Counted from the first letter of the stretch, positions 1-64,000 are shown. The stretch is 64,000 bases of DNA from Thermodesulfobacteriota bacterium (GCA_034189385.1 JAXHVD010000007.1:64001-128000); one strand, 5' to 3'. Made by a program: numbers and translations. Notes: a model not told the origin generated them from the sequence alone.

Positions 1-882
1 AAAGCCTTTGGAGAGAGGGCCCAGGAGATAGCCGGGGCTCTGCCTTCAGATCAATACCTCTATTTCAATTCCGTTGGCGGCCTGGGATACGTCCACTTTC
101 ACAGAGGAGAGGGGAAAAAGGCCTTTGAAAGAGCACAGGACCTTCTGGACTATGGCCAGAAACACTCTAATACTCGAAGTCTGGTCCTTGGTCACTGGAT
201 CATGGGGTTTGGTTATGTGCTGGATGGTGATTTTCAATCGTGCATCGAATGCTGTAAGAGGGCAATCCAAGTTTCACAAGACCCGTGGTATTCTCAGCTT
301 CCTAGAATCCTGCTCGGCGCCATTTATGTCTACTACGGTAAGTTTGAGGAGGCAGAGGAGGTTCTGAAGGTGGTTCTGACTTACAGCCAGAAGTACGGCG
401 GCGAGGCAGTGGGAACACCGGCAAATACGTATCTTGGCGCAGCTTTGATTGGTAAAGGCTATATGGGACAGGGATTAGAAATGATTGAAGAGGCACAACG
501 ATTGTATCTGGGAAATGAGAGGAAGGGCTACTATGCGCTGTCCGAGTATATCCTTGGAAGGCTGTATTTGCAGATCGTTGAAGGAGGCCCTCGGATTGGC
601 CTTTCAACAGTGGCGAAAAACATCGGCTTTCTGATGAAAAACGTCCCCTTTGCCGGCAAGAAGGCGGAATCTCATTTCAACAAGGCCATTGAGGCTGCAA
701 AAGAGATCGGGGCCAAAGGGACCATGGGTCCAGCCTATCTCGATTTGGGGCGCTTGCACAGGGCCAAAGATAGAAGGGAGCAAGCCAGAGAATGTATTTC
801 CACGTCAATTGCGTTGTTTGAGGAATGCGAGGCGGAGGGATACCTTAAACAGGCAAGAGAGGCCCTGGCGTCTTTGGGATAG
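1..882 (+). CDS. TPR-repeat protein, 3' part (5'-truncated by window); resembles the C-terminal TPR region of adenylate/guanylate cyclase-AAA-TPR proteins
   Basis: Frame is open from base 1 through the ORF at 202..882; helical TPR-like repeats (e.g. AYLDLGRLHRAKDRREQARECISTSIALFEEC). Confidence 0.7.
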   Translation, partial: KAFGERAQEIAGALPSDQYLYFNSVGGLGYVHFHRGEGKKAFERAQDLLDYGQKHSNTRSLVLGHWIMGFGYVLDGDFQSCIECCKRAIQVSQDPWYSQLPRILLGAIYVYYGKFEEAEEVLKVVLTYSQKYGGEAVGTPANTYLGAALIGKGYMGQGLEMIEEAQRLYLGNERKGYYALSEYILGRLYLQIVEGGPRIGLSTVAKNIGFLMKNVPFAGKKAESHFNKAIEAAKEIGAKGTMGPAYLDLGRLHRAKDRREQARECISTSIALFEECEAEGYLKQAREALASLG

Positions 883-898
883 ACAATCACTGGTCACA

Positions 899-1041
899 TT
901 GAACCGCATAAGCGAGCGCATTCCCCGTAGGTTCTGCCTGACGACAGTGCTGCGCGGGCTGCGGGGTTAGCGAGCGTATATCTAAAAAGTTGTCATCCTT
1001 ACGGTGAAGATTCCCCGCGGCTTGCCGCGGGGAGGCTTCAA
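899..1041 (+). repeat. Dispersed modular palindromic repeat, copy 1 (MITE/REPIN/PATE-like)
   Basis: Begins TTGAACCGCATAAGCGAGCGCATT and ends CCCCGCGGCTTGCCGCGGGGAGGCTTCAA; near-identical ends at 21617, 26741 and 58339. Confidence 0.85.
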
Positions 1042-1251
1042 TATCCCGGGGGCTTGCTTGAGGAAGCTGAAATGTCCGAGTTTTGGATTCAAAAATTCAC
1101 ATGGCCGTTGAGAAGCACAATGAGTTTGTTGATGGGGGGGTAATGGTCGTCGTACTCTTGTAGCTGGCAGCGGTGGAGCTAAGAAGTGTTTTGACTTCGT
1201 TCGCGTCGGATGGGTTGCACATGATGCAGACTGTTCGGAAAGGAGTGGAAA

Positions 1252-2532
1252 ATGAGAGACGGGCTTTTGAAGCGGATTGGGTTGGGTTTGGGTCTGTGTT
1301 TTGGTTTGCTCTTAAGCGTAACAGCTGCTCCGTCAAGCGCGAGGGCTTCTGGGTTTGCACTCCATGTCCACGGTGCAAAAGGGATGGGCATGACGACGAA
1401 TGTGATTGCCCACACTGAAGGTCCTGCTTCCAACCACCATAATCCTGCCCTTCTTACCGAGCTCGAAGGAACCCACATAGAAGCAGGCACCAGCCCCATA
1501 TTTCTATCAAGGGAGTTTAAGAGCGCAGAGACTGGGAAGACGGAGAAGACAGGAACCGAGGTGTTCTATCCAAGCACAATATTCGTAACACACCAGCTGC
1601 ATGACAGGCTCACAGCAGGGTTGGGGATAGTCAGTCCATTTGGCCTTGAAACCGACTGGGGAAAGAAGTGGGAAGGAAGATATCTTATAACCAGCGTGGA
1701 GTTGAAGTCATTTAACATAAACCCCAACATTGCATGGAAGATTACGGACAAGTTGTCCGTTGCTGGCGGCGTTAATCTTCTTCTCCTTGATGCCACGTTG
1801 GAAAACAACGTAAACTTGTCAACCTTTGGACTTCCAGATGGAGAACAGAAATTTGACGGAGATGGGCATGACGTTGGCTTTAATATGGGCCTCCTATATC
1901 ATCTGAATCAAGATTGGTCATTTGGTGCTTCTTATCGTAGTCCATTCACAGTGGATGTTGATGGCGATGCAGAGCACACGCTTCCGGCAGGCAGCCCCCC
2001 AGAATTAGGGATGGTTTTCCCCAATACTGATGGGAGCACTGACATTGAGCTCCCCCGACAGGTGTTCGTGGGATTGTGTTATAGGGGAGTAGAGAAACTC
2101 ACCGTGGAATGTGGTATCAGATGGGAAGGGTGGTCATCTTTTGACGAACTGGCATTTGAGTTTGATGAGCCCATTGCAGGAAGCGAGACACTGGTAGTTG
2201 AGAAGGACTGGGAAGACGTGGTTTCCTACAGTATTGGGGCCAAATATGACATAGACGATACGTTTGCTATCCTCGGAGGCTTTCGGTTTGATGAGAACCC
2301 CATACCGGATGACACATTCGAACCAATGGTGCCGGAAGCTGATAAATATGACTTCACCATAGGCTGCATAAAGACATTTGGTGATTTAGCAATAGCTGTG
2401 AGTTACGCCTATGAGAAATATGAGTCCAGAGACAAAGAGAATCAAGTGGGCGCCACACTGGGAGGAACAGCTAACGGAGAGTACAACACAGATGCACAGG
2501 CAGTTGCAGTATCTGTGAGCTATGTATTCTAA
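1252..2532 (+). CDS. fadL: FadL/OmpP1/TodX-family outer-membrane long-chain fatty acid/hydrophobic compound transporter
   Basis: Signal peptide, mature start ASGFAL, HNPA motif, SPFGLETDW, C-terminal aromatic YVF of a beta-barrel. Confidence 0.85.
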   Translation: MRDGLLKRIGLGLGLCFGLLLSVTAAPSSARASGFALHVHGAKGMGMTTNVIAHTEGPASNHHNPALLTELEGTHIEAGTSPIFLSREFKSAETGKTEKTGTEVFYPSTIFVTHQLHDRLTAGLGIVSPFGLETDWGKKWEGRYLITSVELKSFNINPNIAWKITDKLSVAGGVNLLLLDATLENNVNLSTFGLPDGEQKFDGDGHDVGFNMGLLYHLNQDWSFGASYRSPFTVDVDGDAEHTLPAGSPPELGMVFPNTDGSTDIELPRQVFVGLCYRGVEKLTVECGIRWEGWSSFDELAFEFDEPIAGSETLVVEKDWEDVVSYSIGAKYDIDDTFAILGGFRFDENPIPDDTFEPMVPEADKYDFTIGCIKTFGDLAIAVSYAYEKYESRDKENQVGATLGGTANGEYNTDAQAVAVSVSYVF

Positions 2533-2686
2533 TTTCTTGTTGGCAGGGCACCTGAATTGGCCTGCCAATTCGCATAGCTGGTTACAGTGTCCTCGCCGAA
2601 GAGCTTAAAGATGTGTAGCTAGGGGATTCGTTCAAGGAATCAGGGCTACCTTCGGACCACGTGATTGATTGAAGCAAGGAACTGAG

Positions 2687-3511
2687 ATGAAAGTCACTTT
2701 CTATGGCACGAGGGGATCTATTCCGGTAGCTGAACCGGATTTTGCGGAATTTGGCGGCAATACGGCCTGTGTCTTAATGACCTTCAGCACCGGGAGAATC
2801 GGCATACTGGATGCCGGCACCGGGATTAGAAAACTGGGAAACGACCTCTTGGCCGCATCTCACGAACAGTTCGATGACATCATGATCGGACTCTCCCATA
2901 CCCATTGGGACCACATACAGGGCTTTCCCTTTTTCAAGTTTGCCAGGGACCCGAGATGCCACGTCACCCTGGCCATCTGTGGAAGAGATACGAGTTTTAC
3001 GGACCTGGAGAGTGTTTTCAAGACACAGCTCCAGGACTATTTCTTTCCCGTGCCCCTGGATAAGCTCGGGGCCAAGTTAACCTTTTGGGAACCGGACCTC
3101 ACCGAATATACCCACCCCAGGGGGGTGGACATTGTGGCCTCCAAGCACAATCACCCAGGAGGGGCCTATGGGTATCGTATTACAGAGGGGGGCAAAACCC
3201 TGGTCTATTGTACAGATGTGGAACATGGGGATGAGATAGATCCTAAGGTGGTAGCCCTGGCAAGAGACGCGGATCTCCTCATTCACGACGCCCAGTACAC
3301 CCCGGAGGAACTGAAGGACAAGAAGGGGTGGGGACACAGCAGTTGGGAGCAGGCCGTGGAAGTGGCTGAACAGGCAGGGGCGAAAAAGCTGGCCCTCTTC
3401 CATCATGATCCGGATCACTCAGACAGCTTTCTCTTGAATGTGGAAAAGGAGGTTCAGAAAAGGTTGCCCACAGCCTTTCTTGCAAGGGAGGGGATGGAGG
3501 TCGAATTATAG
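2687..3511 (+). CDS. MBL-fold metallo-hydrolase (RNase Z/phosphodiesterase-like)
   Basis: GTRGSIP, GGNTAC, DAGTG, SHTHWDH, GHS and FHHDP motifs; ATG 2687 follows AAGGA. Confidence 0.9.
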   Translation: MKVTFYGTRGSIPVAEPDFAEFGGNTACVLMTFSTGRIGILDAGTGIRKLGNDLLAASHEQFDDIMIGLSHTHWDHIQGFPFFKFARDPRCHVTLAICGRDTSFTDLESVFKTQLQDYFFPVPLDKLGAKLTFWEPDLTEYTHPRGVDIVASKHNHPGGAYGYRITEGGKTLVYCTDVEHGDEIDPKVVALARDADLLIHDAQYTPEELKDKKGWGHSSWEQAVEVAEQAGAKKLALFHHDPDHSDSFLLNVEKEVQKRLPTAFLAREGMEVEL

Positions 3512-4186
3512 GCTCTTCTCAATTGTCTGGCTAGCCACCTCATTGAATTGGTTGGGAGCCGATCCTATTTAGATATTCTCTGCAGATCACACCCGCAGTA
3601 TGGTTTCGGTTGATGTTCAATAATGCTATGTTATTCACTCCGCGCACTGCATGGAGCCGAGTGTCGCTCTTGCTATATGAGATAACCTTTTAAAAGGCTT
3701 ATAGTTTTCTGGTATCCTCGACAAATCTAGGATGGAAACGTCTGGTTTCTGAGCCCATCTCGTGGCAAGCATACTTGAAATAGACGCCTCGCTAGCCAGT
3801 CTCATAATATGCTGAAGTCCTTTACCTGACACCTGGTAGCTCACAGCATTGCTCCTATCCACCCGTTACCTATCGGGCTTCGTAGTTTCAATATGATAAG
3901 TACGTAGTTTTTTTATGAAAAATACCTAATTATAGAAATTGACTCTGTAGCCTGAACGTAGTAAAGATTAATATGGGAAGATGTAATGATTTCACGCAGA
4001 ACATTCTTTCTTTTCTACCTATCCTTTGACCCTGTTTAAGGGTGATCCACATGGAGCAACCGCTCAAATTGTGCCTGCTTGATTCCTGACAGGACGGTAT
4101 GTGTTCTGTTGGGAACGCAGGCCCCCATCTTTGCACACAGAATGCTGTGACCGGCCAATAACTCGCGGCACCATAAGGAGGGCAAC

Positions 4187-7100
4187 ATGGAAAGGAAGGC
4201 TCTATTAGGCATTTCTATTTTCATTTTCTTATTGTCGATCGGGTTGTTTGTTGCTTCGGACGCGGGCAGTCCTCCTGCATCAACTGACCCAGAAGTCATT
4301 GCGGCCTTCGACGAACTTGAAGAGCATATAAATGGTTTACCTGACGCAACCCTGAATGTGGGCCAGCGTACCAGCCTGGTCATGAAGCTCAACAACGCCG
4401 AAGCAGCATACGTCCGAGGCCAGCCTTGCACCGCAGCCAACATTCTTCGGGCCTATCTGAACGAGACACAAGATCTGCGCGAGGGGGAACAGGTCGCGAT
4501 TGCTGAAGAGCTGTACAACCTGGGTCGTGCGCTCTGTGCTACACTGCTCGGAAGTCTACCGGAGGCCATGATATGCCCGGGTCACGAAGGGTTCGATTCC
4601 GAAACCAGTGTGGAGGTCCAGGCCTCAGACAACCAACACTTGGCAGCCTCGGTCAGCTTTGGCGAACTGCGGACATTGAGCGTGGAGGCCGAAGGTGAGC
4701 TATATACCCAAGTGGTCATTCCAGGAATGGAATTCCGCTCCGGCATACCGGGTTTACCTGCGGTGCCTGTGGTTCATCGTCTCGTGGCCATTCCCCGGGG
4801 TGCTGAAGTCACAATTCAAGCGTCACCGCCAACGGTCTCAGAGACCATCCGCCTGAATCTATATCCCTGTCAGCGTCCAGCGCCAGCCCCAGGCCCAGAT
4901 GATGAAGTGGAGTGTGAGCCGGGTTCCTATGACTGTCCTGCCTTTGTAAAGGACGAAGAAGCCTATGCGTCGGAAGGACCATACCCCCCTGAGGTCTGCA
5001 CCGTAACGCCTGTGGGCCAGTATCGGGATTTGCAGATTGCCGTGGTTTCCATCGCAGCTGGGCAGTACTACCCATTGGCGGATACTTACGTTAGCCACGA
5101 CTCCCTTGAGTACGAACTGACCTTCCAGGGAGGCAGTGGCGCGTTTGTGACGGAAGCCTCGGAAAGCCCATTCGAGAGCCAAACGGTGGACTTTGCCAAT
5201 GTCGTTATCAACGGCGAGGAGGTCTTTGACTATGTTGAAGACCGTCCTACATTGCCTCCTGAACCATGCGATGGCGAGGAATTGCTTATTATTACGCACG
5301 AGAAGTTCCGGGCGGCAGCTGACAAGCTGGGCAAGTGGAAGAACGACAAGGGTATCGTGACCAACGTAGTTGAGGCGAACGACACCACCACAGGTGATGA
5401 GATCGATCAGTACATAGACGGGCGCTATAAGGAGTGTGTTGTAAGGCCTTCTTACGTGTTGTTGCTAGGGGATGCAGAATTTATCCCTACCTTCTATGTG
5501 GAAACCGTGTTCAGTAAGGAGGCAGCCTCAGACTATAGATATGCCATCTATTCTGACCCGACACCTGATCCGACCTTCCTGTATGATATATTTCCGGATT
5601 TCGGAGTGGGAAGGATACCTGTAGATACCCTTGAACAGGCAAATAATGTGGTAGACAAGATTATCCAGTACGAGAGCAATCCGCCTTCTTCCGCCAGTTT
5701 TTACGAAAATATCAGCCTTGCCGCTTTATTTCAGTGCTGTCAATGGCTTGCCCCTGGCTACGAAGGCTATGACAGGAAGGCTTACATAGAGACTTGTGAG
5801 TTCGTCCGGGAGGAGCTGGTCGACCAGGGATACACTGTAGAACGGCTCTATTCTAAAGTGAACTGCAATAAAACGGCGTATCAGGGCGACGAGACGCCCC
5901 GCTACTACTACCAATGGGACCCCCTTCCAGAAGACATCGGCCCCAATAGCCCTTTTGGCTGGGATGCCTCAGAGGAAGACATTGTCGACGCCTTCAACGC
6001 AGGGCGTTTCTTGATCCTTCATCGCGACCACGGCTCAGAAAAAGGCTGGGCCGAGCCGAATTTCCACAAAGATACGATCAACGATCCCAATAACGGATTG
6101 TCTAATGGGAACCTTTTGCCTGTGGTTTTTAGTATCAACTGTTCCAGTGGTTTTTTTGATAACGAGACGAATCCAGGAGAACCGCCGATAGACGGCCGAT
6201 GTTATCCGACGGCTGTGTCAGGGCAAACATGTTACAGTGGAGCCGGCACGATGACTGAAACCTATTTTGGCGAGAGACTGCTTCGAAAAGCAAACGGCGG
6301 CGCAGTCGGCTTCATTGGCGCCACCCGGGACACTCCGGACACGGGCGATGACGTCCTCACCCGAGGCCTTTTTGATGCCGTCTGGCCTAATACGGTGGCG
6401 AATTACGGTGGCACGACCTCGCTTCGGCGCTTGGGTGACATTCTAAACTATGGCAAGATGTATGTATTCTCTGAGGTTGGGGTCACACAGATGATGGGAA
6501 AGCCACTCTACCCACTCGACATTTCTGCGATATTCTCCCTTTTTCACGTCCTAGGTGATCCTAGTCTGGAGATGTGGACTCGGAAAGCCCTACTCATTTT
6601 GTCGGCAGATTACACTCTAGACATCCTCGAGCATTCATTGCTGGTCAAGTACTCGGTTGATGGGGCCCAGGTCACTGCGCTACAGAAGACCGATAACGGC
6701 ATGGTCCCCATTGGACGAGCAACCGTCAAGAATGGCGAGGCGACCCTAACGTATGTGTTAGAACCGGAAGAGGATCTTCCCATTCTGTTGTCTGTGAGCA
6801 TGGAGAATGAAGTCAGCCGACTGTTGACGCCCGAACCCATCGACCTTCTAGACGAGAGCAGCTTTAGCGAAAGCGCCAAGCGCATTACCTTTGAGGAGTA
6901 TTTTGCGGGGGAGCCAATTGACTTCCAGTATTTAGACTTGGGTGTCTGGTTCTATAAAGATGAGATGATTGTCAGCATTCCGACCATCGCTGATGCTGCA
7001 ATGCGCGACGGGGCCAGCACAAAAAGCGGAGAATATTCGCTCCTCCATCAGCAAGAATCACCTGGATTACCCTTGACCATGTTCTTCAGTTCGCCGGTAC

Positions 7101-7348
7101 AGCGGGTAGGCATGTACATTGGCAATGCCTGGGACTGTATAGCAGATGTGCCGATGTCGACGGAAGCCACGCTCAGGGTTTATGATGGTGAGGGCCTTTT
7201 CATTGCCAGTGTCACGCGAGAAGGGTTCTGCCTCGATGTCGACACCTTTATGGGTATTGATGTAGGAGCTCAAAGGATATCTCACGTGGACGTTGATTAT
7301 GGTGATACCGCTTCGGGCGAGATGATAGATGACCTCCTTTTCGAGTAG
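4187..7348 (+). CDS. Secreted peptidase C25 (gingipain family) with C25 propeptide
   Basis: Signal peptide; propeptide motif GLPAVPV; YVLLLGDAEFIP, GVGRIPV, HRDHG (catalytic His), INCSSG (catalytic Cys), GDPSLEMW; RBS AAGGAGG. Confidence 0.9.
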   Translation: MERKALLGISIFIFLLSIGLFVASDAGSPPASTDPEVIAAFDELEEHINGLPDATLNVGQRTSLVMKLNNAEAAYVRGQPCTAANILRAYLNETQDLREGEQVAIAEELYNLGRALCATLLGSLPEAMICPGHEGFDSETSVEVQASDNQHLAASVSFGELRTLSVEAEGELYTQVVIPGMEFRSGIPGLPAVPVVHRLVAIPRGAEVTIQASPPTVSETIRLNLYPCQRPAPAPGPDDEVECEPGSYDCPAFVKDEEAYASEGPYPPEVCTVTPVGQYRDLQIAVVSIAAGQYYPLADTYVSHDSLEYELTFQGGSGAFVTEASESPFESQTVDFANVVINGEEVFDYVEDRPTLPPEPCDGEELLIITHEKFRAAADKLGKWKNDKGIVTNVVEANDTTTGDEIDQYIDGRYKECVVRPSYVLLLGDAEFIPTFYVETVFSKEAASDYRYAIYSDPTPDPTFLYDIFPDFGVGRIPVDTLEQANNVVDKIIQYESNPPSSASFYENISLAALFQCCQWLAPGYEGYDRKAYIETCEFVREELVDQGYTVERLYSKVNCNKTAYQGDETPRYYYQWDPLPEDIGPNSPFGWDASEEDIVDAFNAGRFLILHRDHGSEKGWAEPNFHKDTINDPNNGLSNGNLLPVVFSINCSSGFFDNETNPGEPPIDGRCYPTAVSGQTCYSGAGTMTETYFGERLLRKANGGAVGFIGATRDTPDTGDDVLTRGLFDAVWPNTVANYGGTTSLRRLGDILNYGKMYVFSEVGVTQMMGKPLYPLDISAIFSLFHVLGDPSLEMWTRKALLILSADYTLDILEHSLLVKYSVDGAQVTALQKTDNGMVPIGRATVKNGEATLTYVLEPEEDLPILLSVSMENEVSRLLTPEPIDLLDESSFSESAKRITFEEYFAGEPIDFQYLDLGVWFYKDEMIVSIPTIADAAMRDGASTKSGEYSLLHQQESPGLPLTMFFSSPVQRVGMYIGNAWDCIADVPMSTEATLRVYDGEGLFIASVTREGFCLDVDTFMGIDVGAQRISHVDVDYGDTASGEMIDDLLFE

Positions 7349-7470
7349 AAGGGAATGGAAACAGGAGGAGAATAGATGTTGGCGACCTGTAAAGGACACG
7401 CAGGAAAAGAAACTGCCAGGTTCAATGATTCGCGCAGTGAATTTCCTGTTGTTCAAAGGAGGGCGGAAAG

Positions 7471-10131
7471 ATGAGTAGCAGAATGAGAAGGGATTGTCGT
7501 CGAGGATCAAGTGGCCGCAGCAGAGTTTTTCTGCTGTGGGTTGTGATGTTGACCTTGCTGTTGCTCTGTCCGGTGAGGGGTGAAGCCGGCTTCCATTTCG
7601 TGAAGATTGCCGATTACGACACCAAAATCCCAGACGCTCTCGGCTGGTTCCCTTATTTTCGGGAATTAGATATTCCCGTCGTGGACGGCGTCAATGTGGC
7701 TTTTCTTGGAGCAAGCGCAACCGATAATACAGGCTACGCTTGGATCGGCGTCCTTCTATACGATGGGGACCTAGAGGTCATGGCCAACCAGGACACATCA
7801 ATTCCTCCTGTTGGCGAGTACAGCCTCAAGTTCAGCAAATTTTTCTCTCCTTCCATTGATGGTTCCAATGTGGCCTTTGTTGGTGTTGGTCCTGACTTAT
7901 ACAAGGTAGGTGTCTACGTCAATGCTGGAGACACACTGTGGAAGGTTGCCGACGCGGACACGGACATCCCTGCCTATCCAGGTAAGTTCAACTACCTGCT
8001 TTATGCTTTCCCCTCTGCCGACAATAATAACGTCGCATTTGTTGGCGCCAATGTAAACTACTCAGGGGAATCACTCACCATTAACGAGATAGGCGTCTGC
8101 GTATCAGGTAACCTCTCCAGCGGGCCTAGCTCGCCAGGAATCGCGGTAAATACTAGCGATTCTATCCCAAATAGCGGGATCCCCAATATAAACTTCAGTT
8201 TTTTCAAATATCCTTCCCTAAATGGCGACAGCGTGGCGTTCGTGGGTGCAGGTGGTACAGAAACCCCGATTATCATGGGTGTCTACACCGCGCCTCTTAT
8301 TACAGGGCCCATCCTGAAGGTGGCGGATACGACGACTGAAATCCCTGGTGAACAGGGGCTCATATTCGCCCGTTTTCCGGGTTCGCCTTCCTACTCCGGT
8401 AATTACGTGGCCTTCCTCGGCTGCAGTAGGCCTGAGTGTGACAGCCTAAAAGGTATCTACACAGCGGGCTACGACGGCTCGAACCGGGCGAAAGTGGCCG
8501 ACACGAATACCGTTGTACCAGGTGGAGGAGGTACTAAGTTCACTGACCTTGATAGTCCTTCCCTGGACTACAGTCCTATCCTGCACGAATACAAACTGGC
8601 GTTTCTCGGCAAATCTGATGTGGAAACAGGCATCTACCTCTACGATTTCACCGACAGCTCCCTGACAACGATAGTCAAGACAGGAGATAAAGTGGGCGGA
8701 AAAACGGTGAGCGAGCTAGGTTTTGGGGCAGAGGGGCTGAGCGGACCGGTCATCGGCTTCCATGTCAGTTTCACCGACGGTACTGAAGGTATATACCAGG
8801 CTGGGGAGCTTGTCCCTTGGGGATCTGGTGGGGGACCTCCTTTGGGTTCAACGCAGTCGGCTCCTTTACGCTGCACCCTGTGTGCCGAGAATATGGGGCC
8901 CCGCGACCCGTACCTATTCAGTATCGCCCTTGGCAAATCCGGCCTTGGCATTGATGAGCCCCTGTGGATCGACCCGGACTACGCCATTGGCTACGACTAC
9001 GCCGTTGAGGGGTCAGACTTCGCCTCGGTCACCCCACCAGTCGACATTGACCCAGATAATACCTTTGATCTGTTTCTTTTTGACAGCGGCTCAGGGGATT
9101 TTGTTGACACCGGCCATGACCTCACAGGGGGGGCGACTTTCAGTTTTTCCGATAACGGATTCAACGATGTCAATAAGTTCAGCATTCGGGGCATCTCAAT
9201 GGCACCCAATCTAAGTACTGACGACCCCAATTTTCCTCACCTGTTTCCCGTGGGAGTCACATTTACAGATCCCAACACAATGGTAGAAATCATCGTCACA
9301 CCGGTAGTGGCATCTGGAGACTTCGCCATCGACATCAAACCGGGAAGCTGGCCTAACTGTATCAATCCCAACAGCGGAGGAGTGGTTTCGGTGGCCATCC
9401 TTGGAAACGATTTGATGGATGTAAACGACATAGATCCTGCGACCGTCACGTTGGAAGGTGTTTTACCTTTGAGATGGGTTATAGAAGACGTAGACAATGA
9501 CGGTTTCAACGACCTCGTCTTCAAGTTTAAGAAGAAAGAGCTGGCTGATAAGGGAGTGCTAACTGATGGGGGCAGCTTGACCCTGGAGGGACAGCTCGCT
9601 GATGGGACTGAAATCAGCGGCTCAGATACAGTCTTTATTCCCTGGATGAAGGTCTGCTCAGCGCCGAGGGAGGCCTCCCTTACACGCGGTTGGGATGACT
9701 TCTCCCATCCCCTGACAACGGGCACCGTCTGCTGGGCGTATTCCTTTGATGGCGCCACGGCGACAGTAACATTGGACCTGGCGGGAGCCAAGCCCGATTA
9801 TCAATACCGCGTGGGGCTCTATATTTTCAATGAGGACGACCTGGTTGCCTGTCCGGATGTCAGTGGCCCGGGAATACTCGGTCCGGTCCCTGGTGTTGAG
9901 AAGGAAGGGAACACCGCCTGTGTTGCCGGTATGGAAATAGGCACTTTGACTACCGATGCTTTGGGAAACGGAATGGCCACTTCTGAGGTCTCTCTTCCCT
10001 CCGGTGAATATTCGGTCCAATTGACAGTGCACGGGGATGAGAATTGCCCACGATCGGATCCTTTGTGCAATGTGGTCTATAGAACGGGCAATGCCTACGC
10101 TGATGGCTTTGAACGCCTGATCTTTCCGTAG
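7471..10131 (+). CDS. Secreted multidomain protein: tandem PSxDGxxVAF beta-propeller-like repeats, a WIDP...GYDY domain and a DIKPGS...VAILG domain
   Basis: Hydrophobic signal segment; repeated K(V/I)ADxxTxIP...PSxxGxxVAFxG units. Confidence 0.75.
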   Translation: MSSRMRRDCRRGSSGRSRVFLLWVVMLTLLLLCPVRGEAGFHFVKIADYDTKIPDALGWFPYFRELDIPVVDGVNVAFLGASATDNTGYAWIGVLLYDGDLEVMANQDTSIPPVGEYSLKFSKFFSPSIDGSNVAFVGVGPDLYKVGVYVNAGDTLWKVADADTDIPAYPGKFNYLLYAFPSADNNNVAFVGANVNYSGESLTINEIGVCVSGNLSSGPSSPGIAVNTSDSIPNSGIPNINFSFFKYPSLNGDSVAFVGAGGTETPIIMGVYTAPLITGPILKVADTTTEIPGEQGLIFARFPGSPSYSGNYVAFLGCSRPECDSLKGIYTAGYDGSNRAKVADTNTVVPGGGGTKFTDLDSPSLDYSPILHEYKLAFLGKSDVETGIYLYDFTDSSLTTIVKTGDKVGGKTVSELGFGAEGLSGPVIGFHVSFTDGTEGIYQAGELVPWGSGGGPPLGSTQSAPLRCTLCAENMGPRDPYLFSIALGKSGLGIDEPLWIDPDYAIGYDYAVEGSDFASVTPPVDIDPDNTFDLFLFDSGSGDFVDTGHDLTGGATFSFSDNGFNDVNKFSIRGISMAPNLSTDDPNFPHLFPVGVTFTDPNTMVEIIVTPVVASGDFAIDIKPGSWPNCINPNSGGVVSVAILGNDLMDVNDIDPATVTLEGVLPLRWVIEDVDNDGFNDLVFKFKKKELADKGVLTDGGSLTLEGQLADGTEISGSDTVFIPWMKVCSAPREASLTRGWDDFSHPLTTGTVCWAYSFDGATATVTLDLAGAKPDYQYRVGLYIFNEDDLVACPDVSGPGILGPVPGVEKEGNTACVAGMEIGTLTTDALGNGMATSEVSLPSGEYSVQLTVHGDENCPRSDPLCNVVYRTGNAYADGFERLIFP

Positions 10132-10164
10132 TATTTGGAAAGAAGAAGTATTTCGTTCGGTACT

Positions 10165-10229
10165 CTGGCGTCCCCTGGTGTCATTTCGGCAGGAAATCAA
10201 AAACCTGCCCATCTACCTGGGGACGCCAG
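10165..10229 (+). other. Nested inverted repeat (long hairpin) downstream of the 886-aa gene; possible terminator or stabiliser
   Basis: CTGGCGTCCCC...GGGGACGCCAG enclosing GGCAGG-N10-CCTGCC. Confidence 0.45.
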
Positions 10230-10777
10230 GTTGCTGTCTCCTATCTGTCCGCTTCCTTGACAAACTTCCGGGTAGTCCCACAACCATGACCCACCCCGTC
10301 ATGAAATGCCTTCTTTCCCTTTCCAAGCGTCGGAATCAGCAACCATATGTAACATGAGAAGTCTTTGTTAGCCCGTTGCCCGCGAAACCGGGATACTGGT
10401 AGTACAACTCCCACGTTATTGTAATACCAAACTGTACTTGGGGGAACATCTCTTCCATAGGAATTCGCACCTCTCCATCCAGCATGTGCTGGGGTTGCTG
10501 TATATCGGCTGTAATTAGCTGATCTTCCAGCGAATAAATTTGTCTCACCACCAGCTCTATTCCTTGTCAGCTGGCACACATGTTGCTCTCTGGTGGAAAT
10601 GGTCCTTTGGGATGTCGAAAGGATGATTCAACCTTCAAAGAAGAGCAAGTCGCTCCAACGGCTTGAACGCCAATCCAAAGTCCAAAGTTGTAAGAACAGG
10701 GGAGCGGGGGCGCGGCGGATGCGGCGCCTGCTATACGCTGCATTTGGAACGGCTCAGGGAGCAATGGAGGTGCTGGA

Positions 10778-12526
10778 ATGTCAAGGTTTTCCGAACTCAA
10801 CAGGTTTTTTCTTTTCTTACATATCTTGTCCTTAACGTTAATTCTGATTCCTAGATTAGTCTATTCCGCTGTAATCACTTTAGAATGGTGCCCCAACAGC
10901 GAACCGGATCTTGCCGGTTATGTCGTATACTATGGAGCATCTAGTAGGGATTACTCATCAACTGTTGATGTGGGCAACTATGCAAGTTGCGCTGTCTCGG
11001 ATTCAGGCTTTCAGGAGGGCCAGACCTATTACTTTGCTGTCACTGCTTATGACGAAAGCGGCAATGAAAGCAGTTTTTCTGAAGAGGTGACACACACTTT
11101 CTTACCAGCCGACACGGACGGAGACGGAATATCAGATTATGATGAAATAAATGAGTATGGTACCGATCCGTATAAGGTGGATACGGACGGAGACGGGCTT
11201 AACGACGGCGACGAGTTGGCTTATTGGGGTGAGGATTGGTATGTCGATTATGATGCTGACGGTTTGACAAATCTCTTGGACATGGATTCAGACGGAGACG
11301 GATTTTCAGACGGTGAAGAGCGCGTCAAAGGCACTGATCCCGCCGATTCCGCTTCTACTCCACCTGAGGCAACTTGGACGGACTATCGGGCCATGTTGAC
11401 AATGCGCTCTAATGACGATGATGCCATTGGGATCATGTTCCGGTACCAGGATGCCGATAACTACTACCGTTTCTCCTGGGATAAGCAGCGTGATTACCGA
11501 CGTCTGGTCAAGTGTGAAAACGGTGTCTTCACCTTACTAGCCGAGGACAGTGTGTGGTACGTGCCAGGACAAAGCTACGATGTAGAGATCGTTACCGAGG
11601 GTACTTGCCTGGAGGTCTTGATTGACGGCTCCCTGATCTTCTCGGTGACGGACGAGAGTTTTCCCAGTGGCACGATTGCCCTGTACTCTTGGTACAACCG
11701 TGGAAGTGTCTTTGATGATGTGCTGGTGGAGGATCTATCCACGGGCACTGTGTTGTTGTCTGAAGATTTCAATGATGGTGACTACACCGGCTGGACTGTG
11801 GTGGATGAGGGTACTGTAAGAAGGCCTTCCGCTTGGTCAGCACAAACGGGAGCACTCGTGCAAAGCTCCAGCATCTACTCCAAGCCGACTGATCGGGACG
11901 ACCTTGCCAAGCTGGGCACCTTCGCTCTGTATGAGGGGGCCACCAACCCACCCATGGCAAATTGGACGGACTATCGGGCCACGTTGACAATGCGCTCTGA
12001 CGACGACGATGCTATTGGGATCATGTTTCGGTATCAGGATGCCGACAACTACTACCGTTTCTCATGGGATAGGCAGCGTGATTACCGACGTCTGGTGAAG
12101 TGTGAAAACGGTGTCTTCACCTTACTAGCCGAGGACAGTGTGTACTACGTTCCAGGGCAGACCTACGATGTAGAGCTCGTTACCGAGGGTACTTGCCTGG
12201 AGGTCTTGATTGACGGCTCTCTGATCTTCTCAGTGACGGACGAGAGTTTTTCCGGCGGCACGATTGCCCTTTACTCTTGGTATAACCGTGGCAGTGTCTT
12301 TGATGATGTGCTGGTGAAGGATCTTTCTACAGGCACTGTGTTGTTGTCTGAAGATTTCAATGATGGTGACTACACCGGCTGGACTGTGGTGGATGAGGGT
12401 ACTGTTAGGGGGCCGTCGGCATGGTCAGCACAAACCGGAGCACTCGTACAAAGCTCCAGCATCTACTCCAAGCCAACTGATCGGGACGACCTCGCCAAGC
12501 TGGGCACCTTCGCCCTGTATGAATAG
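10778..12526 (+). CDS. Secreted protein: fibronectin type III domain, thrombospondin type-3-like Ca-binding repeats and two ConA/TSP_C-like lectin units
   Basis: LEWCPNSEPDLAGYVVYYG...YYFAVTAYD (FN3); DTDGDG repeats; DDDAIGIMFRYQD present twice. Confidence 0.8.
   Translation: MSRFSELNRFFLFLHILSLTLILIPRLVYSAVITLEWCPNSEPDLAGYVVYYGASSRDYSSTVDVGNYASCAVSDSGFQEGQTYYFAVTAYDESGNESSFSEEVTHTFLPADTDGDGISDYDEINEYGTDPYKVDTDGDGLNDGDELAYWGEDWYVDYDADGLTNLLDMDSDGDGFSDGEERVKGTDPADSASTPPEATWTDYRAMLTMRSNDDDAIGIMFRYQDADNYYRFSWDKQRDYRRLVKCENGVFTLLAEDSVWYVPGQSYDVEIVTEGTCLEVLIDGSLIFSVTDESFPSGTIALYSWYNRGSVFDDVLVEDLSTGTVLLSEDFNDGDYTGWTVVDEGTVRRPSAWSAQTGALVQSSSIYSKPTDRDDLAKLGTFALYEGATNPPMANWTDYRATLTMRSDDDDAIGIMFRYQDADNYYRFSWDRQRDYRRLVKCENGVFTLLAEDSVYYVPGQTYDVELVTEGTCLEVLIDGSLIFSVTDESFSGGTIALYSWYNRGSVFDDVLVKDLSTGTVLLSEDFNDGDYTGWTVVDEGTVRGPSAWSAQTGALVQSSSIYSKPTDRDDLAKLGTFALYE
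11375..12523 (+). repeat. Intragenic direct duplication, 561 bp x2 (11375-11935 and 11963-12523)
   Basis: Both copies start TGGACGGACTATCGGGCC and end ...GGCACCTTCGCxCTGTATGA; differences are scattered and mostly synonymous. Confidence 0.95.
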
Positions 12527-12634
12527 GCAATCTGCTTACACCTTTTGGACACTAGCAGCTACGGAACCAACTGTCCTTTCCACTAGCAGTGTTTCAACCC
12601 GTCATGGGTTTCTTTTTACGAGGAGGGTCACACT

Positions 12635-13126
12635 ATGGGGACAATGGAAGTGTATGTCAACTCAGAAGGCCGTGCAGTGATTGAGTGTCCTCACTGCAAA
12701 AATGCTAGAACCTTTCATGTGGACAAATTCAAAGAGGCGAAGAGAAAAGTCAAGGTAAGGTGCGGATGCCACACAGAATTTTACGTTTCCTTAGAATTCG
12801 GGAAAACCGTGTACAAAGAGGACGATATTCGGGGTTATTTTACGAAGTTTGACGACATCTCCGACTGGGAAAAGATGCTCATAACAGATCTCTCGGAAAC
12901 CGGTGTTGGGTTTGTAGCGCCCACTGGGCACCGCCTGAAGGGGGGCGACAAACTTAAGGTGAAATTCTGTTTATTAAATGGTCCCAGGCGCTCTTTAGTG
13001 GAGAAAGATGCAGTGGTGAGATGGGTCGCTGGTGGGAACACGGGCTGTCAGTTCAGCAAACCGCTCGGATGGGGAGATTCGCCCGATCATCCATTACATG
13101 CATATCTTGTGGCAAGCTCTCACTGA
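12635..13126 (+). CDS. PilZ-domain protein with N-terminal zinc ribbon
   Basis: CPHC...CGC; DLSETG motif; VVRWV...GCQF; RBS GGAGG. Confidence 0.75.
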   Translation: MGTMEVYVNSEGRAVIECPHCKNARTFHVDKFKEAKRKVKVRCGCHTEFYVSLEFGKTVYKEDDIRGYFTKFDDISDWEKMLITDLSETGVGFVAPTGHRLKGGDKLKVKFCLLNGPRRSLVEKDAVVRWVAGGNTGCQFSKPLGWGDSPDHPLHAYLVASSH

Positions 13127-13158
13127 GCACACACAGGGAGCCAAGACGAGGGGGGAGT

Positions 13159-14285
13159 ACGAAAAGGCCGGTGTTGATCGCGATATGCTTGATGCTGAGC
13201 AGCGCAAAAGGCTTTGCGGATTGGCATCCTGGTAATCCCTATGCGATGCATTCGCCACAGTTGCCGAATTCGTCTGGTTGGGCGGTTGCGCCAATGTACT
13301 GCTATGTAGGAGATGATTGGGTGTGCATAGAGACTGGCCCGGTCACTCAGATTCACTTTTGGGGGTCCTATAGATCAGATGTGGTGCCCCCCCCTGTAAC
13401 GTTTGCTATAAACATATACAATGAGGACCCAAGCGGGGCTTGACAACCAGGAGATCTTGTGTGGAGCCACATTTTTTCTCCAGAACAATATGCTGAGCGC
13501 CTTTGGCTTGAAAGTGACCAGAAGCAGGACTTCTACTTGCCCAACTGGTACAGCCTTTTTCCGGAAGACCACTGCAGGATTTATCAGTATAACATCGAAA
13601 TTCCCGTGGAAGAGACATTTGTGCAGCTACGGTCCCATTTGAAGAAGCTTTTGAGTCCTATAGGTTGCCCATTACCAACGGCACGGTAGTCATTTATTTG
13701 GGTAGGGAGCCTGTCTTCATTGAAGAATGCGGGGGATGTATTTGTGACCTAAACAACGACGGTCTATGCGATGAGCAAGACTTTATTCTGTTCGGAGCAA
13801 GTCACGGTTGGGGTGATTGGGACTGCAATGAACCTGATGTCGACTGCATATGCGACTTCGTTAAGGACAACAACGGTACATGCGATGATCTGGATGGGGC
13901 TCTCTTCCGAGAGGCATACTCCAGGCCTGAATGCCGACTTGGCGTTTACATTGAAAAACTAAAACCCAAACCATGTGAGCCTGGCGATAAAATCCGTATT
14001 ATTGGAAGGGGGTTTGGAAGCGGTATCTCGGGAGAAGGAACGCCGGCTGAGACCAAGAGCATCGTCCATGTGAGCGGGAGACAATTCGAATATGGCCATC
14101 GGAAAATCAAGCTATGGACTGAAAACAAAATCAAGGTGAAGATCCCGGAAGACAAGTATACGAAGAACGCATGGGCATGGTTCAATGGGGTGGGCTTCCG
14201 CAAAGTGAAGGTATGGGTCACCGTCGGCGGGCTGAACAGTAATAAGGAGACTCTTAAAATAATCAAGCCTCAGACCAGTCCGTAG
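13159..14285 (+). pseudogene. Disrupted secreted multidomain gene (DUF7901-like domain, dockerin/EF-hand-like Cys-rich repeats, IPT/TIG-like domain)
   Basis: RBS GGGGAG then ACG instead of ATG before a signal peptide; in-frame TGA at 13441-13443; frame change near 13630-13665 into the 13665..14285 ORF. Confidence 0.65.
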
Positions 14286-14312
14286 TTTGCAGGCTCAGAC
14301 TTATCAAGTACG

Positions 14313-14340
14313 GGCAGGGGTGCACACCCTGCCTTTGTTT
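14313..14340 (+). terminator. Probable intrinsic terminator
   Basis: GGCAGGG-loop-CCCTGCC followed by TTTGTTT. Confidence 0.6.
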
Positions 14341-14584
14341 TCTCTGCACCGCAGCATATTGTGGGAAGTTTGAACCGCCGCTCTCTTTCTTCGTGGAAGC
14401 TTTAGCAGACTTGAGAAGTAGGAACAGTCTTCATTTCTAAGAAGACAGGATTCTACTTCAGCACGCTTCAGGCACCTTAACGCCCTATCGTTGGCAGCAT
14501 CATAGGGCCAAGATCCCGTATCATTAGAAAGGCTGGAAACCAGATAGGAGGCTGTTGGGGCGTTAGCATTAACGGTTGCCTTGT

Positions 14585-16534
14585 CTACCAGATGTAGTCT
14601 TTGGCGGTGAGGCGTTTATCTTTGCCTGCCAGGATGTGGAGGGTGCGTATCTGTTTCAGCTTGATAGGTGAAAGCTGGCCGATAGGGATATAGACAATCT
14701 GTTTGCCCCACCGGGCTGCCACCTGTTTGACAAAGGACCTGGGTGGCGATTTGCTCACATAGACGACGTGCTTTTCCACGCTGTACTCCAAGCCGGCCAG
14801 AAGCAGGCGCTCTGCTTTTGTCCTGGCCCAGTGGTACTCAGGGTCTCCCCAAACGTCGGCAAGGCGAAGGGGTGGATAGGTCATGAGGGCGCCTCCGTAG
14901 GTGCACCTTGAGATTCCGGGGCCCACAATGTGATCGGCCGGGTCCGTGGCATAGAAGGCCATGTCTGATTCCTGGTCGTGTTCTCCCAGCCATGTCATGT
15001 GGTAGGGGTACTTATCCCCTGTGCTGTCCTCATCAAAGATGATGATCACAGAGCCTACGCCCCCCTTGATCCTCTTGAACTCTTTGACGTAGATACGGCC
15101 CTCGTGGATGTGGCGGGCCGTCTCCCGCATGTCTATTCCGTCCAGGATGGTGGTTTCAAAGGGGAGACTCACCGCGTCATCGGCAGACAATACGTGGGCC
15201 CCCTTGGTCTTTAGAAAATTGCCGTAGTCCTCAATGACCAGGTCTTCAGGGGGATAGGAACAGATGTAAGGGTCCTTAAAACCTTCAAGCCATTCTCCTG
15301 GCCTGCGTTCCTTGATTCGGCGCTTTTTGGGGATGTACACGGGTCGGCGCTTGATCCTGGGAAGCCTTCTTCGGATGTGGACTTTCCGCGTGCCCAGCCA
15401 CAGCATGTCTCCTTTCATGCGGATGGTGGCCGCCGAAGAGTGGGCCTTCTGCCACGGGTAAAAGGAGCCCAGACGCCAAAAGGCATAGCAGAAGTTATCA
15501 TCCACACACCCCTTGGCCGCAATGAGGAGCTGATAAAAATCGGCTAGGAGCCGATTTTCCATCAAGGCATAGTTTCTTGAAAAGCGAAAAAAGGCCCGTT
15601 TCTGCCAGGGGGTGACCTCCTCACCAGTGTCCTGGTGATAGTGACGGGCCGCTTGCTCAAAGAGGCGTAGACTGACGATCTGGCGGTCCACTGGGCCTGG
15701 TTTCATATGGTGCACGCTCCACCTGATGGATGCATCCAGGGCCTCCTCTTCAGAGCAGGTCTCTTTTCCTCCACTCATCAAGGTGAGCACGCCCATCTTC
15801 TTTCTGACCGTAAACTGAGAGAGTTGCGGCTCCGGCGGCAGGGCGTGCCTCCGGTATTCATAGGTGGCGGCCAAAAAGGGGAACTCCGTTGAGACCTCGG
15901 AAAGATCGTCAGGGTGAACATTAAAGAGGCTTACCCCCGTGCGTTTCAATCTTTCAAGGGGCTCGGCCTGGGGCCGAAAAAAGGCTTCTCTTACGCCTTG
16001 AAGATGGGCCAGGCCGCAGACAAAGAGGACCTTGTCGTGTTTGGCAGCGAGTTTTTGCAGCCGATAGGCCATTCCAGCCTCGCGCCTGAGGTCTGCAGGG
16101 CCCTTCTTTAGCCCGGCAACTGCCTGCCGGGCGTAAATCTCGTAAAAGGCTTGGATGCCCAATCGATGAGCTGCGTAGGTATCTGGTACGTAATCCCGGT
16201 AGGAAGGGTATTCGTCTAAATCCAGGTCCACGAAGTAAATGGGGATGCCGGCCTCCAGGCCAGATCGGATGGCCTCTGTGAGCGGGTCCGTGGGTTCGAT
16301 AGGAAGATAGATGCTTTGGTCTCTGCTGTTTTGGTAAAGGACTACTGATATCTCAGGGAGTCGGCGTACACCCTTTTCCACGACACCCTGAAGGGATTGG
16401 GGCAGTTCAACGGCAACGGCATCCGGTCTGATGTGCCGGAACATGTCCCGCAGGCCGTCGGCAAACTCCAGGCTGTAGTGGACCACCGGGGCAGGGTGGA
16501 TCGGACCGAAGGGTTCTAGCAATGAATGAGGCAT
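14585..16534 (-). CDS. Conserved hypothetical protein, YehM/DUF5682-like (TraB/Tiki-like motifs), partner of the MoxR ATPase
   Basis: PVVHYSLEFA, PDAVAVELP, REAGMA, LFVCGLAH motifs; start at 16534 (or 16564). Confidence 0.65.
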   Translation of the reverse strand: MPHSLLEPFGPIHPAPVVHYSLEFADGLRDMFRHIRPDAVAVELPQSLQGVVEKGVRRLPEISVVLYQNSRDQSIYLPIEPTDPLTEAIRSGLEAGIPIYFVDLDLDEYPSYRDYVPDTYAAHRLGIQAFYEIYARQAVAGLKKGPADLRREAGMAYRLQKLAAKHDKVLFVCGLAHLQGVREAFFRPQAEPLERLKRTGVSLFNVHPDDLSEVSTEFPFLAATYEYRRHALPPEPQLSQFTVRKKMGVLTLMSGGKETCSEEEALDASIRWSVHHMKPGPVDRQIVSLRLFEQAARHYHQDTGEEVTPWQKRAFFRFSRNYALMENRLLADFYQLLIAAKGCVDDNFCYAFWRLGSFYPWQKAHSSAATIRMKGDMLWLGTRKVHIRRRLPRIKRRPVYIPKKRRIKERRPGEWLEGFKDPYICSYPPEDLVIEDYGNFLKTKGAHVLSADDAVSLPFETTILDGIDMRETARHIHEGRIYVKEFKRIKGGVGSVIIIFDEDSTGDKYPYHMTWLGEHDQESDMAFYATDPADHIVGPGISRCTYGGALMTYPPLRLADVWGDPEYHWARTKAERLLLAGLEYSVEKHVVYVSKSPPRSFVKQVAARWGKQIVYIPIGQLSPIKLKQIRTLHILAGKDKRLTAKDYIW

Positions 16535-16690
16535 GTCTGTCTGCAACCGTTCACTGTTTACCATGAACCTTTGTGAGCCCAGCAGCGACGGCTTCAGCTG
16601 TTGCTCAAACCAAAAAGGCTTGAACGTGTTTGGGGCTTTTCCGTCTGTTTCTACCGGTGAACGGACAACGGTACACGGTGAACCTTTACT

Positions 16691-17524
16691 CTATGTCTCG
16701 TACCGCAAGGCTTCATCACCCAGAACATTGACAATGCCGCAGTGAATGGCTTCTTTCTGGGTCATCCCTGTGGCCCGCATCATCTTGAGGGCGTATCTGG
16801 CCATATTGATGCCGTCGCGCACAGAATAGACCTCATCGGCCATGTGGGCACGCTGGAGAAAATCGACCATGTAGTTCAGGATGTCCTCATCGGCAAAGGG
16901 AAGGTTTTCTTTCAGGATCAGGAGTTCGTCCTCCCTGTCCGGAAAATCGACGAATATCTGAGGCTGGAGCCTGGAATGAATGTATTCAGGGATCTCATAA
17001 GTAGAGGCATCTTCGTTAATGGTGACCACAAACCGGAAGTGCGGGTGGGCCGATATGGTCAAACCGGTGATGATGGACTCCACATATCGTCGATCGTCCA
17101 GGAGCGGGGCAAGCGATGCCCACGATTTTTCGCTCATCCGGTTTCCCTCGTCCAGGATACAGACCCCGCCCCGTACCATGGCTGTGACCAGAGAACTGGC
17201 CGCGTACTTGACCTGGCCTTGCCCACCCATCACAGGGGTGATGATGAGGTCCTCGGGTCGGGTGTCCATGGTGGCCTGAAATAGATAGACGGGTCGATTC
17301 AACTGCTTGGCTGCAGCATACCCCAGGGTCGTTTTGCCTACCCCTGGTTTGCCTGAAAGGCGTGGGTTGAATGGCACGTCCTTTTCGTCGATGACCATCC
17401 ATGCGGCCAGTAGCTGCTTGATGAGTTCCTTTTGACCCACCCATTTCAAGGGCAGCTCCGCCGGTTGGGCCAGCATAACTTCCAATGACCCCATGGTCAC
17501 GCTTTCGCTTGTTTTAGATTTCAT
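16691..17524 (-). CDS. MoxR/CbbQ-type AAA+ ATPase (AAA_5)
   Basis: Walker A GKPGVGKTT, Walker B ILDEGNR, AHPHFRFVVTIN. Confidence 0.9.
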   Translation of the reverse strand: MKSKTSESVTMGSLEVMLAQPAELPLKWVGQKELIKQLLAAWMVIDEKDVPFNPRLSGKPGVGKTTLGYAAAKQLNRPVYLFQATMDTRPEDLIITPVMGGQGQVKYAASSLVTAMVRGGVCILDEGNRMSEKSWASLAPLLDDRRYVESIITGLTISAHPHFRFVVTINEDASTYEIPEYIHSRLQPQIFVDFPDREDELLILKENLPFADEDILNYMVDFLQRAHMADEVYSVRDGINMARYALKMMRATGMTQKEAIHCGIVNVLGDEALRYET

Positions 17525-17653
17525 GGTTTTTGCCTCTCATTGAAGGTGCCTCTTCACACACCCATTAGGGGCTAAACTTAAGACAGTATCTGCCTGTTGT
17601 CAATTATGCCGGCCCGTCCGCCTGATGGGGTGATTGAAGTGTTCCTGGCGTGG

Positions 17654-18901
17654 CTATTCTGCCTGCACAGCCATCCCATCACTTGCCTTAAGCCACTTGC
17701 CAAATCCAGAGGTGAGGAGGATGACCGAGGCCACCCCAAACCCCATGATGACCGTCCCTGCCACAAACGCCAGCTCCAGATCAAACATGTCCATCATCAG
17801 GCCTGCTAGAATGGGGCCGATGAGCATGCCCAGGCTATGCCCCATGGTCAAGAGACCCATGATGGAACCCATGGAACCTGTGTGACGACCTATGATCACC
17901 GTCATAGCCATGACCGCTGGCACCGCAATCCCTCCGCCTACTCCGAACAAGACATTGGCCAGAAAGAGCCCCCAGAATCCTTTTGCGTGAATAAAGGTCC
18001 ATATTGCCCCAGCAGCCACTACCCCCCCGACCACGATCAAGACTCTCTTGTTCAAGCGATCAGCAACGAGTCCCATGGGCGTCTGAAGAAGACCGGTGGT
18101 CAGCACCCCCAGCATCACCAGGACTCCCACAGCGGAACTTGAGAGGTCAAACTCAAGGCCGGCAAGTAGGGGAAGAAAGGCCCACACAACCCCAATGCAA
18201 GTGGTGAAGGTGAGGCGGAACATGAAAAGGGCACCAACGTACCTGTTCCTTGCGAGGACCCCGTAACGAAGAGGCGGCCTGGCGAGGGCCATGGGCCTTT
18301 CCTCCTTCCTGGGGGGCAGCAAAAAGAGGCACAGAAGGCAACCGATGAGAGAGATCAGGCCCATGGCCATAAAGGAGGTCTGGATTCCGAAGACGTCTTT
18401 CACCGCCCCTCCCAGCAGTGGTCCCATACTCAGGCCTGCATAGATAGACAGGTTGAACAGACCCATGGCAAAACCTTCTTTTCCCCTGGGCGTGATTTCT
18501 CCCACATAGGCCTGGGCCACTGGCAAGATCATGGCCGAGGCAATCCCTTGGAGGAATCGAATAAGGATGAAGAGGTTGACGTTTTTTGAAAAGGCAAAGG
18601 CGATAGAAACCAGGAAATAGGCAAAGAGCCCGGTGGTGACAAAGGGCTTGCGCCCCTTGAGGTCAGACAGACGGCCAAAGAAGGGGAGAAAGGCGGTCCT
18701 TGAAAGGGAAAAGGCACCAAAGATAAAGCCAATATAGAGACCCGTTGCCCCCAGGTCATGGGCGAAAATCGGCAGCAAGGGGACGACCAAGCCCACGCCA
18801 AGGGTGACGGAAAAGACAGCCAAGAAAAGCGTGGAGAAGACTTTGATATGGTCCACACCTTGCCGCTCTCTGCGCGAAATGGAATTGAAGGGGCTTGTCA
18901 T
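17654..18901 (-). CDS. MFS transporter (DHA1-like)
   Basis: About 12 TM segments; motif A GRLSDLKGRK; RFLQG. Confidence 0.9.
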   Translation of the reverse strand: MTSPFNSISRRERQGVDHIKVFSTLFLAVFSVTLGVGLVVPLLPIFAHDLGATGLYIGFIFGAFSLSRTAFLPFFGRLSDLKGRKPFVTTGLFAYFLVSIAFAFSKNVNLFILIRFLQGIASAMILPVAQAYVGEITPRGKEGFAMGLFNLSIYAGLSMGPLLGGAVKDVFGIQTSFMAMGLISLIGCLLCLFLLPPRKEERPMALARPPLRYGVLARNRYVGALFMFRLTFTTCIGVVWAFLPLLAGLEFDLSSSAVGVLVMLGVLTTGLLQTPMGLVADRLNKRVLIVVGGVVAAGAIWTFIHAKGFWGLFLANVLFGVGGGIAVPAVMAMTVIIGRHTGSMGSIMGLLTMGHSLGMLIGPILAGLMMDMFDLELAFVAGTVIMGFGVASVILLTSGFGKWLKASDGMAVQAE

Positions 18902-19125
18902 GGCCGCGTAGCATTTCCCCTTCTTGACGGGGCCTGCGCTGCAACCAAGCTCGATGCCTGCACCTGCTTTGCCTGGGCAGATTGCCGCTCCTGTAAAGTG
19001 TTGCCCGTCTGGTTTGTCTTGGATTTTTTAATAGAATTTGGCAAGAAGTCCTGCTAAAAGGAAATACCATTCGTTCTGAGCCACGGCAACGGGAACACTA
19101 GGTTCAAGTTGGAGCAAGACTTTTC

Positions 19126-19710
19126 ATGGAAAGTCCATCACAAAGCCAATCTGCACCGGAACAGGACTGCGCCACCGAACCTGAGCCCGACCTGGCAGTT
19201 CTGTGGGCCGAGGGGAGAGCTGAGTTTTTAAATCCAGCACCCGGTCGTATCAAGAGGATGGCTCAGTGGTTCTATGATCGCTTTGTTCGCCTCCATGGCA
19301 GCCCCAAGCAGGTAGCCTGGGGGTCCGCTCTGGGCCTTTTTGTGGCCATGAGTCCGACCATGGGCTTCCAGATGGCCATCGCCATCGCCATGGCCGCCTT
19401 TTTCAGGATTAGCAAAGTGGCTGCTGCCGTTGCTGTTTGGGTGACTAATCCGGCGACAGCCCCTATCATCTACTGGTTCAACTACAAACTGGGGGCCAAG
19501 CTGCTAGGGTATCCTGTTAACGCGCAATTCCTGTCCAATCCTTGCTGGGAGACCTTCTGGCATGCTGGCACACATGCCATTGTCTCTGTTACCTTGGGGG
19601 GAGTCATTACAGGGATCGCCATCGCCCTACCAGGCTATTTCGTGATATTGACCATGGTGCGAACTGCCAGGGAAAAAGCCCGCCGGCTCAGACAAAAAGC
19701 CCGTCTATAA
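19126..19710 (+). CDS. DUF2062-family membrane protein
   Basis: SPKQVAWGSALGLFVAMSPTMGFQ, WVTNPAT. Confidence 0.8.
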   Translation: MESPSQSQSAPEQDCATEPEPDLAVLWAEGRAEFLNPAPGRIKRMAQWFYDRFVRLHGSPKQVAWGSALGLFVAMSPTMGFQMAIAIAMAAFFRISKVAAAVAVWVTNPATAPIIYWFNYKLGAKLLGYPVNAQFLSNPCWETFWHAGTHAIVSVTLGGVITGIAIALPGYFVILTMVRTAREKARRLRQKARL

Positions 19711-19714
19711 AGGG

Positions 19715-21001
19715 CTATTCTTTTTCCCATCGGAGGAGTTCGGTCACCTCGCTAAGGGTACTCCCCGCCTTGATTTCCTCCCGGATGCGGTTTTCCTTTT
19801 CCAATACGTCCATGGCACGGTTGGCATATTCCGTGGCCATTGATTTCGGCAGGACCACCACACCGTCACCGTCTCCCAAAATCCAGTCACCGGTTTCCAC
19901 TTTTCGGTTTCCCACGATGACAGGCACACCAATCTCTCCTAACCCTTTGGGCTCCCCCGCGTTGGGCATGATCAACCTGGCAAAGGCGGCAAACTTGAGC
20001 TCCGTGATGTCAGGGGTGTCCCTGATGGCCCCATCTATGACCACCCCTGCGAGGCCCCTCTGGATGGCCGAATGGGTAGCCAATTCTCCCCAGATGGCTG
20101 GCCCTACACCGCCGGAGTCAATGGCCAGAACATCGCCCTCTTCGGCAACATCAATGGCTTCCACCGGTTTGGCCCAGTCTCCCGGATAGGTCCTTACCGT
20201 TAGGGCCCGGCCCACGAGTCTGATCTCTGGAAAGAGAGGCCGCAGGCCCTCCATGACGCCGCCTCGATGCAAGGCATCTGATAGGTTGGCTGCGGAGACC
20301 ATCTGTAGAATGCCTCGGATCTCTGGCTCAGATCCTCTTTTGAAGAGCTTGGTGGGGATGGCGACCATCTTTTCCATGGCCGCCTTGATGGTGTTGGCTG
20401 CATCCTTGGGATCAACGGCCTTTGTGATGGCTCCGCCCACGATGACGACCGATGCCCCTGCCTCTAGGGCGAGAGAGGCTGTTTCGGAATTGATTCCCCC
20501 AGCTACCCCTACAGGGAGGGAAACATTCTCCACAACACGGCGCAAGGTTTCAAAGGGGTCTTTTCCTTCCATTTGTTCGTCTATGGAACAATGGACGGTA
20601 ACATAGTCTGCGCCAAACCTCTCGACCTCCTTGGCCCGCGATACAGGGTCTTTGACAGCAATAAGGTCCACCACGATCCTGGCCCCGTAATTCTTGCCCG
20701 CCTGTATGCATTCGCGGATCGTAGGATCACTTGCTGCCCCTAGGACATCGACAATATTGGCTCCGGCTTTGGCGGCTGCTTCAACTTCCACTCGGCCAGC
20801 ATCCATGATTTTCATATCGGCCATAATGGTTGCCCGCGGAAAGCGTCTCCTGAGTTCCCGCACCGCTTCAACCCCTTCACTCTTTATCAGGGGCGTTCCG
20901 GCCTCAAGCCAGTCCACCCCGCCCGCAACAGCGGCCTCAGCATTTTTTACGGCCCGCTTGAGATCCACAAAATCAAGGGCCAATTGCAGCACCGGTTTCA
21001 T
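19715..21001 (-). CDS. hxlA: 3-hexulose-6-phosphate synthase fused to an RraA/MenG (HMG aldolase-like) domain
   Basis: LQLALD, EAGTPLIK, ADMKIMDAG, VAGGI, IVGGAIT; C-terminal NLSDA, WGEL, IDGAIRD, GDGDGVV; ATG 21001. Confidence 0.9.
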   Translation of the reverse strand: MKPVLQLALDFVDLKRAVKNAEAAVAGGVDWLEAGTPLIKSEGVEAVRELRRRFPRATIMADMKIMDAGRVEVEAAAKAGANIVDVLGAASDPTIRECIQAGKNYGARIVVDLIAVKDPVSRAKEVERFGADYVTVHCSIDEQMEGKDPFETLRRVVENVSLPVGVAGGINSETASLALEAGASVVIVGGAITKAVDPKDAANTIKAAMEKMVAIPTKLFKRGSEPEIRGILQMVSAANLSDALHRGGVMEGLRPLFPEIRLVGRALTVRTYPGDWAKPVEAIDVAEEGDVLAIDSGGVGPAIWGELATHSAIQRGLAGVVIDGAIRDTPDITELKFAAFARLIMPNAGEPKGLGEIGVPVIVGNRKVETGDWILGDGDGVVVLPKSMATEYANRAMDVLEKENRIREEIKAGSTLSEVTELLRWEKE

Positions 21002-21039
21002 CTTTGCACCTTCACAACCATAGATTCTGAGCCAACATC

Positions 21040-21597
21040 TCACTCCAAGTTGGCATGCTGGTCCAATAGGGGCCTAGGGTCACTGCCCTGCCTCTGGTAT
21101 AGCCCCAACACAATCGTCTCCAACAACACAAAGGCCGCTTGCTCAAAAAGAGACCCAGGGGGTTGTATCGATTTGAAATTTTTAGGATAATCCCTCTTTG
21201 ATCCCCCTGGAAGGAAGAGCCTGTAGTCCACCGCTCTTCCAATAGGGGAGTTTTCTACACCGACAACGCCGTAGGTTGAGGCCCCATTGCCGGAGGCCAA
21301 TCTAACCCACTGATAGGTCCATATCGTCTCGCCCGAACCGGAGCAAACAACGAGGACGTCTTCCTTCGTGATCCCCGGAGTGATGGTCTCGCCTACAAAG
21401 AAGGCCCCATATCCCAGATGCATGAGACGCATGCAGAAACAGCGCAGGACATATCCTGACCTTCCGTGGGCCGCGCAGAAGATCCTCTCTGCCCGGTCAA
21501 GCCCTTGTACAAAACGCCCAACCGATTCTTCTGACACCCCGACAAGGGTGGCTTCAGTTTCCTTTGTGACGGCCTCAATAAGACCTTTTATGTCCAT
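21040..21597 (-). CDS. hxlB: 6-phospho-3-hexuloisomerase (SIS domain)
   Basis: GRSG, MRLMHLG, VGETITP, SGSGET, GSLFEQ, C-terminal HANLE. Confidence 0.9.
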   Translation of the reverse strand: MDIKGLIEAVTKETEATLVGVSEESVGRFVQGLDRAERIFCAAHGRSGYVLRCFCMRLMHLGYGAFFVGETITPGITKEDVLVVCSGSGETIWTYQWVRLASGNGASTYGVVGVENSPIGRAVDYRLFLPGGSKRDYPKNFKSIQPPGSLFEQAAFVLLETIVLGLYQRQGSDPRPLLDQHANLE

Positions 21598-21616
21598 GTT
21601 TTTTCACATGATGCCC

Positions 21617-21783
21617 TTGAACCGAATAAGCGAGTGCAGCCCCCGTAGGTTCTGCCTTGCGGCAGTGCTCTGCGTGCTGCGTGCTTAGCGAGCGTATAGT
21701 TAAAAAGATTACAACCTTACGGTGAACATTCCCCGTGGGTTCTGCCTGACGGCAGTGCTTCGCAGGCCACGGGGAGGGTTCAA
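21617..21783 (+). repeat. Dispersed modular palindromic repeat, copy 2 (longest)
   Basis: TTGAACCGAATAAGCGAG...CCACGGGGAGGGTTCAA; two GGTTCTGCCTxxCGGCAGTGCT modules. Confidence 0.85.
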
Positions 21784-22224
21784 TTCAGAACCACGCCCCT
21801 TTAGCTCATATTCCCAGATGCAACCCCCAAGGGACTGAACCCAGCCGGTGACAAGTGCCAGATCGTTGCCGAGCATCACCTAAAGGGTCAAGGATTCGCC
21901 ATGACAGAGGTGTTCATTCCAGAATGAAGCAGGCATTTTGAGATTCTATTTCTTAAAAGACTATAGGAAAGTGGCCCAGGAGTCAATCGTATAGGGGGGG
22001 CACCAAGAAACTTGGCCTTGACTTTTTGTTGACATGTCTGTATTTTGCTCGCACTCTTTAAGGGGCCGAAACGTTTTGGGGGCCTTGAGGTGGAAGAAGA
22101 GATTAAGGAGGAGCAGTTTAGGCTATGTTCTAATGATCGGAATACATGAAGGCATCTGGAAAGGGGTCCCTTCAGATGCCTTTTCTGCTTTCTTAGATCG
22201 TGGCTGCTGTCTGAGCAAGGGGCT

Positions 22225-24096
22225 ATGCGGATTCTTCTTATACATGCAGACAGATTTTCATTTCGGGTAACAGGTGAGACTTCTGTGGCGTTGCCGACGG
22301 AACTCGATAAGGCAAAATCGGAGGACGAAGTCGGTGAAGCCCTGGTGGTTTTTGTGGCTGCTGAAAAGGGCGATGAGACCAATATCGGTTCCGTCGTCGA
22401 CCAAGTCACAGAAGAGGTCTTTGGTCTAGCCTCACAGGTGGGCATAGAGACCCTGGTGATCTATCCCTATGCCCATCTTTCGAGTGCACTCAGCTCCCCC
22501 AGGGTGGCTGTGAAGCTCTTGGATGCCATCTGCGGGCGCATTGAGGGCCAGGATTCCTTCAAGGTGGTACGTGCCCCCTTTGGCTACTACAAAGCCTTTG
22601 AAATCTCGTGCAAGGGCCACCCATTGTCTGAGTTGGCAAAGACCATTACACCAGCCGGCCGCGCTGAGAAGCCATCTGGAGAGGGAGAGTCTCAAGCCAT
22701 TGTGGCAGAGAAGAGCCTTGAATCTGAATGGCGTGTCATGACCCCCGGTGGGGACCAAGTACCTGCAGAGGATTTTTCTTTTGCCAAGCGGCAGAATCTG
22801 GAGCGGCTGTTCAGGTACGAGAAATCTGGAACGCGCACCTCTGACCGGGTCCCCCCCCACATCGAGTTGATGCGCCGAATGGAACTGGTGGACTATGAGC
22901 CCGGCTCTGACCAGGGCAATTTCCGCTGGTATCCAAAAGGGCAGTTGATGAAGCGCCTGGCCGAGACGTATGTGTCTAATCTGGTCAGAGAGCTTGGGGG
23001 CATGCAGGTAGAAACGCCGATTATGTATGATTATCAGCACCCAAAACTCAACCTCTACCTTCAGCGGTTTCCGGCGCGACAGTACGTCCTCCTTTCAGGC
23101 GAAAAGGAGTATTTTCTACGCTTTGCGGCGTGCTTCGGACAGTATCTGATTCAGCACGATATGCAGATTTCTCACCATCACCTACCCAGCAAGCTTTATG
23201 AGTTGACCCATTATTCTTTCAGGAGGGAGCAGTCCGGGGAGCTGGCTGGGCTAAAACGTTTGCGCACGTTCACCATGCCAGACCTCCACACCTTGGCCAG
23301 GGACATGGAGCAGGCCAAGGAAGAATTTGCCCGTCAGGTGGATTCGGCCATTAAGTGCATGGAAGGCTTTGGCCTTGAATTCGAGGTGGCCATCAGGTGT
23401 GTTTCCGATTTTGGTGAACAGCACAGGTCTTTTCTGGAAGCAATTGTCTCACGATGTGAAAGGCCCGCCTTGATGGAGCTGTGGAATGAGCGCTTTTTCT
23501 ATTTTGTGACAAAACTCGAGTTCAATTTCATCGACGCCTTAGACAAGGCCGCTTGTCTGGCAACCGTGCAAATAGACGTTGAAAATCCACAGAGATTTGA
23601 CATAACCTATATTGATCATCAGGGTGAGAAACAGTATCCTCTGCTTCTACATGCTTCCATATCCGGGTCTATCGACAGGGTCCTTTATGCCATTTTGGAG
23701 ACCCAGGCGATGCGCATGAAGAGAGGACAAAAGGCCTCCTTTCCCTTTTGGCTGGCCCCAGTGCAGCTGCGCATCATTCCGGTCTCGGAGAAATTCGATG
23801 AGCCTTGCAGGAAAATATTGCCAGAGATTCCCTATCGCGTTGATTATGACGACCGCGATATCACCATGGGACGAAAAATAAGGGAGGCAGAGAAGGAATG
23901 GGTTCCCTATATCGTCGTCATAGGGGCAAAGGAAGTAGTTGAAGGGTGTATGAGTGTTCGAACCAGAGATGGTGTGCAGCGAAAGATGACCGTGTCTGAG
24001 CTCTTGGCTGAGATGGAACCCCAGCTGGAGGGAAAGCCATTCATGGGCCTTCCTTTGCCGCAAGAGCTTTCCAGGCGTCCCATATTTGTCGGTTAG
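22225..24096 (+). CDS. thrS: Threonyl-tRNA synthetase, archaeal type (N-terminal DTD-like editing domain)
   Basis: MRILLIHAD, YPYAHLS, APFGYYKAFEISCKGHPLSEL, LRFAACFG, FTMPDLH, LHASISGSIDR; located upstream of infC. Confidence 0.93.
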   Translation: MRILLIHADRFSFRVTGETSVALPTELDKAKSEDEVGEALVVFVAAEKGDETNIGSVVDQVTEEVFGLASQVGIETLVIYPYAHLSSALSSPRVAVKLLDAICGRIEGQDSFKVVRAPFGYYKAFEISCKGHPLSELAKTITPAGRAEKPSGEGESQAIVAEKSLESEWRVMTPGGDQVPAEDFSFAKRQNLERLFRYEKSGTRTSDRVPPHIELMRRMELVDYEPGSDQGNFRWYPKGQLMKRLAETYVSNLVRELGGMQVETPIMYDYQHPKLNLYLQRFPARQYVLLSGEKEYFLRFAACFGQYLIQHDMQISHHHLPSKLYELTHYSFRREQSGELAGLKRLRTFTMPDLHTLARDMEQAKEEFARQVDSAIKCMEGFGLEFEVAIRCVSDFGEQHRSFLEAIVSRCERPALMELWNERFFYFVTKLEFNFIDALDKAACLATVQIDVENPQRFDITYIDHQGEKQYPLLLHASISGSIDRVLYAILETQAMRMKRGQKASFPFWLAPVQLRIIPVSEKFDEPCRKILPEIPYRVDYDDRDITMGRKIREAEKEWVPYIVVIGAKEVVEGCMSVRTRDGVQRKMTVSELLAEMEPQLEGKPFMGLPLPQELSRRPIFVG

Positions 24097-24234
24097 GGTG
24101 GCAAAAAGGGTTGTCTGAACCTCTGGTTTTGTAGTAATGGCTTCTAGGCAATGGCATTCCATTGACGGCTGCCATCGACAGGTGACAGAAACGATTCACA
24201 AATAGCGATTCACGCATTCAAGGAGGTGAAGGGT

Positions 24235-24741
24235 ATAGCCAAGCGCATTAATGTAAACCGAAGGATTCGGGCCAGAGAGGTACGGTTGATAGACGCTGAC
24301 GGTAAGCAACTGGGGGTTGTGCCACTGAGGCAGGCCTTGGAAACAGCAGAAGAGCGCGGACTTGACCTTGTTGAGGTTGCCCCTCATGTTAGCCCGCCGG
24401 TCTGTCGGGTCATGGATTATGGACGATACAAGTACCAACAAAGCAAGAAGCTCCAAGAGGCCAAGAAACGGCAGTCAGGTTATCAAATCAAGGAGATAAA
24501 GATCCGTCCCCTGACCGGGGAGCATGACGTACAGGTCAAGCTGCGCCATATAAGACGGTTCTTGGACCATCGGGACAAGGTGAAGGTTTCTCTTATGTTC
24601 AGGGGAAGGGAAATAGCCTACACTGAGCTTGGGACGGCCATTCTTAAACGAGTGGCTGAGGAAACGGCGGACATCGCCAATGTAGAACAGGAAATGAGAA
24701 GGGAAGGTCGCCACATTTTCATGGTTCTTGCCCCGAAATAA
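24235..24741 (+). CDS. infC: Translation initiation factor IF-3 (non-canonical ATA start)
   Basis: IRAREVRLID, LDLVEVAP, DKVKVSLMFRGRE; SD AGGAGG at 24221-24226, 8 nt before ATA. Confidence 0.95.
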   Translation: MAKRINVNRRIRAREVRLIDADGKQLGVVPLRQALETAEERGLDLVEVAPHVSPPVCRVMDYGRYKYQQSKKLQEAKKRQSGYQIKEIKIRPLTGEHDVQVKLRHIRRFLDHRDKVKVSLMFRGREIAYTELGTAILKRVAEETADIANVEQEMRREGRHIFMVLAPK

Positions 24742-24926
24742 CTCCCAGCAACCCTTCTTCTGATTCCAATAAGCAACGCAAATCATGGCAGAAGTTTGTT
24801 CAGCCCGGTTCGAGGCGGTGAGGGTCATGATGACATTCTGAGGGCCTATGCACCAAAGGCATCTCAGTACAAGCCCAAGCGTGTGAGACGCAAGGGCTAT
24901 ATTCTAGATAGCAGAGGAGAGGTACC

Positions 24927-25124
24927 ATGCCAAAGATGAAGACAAACCGAGGGGCGGCCAAACGCTTCAAGACCACGGGGACGGGGAAAGTAGTCTATGC
25001 AAAGTCCCACGCAAACCACATTTTGACAAAGAAAACCAGGAAGAGGAAGCGGGCACTTCGAAAGTCCAATATCGTTGACAAGACCAATAAGGCCGCATTA
25101 AAACGCCTGATTCCATACGCATAA
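24927..25124 (+). CDS. rpmI: 50S ribosomal protein L35
   Basis: [21 protein letters not shown]. Confidence 0.97.
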
Positions 25125-25269
25125 TATGAAAAACACTGGTCGGAGGCTGGAGGGTTCTGAAGGCCTCTAAGGCAGTCACAGGGTGCACGACAGGAACTGC
25201 GACCAGGGATACAGGCCAGATGCATTGACCATTTACAAAAGAGAGATGACCAGATAGGGAGGATCACTC

Positions 25270-25623
25270 ATGCGAGTCAAACGAGGATTTAAGGCAAGGC
25301 GGAGGCGGAAGAAGATATTGAAGCTGGCCAAGTCTTACCGAGGCGGCCGGAGTAAGCTTTATCGTACGGCAGCCGACGCAGTGGACAAGGCCCTGCAGTA
25401 TGCTTACAGGGATCGAAGGGCTCGGAAGCGAGATTTCAGGAGGCTTTGGATCGCCAGGATCAATGCAGGGGCGCGACTCAACAACCTGTCGTACAGTCGG
25501 CTCATCAGTGGATTGAAGCGGGCACATATAGAAATCGATAGAAAGATACTTGCCGAACTGGCTGTTTCAGATCCGAAGGCATTTTCTGAACTGGCCACTA
25601 TTGCTGTTGGCCCAGGCGCTTGA
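25270..25623 (+). CDS. rplT: 50S ribosomal protein L20
   Basis: [37 protein letters not shown]. Confidence 0.97.
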
Positions 25624-25671
25624 GTCTGGACGATAAATAGGCTCCATTATTTAGGCTATCGAGATTCTACT

Positions 25672-26679
25672 GTGAAGAAAAGACTCCAAGAATTGGAACA
25701 AGAAGCCTTGAAGGCCCTGAAGGCAGCCAATGACGTGGAAGGGCTAAAGGCATTACGGATTCAGTACCTGGGGCGCAAGGGGGCTGTGACCCAGTGTCTG
25801 CGCAAAATGTCCACTCTGCCGTCTGAAGAGAGGCCTGTCGTTGGGCAACTTGCCAATGAGGTGAAGGCAAGGCTTGAGGCGGTCTTCGAGCAATCCCTGA
25901 AAGGCCTGGAGGCAGAGCATGAAAGGCCTGAGGGGGCATTGGATGTGACGTTGCCTGGACGGCCTGCCGCTCGCGGGCGGCTCCATCCCATTACGCAAGT
26001 CACAGAGGCGATCTCCGGGATTTTCAGGGGGCTGGGTTTTGAGGTCGTGGAAGGTCCTGATGTGGAACTGGACTACTACAATTTTGAGGCCCTCAACATT
26101 CCAAAGGATCACCCCGCCCGCGACATGCAAGACACCTTTTATATCTCAGACAATATCGTATTGAGGACACACACCTCCCCGATCCAGGTTCGCGTCATGG
26201 AAAGGCAGCCGCCCCCCGTGCGGATCATTGCCCCTGGCAAGGCCTACCGCGTTGATTCGGATGTTTCACATACGCCCATGTTTCAACAGGTTGAGGGATT
26301 GATGGTGGACGAGAACATATCGTTGGGCAACCTCAAGGGGATTCTCACCACTTTTGTCCATCAGATGTTTGATGAGGAAACCAGCCTGCGCTTTCGTCCC
26401 AGCTTCTTCCCCTTCACGGAGCCGAGTGCCGAGATTGACATACGCTGTGTCATTTGTCGAGGAAAGGGCTGTCGGCTATGTTCCCATACCGGCTGGCTCG
26501 AGGTCCTAGGCGCCGGCATGGTGCACCCCGCTGTCTTTGAAATGGTAGGCTATGATACGGAGCGGTACACGGGCTTTGCCTTTGGAATGGGCATTGAACG
26601 CATCGCTATGCTCAAGTACGGCATTGAGGATATCAGGAAATTCTACGAAAATGATATGAGGTTCCTTGAACAGTTTTAG
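25672..26679 (+). CDS. pheS: Phenylalanyl-tRNA synthetase alpha subunit
   Basis: HPARDMQDTF, LRTHTSP, FPFTEPSAE, GFAFGMGIER. Confidence 0.97.
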   Translation: MKKRLQELEQEALKALKAANDVEGLKALRIQYLGRKGAVTQCLRKMSTLPSEERPVVGQLANEVKARLEAVFEQSLKGLEAEHERPEGALDVTLPGRPAARGRLHPITQVTEAISGIFRGLGFEVVEGPDVELDYYNFEALNIPKDHPARDMQDTFYISDNIVLRTHTSPIQVRVMERQPPPVRIIAPGKAYRVDSDVSHTPMFQQVEGLMVDENISLGNLKGILTTFVHQMFDEETSLRFRPSFFPFTEPSAEIDIRCVICRGKGCRLCSHTGWLEVLGAGMVHPAVFEMVGYDTERYTGFAFGMGIERIAMLKYGIEDIRKFYENDMRFLEQF

Positions 26680-26740
26680 TTAGTGTCCATCCAGGAACGC
26701 CCTCCTCCAGACAATCTCAACGCTTCCTTTTGTGTATTTC

Positions 26741-26815
26741 TGAACCGAATAAGCGAGCGCATTCTCCACAGGAGAGCTACCGCAGGCCCCGCGGCTTTCC
26801 ACAGGGAGGGTTCAA
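26741..26815 (+). repeat. Dispersed modular palindromic repeat, copy 3 (short)
   Basis: TGAACCGAATAAGCGAGCGCATT...CAGGGAGGGTTCAA. Confidence 0.8.
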
Positions 26816-27041
26816 TATTTTTCTCCAATTTGGTTGGGGAAAGGGCTTCAAATCCTCAGGGTCACCCCAACTCTTTTGGAGATGATCCAGAAATGCTCAC
26901 TGTTTGATCTGCCGCGGCAGAGAGGTTTACCATTTTAGCTGACCGTCTCAGGGGCGCCTAAAATGGTCAAGGCGTGAGCAAACTTGACTTTTTACGAATC
27001 CATCAATGGTTGGGCTTTAGAAAAGTGGACATGGTGAGGAA

Positions 27042-27069
27042 GGGGCAACCAGGGGGGGCTGGTTGCCCC
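27042..27069 (-). terminator. GC-rich hairpin downstream of the small minus-strand ORFs
   Basis: GGGGCAACCAG-loop-CTGGTTGCCCC; lacks a clear U tract. Confidence 0.45.
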
Positions 27070-27087
27070 AGTTGAGAGAGGAGGTAA

Positions 27088-27228
27088 TCAGGGGTACATG
27101 CGGACGTAAAGCCTTGACTTTTCCCAGAAGGACATGATGCGCCGGGCGTATTTCTTCGGTAGAATCCTCACGAGCCGACAATACAGGTGCAGGGCATTGA
27201 GGTGGTGATGTAAGAAGTTTCTCACCAT
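27088..27228 (-). CDS. Small hypothetical protein, 46 aa (MVRNFLHHHLNALHLYCRLVRILPKKYARRIMSFWEKSRLYVRMYP); not in the ORF track
   Basis: Hand-translated; GAGG RBS upstream; overlaps the stop of the upstream ORF; followed by a hairpin. Confidence 0.55.
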   Translation of the reverse strand: MVRNFLHHHLNALHLYCRLVRILPKKYARRIMSFWEKSRLYVRMYP

Positions 27229-27428
27229 ATGCTCATCCTCTGTTTGCCATGCTGCCAATGGGATCCACCATAGGCGCAGAAGGATTGGCTCAGTTTGCTC
27301 TCCCCTTTAGTTTTTGGAAACGAGCCGGTACTTCCGCCCACTAGGTCTTCCCATTGACAGGCAGGGCAGACATAACGGGTTGTGAGATCCTCACATAGGG
27401 ACCGCTGCATCGTTTTTTTTACTTTCAT
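27222..27428 (-). CDS. Small hypothetical protein with CPAC motif (possibly degenerate zinc finger)
   Basis: 68-aa ORF co-oriented between two other small ORFs. Confidence 0.35.
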   Translation of the reverse strand: MKVKKTMQRSLCEDLTTRYVCPACQWEDLVGGSTGSFPKTKGESKLSQSFCAYGGSHWQHGKQRMSIW

Positions 27429-27500
27429 ATAAATCTCTAGACCCCTGTTGGGACGAGCTCAGGAAAACCCCAAAAACCCGGCCCAGGACGGTGCCGTTGC

Positions 27501-27740
27501 TTACCGCCACTGCTGGTGCTGGTAGACAGGTTGATCCTCGTAAATCCGCTGAGGCCTCCCCTGGCAAAATGGACAGGCACCAAATTCTTCTGTGTTGAAC
27601 CAGGTTGAACAAATGGGGCATTTCCCGGAAGGGGAACTGCTGGCTTGAGGCTTCTTTGCCTGAGGTCTCCTGTGGTGCCCACGCCTCCACGTTTTACCTG
27701 GGGCAACAGGAAGTCCACACCCACAAGCACAGGTTTTCAT
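27501..27740 (-). CDS. Small Cys-rich putative zinc-binding protein (CACGCG...GHH; CPIC...CPFC)
   Basis: Strong RBS AAGGAGG before ATG 27740; two metal-binding motifs. Confidence 0.6.
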   Translation of the reverse strand: MKTCACGCGLPVAPGKTWRRGHHRRPQAKKPQASSSPSGKCPICSTWFNTEEFGACPFCQGRPQRIYEDQPVYQHQQWR

Positions 27741-28170
27741 GGCCGCCTCCTTTTTTTGGGGTTCCGATACCAATGGTGACCTCCCGCCCCAACGCCACAG
27801 CCCTTTTCATTTCAGGATGGACCCAGATTCAGACTCTGTGGCCAGGCTCTGACAGGGGTAAGGCGTATAAGTCCATACAGTAAGTATGTAAATAACAATA
27901 AATTTGTGCCTTGTCAAATAAATTTTATTAAATTATACATAATTAATTATAAGTGGGCACATATTGTATGTCCTGTTATGTGTTTATACGCTATGTGGAT
28001 AAGACCCTTAGAAGGGTGCTCAAAAAGGCGGTCAAGGGGCCGTCCGTTTTCTGATAGACCCAAGGCTTGTTCCAGTCCGCCTTCGGCGGATTCACCAAGA
28101 TTGGCGGGCAGAAAAGCCTGTTAGAGAAAGGCCCAAAGGGATTTGCGTTTGGACAGAAGCCCGCAAGGGT

Positions 28171-28209
28171 TTGACAGGTCTTGTCATTACGGATAGGAAT
28201 ACCTGTCAA
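28171..28209 (+). promoter_or_regulatory. Putative -35 box embedded in an inverted repeat (operator-like)
   Basis: TTGACAGGT-N21-ACCTGTCAA upstream of the ATP-grasp gene. Confidence 0.35.
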
Positions 28210-28284
28210 GAATCGAATAGGAGCGCTTCCGGTGCCATTTGCAATCCTGTTGCCTCGTCTTGTCACCGTCTGGAGAAGGGCCTC

Positions 28285-29040
28285 ATGATGCACTTCCACA
28301 GTCTGTCCTTAAATGGACACCATGCGACGTTAGGTGAGTTGTTATCCAAATCTAAGGAAGGAGATAAGATCCTATGTATGATTACAGATCCTAGATGCAT
28401 GGGGATTTTTTACGAACTCGAATCTAGAGGAACCGACATATTTCCCCCCTTGCTTTCTCAGAGTCTGAGTCTGAGCAAGGTGCATCAGGCTCTGCATTTC
28501 ATGGATTACATGATTCCGAGTACTCAGGTTCTATTCAGAACGTCTAACATTCAGAAGCTTCTGAGAAGATATGGGGAAAGGAACATCGTGAAGACGGTTG
28601 TCAAGGAGGACCGCGGGTCAATGGGCATGGGAGACCATCCCTGCTGGTCGTTGAATGAATTGGCTTGGATGATCGTTCATGTGACACCTCTTCCTATTGT
28701 TGTGCAACCCATGCTGGAGGACTTCAGGGAGTTTAGATTGGTGGTAATGGGAGACACCGTTGTTGCAAAAGAGAAAACCGCAAGTGAGGGAGTATTTTGG
28801 AATAACAGGATATTTGGAGGGGTTACCAAATTAATAGAGCCCACCAAGGAGATCGTTGAGTTCGGAAAAGAGATGATGCGGATTGGGAAATTCCCATGGG
28901 CGTATTTAGATTTGTTTGTTACCGACACTGACACATTTTTGTCTGAAATCAATCTGTCTGGCAGTAACGCAGGAATGAAGGACTACAAGCTTAACACCTT
29001 AAAAAGAAAGATGATCGAAAAATGGTTGGCAGTCGGATAG
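28285..29040 (+). CDS. RimK-like ATP-grasp ligase
   Basis: SKVHQ, IPST, VVKEDRGSMGMG, VVQPMLE, EFRLVVMG, NNRIFGG, LSEIN; lower GC than flanks. Confidence 0.75.
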   Translation: MMHFHSLSLNGHHATLGELLSKSKEGDKILCMITDPRCMGIFYELESRGTDIFPPLLSQSLSLSKVHQALHFMDYMIPSTQVLFRTSNIQKLLRRYGERNIVKTVVKEDRGSMGMGDHPCWSLNELAWMIVHVTPLPIVVQPMLEDFREFRLVVMGDTVVAKEKTASEGVFWNNRIFGGVTKLIEPTKEIVEFGKEMMRIGKFPWAYLDLFVTDTDTFLSEINLSGSNAGMKDYKLNTLKRKMIEKWLAVG

Positions 29041-29256
29041 AGACCAGGAGAGGGCTGTGCAGGTGCAGAGTGTCTTAGGATACCCTGAGGAGAAGTGTGC
29101 ACGGTTTTCCGGCTAGTTGGCATTGTGTCGCAAAAAAGAGATGGCTCGATACCCCTTGGGTTATCGGGAACTCCTCTAGCGGGTTATCCTCCATGCAGCG
29201 CCCCACCTCTGGCAGTCTACCTCGCACCGTGGCAGGAGCCAAGCAGAACAAATTTC

Positions 29257-29285
29257 TTGACAAATCAGGGCCACTTATCTAAATA
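29257..29285 (+). promoter_or_regulatory. Putative sigma70 promoter of the hdrCBA'-nuoEF operon
   Basis: TTGACA-N17-TAAATA. Confidence 0.45.
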
Positions 29286-29376
29286 ATCATATTTCGCAGA
29301 AAAGCTGCTGGTGGGAGTGGATGTGACAGAGACCACCGCAGTTTGTTTTTTTTATGGGAAAGGCCAGGAGGTTTTC

Positions 29377-29952
29377 ATGGGTGATGTGCACAAGAGTCTG
29401 GAGGTGGACACCGGTTTTGCAAACCTGGTTCAAGCCTCTGCCCGCCTGAATGTGAATGCCTGCTTTCAGTGCCGAAAATGCACGAACGGCTGCCCCGTCA
29501 CCTTTGCCATGGACATCTATCCGGACGAGGTCATTCGTCTGGTCCTGCTGGGCCAAAAGGAGCGGGTCTTGACGTGTAACACCATCTGGGTCTGCTCGGC
29601 CTGCGAGACCTGTACGACCCGGTGCCCCAATGAAGTGGATATTGCAGGCACCATGGATGCCCTAAAGGAGATGGCCGTGAAAGAGGGCGTCCAGATTCCT
29701 CAACCAAAGACCTATGCCTTTCACAAGGCCTTTTTGGACGATGTAAAAAAACGAGGCCGCATGTTTGAAGGAAGACTGATGCAGTCTTATCTTCTCAGTA
29801 GCGGTGAGCTTTTCAGGAAGGTCGCTGATGGCTCCATCAAGGAGGAGATGAGCCTTGGTTGGAATATGTTTAAGAAGGGGCGGTTGCCTCTTCTGCCAAA
29901 GGGTATCAAGGGGAAGAAGGAGATCAAGGAGATCTTGGGGTCCACGTCATGA
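29377..29952 (+). CDS. hdrC: Heterodisulfide reductase subunit C-like, 2x[4Fe-4S]
   Basis: CFQCRKCTNGCP, IWVCSACETCTTRCP; RBS AGGAGG. Confidence 0.9.
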   Translation: MGDVHKSLEVDTGFANLVQASARLNVNACFQCRKCTNGCPVTFAMDIYPDEVIRLVLLGQKERVLTCNTIWVCSACETCTTRCPNEVDIAGTMDALKEMAVKEGVQIPQPKTYAFHKAFLDDVKKRGRMFEGRLMQSYLLSSGELFRKVADGSIKEEMSLGWNMFKKGRLPLLPKGIKGKKEIKEILGSTS

Positions 29953-30812
29953 AGGTCAGCTACTATCCTGGTTGCTCACTGGAGAGCTCTGCCAGGGACT
30001 ATCAGGAGTCCATTGATGGGGTGTGCAAAAGACTCGGCATCGAGCTGGTGGAGCTAGAGGACTGGAACTGCTGCGGCGCCACGGCTGCCCACAGCCTCAA
30101 CCACCGGGCTTCCATCGAACTGCCAGCCCGCAACCTGGTCATTGCCGAAAAGGCTGGAAACGATCTCGTGGCGCCTTGCCCCATGTGTTTTAACCGGCTC
30201 AAGGCCGCTGAAAAGGCCCTGCTGCGAGAGCCGGGCCGATACCGGTATGCCATTGAAGGAAATACCAGGACCTGGGACCTGGCCGATTTCATGGCCCGCC
30301 CAGAGGTCCTTGATGTGATGGCATCTAAGGTGACCAATCCTTTGGAGGGGGTCCGGGCTGTTTGCTATTACGGATGTATGAGCAGCAGACCTCCTGAGAT
30401 TACGGATGCCAAAGACTGCGAAAACCCCATGAGCATGGATCTCATTGTCCGGCGTCTGGGAGGCGTGGCCATTGACTGGTCCTACAAGACAGACTGCTGC
30501 GGGGCGAGCCATGTGGTGGACAGGCCGGACATGGTCTTTAAGATGGTGGGCAGGCTCTATGAGCGTGCTCTTGAGGTGGGGGCCAACTGTATCGTGGTCT
30601 CCTGTCAGATGTGCCAGGCCAATCTGGATGTCTATCAGGACAAGATCGCTGCGGAACTGGGCATGGCAGTGGATCTTCCCATTGTCTATTTCACTGAACT
30701 CATGGGCCTTGCCATGAAAGAGCCGGGGGTGGCCACCTGGCTTGCCCGGCACTTTGTGGATCCTGTGAGGCTTTTTGAGGAGCAAGACCTCCTCGCAAAA
30801 AGGGGGGTATAG
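29949..30812 (+). CDS. hdrB: Heterodisulfide reductase subunit B (two CCG domains)
   Basis: YYPGCSL, DWNCCGA, YYGC, DCCGAS, CQMCQANLD. Confidence 0.93.
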   Translation: MKVSYYPGCSLESSARDYQESIDGVCKRLGIELVELEDWNCCGATAAHSLNHRASIELPARNLVIAEKAGNDLVAPCPMCFNRLKAAEKALLREPGRYRYAIEGNTRTWDLADFMARPEVLDVMASKVTNPLEGVRAVCYYGCMSSRPPEITDAKDCENPMSMDLIVRRLGGVAIDWSYKTDCCGASHVVDRPDMVFKMVGRLYERALEVGANCIVVSCQMCQANLDVYQDKIAAELGMAVDLPIVYFTELMGLAMKEPGVATWLARHFVDPVRLFEEQDLLAKRGV

Positions 30813-30815
30813 GCC

Positions 30816-31316
30816 ATGGAGACAGAACATGCCGCACCGGTGGCAAAAGTCGGCGGGGCCGACACGAAGGTCGGAGCAGTGGTGATTGTCGGTGGCGGCA
30901 TTGCCGGCATGCAGGCTGCCCTGGACGTGGCCAACTCAGGCTTCAGGGTCTATCTTGTGGAGAAGAACCCAAGTATTGGCGGTAACATGGCCCAGCTTGA
31001 CAAGACCTTCCCAACAAATGACTGCTCCACTTGTATGATATCGCCCAAATTGATTGAGGTGGCCAAGCATCCCAACATTGAGATCTTGTCCTATTCGGAG
31101 GTAGAGGGGATCTCTGGCGAGCCGGGGAGATTCAAGGTGAAAATCAGGCGAAAGGCCAGATACGTGGATGAATCTATCTGCACGGGGTGCGGAACCTGTA
31201 TGGACAAGTGTCCCGTTCAATACAGGCCTGATTTCCAGTGGGGCGCAAGAGGGACGCCAGAAGCAGACTTTGCGGGAAGAGAGGACATGAAGGACAGCAA
31301 TGGAAAAGGCGATTGA
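30816..31316 (+). CDS. hdrA: HdrA N-terminal fragment (FAD-binding beta-alpha-beta plus first half of the inserted ferredoxin)
   Basis: GGGIAGMQAALD, GGNMAQLDKTFPTNDCSTC, RYVDESICTGCGTCMDKCP, then stop. Confidence 0.88.
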   Translation: METEHAAPVAKVGGADTKVGAVVIVGGGIAGMQAALDVANSGFRVYLVEKNPSIGGNMAQLDKTFPTNDCSTCMISPKLIEVAKHPNIEILSYSEVEGISGEPGRFKVKIRRKARYVDESICTGCGTCMDKCPVQYRPDFQWGARGTPEADFAGREDMKDSNGKGD

Positions 31317-31785
31317 TGTTGATTTTGCAGAGATTGATGCCCTAATCGAAGAGAAATACCACAAAAACAAAGAGGCCCTGGTGATGATCTTACAAGACAT
31401 TACCGGGCGCTATAATTACATTCCTCCAGAAGTGCTCCCCCATGTGGCCAGAAAGCTCAGTCTTCCGCTGAGCAGGGTCTTCAGTGTTGCTACCTTCTAC
31501 AAAGCCTTTTCCTTGGAACCGAGGGGAAAATACATTGTCAGTGTTTGCACAGGTACGGCCTGTCATGTGAGGGGCGCCCAGGGTATTATGAAAAGCCTGT
31601 ATAAGGACTTGAAGATTAAGGAAGGCGAGACCACGGACGATCTGATGTTTACCCTTGAATCGGTTCGCTGCATGGGGTGCTGTGCCTCAGGTCCGGTGAT
31701 CCGTGTCAATAACGACACCCATGGAGGGTTGGACCCTGAGAGGCTCGTCCCCGTGATCGAGCAATACAAAGAGGGGAGTTCCTAG
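31300..31785 (+). CDS. nuoE: NuoE/HydC-like [2Fe-2S] subunit
   Basis: [28 protein letters not shown]. Confidence 0.9.
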
Positions 31786-31805
31786 TCCAAGAGCGTGCTA
31801 TTTTT

Positions 31806-34800
31806 ATGAAGAGCATTAAAAGCAAATCAGAGCTTGCCCGGGTGATCGAGCGGATCAGATCTGAACGTGATCCAGAGAGGACCATGATCTCTCTTTGTAA
31901 CGGTTCGGGATGTGGGGCCTACGGAACCGCCAAGGTGAAAGCATGTCTTGAAAAGGAGCTGGACCGGCAGGGTCTCACCGACAAGGTGGAGATCAAGTTG
32001 ACGGGATGCCACGGGTTCTGTGAGAAAGGTCCCGTCATGGTCATCCATCCCTCGGGTATTTTCTATCCCCAGATGGATGAGGAACGGGTCCCAGAGATTG
32101 TGGAAAAGACGATAAGAGACGGTCAAGTGGTTGATCGTTTCCTGTACACCGATCCGGTGAGCAAAACAAAGATCGTCTATGAGAATGATGTTCCCTTCTA
32201 CAAATTCCAGCAGCGGATGGTTTTTGGCAACAATGGCCATATCAGCCCAACGAATATAGAAGACTATCTGGCCATGGGGGGATATGAGGCCCTGGCCAAG
32301 GCCCTCTTTGACATGTCTCCAGAGGATATCGTGACACAAATCAAGGCGTCCGGTTTGCGGGGGCGCGGCGGGGGCGGCTTCCCAACGGGGATCAAGTGGG
32401 AAACCTGCAGGCGCCATGAAGGTGACAAATACGTGATCTGCAATGCCGACGAAGGGGATCCTGGCGCTTACATGGACCGAAGTCTCTTAGAGGGCAATCC
32501 CCACAGCGTGCTGGAAGGGATGATCATTGGTGCTGTGGCCATTGGTTCTCATGCAGGTTATATCTATGTGCGAAATGAATATCCCCTGGCAGTGGAAAAC
32601 CTCCAGGTCGCCATCTCCCAGGCGCGGGAGATGGGCTTTTTGGGAGAAGACATTCTCGGCTCTGGTTTTGACTTTGATATCCTCATCAGCCGCGGCGGCG
32701 GGGCCTTTGTCTGTGGCGAGTCCACGGCACTGATGGCCTCCCTGGAGGGCAAGCCAGGTCGCCCTAGGGCGAAATATGTCCACACCGTAGAAAAGGGATT
32801 CCGAGACAGCCCCTCTAATCTGAACAACGTGGAGACCTGGGCCAATGTTCCGCTCATTATCAACAAGGGCGCGGACTGGTATGCAAGCATCGGCACGGAG
32901 AAGAGCAAAGGGACCAAGATCTTCTCCCTTGTGGGCAAGGTGGCCAACACAGGCCTTGTGGAAGTGCCCATGGGGACCACCTTGCGGACGATTGTTGAAG
33001 ATATCGGAGGCGGTGTGCCTGACAACAAGCGATTCAAAGCGGTGCAGACGGGCGGCCCCTCTGGCGGCTGCATTCCCGAAGCGCTCATTGACTTGCCCGT
33101 GGACTACGAACGGCTCACAGAAGCCGGTTCCATTATGGGTTCAGGTGGCATGATCGTCATGGATGAGACCACCTGTATGGTGGATCTTGCCCGTTACTTC
33201 ATGGAGTTCCTTGTTGAGGAGTCGTGCGGACAGTGTGTCCCCTGTCGAGAGGGATTGAAACGGATGCTTCAGGTGCTGACCAACATCTGTGATGGAAAGG
33301 GCACTGAGAAAGACCTAGAGCTTCTGGAGGAGCTTTCCGCCACCTTGAGGGATTTTTCCCTCTGTGGCCTGGGCAAAACTGCCCCCAACCCTGTGATGTC
33401 CACACTCAGGTATTTTCGTCACGAATATGAGTCCCATGTTCGAGACCGCCAATGTCCGGCCCTGGTCTGTCCTGGTCTTGTCCCTGCACCTTGTCAGAGT
33501 GCCTGCCCGGCAGGGATCGATGTGCCCAGCTATGTGGCGCTCATTGCTCACGGCCGATACCATGATGCAGTGGAACTCATCCGCAAAGACAACCCCTTCC
33601 CCTGGGTATGCGGGCTGGTCTGTGTCCATCCTTGCGAAAAGGCGTGCCGGAGGGGTGAGGTGGACACGCCCATCTCCATCAAGGACCTAAAGGGTTTTGC
33701 CGCTGAACAGGCTGTGGCATCAGGGGGCTACGAGAAGAGAAAGCTGGCACTCCAAAGGGACGAAAAGGTGGCCATTATCGGCTCTGGACCGGCCGGGTTA
33801 ACGGCTGCCTACTACCTGGCCTTGGAGGGATATCCCGTGACGGTCTTTGAGGCGGCTCCTGTGGCAGGCGGCCTCTTGCGTATGGGGATTCCTGAATTCC
33901 GACTTCCCAAGGACGTGGTTGACAAGGAAATCGAATCGATCGAGGCCCTCGGTGTTGAGATCAAGACCAACACCCCTGTTGGGAAAGACCTTTCCTTAGA
34001 TGACCTCAGGAAACAGGGATTTCACGCCTTTTTTCTGGGCATTGGAGCCCACAAGGGGCTTCGGTTGAACATTGCCGGAGAGAACGACTTAGACGGCGTG
34101 ATGGACTGCATTGATTTCTTAAGGCGCGTGAATCTGTCCCGGGAGGTGGCCCTTGGTCAGCGGGTGGTGGTTGTGGGCGGCGGCCATTCTTCCATAGATG
34201 CGGCCCGCACCTGCATCCGCCTTGGGGTTCCTGAGGTGAACCTTGTGTATCGCCGTTCCAAAGAGGAAATGCCTGCCGGTGAGGAAGAGCTCGCCATGGC
34301 CGAGGAAGAAGGGGTGAAGATGCACTATCTGTCCATCCCCAAGGCCGTAAAGGGCGCAGAGGGCCGAGTCACCCATCTGGAGTGCATAGGGGCAGAATTG
34401 GGACGGCAGGATGAAAGCGGCCGGCGTCGGCCTGTGCCGGTGAAGGGCACAGAATTTGACCTGGAAGCGGACACCATTATCCTGGCCGTGGGACAGCGTG
34501 TGGACCTAGGGCCGATTGTCGAGAATCAGGACATAGGTCTTAGCCTGCGAAGGACCTTTCAAGTCGATTCCCACACCATGCAGACCACGGTGGCAGACGT
34601 CTTTGCCGGTGGCGATTGTGTGAGCGGTCCTGCCAGTGTGATTGAGGCCATTGCTGCAGGAAAAAGGGCTGCCGGCGCCATCCATCGCTATCTGCGAGGT
34701 AAGCCTCTGGAAGAGAAAATCTATCACGCTGTGAAACGGATGAGGGTCGAAGAGCTAGAGGTCACAGAGGAGGAGAAAGAGACCCTGAAGCGTCCTGATA

Positions 34801-34919
34801 TGCCCCTCTTGCCTCTAACCAAACGGAAGGCCGCGTTTGACAAGGCTGAATTGGGACTCACGGAAGAGGTGGCCCAAAAGGAGGCCAAGCGGTGCCTGCG
34901 CTGTGACCTCTATGGATGA
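31806..34919 (+). CDS. nuoF: NuoF/HydB-like FMN/NADH subunit fused to a GltD/NfnB-like FAD/NADPH oxidoreductase domain
   Basis: [46 protein letters not shown]; then [34 protein letters not shown]. Confidence 0.9.
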
Positions 34920-34990
34920 TCCGTCCCACGAGAATCACCCCCAACCAACCTCCCTTTTTTCTTGACCATTCCTTGAAGAAGGCATATTGG

Positions 34991-35007
34991 TGTCTATAAA
35001 ATAGACA
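34991..35007. promoter_or_regulatory. Perfect palindrome, putative transcription factor site
   Basis: TGTCTAT-AAA-ATAGACA; near-copy at 39920-39936. Confidence 0.55.
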
Positions 35008-35043
35008 TTGCCTTTTTAAACGCCGAAAAGCCATGGGGTCGCC

Positions 35044-36576
35044 ATGACATCGGAAAAGGCCAGCAAGAGCAAATTCAGAATCGGCATTGTGGGCGGGGGA
35101 AAACGGTGTGAGACCATCATCGAGATGTCTCAACGCCAACGTCGCCCAAAGGTGAACGCTTCAGTAGTCATCATCGCCGAGCCTGATCCCCATTCCTCCA
35201 TCCACCAATATGCCCGGGACCTAGGGATTGAAACCACCACCGATCTAGGGGTGTTGGCTGAGCTAAAAGACCTTGATTTTCTACTGGACTTAACCAGTAG
35301 TCGAGACGCCTTGGTGCGCTTGTTGGTTCAGAGAGGTTCCAGGGTGCCGGTTCTTGACGCCGTGGCCTCTGATCTGCTCTACGACACCTTCCACGTCCAG
35401 AAAGAACTGATCGACACCCGCAGGTCCTTGAGACAAACCAAGACATTTTTAGAGCGTGTCATCAATAGTATCCAGGAAGAGATTCTTGTTATTGACACGG
35501 CGTTCAAGATAGTGGATGCCAATGATGCAGCCCTAAAGGCCGCAGGCCTGCCAAAAGAAGAGGTGGTGGGCAAATACTGCTATCAGGTGTCTCATCGATC
35601 TGAAAGCCCCTGTAGTTCCGAAGACCACCCTTGTCCCATGCAGAACGTGTTGAGAACGGGCAGCTATTCTCAGGCCACCCATAAGCACTATAAGTCAGAT
35701 GGCAGGGTTCGATACTATGAGCTCGTTCACTACCCCCTAAAGGATGAAAAGGGCGAAGTGGTTCAGGTCATTGAGATAGGCCGGGACATATCAGACGAAC
35801 TGGAAAAAAGGGTGGAAAGGCGGACCAAGGAACTCAAAGAGGATTATGCCCGGCTCGTTCAGGAAGACAGGATGATTTCCTTGGGAAAACTCATGTCTAG
35901 TGTGGTCCACGAAATCAACAACCCCCTTTCCGGCATCATTGGTCTGACCAAGTTGGTGCTGCGCAACCTGGAAGAGGGGAGAACTGATGACAAGTCAATA
36001 GGGACCATGAAAGAGCACCTTCGTTTGGTGGTATCAGAGACCACGCGAACCAGCAAGATCGTGTCCAATCTCCTTTTCTTCTCCCGGCAAATCAAGGTGG
36101 AAGTCCAAGACATTGATATGAACGAGGTGGTTGAGAGGGTCTTTAGCGTTGTTGGACATAAGGCCAAGCTCCAGAACATCAAGGTCTGCTTCAGGTTGGA
36201 CAAGGCGCTTCCCAGTGTAAAGGGAAATTTTGCACAGCTCGAGCAGTCTGTCATGAACATTGTCTTTAATGCCATTGAAGCCATGCCTGACGGCGGTGAA
36301 CTGACGATTGCCTCAGGCTTGGTCGACGGCGAGAGACATGAGGTATTTGTTGAGTTTGAAGACACGGGCTACGGGATCTCTCCGAAGAACCTGCCCTATG
36401 TCTTTGAGCCTTTTTTTTCCACCAAGGGGGAGGCCAAAGGGGTTGGCATGGGGCTGTCTGTGGTTTACGGCATCATACGGGACCACCAGGGGGAAATCAC
36501 AGTTAGAAGCGAAGAGGGGAAGGGGGCCTGTTTCACCGTCAGGCTCCCAGCCCATGAGGCCAAAAGGACTCAGTAA
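35044..36576 (+). CDS. Cytoplasmic sensor histidine kinase: Rossmann-like N-domain, PAS, HisKA and HATPase
   Basis: IGIVGGG, PAS with CYQVSH...PC...CP, HEINNPL, NAIEAM, DTGYG, FFSTK, GMGLSV. Confidence 0.9.
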   Translation: MTSEKASKSKFRIGIVGGGKRCETIIEMSQRQRRPKVNASVVIIAEPDPHSSIHQYARDLGIETTTDLGVLAELKDLDFLLDLTSSRDALVRLLVQRGSRVPVLDAVASDLLYDTFHVQKELIDTRRSLRQTKTFLERVINSIQEEILVIDTAFKIVDANDAALKAAGLPKEEVVGKYCYQVSHRSESPCSSEDHPCPMQNVLRTGSYSQATHKHYKSDGRVRYYELVHYPLKDEKGEVVQVIEIGRDISDELEKRVERRTKELKEDYARLVQEDRMISLGKLMSSVVHEINNPLSGIIGLTKLVLRNLEEGRTDDKSIGTMKEHLRLVVSETTRTSKIVSNLLFFSRQIKVEVQDIDMNEVVERVFSVVGHKAKLQNIKVCFRLDKALPSVKGNFAQLEQSVMNIVFNAIEAMPDGGELTIASGLVDGERHEVFVEFEDTGYGISPKNLPYVFEPFFSTKGEAKGVGMGLSVVYGIIRDHQGEITVRSEEGKGACFTVRLPAHEAKRTQ

Positions 36577-36612
36577 ACCAGGATCTTATTCTTGAATGGT
36601 GTAGGTGACGGC

Positions 36613-37962
36613 ATGAGATCAGAACTGAATATCATGGTGGTGGACGATGAGCTCATCGTGCGGGAATCCTTGAAGGGGTGGCTCGACAAATTTGGATATC
36701 ACGTTGACATGGCCGAGGACGCTCAAGATGCCCTGAAAAGACTAGACACAGAGAGCTATGACCTGCTCTTTGTGGATATCAAGATGCCAGGTATGGATGG
36801 CGTGGACCTCTTAAGGCGGGTGAAAGAAGAGCAGCCAGATGTCATGGTCGTCATGATCACGGCCCATGGGTCTATAGAGTCGGCCATTGAGGCCATGAAG
36901 GCCGGTGCCCGCGATTATCTCATGAAGCCTTTTGACCCGGAAGACCTTGAGCTCCTGATCGAAAAACTCGCACAGACGAAAAGACTGGTAGATCAGAACA
37001 GATGGTTAAGGGAATCGTACCAAGGCAAGTCCCGGTTTCAAGACCTCATTGGACAGTCTGGCCGGATGCAGGAGGTCTTTCAACTCATTGAGGATGTAGC
37101 GCCAAGTGAGACCCCGGTGCTCATTGTTGGGGAGACAGGTACTGGCAAGGAGTTGGTTGCAAAGGCGCTTCACGCATTGAGTCCCCGCCGTCACGCGCCC
37201 TTTGTGGCCGTCAATTGTGGGGCCTTTACCGAGACCCTGCTTGAAAGTGCCCTTTTTGGTCACGAGAAGGGGGCCTTCACAGGGGCCCATCATATGCAAA
37301 AAGGCCGCATTGAAATGGCCGAGGGGGGCACCCTCTTTCTGGACGAGGTGGGAGAGATCAGCCCCAAGATGCAGGTGGACCTTTTGAGGGTCTTGGCGCA
37401 GAAGAGCTTCTACCGTCTTGGCAATCCCAAAGCCATGACGGCTGACTTCCGGCTCATCTCCGCCACCCATAGTGATCTAGGCCACGCTGTTGAGCAAAGG
37501 GCCTTCAGGCAAGACTTCTATTACAGGATTAATGTGATTACCATCGCTGTGCCCCCCTTGAGGGAGAGGAAGGGGGACATAGAGCTTCTGGCCCTTCATT
37601 TTCTTGAAGGGTTTTGTCAGGAACTAAACAAGGACGTTAGGGGGATCAGCAGGGAAGCCCTTGAGATTATGACGAGATACGACTGGCCGGGAAATGTCCG
37701 GGAACTGGAAAACGTGATCGAGCGTGCTGTGGTCATAGGAAAGAAGCAGAAGATCACGCCTTCAGAGCTCCCGTTTCAAGATCTGGGCCTGGCCAGAAAA
37801 CCTGCTGTGGGCTCGCTGCGAGAGGTGGAAAAATCCCACATATCAGAGATGCTTGCAGCATGTGAGTGGAACATTGCCCACACTGCCAGCCTGCTGGGCA
37901 TCAATCGGACCACCCTGTATAAGAAGATCAAGAAATACGGTCTCAAACAGCCATCCTCCTAA
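36613..37962 (+). CDS. Sigma54-dependent response regulator (NtrC/AtoC family)
   Basis: REC domain (DIKMP), GETGTGKE, GAFTGA, WPGNVREL, Fis HTH. Confidence 0.93.
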   Translation: MRSELNIMVVDDELIVRESLKGWLDKFGYHVDMAEDAQDALKRLDTESYDLLFVDIKMPGMDGVDLLRRVKEEQPDVMVVMITAHGSIESAIEAMKAGARDYLMKPFDPEDLELLIEKLAQTKRLVDQNRWLRESYQGKSRFQDLIGQSGRMQEVFQLIEDVAPSETPVLIVGETGTGKELVAKALHALSPRRHAPFVAVNCGAFTETLLESALFGHEKGAFTGAHHMQKGRIEMAEGGTLFLDEVGEISPKMQVDLLRVLAQKSFYRLGNPKAMTADFRLISATHSDLGHAVEQRAFRQDFYYRINVITIAVPPLRERKGDIELLALHFLEGFCQELNKDVRGISREALEIMTRYDWPGNVRELENVIERAVVIGKKQKITPSELPFQDLGLARKPAVGSLREVEKSHISEMLAACEWNIAHTASLLGINRTTLYKKIKKYGLKQPSS

Positions 37963-38015
37963 AAGGATGGTGATCTATATACAACGATGCGTCACGTCTC
38001 CCTTTGCAGGGCCAC

Positions 38016-38615
38016 ATGAAAGCCCAAGACAAGATCGTAGCGATACAGCCCTTGGGTGACGTCAGAGGCGATATTATTGACACCGTTGCCTCGAGACTCG
38101 AGACTTTTTTTAAGATCCGAACGGATGTCTTCCAGGAACAAGCCATTCCAAAAGGGTCGTATCATCCTCAACGGGGCCAGTACAACTGCTATCCTATCCT
38201 ATCGTTCCTAAAGACACTAGGACCGGATCATGCCATCAAGACCATCGGTGTCACAGAGGTGGATCTATTTGTCCCTATCCTCACCTACGTATTTGGGGAG
38301 GCAGAGATGGGTGGCCATGGAGCGGTCATTTCTACATACAGGCTCGCCAGGGGCAGAGACCGGCAACCCATTCCTTCGGGACAGCTTTTCAAAAGAGTGG
38401 AAAAGATTGCTATTCATGAGCTGGCCCACACCTTTCGCCTTTCCCACTGCAAGGAAGATGGCTGCCTTATGGGTAGCTTCCCGGTTCTGAGCCGGATTGA
38501 TGAAAATGCCGTCTGTTTTTGCCGATATTGTGTAACCTTTCTGAAAGACGAGTATGAGAACCTGGGCATTCCTTGGGGGCAGGAGGTGGCCAATCAAGAC
38601 AAAAACACCCCGTGA
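38016..38615 (+). CDS. Archaemetzincin-family Zn metalloprotease (peptidase M54)
   Basis: DLFVPILTYVFGEA, HELAHTFRLSHC...CLM, FCRYC. Confidence 0.88.
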   Translation: MKAQDKIVAIQPLGDVRGDIIDTVASRLETFFKIRTDVFQEQAIPKGSYHPQRGQYNCYPILSFLKTLGPDHAIKTIGVTEVDLFVPILTYVFGEAEMGGHGAVISTYRLARGRDRQPIPSGQLFKRVEKIAIHELAHTFRLSHCKEDGCLMGSFPVLSRIDENAVCFCRYCVTFLKDEYENLGIPWGQEVANQDKNTP

Positions 38616-38708
38616 CAGATTGTCTCACGGGGTGTGTAGGTGCTGGACTTCAGAAGAGGCCTTGTGCCGATGCTGCGTGCGTTCTTCCCTCTGGGGCGGC
38701 TTTCCTTG

Positions 38709-39644
38709 TCACGTCAAAAGGAACTCGTGGGCGAGCCTTTCCCAGCCGATCTCTGGAATATTTCCGTAGATGTCGTCTACAGGAAAACCGCCGGCCGAGG
38801 CTGTTTCGCCATATTGCTCAGCTACCAGATTTCTCAGACGGGTGGCCTCGTTTTCCATCCACTCCGCACTTTCCGGCCCCTTCATAAGGTTTTGAAGATC
38901 CTTTTTCATTCTTGTGGGTTCAACGATGAAGAGCCAACCCATTTCGTAGGGGTATTTGTGCATGAGTTCCGGCCGTTCCAGGGCCCGTTGGTTCACGGCA
39001 GTGACCACGCCCCGAACAGGGGAGAGCATCTCTGCCTGACGGTTGTCTCGCTTCAGTATCCACCCCGTCTCATTTTGTACAACCTCGTCACCCAGAGACG
39101 GAAGCTCCAACCTTTTCTCAGGTCCAAAGAGCCTGGTCACGAAATCGTCTAGCCCCACGCGAATACGCGCGCCGTAATCGATAACGGCCCAGCTGTGGCC
39201 CCGATGGTAGTAGTGCCCTTCGGCCAAGGTGTATCCTGAGACATTCGTTAAGGTCACTGGTGAAACAGGGTCCATGGCTGAGACCTCATTTTCAATCAGT
39301 TGGTCGAATTCGCATTGGTGGCACTCAAAGGCGTTGGGGCAGATTTTGTAAGCCACGCGGCCCGAAAGCATATGGCGACATAGGCGCTGTCTCGCATCTA
39401 GGCCACTGAAATGCTCACGCCAACTCCTGATCCGCTCCTTCTTGGTCTTTAGCTCCAGGCCAGCACTGCGCTTTTGTTCATTCTCAGCCACGATCTTGGC
39501 CATAGATTTGTCAAAGGTACAGTTGATGCAGTCGAAGTTTCTGTCACAGAGCTTAAAGTCGATCACCCCTGCCTTCATCCATATACACTCATCTTGCGTG
39601 ACCTTGAGGCCCTTTAATGCTGACCCTTTTGCACTCGCTGTCAT
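38709..39644 (-). CDS. GcvH-like protein with two N-terminal Cys-rich repeats; lipoyl-lysine absent
   Basis: CIWMKAG...CxxxxxCxxCxFD twice; HSWA, RVGLDDF, SPVRGVVTAVN, PYEMGW; RBS AAGGAGG. Confidence 0.85.
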   Translation of the reverse strand: MTASAKGSALKGLKVTQDECIWMKAGVIDFKLCDRNFDCINCTFDKSMAKIVAENEQKRSAGLELKTKKERIRSWREHFSGLDARQRLCRHMLSGRVAYKICPNAFECHQCEFDQLIENEVSAMDPVSPVTLTNVSGYTLAEGHYYHRGHSWAVIDYGARIRVGLDDFVTRLFGPEKRLELPSLGDEVVQNETGWILKRDNRQAEMLSPVRGVVTAVNQRALERPELMHKYPYEMGWLFIVEPTRMKKDLQNLMKGPESAEWMENEATRLRNLVAEQYGETASAGGFPVDDIYGNIPEIGWERLAHEFLLT

Positions 39645-39691
39645 CGGCTTCTTCCTCCTTATGGACGTTTTCCCTTGTTGATGATTAATTA

Positions 39692-39707
39692 AGCAACAAT
39701 CGTGCCA
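39692..39707 (-). promoter_or_regulatory. Sigma54 (-24/-12) promoter of the GcvH-like gene
   Basis: Minus strand TGGCAC-GATTG-TTGCT, a consensus match. Confidence 0.85.
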
Positions 39708-40139
39708 TGACACCACCTTTTTGTATAACAAGTTGGAATATTGCACAATTATTCCAAAACAAAGACAAGAGGATGAAGCGGAGTACCGTCGCTTTTCGTG
39801 GCAGAAATAGACAGCAAGGACCCGTCCACGGGATTTATTATTTATCTTAATAGGTTATGGGGTATCTAGAAGTAGGCAGGCTTGTATAAATAATAAACAC
39901 TCGGATCGGCGCTATATTGTGTCCATAAAATAGACGCTTATTAAAGAAGCAGGACGGAGGCGTTACACATCTAGCTGATTTATCTTCTTGTTTTTGCCTT
40001 GATTTTGGTGGCTCTTAGCGATAGCTTTTGAAACATTGTCGCGGTAAAAACTCCTCTTGGGCCTGGAAAAGGACCTATGGTCGGAAAGCTTTTCAGGGAA
40101 GGGGCGAAAGGGGGAGACCGCAAAGGATTGGAGTATGGT

Positions 40140-41561
40140 ATGACCGCTGCACTCAGAGAAAAGGCTCTTAGAATAGGAATCGTTGGTGGAGGAAGACGGT
40201 GTAAGACCATTCTTCAGATGTTGCGGGGCCAGATATCGGCCCAGAGTAACGCATCCGTCACTATTGTGGCCGATGAGAATCCTGAGGCTCCAGGCTACAA
40301 GTATGCCAAGGATCAGGGCATTGAGACTACCACCGACATAGAGGCCATAGGGGACAGGAAAGATCTTGATTTCATTCTGGATTTGGCGGGTCGCAGAGAT
40401 ATGCTGGTGCCTCTGCTGGTGGGCAAGGGTTCGAAGGTCCCCGTGTTGCATGCCATGGCCTCCAATTTGCTCTATGATGTGCTGAGCATTCAAAAAGAGC
40501 TCTCTAATACCCGCACCTTTTTGAAGACAGTCCTTGACAGTATCCAGGAAGACATCCTGGTCATCAGCCCTGAATACGAGATCCTGCGCGTTAACGAGCC
40601 GCTCCTGAACAAGCTCAAGGCCAAGAGGGAAGACATCGTAGGCAGATATTGTTACGAGGTACTCCACAGGGAGCATTCTCCAGGGGGGCCGCCTGAGGGT
40701 ATCTGTCCTGTGGGAGAGGTGATCAAGTCAGGTAAGCCCCATCACGCCAGACACACACATATGGACCGCAACGGCAGGGAGATTCACCACGTTATTTCAG
40801 CCTATCCCGTCATGGCCAATGGAAAACTATCTTACATTGTTGAAATATCGCGGGATGTCACCCACGAGATCGGTAGACAAGAGATGCTTCTTCAACAGGA
40901 AAAGTTGAGCTCTGTCGGGAAGCTGGCTGCAGGGGTGGCCCATGAGATCAATAATCCCTTGACGGCGGTGTTGACGAACAGCATGCTTTTGCTCGAAGAT
41001 CTTTCCGTAGATGATCCCATGTACGAAGATCTCAAGGCCATTGCTGATGAGACCTTAAGGTGCCGGGAAATTGTCAGGGGGCTGCTGGAGTTTGCCCGGC
41101 AAGACGTGCCAGCAAAGGTTGAATCTGATCTAAACAAGATCGTCGCTAGTGTCGTGAGCCTGGTGAGGAAGCAATTCTCTTTTAAGAACATAGCGATTGT
41201 GGAAGACATCTCCCAGAGTCTTCCTTCAGTGAACATAGACAGAGACCAATTCCAACAGGTGATTGTCAACATGTTGATCAATGCCATGGAGGCCATTAAA
41301 AGGGACGGAGAGATTCGAGTGGAAACGGCCTATAGTGAACTCAAACGGACCATTGAGCTGAAGATAACCGATACAGGCAATGGCATTCCGGAGGATGCCA
41401 GGCTAAAACTCTTCGATCCCTTCTTTACGACGAAAGATACGGGCACCGGTCTGGGGCTATCGATATCCCACGGTGTGGTGCAGCGACACGGCGGAACCAT
41501 CTCTTTTGAAAGCCAGATTGGAAAAGGGACCACTTTTGTCATCTCTCTGCCCGTGGCGTGA
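40140..41561 (+). CDS. Second Rossmann-PAS sensor histidine kinase (paralog of 35044)
   Basis: IGIVGGGRRC, GIETTTD, AHEINNPL, DTGNG, FFTTK, GTGLGL. Confidence 0.9.
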   Translation: MTAALREKALRIGIVGGGRRCKTILQMLRGQISAQSNASVTIVADENPEAPGYKYAKDQGIETTTDIEAIGDRKDLDFILDLAGRRDMLVPLLVGKGSKVPVLHAMASNLLYDVLSIQKELSNTRTFLKTVLDSIQEDILVISPEYEILRVNEPLLNKLKAKREDIVGRYCYEVLHREHSPGGPPEGICPVGEVIKSGKPHHARHTHMDRNGREIHHVISAYPVMANGKLSYIVEISRDVTHEIGRQEMLLQQEKLSSVGKLAAGVAHEINNPLTAVLTNSMLLLEDLSVDDPMYEDLKAIADETLRCREIVRGLLEFARQDVPAKVESDLNKIVASVVSLVRKQFSFKNIAIVEDISQSLPSVNIDRDQFQQVIVNMLINAMEAIKRDGEIRVETAYSELKRTIELKITDTGNGIPEDARLKLFDPFFTTKDTGTGLGLSISHGVVQRHGGTISFESQIGKGTTFVISLPVA

Positions 41562-41667
41562 GTGATGGCTTCCTAAAGGAGGCCTTTTTAATGCCCCTGT
41601 AAAAGAGGTCCCACCCTGGTGAAAAACGGGGTCCAGGAGAATCTTGGAGTCCTTTCCCAGAGCCACC

Positions 41668-43059
41668 ATGCGTATCCTTGTCATTGATGACGATCTCACC
41701 GTCTGCAAGAGCTGCCAGAAGATTATCTCAAAGGTCGGCTTTGGGGTGGACTATTCCCTAACTGGCCATGAGGCCCTCCAGAGAATGGAGGAGAGGGCCT
41801 ATGATGTCGTCTTCACGGACCTCAAGATGGCAGAGATGGGCGGCCTGGAAGTCCTTCGCTTCATCAGGGATAGAGACCCTGACATTGTGGTTGTCGTGAT
41901 TACTGGTTACGCTACCGTTGCTTCGGCTGTAGAGACTATGAAAACCGGTGCCTTTGACTATCTTCCCAAACCCTTCACCCCCGCTGAATTCAGGAGCGTT
42001 CTCAATAAGGCCGTTAAAGAAAGAAGGACCATTCTTATGAATCGGGAACTGGCCGCCCAACCGAGCATCACGGCAGGGTTTGATGGGATCGTTTTTGAAA
42101 GCCAGAAGATGCAAACGGCCTTCAACATGGTCCCCAAGGTGGCCCCTACAGACAGCAACGTCTTGATCGTGGGAGAAAGCGGTACGGGCAAGGAGTTGAT
42201 TGCCCGGGCTATACATAGATTGAGCAAGCGGAGGGAAGGCAAGTTTTTCGCTATTGACTGCGCCGCCCTCTCAGGCACATTGCTGGAAAGCGAGCTCTTT
42301 GGCCACGTGAGGGGGGCTTTCACCGGGGCCATTCAAGACAAGCCAGGGGTTTTTGAGGTGGCCAATCACGGCACGGTCTTCTTGGATGAAATATGCAACA
42401 TAAGTGTAGAAGTGCAGGCAAAGCTTCTAAGGTTCCTCCAAGAAAGGGAGTTCATGCCCGTTGGGGCCAGGGAGACGAAAAGTGTGGATGTGAGGCTTGT
42501 CTTTGCAACCAATAGGGACTTAAAAGACATGGTTGCAGAAGGCACCCTCCGTGAAGACTTCTACTATAGGATCTTCGTCTATCCCATTGGCATCCCGCCC
42601 CTGCGCCATCGCATGTCAGATACGCCACTGTTGGCTTATCACTTTTTGAAGAAGTATTCGAAGAGTTTTGGAAAGCCCGTCCAGTCCATTTCACGAAAGG
42701 CCATGGAGGCGCTGTGTCAATATGAGTGGCCTGGTAATGTACGACAACTGGAGAACGTCATACAGGCGGCAATCATTGCTTCTGACACAGAGGAGATCTC
42801 CACCAAAGACCTTCCTGAGTTTAGGGAACCCCAAAAAGTGCCGTCCCTGCCGCCTAGGACCAATGTGGAACTGAAACGACTCAAGAAAGAGCTCAGGGCG
42901 AGGACAGTCGAAAAGGTAGAAAGGGATTTTCTCCTTCATGCCTTAAAGAGAAACGACGGCAATGTGACCAGGGCGGCTGAGGATGTGGGCATGCAGCGGA
43001 GCAATTTCCAGGGACTTATGAGAAAGCACGGGATTGCTGTGAGGGCTATGAAACCATAG
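41668..43059 (+). CDS. Second sigma54-dependent response regulator
   Basis: REC domain, GESGTGKE, GAFTGA, WPGNVRQL, HTH. Confidence 0.93.
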   Translation: MRILVIDDDLTVCKSCQKIISKVGFGVDYSLTGHEALQRMEERAYDVVFTDLKMAEMGGLEVLRFIRDRDPDIVVVVITGYATVASAVETMKTGAFDYLPKPFTPAEFRSVLNKAVKERRTILMNRELAAQPSITAGFDGIVFESQKMQTAFNMVPKVAPTDSNVLIVGESGTGKELIARAIHRLSKRREGKFFAIDCAALSGTLLESELFGHVRGAFTGAIQDKPGVFEVANHGTVFLDEICNISVEVQAKLLRFLQEREFMPVGARETKSVDVRLVFATNRDLKDMVAEGTLREDFYYRIFVYPIGIPPLRHRMSDTPLLAYHFLKKYSKSFGKPVQSISRKAMEALCQYEWPGNVRQLENVIQAAIIASDTEEISTKDLPEFREPQKVPSLPPRTNVELKRLKKELRARTVEKVERDFLLHALKRNDGNVTRAAEDVGMQRSNFQGLMRKHGIAVRAMKP

Positions 43060-43306
43060 CCTCGCCCATGCCCATTGCCTCCCTCAAAGGCGGTTATTCC
43101 GGCAAAGGACTGAGCCACTCAAAGGGGATTTTTCTGAAAAGAACGCATATTTTTTTTATACACACAATATCCTCCCGATATAACGACTGAAATACTCCTT
43201 TTCACCTGCTGCTGCATACCGATACTATACATTTGACAAGACTGAACAACCTACTTGGAAAGATATTGTGCTAATAATAACAGCAGGTTATGCCTTCACT
43301 CTCTAG

Positions 43307-43322
43307 TGGCACAGGTATTGCT
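43307..43322 (+). promoter_or_regulatory. Sigma54 (-24/-12) promoter of the double-receiver gene
   Basis: TGGCAC-AGGTA-TTGCT, a consensus match. Confidence 0.85.
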
Positions 43323-43384
43323 CTAAATACTATAACAGACAGGCTGGACTGGAGTAAGGGACTTTTCACAAGGGAGGGATTCAC

Positions 43385-44461
43385 ATGGAAACTCAGGAAC
43401 CTAAGGTATTAGTGGTGGATGATGAGGTAACGGCTGGAAAGAGCATTGAAAAGGTCCTTGCCAAAAAGGGATTCCACATCGATTTTGCGGAAAGTGCAGA
43501 CGAAGGGCTCAATAAAATTGAAAAGGGACTATTCGAGCTGGTCCTCCTTGATATCATGATGCCTCAGGTCAATGGTATAGAATTGCTTAGGATCATAAAG
43601 GAGAGATGGCCTCATCTGAAGGTCGTCATGGTGACGGGCTATCCGTCCATTGAGACTGCTGTGGAGGCCACCAGGCTTGGGGCACTGGATTATATCTCTA
43701 AGCCCTTTACGCCCGATGAGCTGAGGGAAAAGGTGGATCAGGTCTTACAGGATACGGCTTCTGAAAAGGTGGTTCCCATTCGGCCTGTGGAAGAGGATGT
43801 GTCTGCCTCCGTTTGTCCGGTGTCTGGGCAGCAATGTGAGATCTATGCAAAAAAGGGCCGGCCGTGCAAGACCAAAGATGGCATATGCCCCAAGATCAAG
43901 AAGGCCCGGCTCAAGGCCCGGAAGAGGCGTCTGTCACCTGCCGAAGAGATTGGAAAATCAGCTATCGATATTGATATGCCCTTCGACCGCGACGAGGTGG
44001 CCAAATATACAGGCACAGCCTATGTGAATGCCTTAGACCGTTCAGATATGACCCTGGTGAGCTGGGAAGGGCCTGGTCAAGAGACGCCGGCCACCCTTTC
44101 TGAAATCCTTGTCGTTGACGACGAGGTGGTTGTGGGCAACAGTGTAAGAAAGATCCTTAAATCAAGAGGCTACCGCGTAGATCACGCCGAGACCCCAAGT
44201 GCTGCCATGGAGTTCCTATCGCAACGACCGGTGGACATGGTCCTGTTGGACATGAAGATCCCGGGGGTAAAGGGGTTGGATTTGCTTGAGACCATCAGGG
44301 AAGAGAATCCCACTGTGCCGGTGATCATGATCACCGGCTATGCTACTGTGGAGACAGCGGTCGAAGCCATCAAACTGGGGGCCGTTGACTATGTGCCTAA
44401 GCCCTTTACTCCTGATGAGCTTCATCAGGCCGTAGAACAAGCCTTTAGACGGGCTGCTTAG
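43385..44461 (+). CDS. Response regulator with two receiver domains and a Cys-rich linker, no output domain
   Basis: Two VVDDE...LLD...KPFTPDEL units; linker CPVSGQQC...C...CP. Confidence 0.88.
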   Translation: METQEPKVLVVDDEVTAGKSIEKVLAKKGFHIDFAESADEGLNKIEKGLFELVLLDIMMPQVNGIELLRIIKERWPHLKVVMVTGYPSIETAVEATRLGALDYISKPFTPDELREKVDQVLQDTASEKVVPIRPVEEDVSASVCPVSGQQCEIYAKKGRPCKTKDGICPKIKKARLKARKRRLSPAEEIGKSAIDIDMPFDRDEVAKYTGTAYVNALDRSDMTLVSWEGPGQETPATLSEILVVDDEVVVGNSVRKILKSRGYRVDHAETPSAAMEFLSQRPVDMVLLDMKIPGVKGLDLLETIREENPTVPVIMITGYATVETAVEAIKLGAVDYVPKPFTPDELHQAVEQAFRRAA

Positions 44462-44573
44462 GGTCTGAGGGTTGGAGAGTTGACAAGTGGGCCCCCTTGT
44501 GCAAAGGTCTCAGGCCGGGTGGCGTCACGATTCGGCTTCTGCCTTATGGTCGCTGCAGACCCATCTGAAATAG

Positions 44574-44603
44574 AGGCTTTGCCGTCAGGCAGAGCCTTTT
44601 TTT
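44574..44603 (+). terminator. Intrinsic terminator after the double-receiver gene
   Basis: AGGCTTTGCC-GTCA-GGCAGAGCCT followed by a T run. Confidence 0.75.
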
Positions 44604-44730
44604 GTTGTGCGGCCCGGCCACGCCACGCCTTTAGCTGGTAACTACGTGACCATGGTCACCTTCCCCGGTCTCTGAAAGTCAAGTCCCCCACTAGAGCCGG
44701 GAGATCGGATGGCGTAAACTGATAACTTCC

Positions 44731-44759
44731 TTGACAAAGAAGCGGCCTGCCTCTATATT
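44731..44759 (+). promoter_or_regulatory. Putative sigma70 promoter for the hdrA''-mvhD-metVF operon
   Basis: TTGACA-N17-TATATT. Confidence 0.65.
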
Positions 44760-44963
44760 GCGTATCTTTACGGCAAGTGCCGGGAAGCCTCATCTAGAGT
44801 GGTCCCAGCCGAATCAAGTCTCACGAATGCTTGACCGTTAGATCATCATCCGCATCATGGGTTTGGGTTAGAGAGTTCCACCGAGGCCAGAGAGCGCCTT
44901 TGGGGCCTCTGGGTTCCTCCCAGACCGGTATGAGCCAGCTTTCACCGGCAGGAAAAGGTTCTC

Positions 44964-47900
44964 ATGATCACACTGAAAATCAACGACAGAGAGGTCGTGG
45001 CTGAAAAAGGCCAGACCATTCTCCAAGTCGCCCAGCAATACAACATCGATATCCCCACACTTTGTTACCACGGGGCCTTAAGCCCTGCGGGGGCCTGCAG
45101 GCTGTGCACAGTGGAGGTCTCTGACGGACGGAGGACCAGGCTGGTGACGTCGTGCAATTACCCGGTCTGGCGAGGCATGGAGGTCAGGACTGACAGCGAA
45201 CGGGTCATTCAGGGTCGGCGGATGATCGTGGAACTATTGCTGGCACGCTGTCCGGGCGTGAAGGTACTCCAAGACCTGGCTAAAGAGTACGGCATTGAAC
45301 AGTCGCGCTTTTCGCCGGAGGCAGATGATTGCATCCTGTGCGGGCTTTGCACACGGATGTGTGAAGAGCGGATGGGTGTTAGCGCTATCAGCCTCAAGGG
45401 CCGAGGAGTGGACCTCGCGGTAGACACACCCTTTCATCTCGACTCTGATGTTTGCCGGACGTGCGGGGCCTGTGCATCGGTATGCCCTACCGGGCATATT
45501 AAACTTGAAGAGATCACAAAAAGAAAGCCTGAGATCATCCCATCGGAATTCGACCGGGGGATGGGACCTCGAAAGCCCATCCATATCCCCTTTGCCCAGG
45601 CCACACCCAATGTGGCCCAGATTGACCCTAAGACTTGTGTCCATCTGAACACCGGTGCCTGCGGGGTGTGTCAAGAGTTCTGCGGTCCAGGGGCCATTGA
45701 TTTTGAGCAGAAAGATGAGATTGTTGAAATTGATGCCGGCGCTGTGATCCTGGCAACAGGCTATGAAGTCTTTGATGCCCGTCTGAAGCCGGAATATGGC
45801 TATGGCCGCTATCTGAATGTCATCACGAGCATCGAATATGAACGGATCCTGTCAGCTGGTGGCCCTTTCAAGGGACACATCCAGCGGCCCTCAGACGCCA
45901 AAGAGCCTACAAAGATGGCATGGATTCAGTGCGTAGGGTCGCGCGACGCCTCTCTTGGCTGCGATTACTGTTCCTACGTCTGTTGCATGTATGCCACGAA
46001 GCAGGCCATGATTTCAAAGGAACACGACCAAGCAATTGAGCCGACCATCTTCTATATAGACATGCGCGCCCCTGGGAAAAGTTTCGAGCGTTACTATGAA
46101 CGGGCCCGGACCACGGGGGGCGTTCGGTATGTACGATCTATGATATCAAGGGTCCTGGAAGATCCAAAGACCCACGACTTGGATCTGACCTATGTGGACG
46201 AGTCCGGCGAGATTCAAACCGATACCTTTGACATGGTCATCCTATCGGTGGGCCTTCGCCCTGATCCGGCCTTCCGAGAACTGGCAGACAAGTTTGGAAT
46301 CAGGCTGAATCGGTTCGGATTTTGTGAAAGCCAACCCCTTGATGCGGTCTCCACCTCCATTCCTGGCGTATTCGCTTGCGGCGTCATTCAGAGCCCCAAG
46401 GGTATCCCGAGTTCGGTCCTTCAGGGAAGCAGTGCGGCCGGTGCGGCTACCAGTCTACTTTCCGAGGCACGGGGGACCCTGGTACAGGAAAAACGGTATC
46501 CACAGGAGCATGACATCACTCAGGAGGAACCCCGCATAGGGGTGTTCCTGTGTGACTGTGGCATCAATATTGCTGCCACCGTAGATGTGGGCGAAGTGAC
46601 CGATTATGTGAAGACCCTTCCTGACGTCGTCTTTGCCCAGGAGTATCTTTTTACTTGCTCAACAGACACGCAGGAAGAGATGAAGGCCATGATTGAAAAG
46701 CACCGGCTCAATCGGGTCGTCGTGGCCTCCTGTTCCCCAAGGACCCACGAACCCCTCTTTCAAGACACCATTCGTGAAGCCGGGTTGAACAAATACCTCT
46801 TCGAGATGGCCAACGTACGAGACCAGGATTCGTGGGTTCATAGCTTTGATCCGGAAAGGGCCACTTCCAAGGCCAAGGACCTTGTGCGCATGGCCGTGGC
46901 ACGGGCGGCAAGGCTTGCGCCCCTGTATGACGTGCCTTTTGACGTGGTGCAGAAAGGACTGGTGATTGGTGGGGGCTTGGCCGGGCTGACGGCGGCTTTC
47001 ACATTGGCCGAGCAAGGGTATGAGACCTACCTGGTTGAGCAATCGGACCAATTGGGCGGCAACGCCAGAACCCTTTACTATACTGAGGACGGGGCCAAAC
47101 CAGCAGAATATGTTGAAGCGCTCATCAAGAAGGTCACAGCCCATCCCCGCATCACCGTATATACCCAAGCTGAAGTGAAGGACTACTCCGGGCATCTGGG
47201 GGGCTTTAAGAGCACGATTTCTGTGGCCGGAAATAGGGAAGAGATCGCTTACGGAGCCGTCATCGTGGCCACTGGCGGCATAGAGTACAAACCTACGGAG
47301 TATCTTTGCGGCCAAAACGATCAGGTCATCACCCAGAAAGAACTGGAAAGGCGGATTGTCCTTGAGCCTGAGAGTCTGAAAGAGGTCCGGAGCGTGGTCA
47401 TCATTCAGTGTGTAGGGTGTATGGATGAAGAGCATCCGTATTGCAGTCGTGTGTGCTGCACCACTGCTGCCAAGAACAGCCTCAAGCTCAAGGAACTGAA
47501 CCCGGACATCGACATCTTTGTCCTGTACCGGGATATGCGAACCTTTGGGTTCAAAGAGCTCTCCTACAAGAAGGCTCGGGAGCGGGGTGTGCGCTTCCTC
47601 AGGTTTTTCCTTAAGCAGAGGCCGGAAGTAGACGAACTGGATGGCGTCCTTCAGGTAAAAGTATTTGATCAGAACCTGAGATCTGAGGTCATGATCAGGC
47701 CGGACCTCCTGGTGCTGAGTGCGGCCATCCGGCCCCATCCGGGGAGCAAACAGGTGGCTGACATATTTAAGCTCCCCCTGGACCAAGACGGTTTCTTTGC
47801 CGAGGCCCACCTGAAGCTAAGGCCTGTTGACTTTGCAAATGCCGGCATCTTTCTCTGTGGGCTTGCCCATATGCCAAAATTTACGGAAGAGGCCATTGCC

Positions 47901-48191
47901 CAGGCCAAGGCCGCTGCATCGAGGGCCTCTACCGTACTGTCTCAAGAGCAGATGTTCGTGGGGGGTGCTGTGGCCACGGTGGACAGCACCAAGTGCGCTG
48001 CATGCTTGACCTGTGTCAGGACTTGTCCCTACCATGTGCCCCGCTTGGATGAAGAGGAGGGGGTTGTGACCATTGATGCGGCGGCCTGCCAGGGGTGCGG
48101 CAACTGTGCAGTGGCGTGCCCTCGCGGGGCTATCGAGGTGGGGCACAGCACGGACGACCAGTTCATTGCCAAGATCTGTGCCTTGTATTAG
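44964..48191 (+). CDS. hdrA: NuoG/HydA-like N-terminal FeS domains fused to the remainder of a tandem (double) HdrA
   Basis: IPTLCYH...CRLC...SCNYP ([2Fe-2S]); CILCGLC and CRTCGAC ferredoxins; EFDRGMGPRKPI, QCVGSRD, YCSYVCC, second unit GGGLAG, C-terminal ferredoxin. Confidence 0.9.
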   Translation: MITLKINDREVVAEKGQTILQVAQQYNIDIPTLCYHGALSPAGACRLCTVEVSDGRRTRLVTSCNYPVWRGMEVRTDSERVIQGRRMIVELLLARCPGVKVLQDLAKEYGIEQSRFSPEADDCILCGLCTRMCEERMGVSAISLKGRGVDLAVDTPFHLDSDVCRTCGACASVCPTGHIKLEEITKRKPEIIPSEFDRGMGPRKPIHIPFAQATPNVAQIDPKTCVHLNTGACGVCQEFCGPGAIDFEQKDEIVEIDAGAVILATGYEVFDARLKPEYGYGRYLNVITSIEYERILSAGGPFKGHIQRPSDAKEPTKMAWIQCVGSRDASLGCDYCSYVCCMYATKQAMISKEHDQAIEPTIFYIDMRAPGKSFERYYERARTTGGVRYVRSMISRVLEDPKTHDLDLTYVDESGEIQTDTFDMVILSVGLRPDPAFRELADKFGIRLNRFGFCESQPLDAVSTSIPGVFACGVIQSPKGIPSSVLQGSSAAGAATSLLSEARGTLVQEKRYPQEHDITQEEPRIGVFLCDCGINIAATVDVGEVTDYVKTLPDVVFAQEYLFTCSTDTQEEMKAMIEKHRLNRVVVASCSPRTHEPLFQDTIREAGLNKYLFEMANVRDQDSWVHSFDPERATSKAKDLVRMAVARAARLAPLYDVPFDVVQKGLVIGGGLAGLTAAFTLAEQGYETYLVEQSDQLGGNARTLYYTEDGAKPAEYVEALIKKVTAHPRITVYTQAEVKDYSGHLGGFKSTISVAGNREEIAYGAVIVATGGIEYKPTEYLCGQNDQVITQKELERRIVLEPESLKEVRSVVIIQCVGCMDEEHPYCSRVCCTTAAKNSLKLKELNPDIDIFVLYRDMRTFGFKELSYKKARERGVRFLRFFLKQRPEVDELDGVLQVKVFDQNLRSEVMIRPDLLVLSAAIRPHPGSKQVADIFKLPLDQDGFFAEAHLKLRPVDFANAGIFLCGLAHMPKFTEEAIAQAKAAASRASTVLSQEQMFVGGAVATVDSTKCAACLTCVRTCPYHVPRLDEEEGVVTIDAAACQGCGNCAVACPRGAIEVGHSTDDQFIAKICALY

Positions 48192-48203
48192 GGGTATGCG
48201 TTG

Positions 48204-48689
48204 ATGGAACAGGCCATGTCACAACCAGAAGAACACGAACGCACCAAGAAGGCCTTTGAGCCGAAGATCGAGGCCTTTGTCTGCACCTATTGCACCTATA
48301 CGGCTGCTGATATGGCAGGCTCACAGCGTTTGCAGTATCCTCCCACGGTGCGCATCGTCAAATACCTGTGTACTGGAAAGGTGGAAGTCCTCCACATCTT
48401 AAAGGCCTTTGAGGCCGGTGCCGATGCCGTGTTCGTGGGCGGCTGAGAGGTTGGCGACTGTCATTTCCTGGAAGGAAATCTCAGGGCTAAAGAACGGGTT
48501 GAGTACACGAAGGGCCTGTTGGATGAAATCGGACTTGGGAGGAACCGTTTGGAGATGTTTCACATTGGCGCCTCAGATGCCCCTCTGTTCGCCGAAGCAG
48601 TGGAGATCATGACGGAGAGGGCCAAGGAGGCAGGCCCCAATCCGTTTCGCCTGCTAAGTCTAAAGGGCGTCAAGAAGCGTTTGAGATGA
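48204..48689 (+). CDS. mvhD: MvhD/FlpD [2Fe-2S] protein, selenoprotein (UGA-Sec at 48444-48446)
   Basis: FVCTYCTYTAAD, LCTGKV, AFEAGADAVFVGG-UGA-EVGDCHFLEGN...RLEMF continues in frame to TGA 48687-48689; hairpin ATTTCC-TGGAA-GGAAAT after the UGA. Confidence 0.92.
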
Positions 48690-48737
48690 AGACGCCTTTG
48701 TAAGTAGTCACCATCTATTGAAGTAGGAGCAGTACCA

Positions 48738-49415
48738 ATGATTGTAGCCAAGAGAAAACCTTTCAAGGAGATCAAGGGGCTTGTTTCGGGCTCAAAGAAG
48801 ATCCTAGTTCTTGGATGCGGCACCTGTGTGGCTGTGTGCTTGGCTGGGGGCGAAAAAGAGGTCGCCCTCCTGGCCTCTCAGCTGAAGATGGCCCTGGCCC
48901 TTGAGGACTGGGATTTAGAGATTGATGAACTCACCATTGAGCGGCAGTGTGACAGGGAATTCATAGAAGAAATCAACCAAAAGGTGAATGTAGATGAATA
49001 TGACCTTATCCTTTCCACGGCCTGCGGTGCAGGGGTACAACTGGTCAGCGATGTGTTTGACCACAAGCCAGTGGTGGCGGCCCTTAATACCACCTTTATC
49101 GGCGTAGCAGAGGGCCCTGGCGTTTGGACGGAACGCTGTCGGTCCTGCAGCGACTGCGTCCTGGCCGAGACAGGGGGTATCTGTCCGGTAACGATCTGCC
49201 CAAAGGGGCTGGTAAACGGTCCCTGCGGAGGAACCCGACAGGGCAAGTGTGAGGTGGACCCTGAAAAGGATTGTGCCTGGACCCTCATTTACAATCGGCT
49301 AAAGAAGCTCGGCAGGCTCGATAGGATGGAGAAGATCCTTCCCCCCAAAAAGTGGAGTGCCCAGCAGCATCCGGCCACCGTCATCCATGAGGCCTATAAA
49401 AGGAGATATGAATAG
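48738..49415 (+). CDS. metV: Methylenetetrahydrofolate reductase FeS/Zn subunit MetV
   Basis: GCGTCVAVC, ERQCD, ACGAGVQ, ERCRSCSDC, CPKGLVNGPCGG, CAW. Confidence 0.9.
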   Translation: MIVAKRKPFKEIKGLVSGSKKILVLGCGTCVAVCLAGGEKEVALLASQLKMALALEDWDLEIDELTIERQCDREFIEEINQKVNVDEYDLILSTACGAGVQLVSDVFDHKPVVAALNTTFIGVAEGPGVWTERCRSCSDCVLAETGGICPVTICPKGLVNGPCGGTRQGKCEVDPEKDCAWTLIYNRLKKLGRLDRMEKILPPKKWSAQQHPATVIHEAYKRRYE

Positions 49416-49416
49416 C

Positions 49417-50289
49417 ATGGCAATATCCTTTGAAAAGGCACTGACATCAGGCAAGTTTTTGGCCACGGCAAGTGTGGACCCCCCCAAGGGGACAGCCCTT
49501 GAAGGCTTAGGCCAGCTTCTGGAAAGACTAAAAGGGGTGGTGGACGGCCTTGGGGTTTCTGACAACCATCAGGGGATCATGTGCATGAGCCCTTGGGCTG
49601 TGTGTAAACTGGCTCTGGAGGCGGGTCTGGAGCCCATCATGCACATGACCTGCCGGGATCGAAACCGGCTGGCGCTGCAGTCCGACCTCTTGGCAGCCGC
49701 TTCCTTAGGCATCAAGAATTTACTTTGTGTAAGCGGTGACCACGTTCGCTTTGGCGATCACGTTGACGCCAAGCCCGTTCATGACATTGATTCTGTTCAC
49801 CTTCTTGCAGCGGCGAAGGGCCTGGCAGAAGGAAAAGACATGGCCGGCAATGCCTTGGAGGCTGCTCCGACGCTCTTTCTTGGTGCTGTGGCCAACCCCG
49901 AAGCCGATCCCTTGGAGCCCCAGTTGATGAAGGTGGACAAGAAGATAAGGGCCGGGGCCTCGTTTCTCATCACCCATCCGGTCTTTAACATGGAAAACCT
50001 CAAGAGATTTATGGAACAGGTGAAAAAGAGCCCTGTGAAGGTCTTGGTGGGCATACGGTTGCTCGATCCTGAAGAGATAGCAACCTACAGGAATGGCGGC
50101 TGTCCTGGGCTCTTTGTTCCGGAGATGGTCCTTGAAGAGATCCAGGGGGCTGGCATAGAAAAATGTACAGAGATGGCAGCGGCCGCTGTCAAGGAGATCA
50201 AGGGCGCCAACCTGTGTGACGGGGTGCATGTCGTGGCGCCTGGGCACGAGGAAAGGATTCCAGAGATTCTAAAGGCTGGAGGGGTCTAA
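49417..50289 (+). CDS. metF: Methylenetetrahydrofolate reductase MetF
   Basis: PPKG, MTCRDRNRLALQSDLL, SGDH, KKIRAGA, GVH; start 49417 or 49408. Confidence 0.9.
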   Translation: MAISFEKALTSGKFLATASVDPPKGTALEGLGQLLERLKGVVDGLGVSDNHQGIMCMSPWAVCKLALEAGLEPIMHMTCRDRNRLALQSDLLAAASLGIKNLLCVSGDHVRFGDHVDAKPVHDIDSVHLLAAAKGLAEGKDMAGNALEAAPTLFLGAVANPEADPLEPQLMKVDKKIRAGASFLITHPVFNMENLKRFMEQVKKSPVKVLVGIRLLDPEEIATYRNGGCPGLFVPEMVLEEIQGAGIEKCTEMAAAAVKEIKGANLCDGVHVVAPGHEERIPEILKAGGV

Positions 50290-50317
50290 ACAGTGGAACA
50301 CGTCCGGGGAGCATTTT

Positions 50318-51607
50318 TTGAAGCAGGGTAGCAGGGAGCATTTGGCGAATCACAGCCCGAAGAAGGTTCTGGTCATTGGTGGCGGCATCGCTGGTCTCTC
50401 CGCAGCATGGGAGCTTGCGCGGCTCGCTATTGATGTGGACATTGTGGAAAAGGGCCCCTTTCTTGGCGGCCATGCCATTGGGTTTTGCTGCAAGGCTACA
50501 GACGAGTGTCAGAAGTGCGGCGCATGCTCGGTGACAGCAAGGCTTCTGGAGGTGGTCCAGGAACCTAGGATCACCGTTCACCTCAGGTCGGAGCTGAAAA
50601 GCGTCACCAGAAACAGCACCCATCGTTACGTCCTTTCGCAACGTCCCCTCTACATCGATCCGGACAGATGCACAAACTGCGGGCTCTGTTTTGATAAGTG
50701 CCCGGCGGCCGGGGCCATCGTCCGGGGATATGCCAGGAGTGATGGGTCCCTGTTCGCCATTGATGAAGCCCACTGTCTGCATTTTAAAGACGCAAGCTGC
50801 AGACTCTGTCAGGACGAATGCCCTGAGCAGGCCATTGATCTGGACCAGAGCGCGAGGCAGGTCTCTGGTGAGGCAGACGCTATCATCGTGGCCACTGGAT
50901 TTCAGGTCTTTGATGCCAAGGCCAGACCCCGATACGGCTACGGCATCAACCGGAACGTGATTACTGCCCTGGAACTGGAGCGGATGCTCAGAGACAAGGC
51001 ACAGGTCTTGCGCCCCTCAGACAACAAGGCTCCAAAGACAATCGCCTTTATCCAGTGCGTGGGAAGCCGTGATCACCAGCTACACCACGGGTTTTGTTCA
51101 CAAGTGTGTTGTGGCTACGCCATGCGCATGGCCGAGGCCATCAGCCACCGTGATCCCGGGGTGCAGATCTCCATCTTCTACATGGATATGCAAAACTGCG
51201 GAAAGAATTTCTCTACCTTCTATGAAAGGTGCAAAGAGCATATTCGCTTCGTGCGGTTCATGCCCGGGGACCTATTTCAAGAAGAAGGCGACCAGGTCAC
51301 CCTGTGCTATGCCACGGAAAGAGACGGGCGTCCTATGAAAGAGCCCTTTGATCTTGTGGTCCTTTCAGTGGGGATTATGCCTGGGGCGAGCAATGTGAGA
51401 CTGGCCCATATGCTGCAACTTGATCTTGACAAGCACGGTTTTTTTGCCTTCACAGATCCTATGGACAAGACAACCACAAAGCAAGACGGCATTTTTCTGG
51501 CAGGAACAGCCCAGGGACCAAAGGATATCGCCGATTCCATGGGTCAGGCAGGCCAGGCGGCCCAACGGGCAGCCCAATACCTGGGGGTGACGGCATGCCT
51601 GAAGTAG
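50318..51607 (+). CDS. HdrA/QmoA-like FAD-FeS protein
   Basis: GGGIAG, CKATDECQKCGAC, inserted ferredoxin, QCVGSRD, CSQVCC, GPKDIADS. Confidence 0.85.
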   Translation: MKQGSREHLANHSPKKVLVIGGGIAGLSAAWELARLAIDVDIVEKGPFLGGHAIGFCCKATDECQKCGACSVTARLLEVVQEPRITVHLRSELKSVTRNSTHRYVLSQRPLYIDPDRCTNCGLCFDKCPAAGAIVRGYARSDGSLFAIDEAHCLHFKDASCRLCQDECPEQAIDLDQSARQVSGEADAIIVATGFQVFDAKARPRYGYGINRNVITALELERMLRDKAQVLRPSDNKAPKTIAFIQCVGSRDHQLHHGFCSQVCCGYAMRMAEAISHRDPGVQISIFYMDMQNCGKNFSTFYERCKEHIRFVRFMPGDLFQEEGDQVTLCYATERDGRPMKEPFDLVVLSVGIMPGASNVRLAHMLQLDLDKHGFFAFTDPMDKTTTKQDGIFLAGTAQGPKDIADSMGQAGQAAQRAAQYLGVTACLK

Positions 51608-53292
51608 CGTCGCTGTCTGGTCAAGGGGCCCCCATGGAAGAGATCCCCATGGATACGACTGTCCTCATCATTGGGGGCGGATGGATCGGGATTAAGGTGG
51701 CCCAAGAGCTGATCGACATGGGCTATGGCGTTGTGCTGGCAGAGAGTGGCACCGCTATGGGAGGAGAACCCTCTGGGCATCCGTGGGCATCTGTGAAGAA
51801 AAAAGACCTCACAGCCCTTCTGGACAGTGTCAAAGAAGCCGACGGGATAGAGATTCTGACTGCCGCGACCCTCGTCTCTCTGACCGGGGTGCCAGGCCGC
51901 TTTCAGGCCCGCTTCGAACAAGGGGGCGAGTCCTTTGAGAGGGCTGTGGGCGCAGTAGTCGTGGCACTTGAAACGCAAAGGGTGTCGCTTGCCGAGGCCT
52001 ATGGGCTACGGGGGGATGAAAACATCCTCACCCAGTCCCAACTTGAACATGTCTGTGCCTCTGGTAACGGAGAAGCCCCGCTTTTCGGCGGTGGATCTAA
52101 GGATGTACTCTTTTTGGTGGGGCTCCAGCAGGAAGGGAACCCCGTGGTCATGGAACGGGCCATTCAGAGCGCCCTCCAGGTACAGGATAACGAAGGGCTT
52201 CAGGCAACGATTCTGGTTGGAAATGTGAAGCTGGCGCAGCATGGCCTGGAGACCCTTTATAAGGAAAGCCGAGAAAAGGGGGTGCTCTATTTCAAGCTCA
52301 GGGAAACTCCCCATATCAAACAGAATGGCGCCGATGTCTCTATCTCATTCTTCGACAATGTCATCCATGATCAGGTGGTGCTTAGGCCTGACGTGCTCGT
52401 GGTTGAAGAGGCCATTCGTCCTCATCCCCAGGCGTCGGAGGTGGCACAGGCCCTTGGGATTGTTAGGGACGGGGAGGGGTTCCTCCAGCCAGACAATGTG
52501 CACTTTCTTTCCACCCGCTCTAACAGGGAAGGGATCTACGTAGTTGGTCCGGCCCGCCTGCCTTCCAGCCTTGCCCAAGGGTGGAAAGACGCCCAAAACG
52601 CTGTGCTGGAAATTTGGCAATTACTGGGAAAGGGTAAAAGGGTCGTCCCTAAGGAAAAGGCAACAATTCACAGGGGCAAATGTACGATCTGTCTCACCTG
52701 TTTCAGGGTATGTCCTCACGGCGCCATCTATTGGGACAACCGGGCTGTCATATCACCGACAGCCTGTCAGGGCTGCGGCATCTGTGCCAGCGAATGCCCC
52801 ATGGATGCCATTCAGCTTGTGGACTTCAGGGATGATCAGATAGAAGACCAGATTTTGCAGGGGACCGCTACCAGTGTGGACGGGCCGCAGATGATCGCCT
52901 TCTGCTGCCAGAACTCTGCCTACGAGGCGGCTCAGATGGCCCGTATGACAGGGGACCCCCTGCCAAAGGGGCTTAAAATCATCCAGGTGCCTTGTGCCGG
53001 CAAGGTGGATGTGGACTATATCCTCACTGCCTTTAAGGCCGGCGTAGACGGGGTCCTGGTCTTGGCCTGTCATAAGGATAACTGCAAGTCGCAGCAAGGC
53101 AATACTTTTGCCCAGTGGCGCGTGGAGCACGCCAGAAGAATGCTTGAAGAAAGCGGACTAGAACAGGAACGTCTCCTTTTTGCCACGATGGCATCCAACA
53201 TGCCTATAGAGTTTGTGCGTATCACAAAGGGGATGGAAGACAAGCTCAACCAACTGGGACACAACCCCATAAGAAAAGGGGCCGCTGCATAG
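51595..53292 (+). CDS. HdrA-like/ferredoxin/MvhD fusion (QmoB-like architecture)
   Basis: GGGWIG, CTICLTCFRVCP, CQGCGICASECP, AFCCQNSAY, VPCAGKV, LACHKDNC. Confidence 0.85.
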   Translation: MPEVASLSGQGAPMEEIPMDTTVLIIGGGWIGIKVAQELIDMGYGVVLAESGTAMGGEPSGHPWASVKKKDLTALLDSVKEADGIEILTAATLVSLTGVPGRFQARFEQGGESFERAVGAVVVALETQRVSLAEAYGLRGDENILTQSQLEHVCASGNGEAPLFGGGSKDVLFLVGLQQEGNPVVMERAIQSALQVQDNEGLQATILVGNVKLAQHGLETLYKESREKGVLYFKLRETPHIKQNGADVSISFFDNVIHDQVVLRPDVLVVEEAIRPHPQASEVAQALGIVRDGEGFLQPDNVHFLSTRSNREGIYVVGPARLPSSLAQGWKDAQNAVLEIWQLLGKGKRVVPKEKATIHRGKCTICLTCFRVCPHGAIYWDNRAVISPTACQGCGICASECPMDAIQLVDFRDDQIEDQILQGTATSVDGPQMIAFCCQNSAYEAAQMARMTGDPLPKGLKIIQVPCAGKVDVDYILTAFKAGVDGVLVLACHKDNCKSQQGNTFAQWRVEHARRMLEESGLEQERLLFATMASNMPIEFVRITKGMEDKLNQLGHNPIRKGAAA

Positions 53293-53373
53293 CGGGCCAA
53301 AAATCTCACTTGCCTTCAGAAGAGGTGACTTGTCCTCGCTCCGGCCTTGAAGCGGGTGGAGGGGAAATCCGGC

Positions 53374-53808
53374 CTAGGAGACTTCTGTTTTCTTGAGCTC
53401 AGGGTTGGCTTCTATAAGGCGTGAGGCAATCTGTTCACATCTGTAGACCTGGCACTCTTGTTCAATCTTCCTGAGCTCTTCCACAAAGGAAGGCGGGACG
53501 TAGCCCTCTGCCAGGGCGATCTTCTGAAGGACCTCCATGATCTGTTTGAATCTCACATCCTGGGGGCACACAACTGTGCAGGTGTTGCAAAGGGCACAGT
53601 ACCATATAGCAGTATTTCCCAGAAGCTCATCCTTGTAGCCGAGGTTGATCATCCGGATAAACCTTCTCGGGTCAAAGTTTGTAACAGCCTGATGGACAGG
53701 ACATGCTGCGGAGCACGTCCCGCAGGTGTCGCAATTGGTGGGGAGCCTCCCCTCCAAATACTGGGCGATTTTGAACTTGAAGCTCTTGTCGATTGCAGGT
53801 TCTGCCAC
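53374..53808 (-). CDS. HdrC-like 2x[4Fe-4S] protein
   Basis: CDTCGTCSAACP, IWYCALCNTCTVVCPQDV; GTG start after AGGAGG. Confidence 0.85.
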   Translation of the reverse strand: MAEPAIDKSFKFKIAQYLEGRLPTNCDTCGTCSAACPVHQAVTNFDPRRFIRMINLGYKDELLGNTAIWYCALCNTCTVVCPQDVRFKQIMEVLQKIALAEGYVPPSFVEELRKIEQECQVYRCEQIASRLIEANPELKKTEVS

Positions 53809-53841
53809 GAGCGTCTCCTCCTGAGATTCGATTTTGGCCGA

Positions 53842-53870
53842 ACTATACATGACGAGGAGAGGGCTGTCAA
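53842..53870 (-). promoter_or_regulatory. Sigma70 promoter of the hdrC-like gene
   Basis: Minus strand TTGACA-N17-TATAGT with extended TG. Confidence 0.65.
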
Positions 53871-54064
53871 TTTTGAACAGACCCATTGCCACGTTCTTTG
53901 CCAAGACCCCACCGGCCAGCCACTGCGGGGCCTTTTTGGTCAAATCATGACGCGGTCGTGCGGCGGTCCTTGCCCGAAGACCCGAAGGGGAAGGGTGCGG
54001 GAGCCCCAGTGCCATGGATGCAGTTCCTCATGGCGAGGGAAAGAAAAAATTAGGAAAAAATTCA

Positions 54065-54093
54065 TTGCTTAATGCCGCTCTGTCGTGTATAAT
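54065..54093 (+). promoter_or_regulatory. Sigma70 promoter of rpsU
   Basis: TTGCTT-N17-TATAAT. Confidence 0.6.
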
Positions 54094-54181
54094 ACTAAAT
54101 TCGGGCAATGAGCACAAACAAGCATCGAGGTTTTCCGGGCATTCACGAAAAACCAGCGATGAAGAGAAAGGGGCGATACAC

Positions 54182-54403
54182 TTGAGGGAGTTTAGTAGCT
54201 TAGAGGTCAAGGTCGTTGACAATGACCTTGAACGGGCTATGAAGGTGCTGAAAAAGAAGATACAAAACGATGGCCTTTTTAGACGACTGAAGCTCAAGAA
54301 GAGCTACGAAAAACCGAGCGAATACCGTCGTCGCAAACGTCGGGAAAGTGAAAGAAGGCATAGAATAGCCCGCCTAAAGAGCCGCAGATACTCGCGGTTT
54401 TAG
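54182..54403 (+). CDS. rpsU: 30S ribosomal protein S21
   Basis: EVKVVDNDLERAMKVLKKK...YEKPSEYRRRK; TTG start inferred. Confidence 0.9.
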   Translation: MREFSSLEVKVVDNDLERAMKVLKKKIQNDGLFRRLKLKKSYEKPSEYRRRKRRESERRHRIARLKSRRYSRF

Positions 54404-54423
54404 TCCGTTCCTGTTATCATTTG

Positions 54424-54452
54424 AGCCCGGTCATTTGACCGGGCTTTTTTTT
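54424..54452 (+). terminator. Intrinsic terminator of rpsU
   Basis: AGCCCGGTCA-TT-TGACCGGGCT followed by a T run. Confidence 0.85.
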
Positions 54453-54722
54453 CGCCACGCCAGCGCTTCATCTCTCTCCACTCATTCCAACAAGCCTTAT
54501 AGCCCTGCCCAAAGCCAAGGCGTCACTCCACCTATTCGGGGAGCAGACAATAGAAAACCGTCAAAGAGGCACTGAAAGGGCAGACTTGGGACGGCTGTGA
54601 AGGGATATATTGGAAGAGGCATGGTCTCCCCGGCTGGGCAGAGGTGACACCATCGTCAGCACTGAAGGCCGCTGGGTGTTTTCTATTCGTCGTCACGATG
54701 TTTTGTGCTATAGGAAAACCCC

Positions 54723-56966
54723 ATGGTTTTCAGGAGATACCTTTTGGCCATGACCCTTGTTTTGGCGCTTTGCAGATGGTGGGGATCCTTGGACTCCTTG
54801 TGTCTTGGTGGGGAGGGCAGCCTTCCATATCGCCTGAAAGCAGACACCGTAAGCTACGATGATGCCACAAAGACCTATCGGGCTGAGGGGAACGTCACAG
54901 TCAGCAGAGGCGATCAGTCCTTGCATGCAGACGCCGTGGGGCTTAATCGGGAGACCAAGGAGGTCACGGCATGGGGAGCGGTGCGGTTTGTCTCGGGGTC
55001 CGATTGGTTGACAGGCAGCCGGCTTGAGGCAAATCTAGAGACTGGGATCGGCACTGTTTATGATGGAACCCTCTTTATCGAGGAGAGTAGTCTCTACGTG
55101 GGCGGAGATGAGATTCAGAAGACAGGCAAGGATTCTTATTATGTGAGGGACGCTCGATTCACCACCTGCCATGGAGAGTCGCCTGACTGGGAGATCACAG
55201 GCAAGGACTTAACGGTGACTCTGGAAGGGTATGGCAAGGTGAAACATGCCGCTTTTCGGGCAAGATCGATCCCTGTCCTTTACGTGCCTTTCCTCGTCTT
55301 TCCCGCAAAGACAAAACGTCAGAGTGGGCTGCTTGTACCGGAAATGGGGTATTCCGATAACATGGGCTTTGAGTTCGCCCAGCCCTTTTTCTGGGCCATT
55401 GGTGAGAGCAGCGACGCCACCTTTTATGAGCACTTCATGGCCCATCGCGGACTGAAGCAGGGGCTTGAATATCGCTACATAGTGGCGCCAGCAACCAAGG
55501 GAGCGGTGATGTTTGATTTTCTTCGGGACAGGAAGATCGATGAAAACGTGGGTTCGAAAGACTCCCCCACCACCGGCTTTGAAGGATTCAGTGGGGACGA
55601 GGAGGACAGGACCAATAGAGACCGTTGGTGGCTCAGGCTAAAGAGCGATCACGAGCTTCCAGGCCAATTTAGGGCAAAACTCGATTTGGACCTTGTGAGC
55701 GACCAAGATTATCTGCGCGAGTTCTACAGGGGGTATTCAGGCTACAAGGACTCTGACGAAGACTTCCTCAAAGAATTTGGCAGGGGGCTTGAGGATCGCA
55801 CTGAGACGGTTCGGCGGAACCAGTTGAACGTCAACAGAACATGGGCCCAATACGCCCTGAACGCGGACATTGTCTGGTACGATGATGTGATCATACGAAA
55901 GGAGCACAATCCAGACCCAACACTCCAGATGCTGCCGCACCTCCAGTTTGCCCGTTCCAGGCAGGAGCTGGGTGGTTCCCATCTTCAACTCCGTGTTGAC
56001 TCTTCGTATGACTATCTCTGGCGGGATGAGGGCACCAAGGGGCACTGGGCTGATGTTCATCCCCGTGTGTACTGTCCAGTGACCCTGTTCAGTTGGCTCG
56101 ATGTGGATCCTTCTGTTGGCGTCCGCCAAACCCTTTGGCAAGTGGAAGAATATGACGGCCAAGGGCCGGGCAAAGAAGATCATTTCCACTCTCAGACCCT
56201 TTTTTATGTTGCGGCCGATCTGTCAACAGAACTCTCCAGGGTCTTTCACGTAAACGGCAAATCTCCCCACAAGATAAGGCATGCCATCAGGCCCCAGGTG
56301 GTTTACGAATACGCCCCCGTCTCAGAAGAAGAGGACTATCCCTATTTCGAAGAAGGGGACACCATGGCCGACAAGCATGTGGTGACCTATTCTGTGACCA
56401 ATACCTTTGCGACAAAGACCGCTGAAGGGCCCCTTTCAGGGATCGGTCCAGATAGGCATGTCGGTCAGTCCCGTTTCTACGACTTGTGTCGAATCAAACT
56501 GACACAAAGCTATGATATTCGAAAGGCCCGGGGTCACAAGGACCCTGGGAGAAGAAGACCCTTTTCTGATATTGAGGGCGAGGTCGAATTCACTCTGTCG
56601 CCCTACATAGACCTTGATGCAGATGTGGCTTGGTCCCCCTATGAAAGTGATTTCACAAGCTATAACGTTTTGTTGGCCCTTGCCAATGACCGGGGAGACG
56701 CCGCCGCATTAGACTATCGATATACAAAGGGTGGCACTAGGACTATTCTGGCAGCAGTTGATGTGAAGATCTCTGGTCCTTTTTCTGCTTACGGCGAGTT
56801 GGAACGAGACCTCAGGGAAGGGCAGTCGGTAGATGCAGCGCTAGGATTGAGGTATGAACGCCAGTGCTGGTCCTTGGACCTCGGCTTTGCCCATGACGGG
56901 GCCATTGACTCTGAAGAATGCTTTGTCGAGATAAGCCTACACGGCCTGGGGAACGTCGGGGGATAA
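54723..56966 (+). CDS. lptD: LPS-assembly protein LptD
   Basis: OstA-like N-terminus (AEGNV, FTTC...PDW), RQSGLLVP, QCWS, C-terminal LHGLG. Confidence 0.88.
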   Translation: MVFRRYLLAMTLVLALCRWWGSLDSLCLGGEGSLPYRLKADTVSYDDATKTYRAEGNVTVSRGDQSLHADAVGLNRETKEVTAWGAVRFVSGSDWLTGSRLEANLETGIGTVYDGTLFIEESSLYVGGDEIQKTGKDSYYVRDARFTTCHGESPDWEITGKDLTVTLEGYGKVKHAAFRARSIPVLYVPFLVFPAKTKRQSGLLVPEMGYSDNMGFEFAQPFFWAIGESSDATFYEHFMAHRGLKQGLEYRYIVAPATKGAVMFDFLRDRKIDENVGSKDSPTTGFEGFSGDEEDRTNRDRWWLRLKSDHELPGQFRAKLDLDLVSDQDYLREFYRGYSGYKDSDEDFLKEFGRGLEDRTETVRRNQLNVNRTWAQYALNADIVWYDDVIIRKEHNPDPTLQMLPHLQFARSRQELGGSHLQLRVDSSYDYLWRDEGTKGHWADVHPRVYCPVTLFSWLDVDPSVGVRQTLWQVEEYDGQGPGKEDHFHSQTLFYVAADLSTELSRVFHVNGKSPHKIRHAIRPQVVYEYAPVSEEEDYPYFEEGDTMADKHVVTYSVTNTFATKTAEGPLSGIGPDRHVGQSRFYDLCRIKLTQSYDIRKARGHKDPGRRRPFSDIEGEVEFTLSPYIDLDADVAWSPYESDFTSYNVLLALANDRGDAAALDYRYTKGGTRTILAAVDVKISGPFSAYGELERDLREGQSVDAALGLRYERQCWSLDLGFAHDGAIDSEECFVEISLHGLGNVGG

Positions 56967-56991
56967 AGATCTTGATGTTGGGTAACAGGCC

Positions 56992-57516
56992 ATGAGTGAC
57001 TCTGAAACGCATCGTCCCTGGTATGTGCTACATACCCGCAGCCGCTTTGAACAGGTCGTCTTTGACGGTCTCGACAGAAAGTCCCTAGAGGCCTTTCTTC
57101 CAAAGATGACGGTCATGAGCAAGCGCCGTGACCGCCGCCTGAAGATACGGGTTCCCCTCTTTGCTGGGTATGTCTTTGTAAAAAGCGATCTCAATCCCTA
57201 TGAGCGCCTTGAGATTGTTAAGACCACAGGTGTTGTCCGCATTGTGGGAAACAAGGACGGCCCCCTGCCTGTGCTGGACGAGGCTATCGACTCTCTTCAA
57301 ATCATGGTCTCTGGCGACAACCCCATCGTCACTGGTACGCGACTCAGAAAAGGGGAAAGAGTCATGGTTGTGGACGGCCCCTTTGCCGGTGTGACTGGTG
57401 TCTTTGTTAGATACCGCGGTCAGGGACGGGTGGTGGTGTCCATTGAGGCGTTGGGGCAATACGCTGCAGTCGATGTGGCTGAAGAGCATCTGGAGAGGCT
57501 CCCATCTTTCGCATAG
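56992..57516 (+). CDS. UpxY/RfaH-like NusG-paralog transcription antiterminator
   Basis: WYVLHTRSRFE, PLFAGYVFV, KOW motif GERVMVVDGPFAG. Confidence 0.85.
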   Translation: MSDSETHRPWYVLHTRSRFEQVVFDGLDRKSLEAFLPKMTVMSKRRDRRLKIRVPLFAGYVFVKSDLNPYERLEIVKTTGVVRIVGNKDGPLPVLDEAIDSLQIMVSGDNPIVTGTRLRKGERVMVVDGPFAGVTGVFVRYRGQGRVVVSIEALGQYAAVDVAEEHLERLPSFA

Positions 57517-57546
57517 CGTCGCAAAGTACACAGTGGCTCTGGGCCT

Positions 57547-58119
57547 CTATGCTTCAACGGGAGCCTTCAAGTGCGGAAGCATGGCCTTGAATTCAGACAG
57601 GTCACTCCTTTTCATGACTTCGAAAATAACCATTTCCGTGCTGCTGATGACAGCCCCCGCCTGCTTCATGCGGTCCAGTCCGATCTGCCAGTTCCAAGGC
57701 GTTCGCGACGAGACAGCGTCTGAGGCCACATGGACGTTGTAGCCTGCCTCCAAGGCCCCCAGGGCTGTCTGGGCCACACAGATGTGACTTTCTATCCCCG
57801 ATAGGACCAAGGTGTTTCTTGAAGTGCTGATTTGTTCTAGGTGTTTTAGAAATATCGGATTGCTGAAACACCCGAATTCCACTTTGTCAATAGGGGATTG
57901 ACCGGGAATCTCCCTGGCGATCTCTTCCACAATGGGACCGATCCCTTTTTCATATTGCGTGGTCACGACCATGGGAAGGTCCATGATACGGGCAAACCTT
58001 GCCAAAAGGATGGTGTTGGCTGTTACGCGTTCTGGCTGAAAGACTTTTGGCAGAAGCTTCTCCTGGGGGTCGATGATCAGCAGAACAGAATTCTCTTGTG
58101 ACAATATGGGTGGACCCAT
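57547..58119 (-). CDS. Isochorismatase-family hydrolase
   Basis: IIDPQEKL, TTQYEKGIG, GIESHICVAQT, DAVSSR. Confidence 0.88.
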   Translation of the reverse strand: MGPPILSQENSVLLIIDPQEKLLPKVFQPERVTANTILLARFARIMDLPMVVTTQYEKGIGPIVEEIAREIPGQSPIDKVEFGCFSNPIFLKHLEQISTSRNTLVLSGIESHICVAQTALGALEAGYNVHVASDAVSSRTPWNWQIGLDRMKQAGAVISSTEMVIFEVMKRSDLSEFKAMLPHLKAPVEA

Positions 58120-58338
58120 CCCTTTACTCCCTCTTTTCCGTCGCTCCATTTCTTGTGATTACACATGGGGCCTTTTCTGATAGTATAGACTCACAAGGAT
58201 GTCAACGCACAGTCAACTCAGGTCTGTCAAAAAGAGGAGCCACAGTCACTGTGCAGCCGGCGGGCCCCAAAACTCTCCGCCTGCGGCGGATCAGACAATT
58301 TGGCCCTTTCTGCCAGGCAATACCTCCGCTCGGCGGCG

Positions 58339-58438
58339 TTGCACCGAATAAGCAAGCGCATTCTCCACAGGAGAGCTACCGCAGCCCCTGTGGTTTGACC
58401 TTGACGAGCTCAGTCAAGTCGCCACGGGGAGGGTTCAA
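58339..58438 (+). repeat. Dispersed modular palindromic repeat, copy 4
   Basis: TTGCACCGAATAAGCAAGCGCATT...CCACGGGGAGGGTTCAA, with an inserted TTGAC...GAGCTCAGTCAA hairpin. Confidence 0.8.
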
Positions 58439-58557
58439 TGGAACTTGAAAAAAAGTATCAACCTTTTTAGGGTCAGATCAAAACCCCGTCCTTTTGGCGA
58501 GGATTCATCACTTTTCGCAGGAACGTCTGAGATACGACACTGGCTGCAGCTATCGTC

Positions 58558-59979
58558 ATGACTGTAAAAAAAGGGCAGATCCTGGAGCTAAAAATTGAGA
58601 AACTGATTTTCGGAGGGCGCGGTCTGGCCCGGGTGGATGGCTTTGCGCTTTTTGTGGAGAACGTGGTTCCTGGCGATGAGGTGCGGGCAAGGGTCTTTCG
58701 AAAGAAAAAGCATCATGCTGAGGCGCGTGTTCTGGAGTTGATTCACCCCTCGCCCTTTAGGGTGGCACCCCCGTGCCGTTATAGCGGGTTTTGCGGTGGC
58801 TGTCCTTGGCAGTTCCTTGATTATGGAAAGCAGCTTGCCTTCAAGAGAGAACAGGTCGTTGAATCGTTGGAACACATCGGCCAACTGAGGGACATTTTGG
58901 TTCATCCAGCCATTCCGTCTGAAAGGGAATTTGGATATCGCAACAAGATGGAGTTCTCCTTTTCGGACAGGAGATGGCTCTTTCCTGAAGAACTCTCCCA
59001 ACCGGGCGTTTCAAAAGACTTTGCCCTTGGGCTTCATGTGTCTGGGTGTTTTCATAAGGTCCTTGATATTGACACTTGCTTAATTCAACCCCCCTTGGGA
59101 AACAATATCCTAGGTGAGGTGCGCCGTTACACAAGGCAAAGCGGCATCCCCCCCTATGGGTTAAGGTCTCACAAGGGATTCTGGCGTTTTTTGATGCTCC
59201 GGTATTCTCCAAGTTATGACACCTGGATGGTCAATATCGTTACGTCAGAAGAACAGACCCCGTGGGTGCAGCCTCTATCCCGCTTGCTTTGTGACAAGTA
59301 TGAAAACATCACTTCTGTTGTCAACAACGTGAATACGAGACGAGCCTCCATCGCCGTTGGCGAGAGGGAGCGGGTTCTGGCGGGCGAAGCAGTGGTCAGA
59401 GACAGGATTGGGGGTTTTGAGTTTGAGATTTCAGCCAATTCCTTCTTTCAGACCAACACGGCTGGTGCCGAGTGTCTGTATAATGTAGTAAAGGCTTATG
59501 CCGGGCTCACGGGCAAGGAGAGCGTGCTGGACCTCTACAGTGGGACAGGTACCATTCCCATATTTCTTGCCCATGGGGCGCGCGACATTGTGGGCATTGA
59601 GATTTCAGAGACTGCCGTAGAAGATGCAAAAAAGAACTGCGAGAAGAACCAAGTCGACAATTGTCAATTCATGTGCATGGACATGCGAAAAGGGCTCCAA
59701 CTTATTCGGCAGAGGCCCGATGTAGTGATCATAGATCCCCCGAGGGCCGGCATGCACCCTGATGTGGTACAAGCCGTTTGCACAGAAAGGCCGACCAGGA
59801 TCGTCTACATTTCTTGCAATCCGGCGACCCTTGCCAGAGACCTTGCTGTGCTAAAAGAATACTACGATGTGGCAGAGGTGCAGCCGGTGGACATGTTCCC
59901 CCACACGCATCACATAGAATGTGTGGCGAGGCTTGAGTCCAAGCTACGGCTAGCCTGCGTGACGAGCCTTCCCCTTTAG
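58558..59979 (+). CDS. rlmD: 23S rRNA (uracil-5)-methyltransferase RlmD/RumA
   Basis: TRAM domain, CGGCPWQ, SFFQTN, DLYSGTG, DPPRAG, YISCNP, DMFPHT. Confidence 0.93.
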   Translation: MTVKKGQILELKIEKLIFGGRGLARVDGFALFVENVVPGDEVRARVFRKKKHHAEARVLELIHPSPFRVAPPCRYSGFCGGCPWQFLDYGKQLAFKREQVVESLEHIGQLRDILVHPAIPSEREFGYRNKMEFSFSDRRWLFPEELSQPGVSKDFALGLHVSGCFHKVLDIDTCLIQPPLGNNILGEVRRYTRQSGIPPYGLRSHKGFWRFLMLRYSPSYDTWMVNIVTSEEQTPWVQPLSRLLCDKYENITSVVNNVNTRRASIAVGERERVLAGEAVVRDRIGGFEFEISANSFFQTNTAGAECLYNVVKAYAGLTGKESVLDLYSGTGTIPIFLAHGARDIVGIEISETAVEDAKKNCEKNQVDNCQFMCMDMRKGLQLIRQRPDVVIIDPPRAGMHPDVVQAVCTERPTRIVYISCNPATLARDLAVLKEYYDVAEVQPVDMFPHTHHIECVARLESKLRLACVTSLPL

Positions 59980-60414
59980 CTTCGCATCAATAAGCTCTTT
60001 GTGGGTCAAACGGAGCAGTTTGGCGAGTTTATGCATGAGATAGTCCTCGTGTTTGTCCAGTTTCTCATCGGCAAACACTAGCTGCCAGACCATCTCAATG
60101 ATCTGGATCTTCTCTTGTCTGGAGTAGTTTTGGTTGATAAGATTTGTAAACTGCCATAGGTCAATACTTTCCGCCAGTTGGCACTTGGAGGCTTCCACCA
60201 GCTCAGTGACATGGAGATCAGACAAGTGATAATGCCTTTTGAGAAGCCCTATCATCTCTTCTAGCTCTGAGTCACTGAACTCACCGTCTATGTGGGCCAT
60301 CTCTAGGAAAAGGGCACAGATGGCCACATGGATGTCGCGGGTTTGTGTCCGATTTCTATCTTTGGGCCTCATGGTCCTGTCCTTGGCAAAGAGTCTTTTT
60401 ACCCGATCAATCAT
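59950..60414 (-). CDS. TerB-family protein
   Basis: EMAHIDGEFSDSE, DLWQFT, VFADEKLDKHED. Confidence 0.85.
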   Translation of the reverse strand: MIDRVKRLFAKDRTMRPKDRNRTQTRDIHVAICALFLEMAHIDGEFSDSELEEMIGLLKRHYHLSDLHVTELVEASKCQLAESIDLWQFTNLINQNYSRQEKIQIIEMVWQLVFADEKLDKHEDYLMHKLAKLLRLTHKELIDAKLKGKARHAG

Positions 60415-60616
60415 GGCAGGCTCCTTTTGCATCCACGATACCAGCACCGTTCTTCACCGGTGAAGGTTTTGAAAGCACAACCAAATCAAAGAGTTGTATA
60501 ACACATAGCAACTTCTAAAGGCAAGGCAAAACAAGACTGTTCCTTGTCCTTGACACGGAGCGGATGATTGCGTAAAAGTCTTTGATCTTTCTTTTCCCAG
60601 GGGCTTCTGAGGGGTC

Positions 60617-61186
60617 ATGATGAGAGGACGCTACAGCGTGATAGGTGGGCTGGTGGTGTGCATAGCCACGGCAGTTCTGCTCGCCTATGGGTACAGGCAT
60701 TGGCGGTCTCCAGACGGAGAGAAGGGGTCGGAAGCACTGTCCCATCGATTCTTGCCGAGACTGGTCAAGGCCAGGGCGCACCTTTATTTCTCCGATGTTG
60801 ACCACAGCTTCCTCACCGCCGAGGTCCGCTCCCTTGCTCTGTCAGATGGGGTGGTTCAACGTGTTAGGCAGATCGTTGAAGCCCTTGCCGAGGGGCCCGA
60901 AGGTCCCTTGACACCGACTATTCCTGGGGGAACAAGGCTTTTAGGGGCCTACTTGGCAGAAGATGGGACTGTCTACGTTGACTTTAACAGGGCCATCATG
61001 GAGAACCATCCTGGAGGGACGTTGTCGGAGCTCCTGACCGTTTTTTCCTTGGTAAACACCTTGGCCCTCAATATCTCTGAGATCAAAGCTGTAAAGCTGC
61101 TTATCGAAGGACGTGAGGCTGAAACGCTGGCAGGCCATGTAGATATTCGGTTTCCTTTCCGACCCAATCTGCTGATGATCAAATAG
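60617..61186 (+). CDS. GerMN-domain protein
   Basis: N-terminal TM; LYFSD, GP...IPGGTRLL, YVDF, SLVNTL, LAGHVD. Confidence 0.85.
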   Translation: MMRGRYSVIGGLVVCIATAVLLAYGYRHWRSPDGEKGSEALSHRFLPRLVKARAHLYFSDVDHSFLTAEVRSLALSDGVVQRVRQIVEALAEGPEGPLTPTIPGGTRLLGAYLAEDGTVYVDFNRAIMENHPGGTLSELLTVFSLVNTLALNISEIKAVKLLIEGREAETLAGHVDIRFPFRPNLLMIK

Positions 61187-61428
61187 CCGGTACCGTAAGG
61201 GGATGGTCTCTTCGGGCTCAAGCATTTGGAATGGACGCCCTTCCGCTTCGCCAAGATTTGTGACCAACAAACGTTTCAATGAATCGCTCAAAGGAATCTC
61301 GATTTGGGCAACAGTTGTCTTGAGAAAACCCATATGTTGCTGACGCCTGTACACCATGTCCTTTGCAGGACAGGGGTTTTTTAGGTAGTAGGGCGGCAGT
61401 CAAGTCATGACCAGGTGAGTACTGATTG

Positions 61429-63474
61429 ATGCAAGAACCGTTTCCCACGAATAGGATGCGTAATATAGGCATCATTGCCCACATTGATGCAGGCAAGACG
61501 ACGATTACAGAGAGGATCCTCTACTACACAGGTCGCTCATACAAGATGGGTGAGGTCCATAATGGTGAAGCTGTCATGGACTGGATGCCTGACGAGCAAG
61601 AAAGGGGGATCACCATCACCTCGGCGGTGACCACCTGCCACTGGAGGGACAGCGAAATCCACATCATTGACACGCCGGGGCATGTAGACTTTACCATCGA
61701 GGTGGAGCGCTCTCTTAGGGTGCTGGACGGGGCCATCGGGGTGTTCTGCGCCGTAGGCGGCGTACAGCCGCAATCAGAGACGGTCTGGCACCAGGCGGAC
61801 AAATATCGGGTGCCGAAGATTGCCTTTGTGAACAAACTTGATCGCCCTGGGGCGGATTTTCCCGGAACAGTGCAGATGATGCGAGACCGTTTGGGGGCCC
61901 ATCCGATTATCATGCAGTTGCCAGTGGGAACCGAAGAATCCTTCCGCGGGGTCATCGATCTGGTCAAGATGAAACAGCTTATCTGGGTAGATGAAACCTT
62001 GGGTGCCACCTTCGAAGTGACGGACATACCCGATGACCTGATGGAAATAGCACAGGACCATCGTAACCGGCTGGTGGAGACGGCGGCGGAGTTTGACGAT
62101 GAGATTATGGAGGCATATCTTGGCGAAGAGTCTGTGACACCTGAGATGCTCATCCCCAGTATCAGAAAAGCTACCATTGCCCTACAACTGGTTCCTGTCT
62201 TTGGTGGAGCTGCCCTTAGAAACAAGGGCGTCCAGCCTCTTTTGGAAGGTATTGTGGACTTTTTGCCCAGTCCGTTGGATGTCCCTCCAGTTACAGGGGC
62301 GGATCCGAAAACAGGGGAGGCGAAAAAGTCTCCCTGTTCTGATCGCACTCCACTGGTTGCCTTGGTCTTTAAAGTGATGATGGACCAGGGACGGAAACTA
62401 AGTTATGTGCGGATCTATTCAGGTCGCCTAAAGACGGGCGGAGAAGTTCTCAGTCCTGCAAAGAAGACCAAGGAAAAGGTGGCCCGAATTCTTGAGATGC
62501 ATGCCAACAAGCGACAGCGCATTAATGAGGCACGGGCAGGCAATATCGTAGGGCTTGTAGGACTAAAGGCCTCTGGCACTGGAGACACTCTTTGCGATCC
62601 CTCCAATCCCATTGTGCTTGAACCGATTGAGACTTATGAGCCAGTGATTTCTGTGGCTGTCGAACCCAAGACTCACACGGATCAGGAAAAACTCGGACAA
62701 GCCCTTACCAAGCTGGAAGCTGAAGACCCCACCTTTCATGTCAAGTATGATGACGACACTGGCCAGACCGTCATCTCTGGTATGGGCGAGCTCCATCTTG
62801 AGATCCTGGTAAGCCGCTTGAAGAGGGAGTTTGGAACGCAGGTCAATGTGGGAAGGCCCCAGGTGGTCCACAAGGAGACCATTGAGCAGACTGCCGAGGG
62901 CCAGGCCACCTTCGACAGGGACGTGGGAGGGGTCCGGCATTTTGGCCATGTTCTGCTAGAGCTTTCTCCCAGGGGGCGTGGCACGGGTAATCGTTTTGCT
63001 AGCACCTTGCCTGAGGAACAGCTGCCGGCAGAGTTTGTCTCAGCCACAGAAGAGGGTGTAATGGAGTCGCTGGAAAGTGGCGTTGTCCTTGGGTACCCTG
63101 TTGTTGATGTTGCCGTTTCCCTTGTAGATGCCACTTACAGGGAGTCTGAGGCAAGCCGTCTGGCATTCAAGGTGGCCGCATCCATGGCCTGCAAGGAGGG
63201 CCTTCAGAAAGGAAGCCCCCAGCTACTGGAGCCAATAGTGGCCATGGAAATCCTGGTGCCTGAGGCGTTCATGGGCGATATCATTGGAGATGTCAATGCC
63301 CGAGGTGGAAAAATCGAAGACATGAAACCCAAGGGGGGAATCCAGACCATAGCGGCTGTGATGCCATTGTCCAGGACTTTTGGCTATTCAACTGGCTTGC
63401 GGTCTGCCTCTCAAGGACGAGGCACCTTTACCATGCGCTTTTCCCATTATGACAAGGCCCTCGTTTCACCCTAG
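61429..63474 (+). CDS. fusA: Elongation factor G (stand-alone copy)
   Basis: [44 protein letters not shown]. Confidence 0.93.
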
Positions 63475-63523
63475 GAAAAAAGGGGCGCAGGGCTTGTTTC
63501 CCATTTGGAGATACGGACGGAGG

Positions 63524-64000
63524 CTAGTCACTCTGTCGTTGAACGGATAGCTCCCGCAACCCCTTGAGTGCCTCTTTGATCACCTTTTGTCTCGCTGGGT
63601 CTTTGGCAGACAAGGTCAAAGCGCGCCTGAGATGAAATACGGCGTTTTTGAAGTCTTCCTTTTTCTTATAATGCAGTCCAAGGCGGAAGTGGGCCTCTGC
63701 CTCGTTGCCCATTTTTCCATAAGTCTCTCCCAGATAGTAGTCCACAGGGAAGTCGTCCGCGTTGTTGCCCGCCATGTCTTTGAAGGTTTCCAGGGCCCTG
63801 TCCAGGTCTCCAGTTTCTATCTGTGATCGGCCCAGGAAAAAGCGTGCTTCCCGGTCACTGGCATTGGAGGCCAGGACCCCCAACAGGGCCTTTACGGCAT
63901 TGTCATAATCACCCATTTGGAAATAGATCTTGCCCAGGTCCCTAAGGATGTCTCCATCAAGAGGCCGCACCTGAAGGGCCTGCTTTAGGTTTTCTGCGGC
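63524..64000 (-). CDS. TPR protein C-terminus (5'-truncated), possibly a BepA/M48 metalloprotease tail
   Basis: Consecutive TPR motifs; frame continues toward the window end. Confidence 0.65.
   Translation of the reverse strand, partial: AAENLKQALQVRPLDGDILRDLGKIYFQMGDYDNAVKALLGVLASNASDREARFFLGRSQIETGDLDRALETFKDMAGNNADDFPVDYYLGETYGKMGNEAEAHFRLGLHYKKKEDFKNAVFHLRRALTLSAKDPARQKVIKEALKGLRELSVQRQSD

Follow-up and report, generated by a model that had tools for sequence, protein, structure and literature searches.

The locus considered here lies within a 64,000-nucleotide stretch of DNA from a Thermodesulfobacteriota bacterium (GCA_034189385.1 JAXHVD010000007.1:64001-128000; the window), and raises the question of whether an operon that sets Hdr, Nuo and MetVF genes side by side encodes an NAD(P)H-fed, electron-bifurcating methylene-THF reductase, as the first-pass annotation proposed for positions 29377..53808. 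A methylene-THF reductase of composition MetFV-HdrABC-MvhD was reportedly described by Mock and colleagues in 2014, and hdrCBA, mvhD, metV and metF are all present in the locus, hdrA being split. Judged from gene content and residue changes, the locus is probably not a plain methylene-THF reductase complex of the kind first proposed; the reading preferred here, with a probability of roughly 0.45, is that of a regulated, accessory HdrABC-MvhD redox hub that would not be the cell's main methylene-THF reductase.

The annotated gene order, hdrC-hdrB-hdrA'-nuoE-nuoF/gltD and then nuoG/hdrA''-mvhD-metV-metF-hdrA-like-hdrA/mvhD, stands (Table 1), as does the convergent hdrC-like gene downstream, which is also present in L012 and L142 and was not seen at the same place in L009 and L016; a regulatory stretch of ~10 kb between the halves had been omitted, and it had been overlooked that hdrA'' is a double HdrA and that MetF lacks its catalytic Glu. 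Neighbouring genes inside each half are separated by -17 to +49 bp, and the Cys motifs of HdrB fall at positions 7, 41, 77, 141, 183 and 219. The stated absence of a hydrogenase or formate dehydrogenase catalytic subunit agrees with the scanned ORFs of 29377-53808, which contain no molybdopterin or NiFe/FeFe catalytic domain. Searches of the window yielded no Rfam matches and no tRNA. Relatives carrying such operons are uncultured organisms.

Table 1. Features of the locus, with positions counted from the first letter of the window.
Feature	Position	Strand	Remarks
HdrC, two [4Fe-4S]	29377..29952	+	Pfam Fer4_8/17; NCBIfam HdrC models below cut-off
HdrB, both CCG motifs intact	29949..30812	+	PF02754 twice
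HdrA', 166 aa, N-terminal FAD-binding half of TrxR domain 1 and first Cys motif of inserted ferredoxin domain	30816..31316	+	
NuoE/HydC/BfuC, [2Fe-2S]	31300..31785	+	PF01257 E 5e-49
NuoF/BfuB core with GltD/NfnL-like FAD domain, mosaic gene, 1037 aa	31806..34919	+	
PAS histidine kinase and sigma-54 response regulator (insert)	35044..37962	+	domain search; same position in G010, G003, G007
Archaemetzincin-family peptidase (insert)	38019..38615	+	PF07998; NF033823 below cut-off
GcvH-like protein, Cys-rich N-terminus (insert)	38709..39644	-	PF01597
Second PAS kinase, second sigma-54 regulator, double-receiver protein (insert)	40077..44461	+	domain search
Terminator-like hairpin, then sigma-70-like promoter, ahead of second half	44572..44759	+	
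NuoG-N/BfuA (A1, A2, A4; no A3) fused to remainder of double HdrA (HdrA''), 1075 aa	44964..48191	+	
MvhD with selenocysteine	48204..48689	+	in-frame TGA at 48444-48446
MetV	48738..49415	+	PF12225 E 1e-38
MetF, Ser at catalytic Glu28 position, His at Gln183	49417..50289	+	
HdrA-like protein, CKAT family, Arg replacing bifurcation Lys	50318..51607	+	
Degenerate HdrA-like domain fused to MvhD, without CVG...CxxxCC cluster motif	51595..53292	+	
HdrC-like, convergent, loosely linked	53374..53883	-	domain search

The assignment of MvhD as a selenoprotein is borne out by the five close orthologs examined, in all of which TGA replaces the Cys of other MvhD proteins, and by SelB and tRNA-Sec in the genome; a putative SECIS hairpin after the TGA (z -1.12) is not significant alone.

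The two pieces derive from one gene, since both match a single ortholog: a same-genus operon (L142) encodes an intact, 1020-aa HdrA with 72% identity to HdrA' (over residues 32-143 of the ortholog) and 79% to HdrA''. The comparison shows that a nuoE-nuoF-nuoG(N) cassette, and later the regulatory genes too, split a double-HdrA gene inside its inserted ferredoxin domain, so that the NuoEFG (Bfu-type) cassette sits in what is the low-potential arm. Relatives further support the earlier proposal of a genetic wiring of the NADH module into HdrA: the fusion of NuoG and HdrA'' was seen in 79 loci, and in 70 of them NuoF lies no more than 250 bp upstream; 25 loci have an HdrA'-NuoE fusion, and HdrA'-NuoG-HdrA'' forms a single fusion in L039 and L054. 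An HdrA cut around an NADH/NADPH module is a common layout; an experimental test of it was not found in the literature, and the HdrA review of Appel et al. (2021) may describe the fusion. The flavin signatures are retained in HdrA'', with E293/K346 (equivalents of Glu356 and Lys409 at FAD, by alignment to 5ODC) and E795/K837 (by motif), and the locus combines Glu/Lys at FAD, MvhD and an HdrB with two CCG motifs, the features of an HdrA-type bifurcating module. Within the genus the same operon carries a plain HdrA (L142), a GltD-inserted HdrL (L136) or the cassette (the window, G010 and G003).

The features of a Bfu enzyme are likewise present, namely BfuC, a BfuB FMN core with B1, B2 and B5 ligands and a BfuA with A1, A2 and A4, the ligand positions in these proteins being our assumption. 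The NuoF core spans residues 1-558 and is followed by a GltD domain in place of the B3/B4 ferredoxin domain; its YRR motif presumably marks NADP(H) use. The C23 paralog and the proteins of L013, L039 and L047 do retain the C-terminal B3/B4 domain, and B4 is required for bifurcation to ferredoxin in Bfu enzymes (PMC12018979). Coupling of ferredoxin at NuoF is therefore unlikely, GltD standing where the ferredoxin-binding domain would be.

Nor is it supported that the module is MetVF's own, as had been supposed: the 62 loci with downstream DNA continue into metV (9), mvhG (17), fdhB/flxC-like genes (15), more hdr genes (15) or others (6), and a second cassette copy in the same genome precedes a formate dehydrogenase (FdhAB). 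The cassette is widespread and MetVF is not its specific partner. The organism is a sulfate reducer, and its genome also carries dsrA, dsrC, apr/qmo and a full Wood-Ljungdahl cluster. A Bam-like aromatic reductase was ruled out, there being no BamBC tungsten module in the locus; three AOR-family genes lie elsewhere in the genome.

Changes in MetF bear most directly on the proposal that MetVF here reduces methylene-THF or oxidises methyl-THF. The predicted structure has the MTHFR fold (at fold level, without side-chain positions); among the best 120 of 1376 hits, the catalytic-Glu position is occupied by Ser, Thr, Gly, His or a gap, never Glu, in all 79 proteins of at least 62% identity, and Gln183 is replaced in 77 of these, Glu being kept in 16 of 18 proteins at 53–61% identity and in 23/23 below. 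T. thermophilus Glu18 is taken here to correspond to E. coli Glu28. The E. coli Glu28Gln enzyme has an activity below 0.012 per min (PMC11094777). With Glu28Ser and Gln183His in this MetF, and two intact metVF copies within the Wood-Ljungdahl cluster on C23, folate catalysis as first proposed is not supported. The Ser-type clade is monophyletic (SH-aLRT 99, quick tree) and its metF evolves under purifying selection, with a median dN/dS of 0.12 among the 20 pairs of 21 that were usable and dS near saturation; this rules out one-off decay. An assembly artefact or one-off decay is likewise ruled out for the insert, which recurs in G010, G003 and G007. An Asp two residues past the Ser is kept in 71 of the 79 clade members and might serve as a stand-in catalytic acid.

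It is on this Asp, or another acid, that the best surviving alternative depends, namely a single supercomplex in which an active MetF would carry out NAD(P)H-linked methylene-THF reduction or methyl-THF oxidation by flavin-based bifurcation. The purifying selection on metF, the mvhD-metV-metF order shared with Moorella, and the Sporomusa pull-downs that connect MetV with HdrA and MvhD with MetF (PMC9430772) argue for it, as do the contiguous copies of L047 and L089, in which MetF has Glu and Gln intact. Counted up to metV, the set of genes is unbroken in L013, L025, L047 and L089, so the halves are co-located in these relatives. Docking of MetV on HdrA''-MvhD, predicted with the L047 proteins and not the window's own, gives weak support to this reading and to the hub alike (0.56 against 0.36 for the best control). 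The runs share at least 95% of contacts, with partner pLDDT of at least 86. Of 157 solved pairs 116 reached the docking mark, and of 215 mismatched pairs 2 did; scores of at most 0.60 account for only 18 of these solved pairs but for both mismatched ones. The residue losses and the intact C23 copies nevertheless make the supercomplex unlikely, and the Moorella complex itself showed no NADH-dependent methylene-THF reduction (PMC6295475).

Somewhat less likely again are two separate machines, an Hdr-Bfu hub (HdrCB, split HdrA, NuoEF and MvhD) and an older, hub-independent unit in which MetV-MetF, the HdrA-like pair and the HdrC-like protein would work like a soluble QmoAB adaptor. Across 151 genomes of the class, metV-metF lies immediately upstream of the HdrA-like gene at 17 of 25 loci, the window included, the split hdrA cassette is found in none of 20 extended regions, and all 13 MetF proteins read there keep Glu and Gln. 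Most hub loci lack metVF. Against separation, L020, L029/L030 and L132 again have the full set side by side, though in another gene order, and here hdrA''-mvhD-metV-metF and the HdrA-like pair follow one promoter-like site with gaps below 50 bp. The pair itself was ruled out as QmoAB by its 29% identity to the genome's own QmoA, aprA-qmoABC lying apart on C1.

Between the halves (34920-44963) lie two histidine kinases, two sigma-54 response regulators, an archaemetzincin, an opposite-strand GcvH-like gene and a double-receiver protein. The locus does not read as one transcription unit: this 10 kb insert with its opposite-strand gene is followed, before the second half, by a terminator-like hairpin of 12 pairs (44572-44599) and a promoter-like TTGACA-17-TATATT (44731-44759, a consensus match), and the two halves look separately transcribed. 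TTGACA is conserved in 7/7 aligned upstream regions; promoter-like sites number 18, against 10.2 +/- 3.6 in shuffles. The GcvH-like protein has Asn at the lipoyl-Lys position (by-eye comparison with the Lys-bearing GcvH of L078, which there follows mvhD), and with this Lys missing it is unlikely to be a lipoyl substrate of HdrB in this locus. A sensory role, in which a dead MetF would bind folates and, together with this non-lipoylated protein and the two-component systems of the insert, signal the one-carbon or redox state with minor electron flow, is quite improbable. In its favour, binding of NADH or methyl-THF persists in E. coli Glu28Gln (PMC11094777), a metVF operon of another family (L187) is likewise flanked by the kinase-regulator-peptidase-gcvH cassette, and near the module in other loci GcvH-like domains occur as fusions with receivers, HdrC-like or NuoG-N domains. 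Against it, the pterin-binding Gln183 is changed too, no domain joins MetF to signalling, and the contiguous ortholog L013 is without the insert.

In the preferred redox hub, HdrA' and HdrA'' would reassemble, the NuoF FMN being the reaction site of NAD(H) and the GltD FAD that of NADP(H); BfuA clusters A1/A2/A4 would carry electrons into the low-potential arm, which the TrxR1 FAD would link both with HdrCB, acting on a disulfide that is probably DsrC, and with the port at MvhD on which MetV would dock. We assume DsrC, with its potential, as the substrate of HdrB. The HdrA arm assignments are taken from a benzoyl-CoA reductase structure (bioRxiv 10.64898/2026.04.10.717634). MetV may instead dock at the HdrA-like pair, because other Desulfobacterales families pair metVF with it and have no cassette. 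In the Glu-bearing relatives (L047, L089), methylene-/methyl-THF would be coupled to NAD(P)H together with a dithiol/disulfide, -200 mV falling within the span from -320 to about -140 mV. The MetF of the window's lineage has probably retained flavin, with poor or no folate turnover, and the intact C23 copies would provide that step. The most likely task of the hub would be to balance NAD(P)H with the disulfide pool, MetV-MetF and the two HdrA-like proteins forming an attached iron-sulfur/flavin arm whose function has changed. The selection on Ser-type metF, the kept Asp and the apparently separate transcription of the halves count against the hub.

Within one genus the low-potential arm is found empty, with GltD, with Bfu, or with Bfu bearing GltD for its ferredoxin domain. 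A broader proposal, that the arm is an exchangeable socket holding two modules in series, opposite to benzoyl-CoA reductase, which would take NADH and NADPH without ferredoxin and serve a conserved MetF with a new substrate or role instead of folate catalysis, is doubtful; the occurrence of four insert types in one operon makes the role of the arm testable by comparison. Energy coupling at the methylene-THF step of anaerobes and the second partner of the Moorella enzyme are open questions in the field, for which L047 and L089, with intact MetF, are better bifurcating-reductase candidates than the window copy, and the Glu-less clade means that metF gene counts overstate Wood-Ljungdahl capacity.

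Pyridine-nucleotide input is not new and is already in print: the HdrA of Moorella, which contains a GltD insert, is an NADH oxidiser (PMC9430772), NuoEFG upstream of metFV was predicted as an 'X-type' MTHFR by Yi et al. in 2021 (PMC8515935), and Bfu-HdrA coupling occurs in benzoyl-CoA reductase. The '6S' or Hdr-type MetFV-HdrABC-MvhD enzymes of Moorella thermoacetica and Sporomusa ovata (via PMC9430772, PMC8515935) share hdrC, hdrB, double HdrA, mvhD, metV and metF in the same order, and as in Moorella the Glu/Lys signature is in both TrxR domains and an NAD(P)H module interrupts the first; unlike them, the window has a three-gene Bfu insert splitting hdrA, GltD on NuoF, 10 kb of regulators between the halves, a MetF without Glu28 and an additional HdrA-like pair downstream. 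X-type loci also set NuoEFG homologs beside metFV (Desulfobacterales, Chloroflexi), L051 and L052 being X-type forms with a NuoF-GltD fusion, but they have no Hdr, whereas the window has its Nuo genes inserted in HdrA. HdrL of Desulfobacterium autotrophicum, a complete-oxidising sulfate reducer (PMC2702500), is likewise a large HdrA with a pyridine-nucleotide site adjoining mvhD, and L136 has an HdrL-like protein in the same operon as the window's; HdrL differs in being a single chain with GltD only and no NuoEFG.

With the Bfu family (HydABC, StnABC/NfnABC, Wor-Bfu; PMC9304861, PMC12018979) the locus shares BfuC, the BfuB core (best PDB hits 9MQX, 7T2R and 7Q4V, E <1e-200) and a Type 2 BfuA, and its GltD domain matches the StnC/NfnA NADP(H) domain (9BOV_A, 8OH5_C); unlike that family, its BfuB is without B3/B4, GltD is on BfuB instead of BfuA, and BfuA is fused to HdrA. 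Class II benzoyl-CoA reductase, Bam[(BC)2DEFGHI]2 (bioRxiv 10.64898/2026.04.10.717634), resembles it in the HydBC-type module, fused HdrA dimer, Sec-MvhD and HdrBC-like unit; the window differs in lacking BamBC in the locus and the ferredoxin domain on NuoF, and in having Lys at the second FAD site (Gln in BamE), and whereas BamI feeds the C-terminal ferredoxin domain and BamF, a mid-potential entry, BfuA here lies in the inserted ferredoxin domain of the low-potential arm.

In the window, a nuoE-nuoF-nuoG(N) cassette lies inside a split hdrA, leaving an N-terminal piece (HdrA') upstream of nuoE and a remainder (HdrA'') fused to NuoG-N. Derivation of the two pieces from one gene is indicated by alignment of both to the intact 1020-aa HdrA encoded by the same operon in a locus of the same genus (L142), HdrA' matching residues 32-143 at 72% identity and HdrA'' residues 117-1020 at 79%. 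The split point falls within the inserted ferredoxin domain of HdrA, and the second Cys motif of NuoG replaces HdrA's first, suggesting that the cassette may have entered via this common motif. HdrA'-NuoG-HdrA'' occurs as one 1228-aa chain in two loci (L039, L054); the arrangement is contiguous in L013, with 18 bp from nuoF to the fusion gene, and L136 encodes a 1488-aa HdrA with GltD inserted, upstream of mvhD-metV-metF.

Every gene named in the first-pass annotation was found, in the order given, although that order passed over some 10 kb between the halves, an insert carrying two kinase/sigma-54 regulator pairs, an archaemetzincin, a GcvH-like gene and a double-receiver protein. The window-type first half is likewise followed by the insert in two relatives (G003, G010), with the halves 22 kb apart on one contig in G010. 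Upstream of the second half, motif matches (not transcripts) comprise a terminator-like hairpin, an 11/12 sigma-70 match and a TTGACA conserved in 7/7 aligned regions. A GcvH-like protein, or just the Cys-rich N-terminal part of one, is repeatedly found close to Hdr/Nuo modules (the window, L075, L078, L100, L103, L128, L187), with receiver, HdrC-like or NuoG-N domains as fusion partners.

A protein search with residues 1-300 of the fusion protein returned 1626 clusters at E <= 1e-80, the full query being covered by the 120 listed. Among 100 fusion ORFs mapped (from 26 genome loci, 80 of 353 metagenome matches and 20 fetched regions; three duplicate rows removed, residual duplicates possible), NuoF lies upstream in 79 (<=250 bp in 70, within 3 kb in 8, 8 kb in 1) and was absent upstream in 21 within the DNA examined for each; an HdrA N-terminal piece precedes the fusion in 55, fused to NuoE in 25. 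Downstream partners at the 62 loci with downstream genes are mvhG (17), fdhB/flxC-like genes (15, with Flx-type NAD domains in 6/6 scanned), further hdr genes (15), metV (9, of which 6 are close orthologs and so not independent) and others (6). By this distribution the module is common and portable, and the proposal that it is MetVF's own pyridine-nucleotide unit is not borne out, since it goes with many partners. A second copy in the window's genome, on contig C23, is contiguous, retains B3/B4 and has fdhA-fdhB downstream.

The nuoF-gltD gene is a mosaic: residues 1-400 of its product share 70-94% identity per bin with the B3/B4-bearing NuoF of L013 and L039; over residues 501-1037, identity is 70-89% to NuoF-GltD fusions from five genus members. 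GltD, found in 7 of the 79 NuoF-bearing modules, starts where the NuoF ferredoxin domain would begin; this domain type binds ferredoxin, and NfnABC without B4 is almost unable to bifurcate (PMC12018979, in part). Because GltD replaces the ferredoxin-binding domain, a ferredoxin-coupling assay could fail even if a supercomplex exists.

The window MetF is modelled with an MTHFR fold (pLDDT 88.7; top structural match 1V93, TM 0.77). In a profile alignment, Ser21 (numbered from 49411) stands where T. thermophilus MetF has its first-strand Glu (Glu18, corresponding to E. coli Glu28), and the TQ motif position is His189. Ser occupies the Glu position in 9/9 full-length locus orthologs, the window counted; among the best 120 homologs, Glu is found in 0/79 at >=62% identity (71 Ser, 3 Thr, 2 Gly, 1 His, 2 gaps), 16/18 of a sister band and 23/23 more distant sequences, and a quick tree places the Ser type as a single clade nested within Glu forms. 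A literature search aimed at another question gave no account of a Glu-less clade. Glu and Gln are both present in the two C23 MetF proteins, as they are in the L047 and L089 proteins; a second divergent kind, with Glu kept and Gln changed to Thr or Pro, lies beside Nuo/MetVF clusters (L051, L052, L057, L089:4255). According to PMC11094777, E. coli Glu28Gln turns over <0.012 times per minute, and Km rises >250-fold when Gln183 is altered. A dead enzyme is counted against by a rough dN/dS of ~0.12, retention of Asp110 and His78, and Asp23 kept in 71/79 members at >=62% identity. The favoured reading, at a probability of roughly 45%, is redox balancing with a MetF of altered function. The locus is real and conserved and in part what the first-pass annotation proposed, but the window copy is a poor candidate for the methylene-THF reductase itself, and an active reductase supercomplex, as first proposed, is considered unlikely.

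Two separate machines are a somewhat less probable alternative still. The HdrA-like pair lacks the bifurcation Lys; metV-metF lies immediately 5' of the HdrA-like gene in 17/25 loci from 151 genomes of the class, a contig edge cutting at least one of the other 8, and no split cassette was found in 20 extended regions, which indicates that metV-metF, the HdrA-like pair and hdrC-like form a unit of their own. The 13 MetF read in those regions keep Glu and Gln. All parts of the window system occur together, in shuffled order, in L020, L029/L030 and L132. Stand-alone metV-metF-HdrA-like-HdrA-like/MvhD-hdrC-like (243 aa) operons with intact MetF occur in many Desulfobacterales families (L180-L192, L199), and resemble a soluble, QmoAB-type adaptor serving MetVF. 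The Hdr-MetVF clusters of L047 and L149 are preceded by a gene with a GXGXG (glutamate-synthase-like) domain. A sensor role for MetF, acting with the regulatory genes of the insert, is improbable.

Contig C62, which carries the window, belongs to a 90% complete genome of 4.13 Mb encoding dsrA, dsrC, aprA-qmoABC, SelB, tRNA-Sec and Mvh hydrogenase.

Features of the window and of contig C23 of the same genome (G000), with coordinates
Position	Feature	Observation
4187-12526	Large, secreted-looking proteins	Peptidase C25, DUF7453, TSP3-repeat
19715-21597	OMPdecase/HUMPS-RraA fusion and SIS-domain gene	Probably hexulose-6-phosphate synthase and isomerase (inferred names)
22225-24096	Threonyl-tRNA synthetase	Archaea-type editing domain (PF08915), though host bacterial
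25672-28170	pheS	No pheT after it; ~1.5 kb without long ORF, then RimK-like gene
38709-39644	GcvH-like gene, minus strand	Product lacks lipoyl-Lys
44731-44870	Non-coding motif ATCAAG..CTCAC..TTGAC..T.AGAT after TTGACA site	7/7 aligned upstream regions; without Rfam match; may be a leader or a site for a regulator
48444-48446	mvhD TGA	At Cys position; kept in 5/5 close orthologs examined
C23:30138-60981 (L002-L003)	Full Wood-Ljungdahl cluster	Two further metV-metF pairs, parted by response regulators and a kinase; HdrA, GltD-MvhD fusion, Bfu-type Fdh
C23:181819-192000 (L004)	Split HdrA-NuoEFG module	Sec in HdrA'' and MvhD; then fdhA and F420-type fdhB

In the structure of benzoyl-CoA reductase described in bioRxiv 10.64898/2026.04.10.717634, electrons from a HydBC-type module go to MvhD and the C-terminal ferredoxin domain, with the low-potential exit at the inserted domain; in the window, the NuoEFG module is instead fused into that exit. 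This, and a gene downstream of mvhD that differs between module loci, suggests that the MvhD side would be the substrate port. Structure prediction with the contiguous L047 proteins hints that MetV may dock on HdrA''-MvhD (0.56 against 0.36 for the best control; runs sharing >=95% of contacts, partner pLDDT >=86), at a mark reached by 116/157 solved and 2/215 mismatched pairs; of the pairs reaching it, just 18 solved ones scored <=0.60, as did both mismatched ones. Assuming -320 mV for one arm, about -140 mV for HdrCB (a methanogen value; PMC9304861, in part) and -200 mV for the port, the coupled reaction would lie close to equilibrium and could run in either direction.

Several elements have precedents in the portions of the literature covered. 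The Moorella HdrA carries GltD inside its first TrxR domain and is able to oxidise NADH, and Sporomusa MetVF binds loosely to Hdr and MvhD (PMC9430772); NuoEFG upstream of metFV has been named 'X type' (PMC8515935), methyl-THF oxidation by reverse bifurcation has been proposed (PMC6295475, PMC6895022), metF-HdrABC has been reported from seep sulfate reducers (PMC10553843) and marine Chloroflexi (PMC5736913), and HdrL has been described (PMC2702500). In the part covered, a Bfu survey names HdrA as partner for Bam only (PMC9304861); the sections seen of PMC13343851 handle HdrABC-MvhD and NuoEFG as separate, and those of PMC11237513 and PMC5109826 describe no HdrA/NuoEFG fusion. A search of mostly non-subscription papers, which does not establish absence from print, gave no account of a NuoEFG cassette splitting hdrA. 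The window system is a variant of the known Hdr and Bfu systems.
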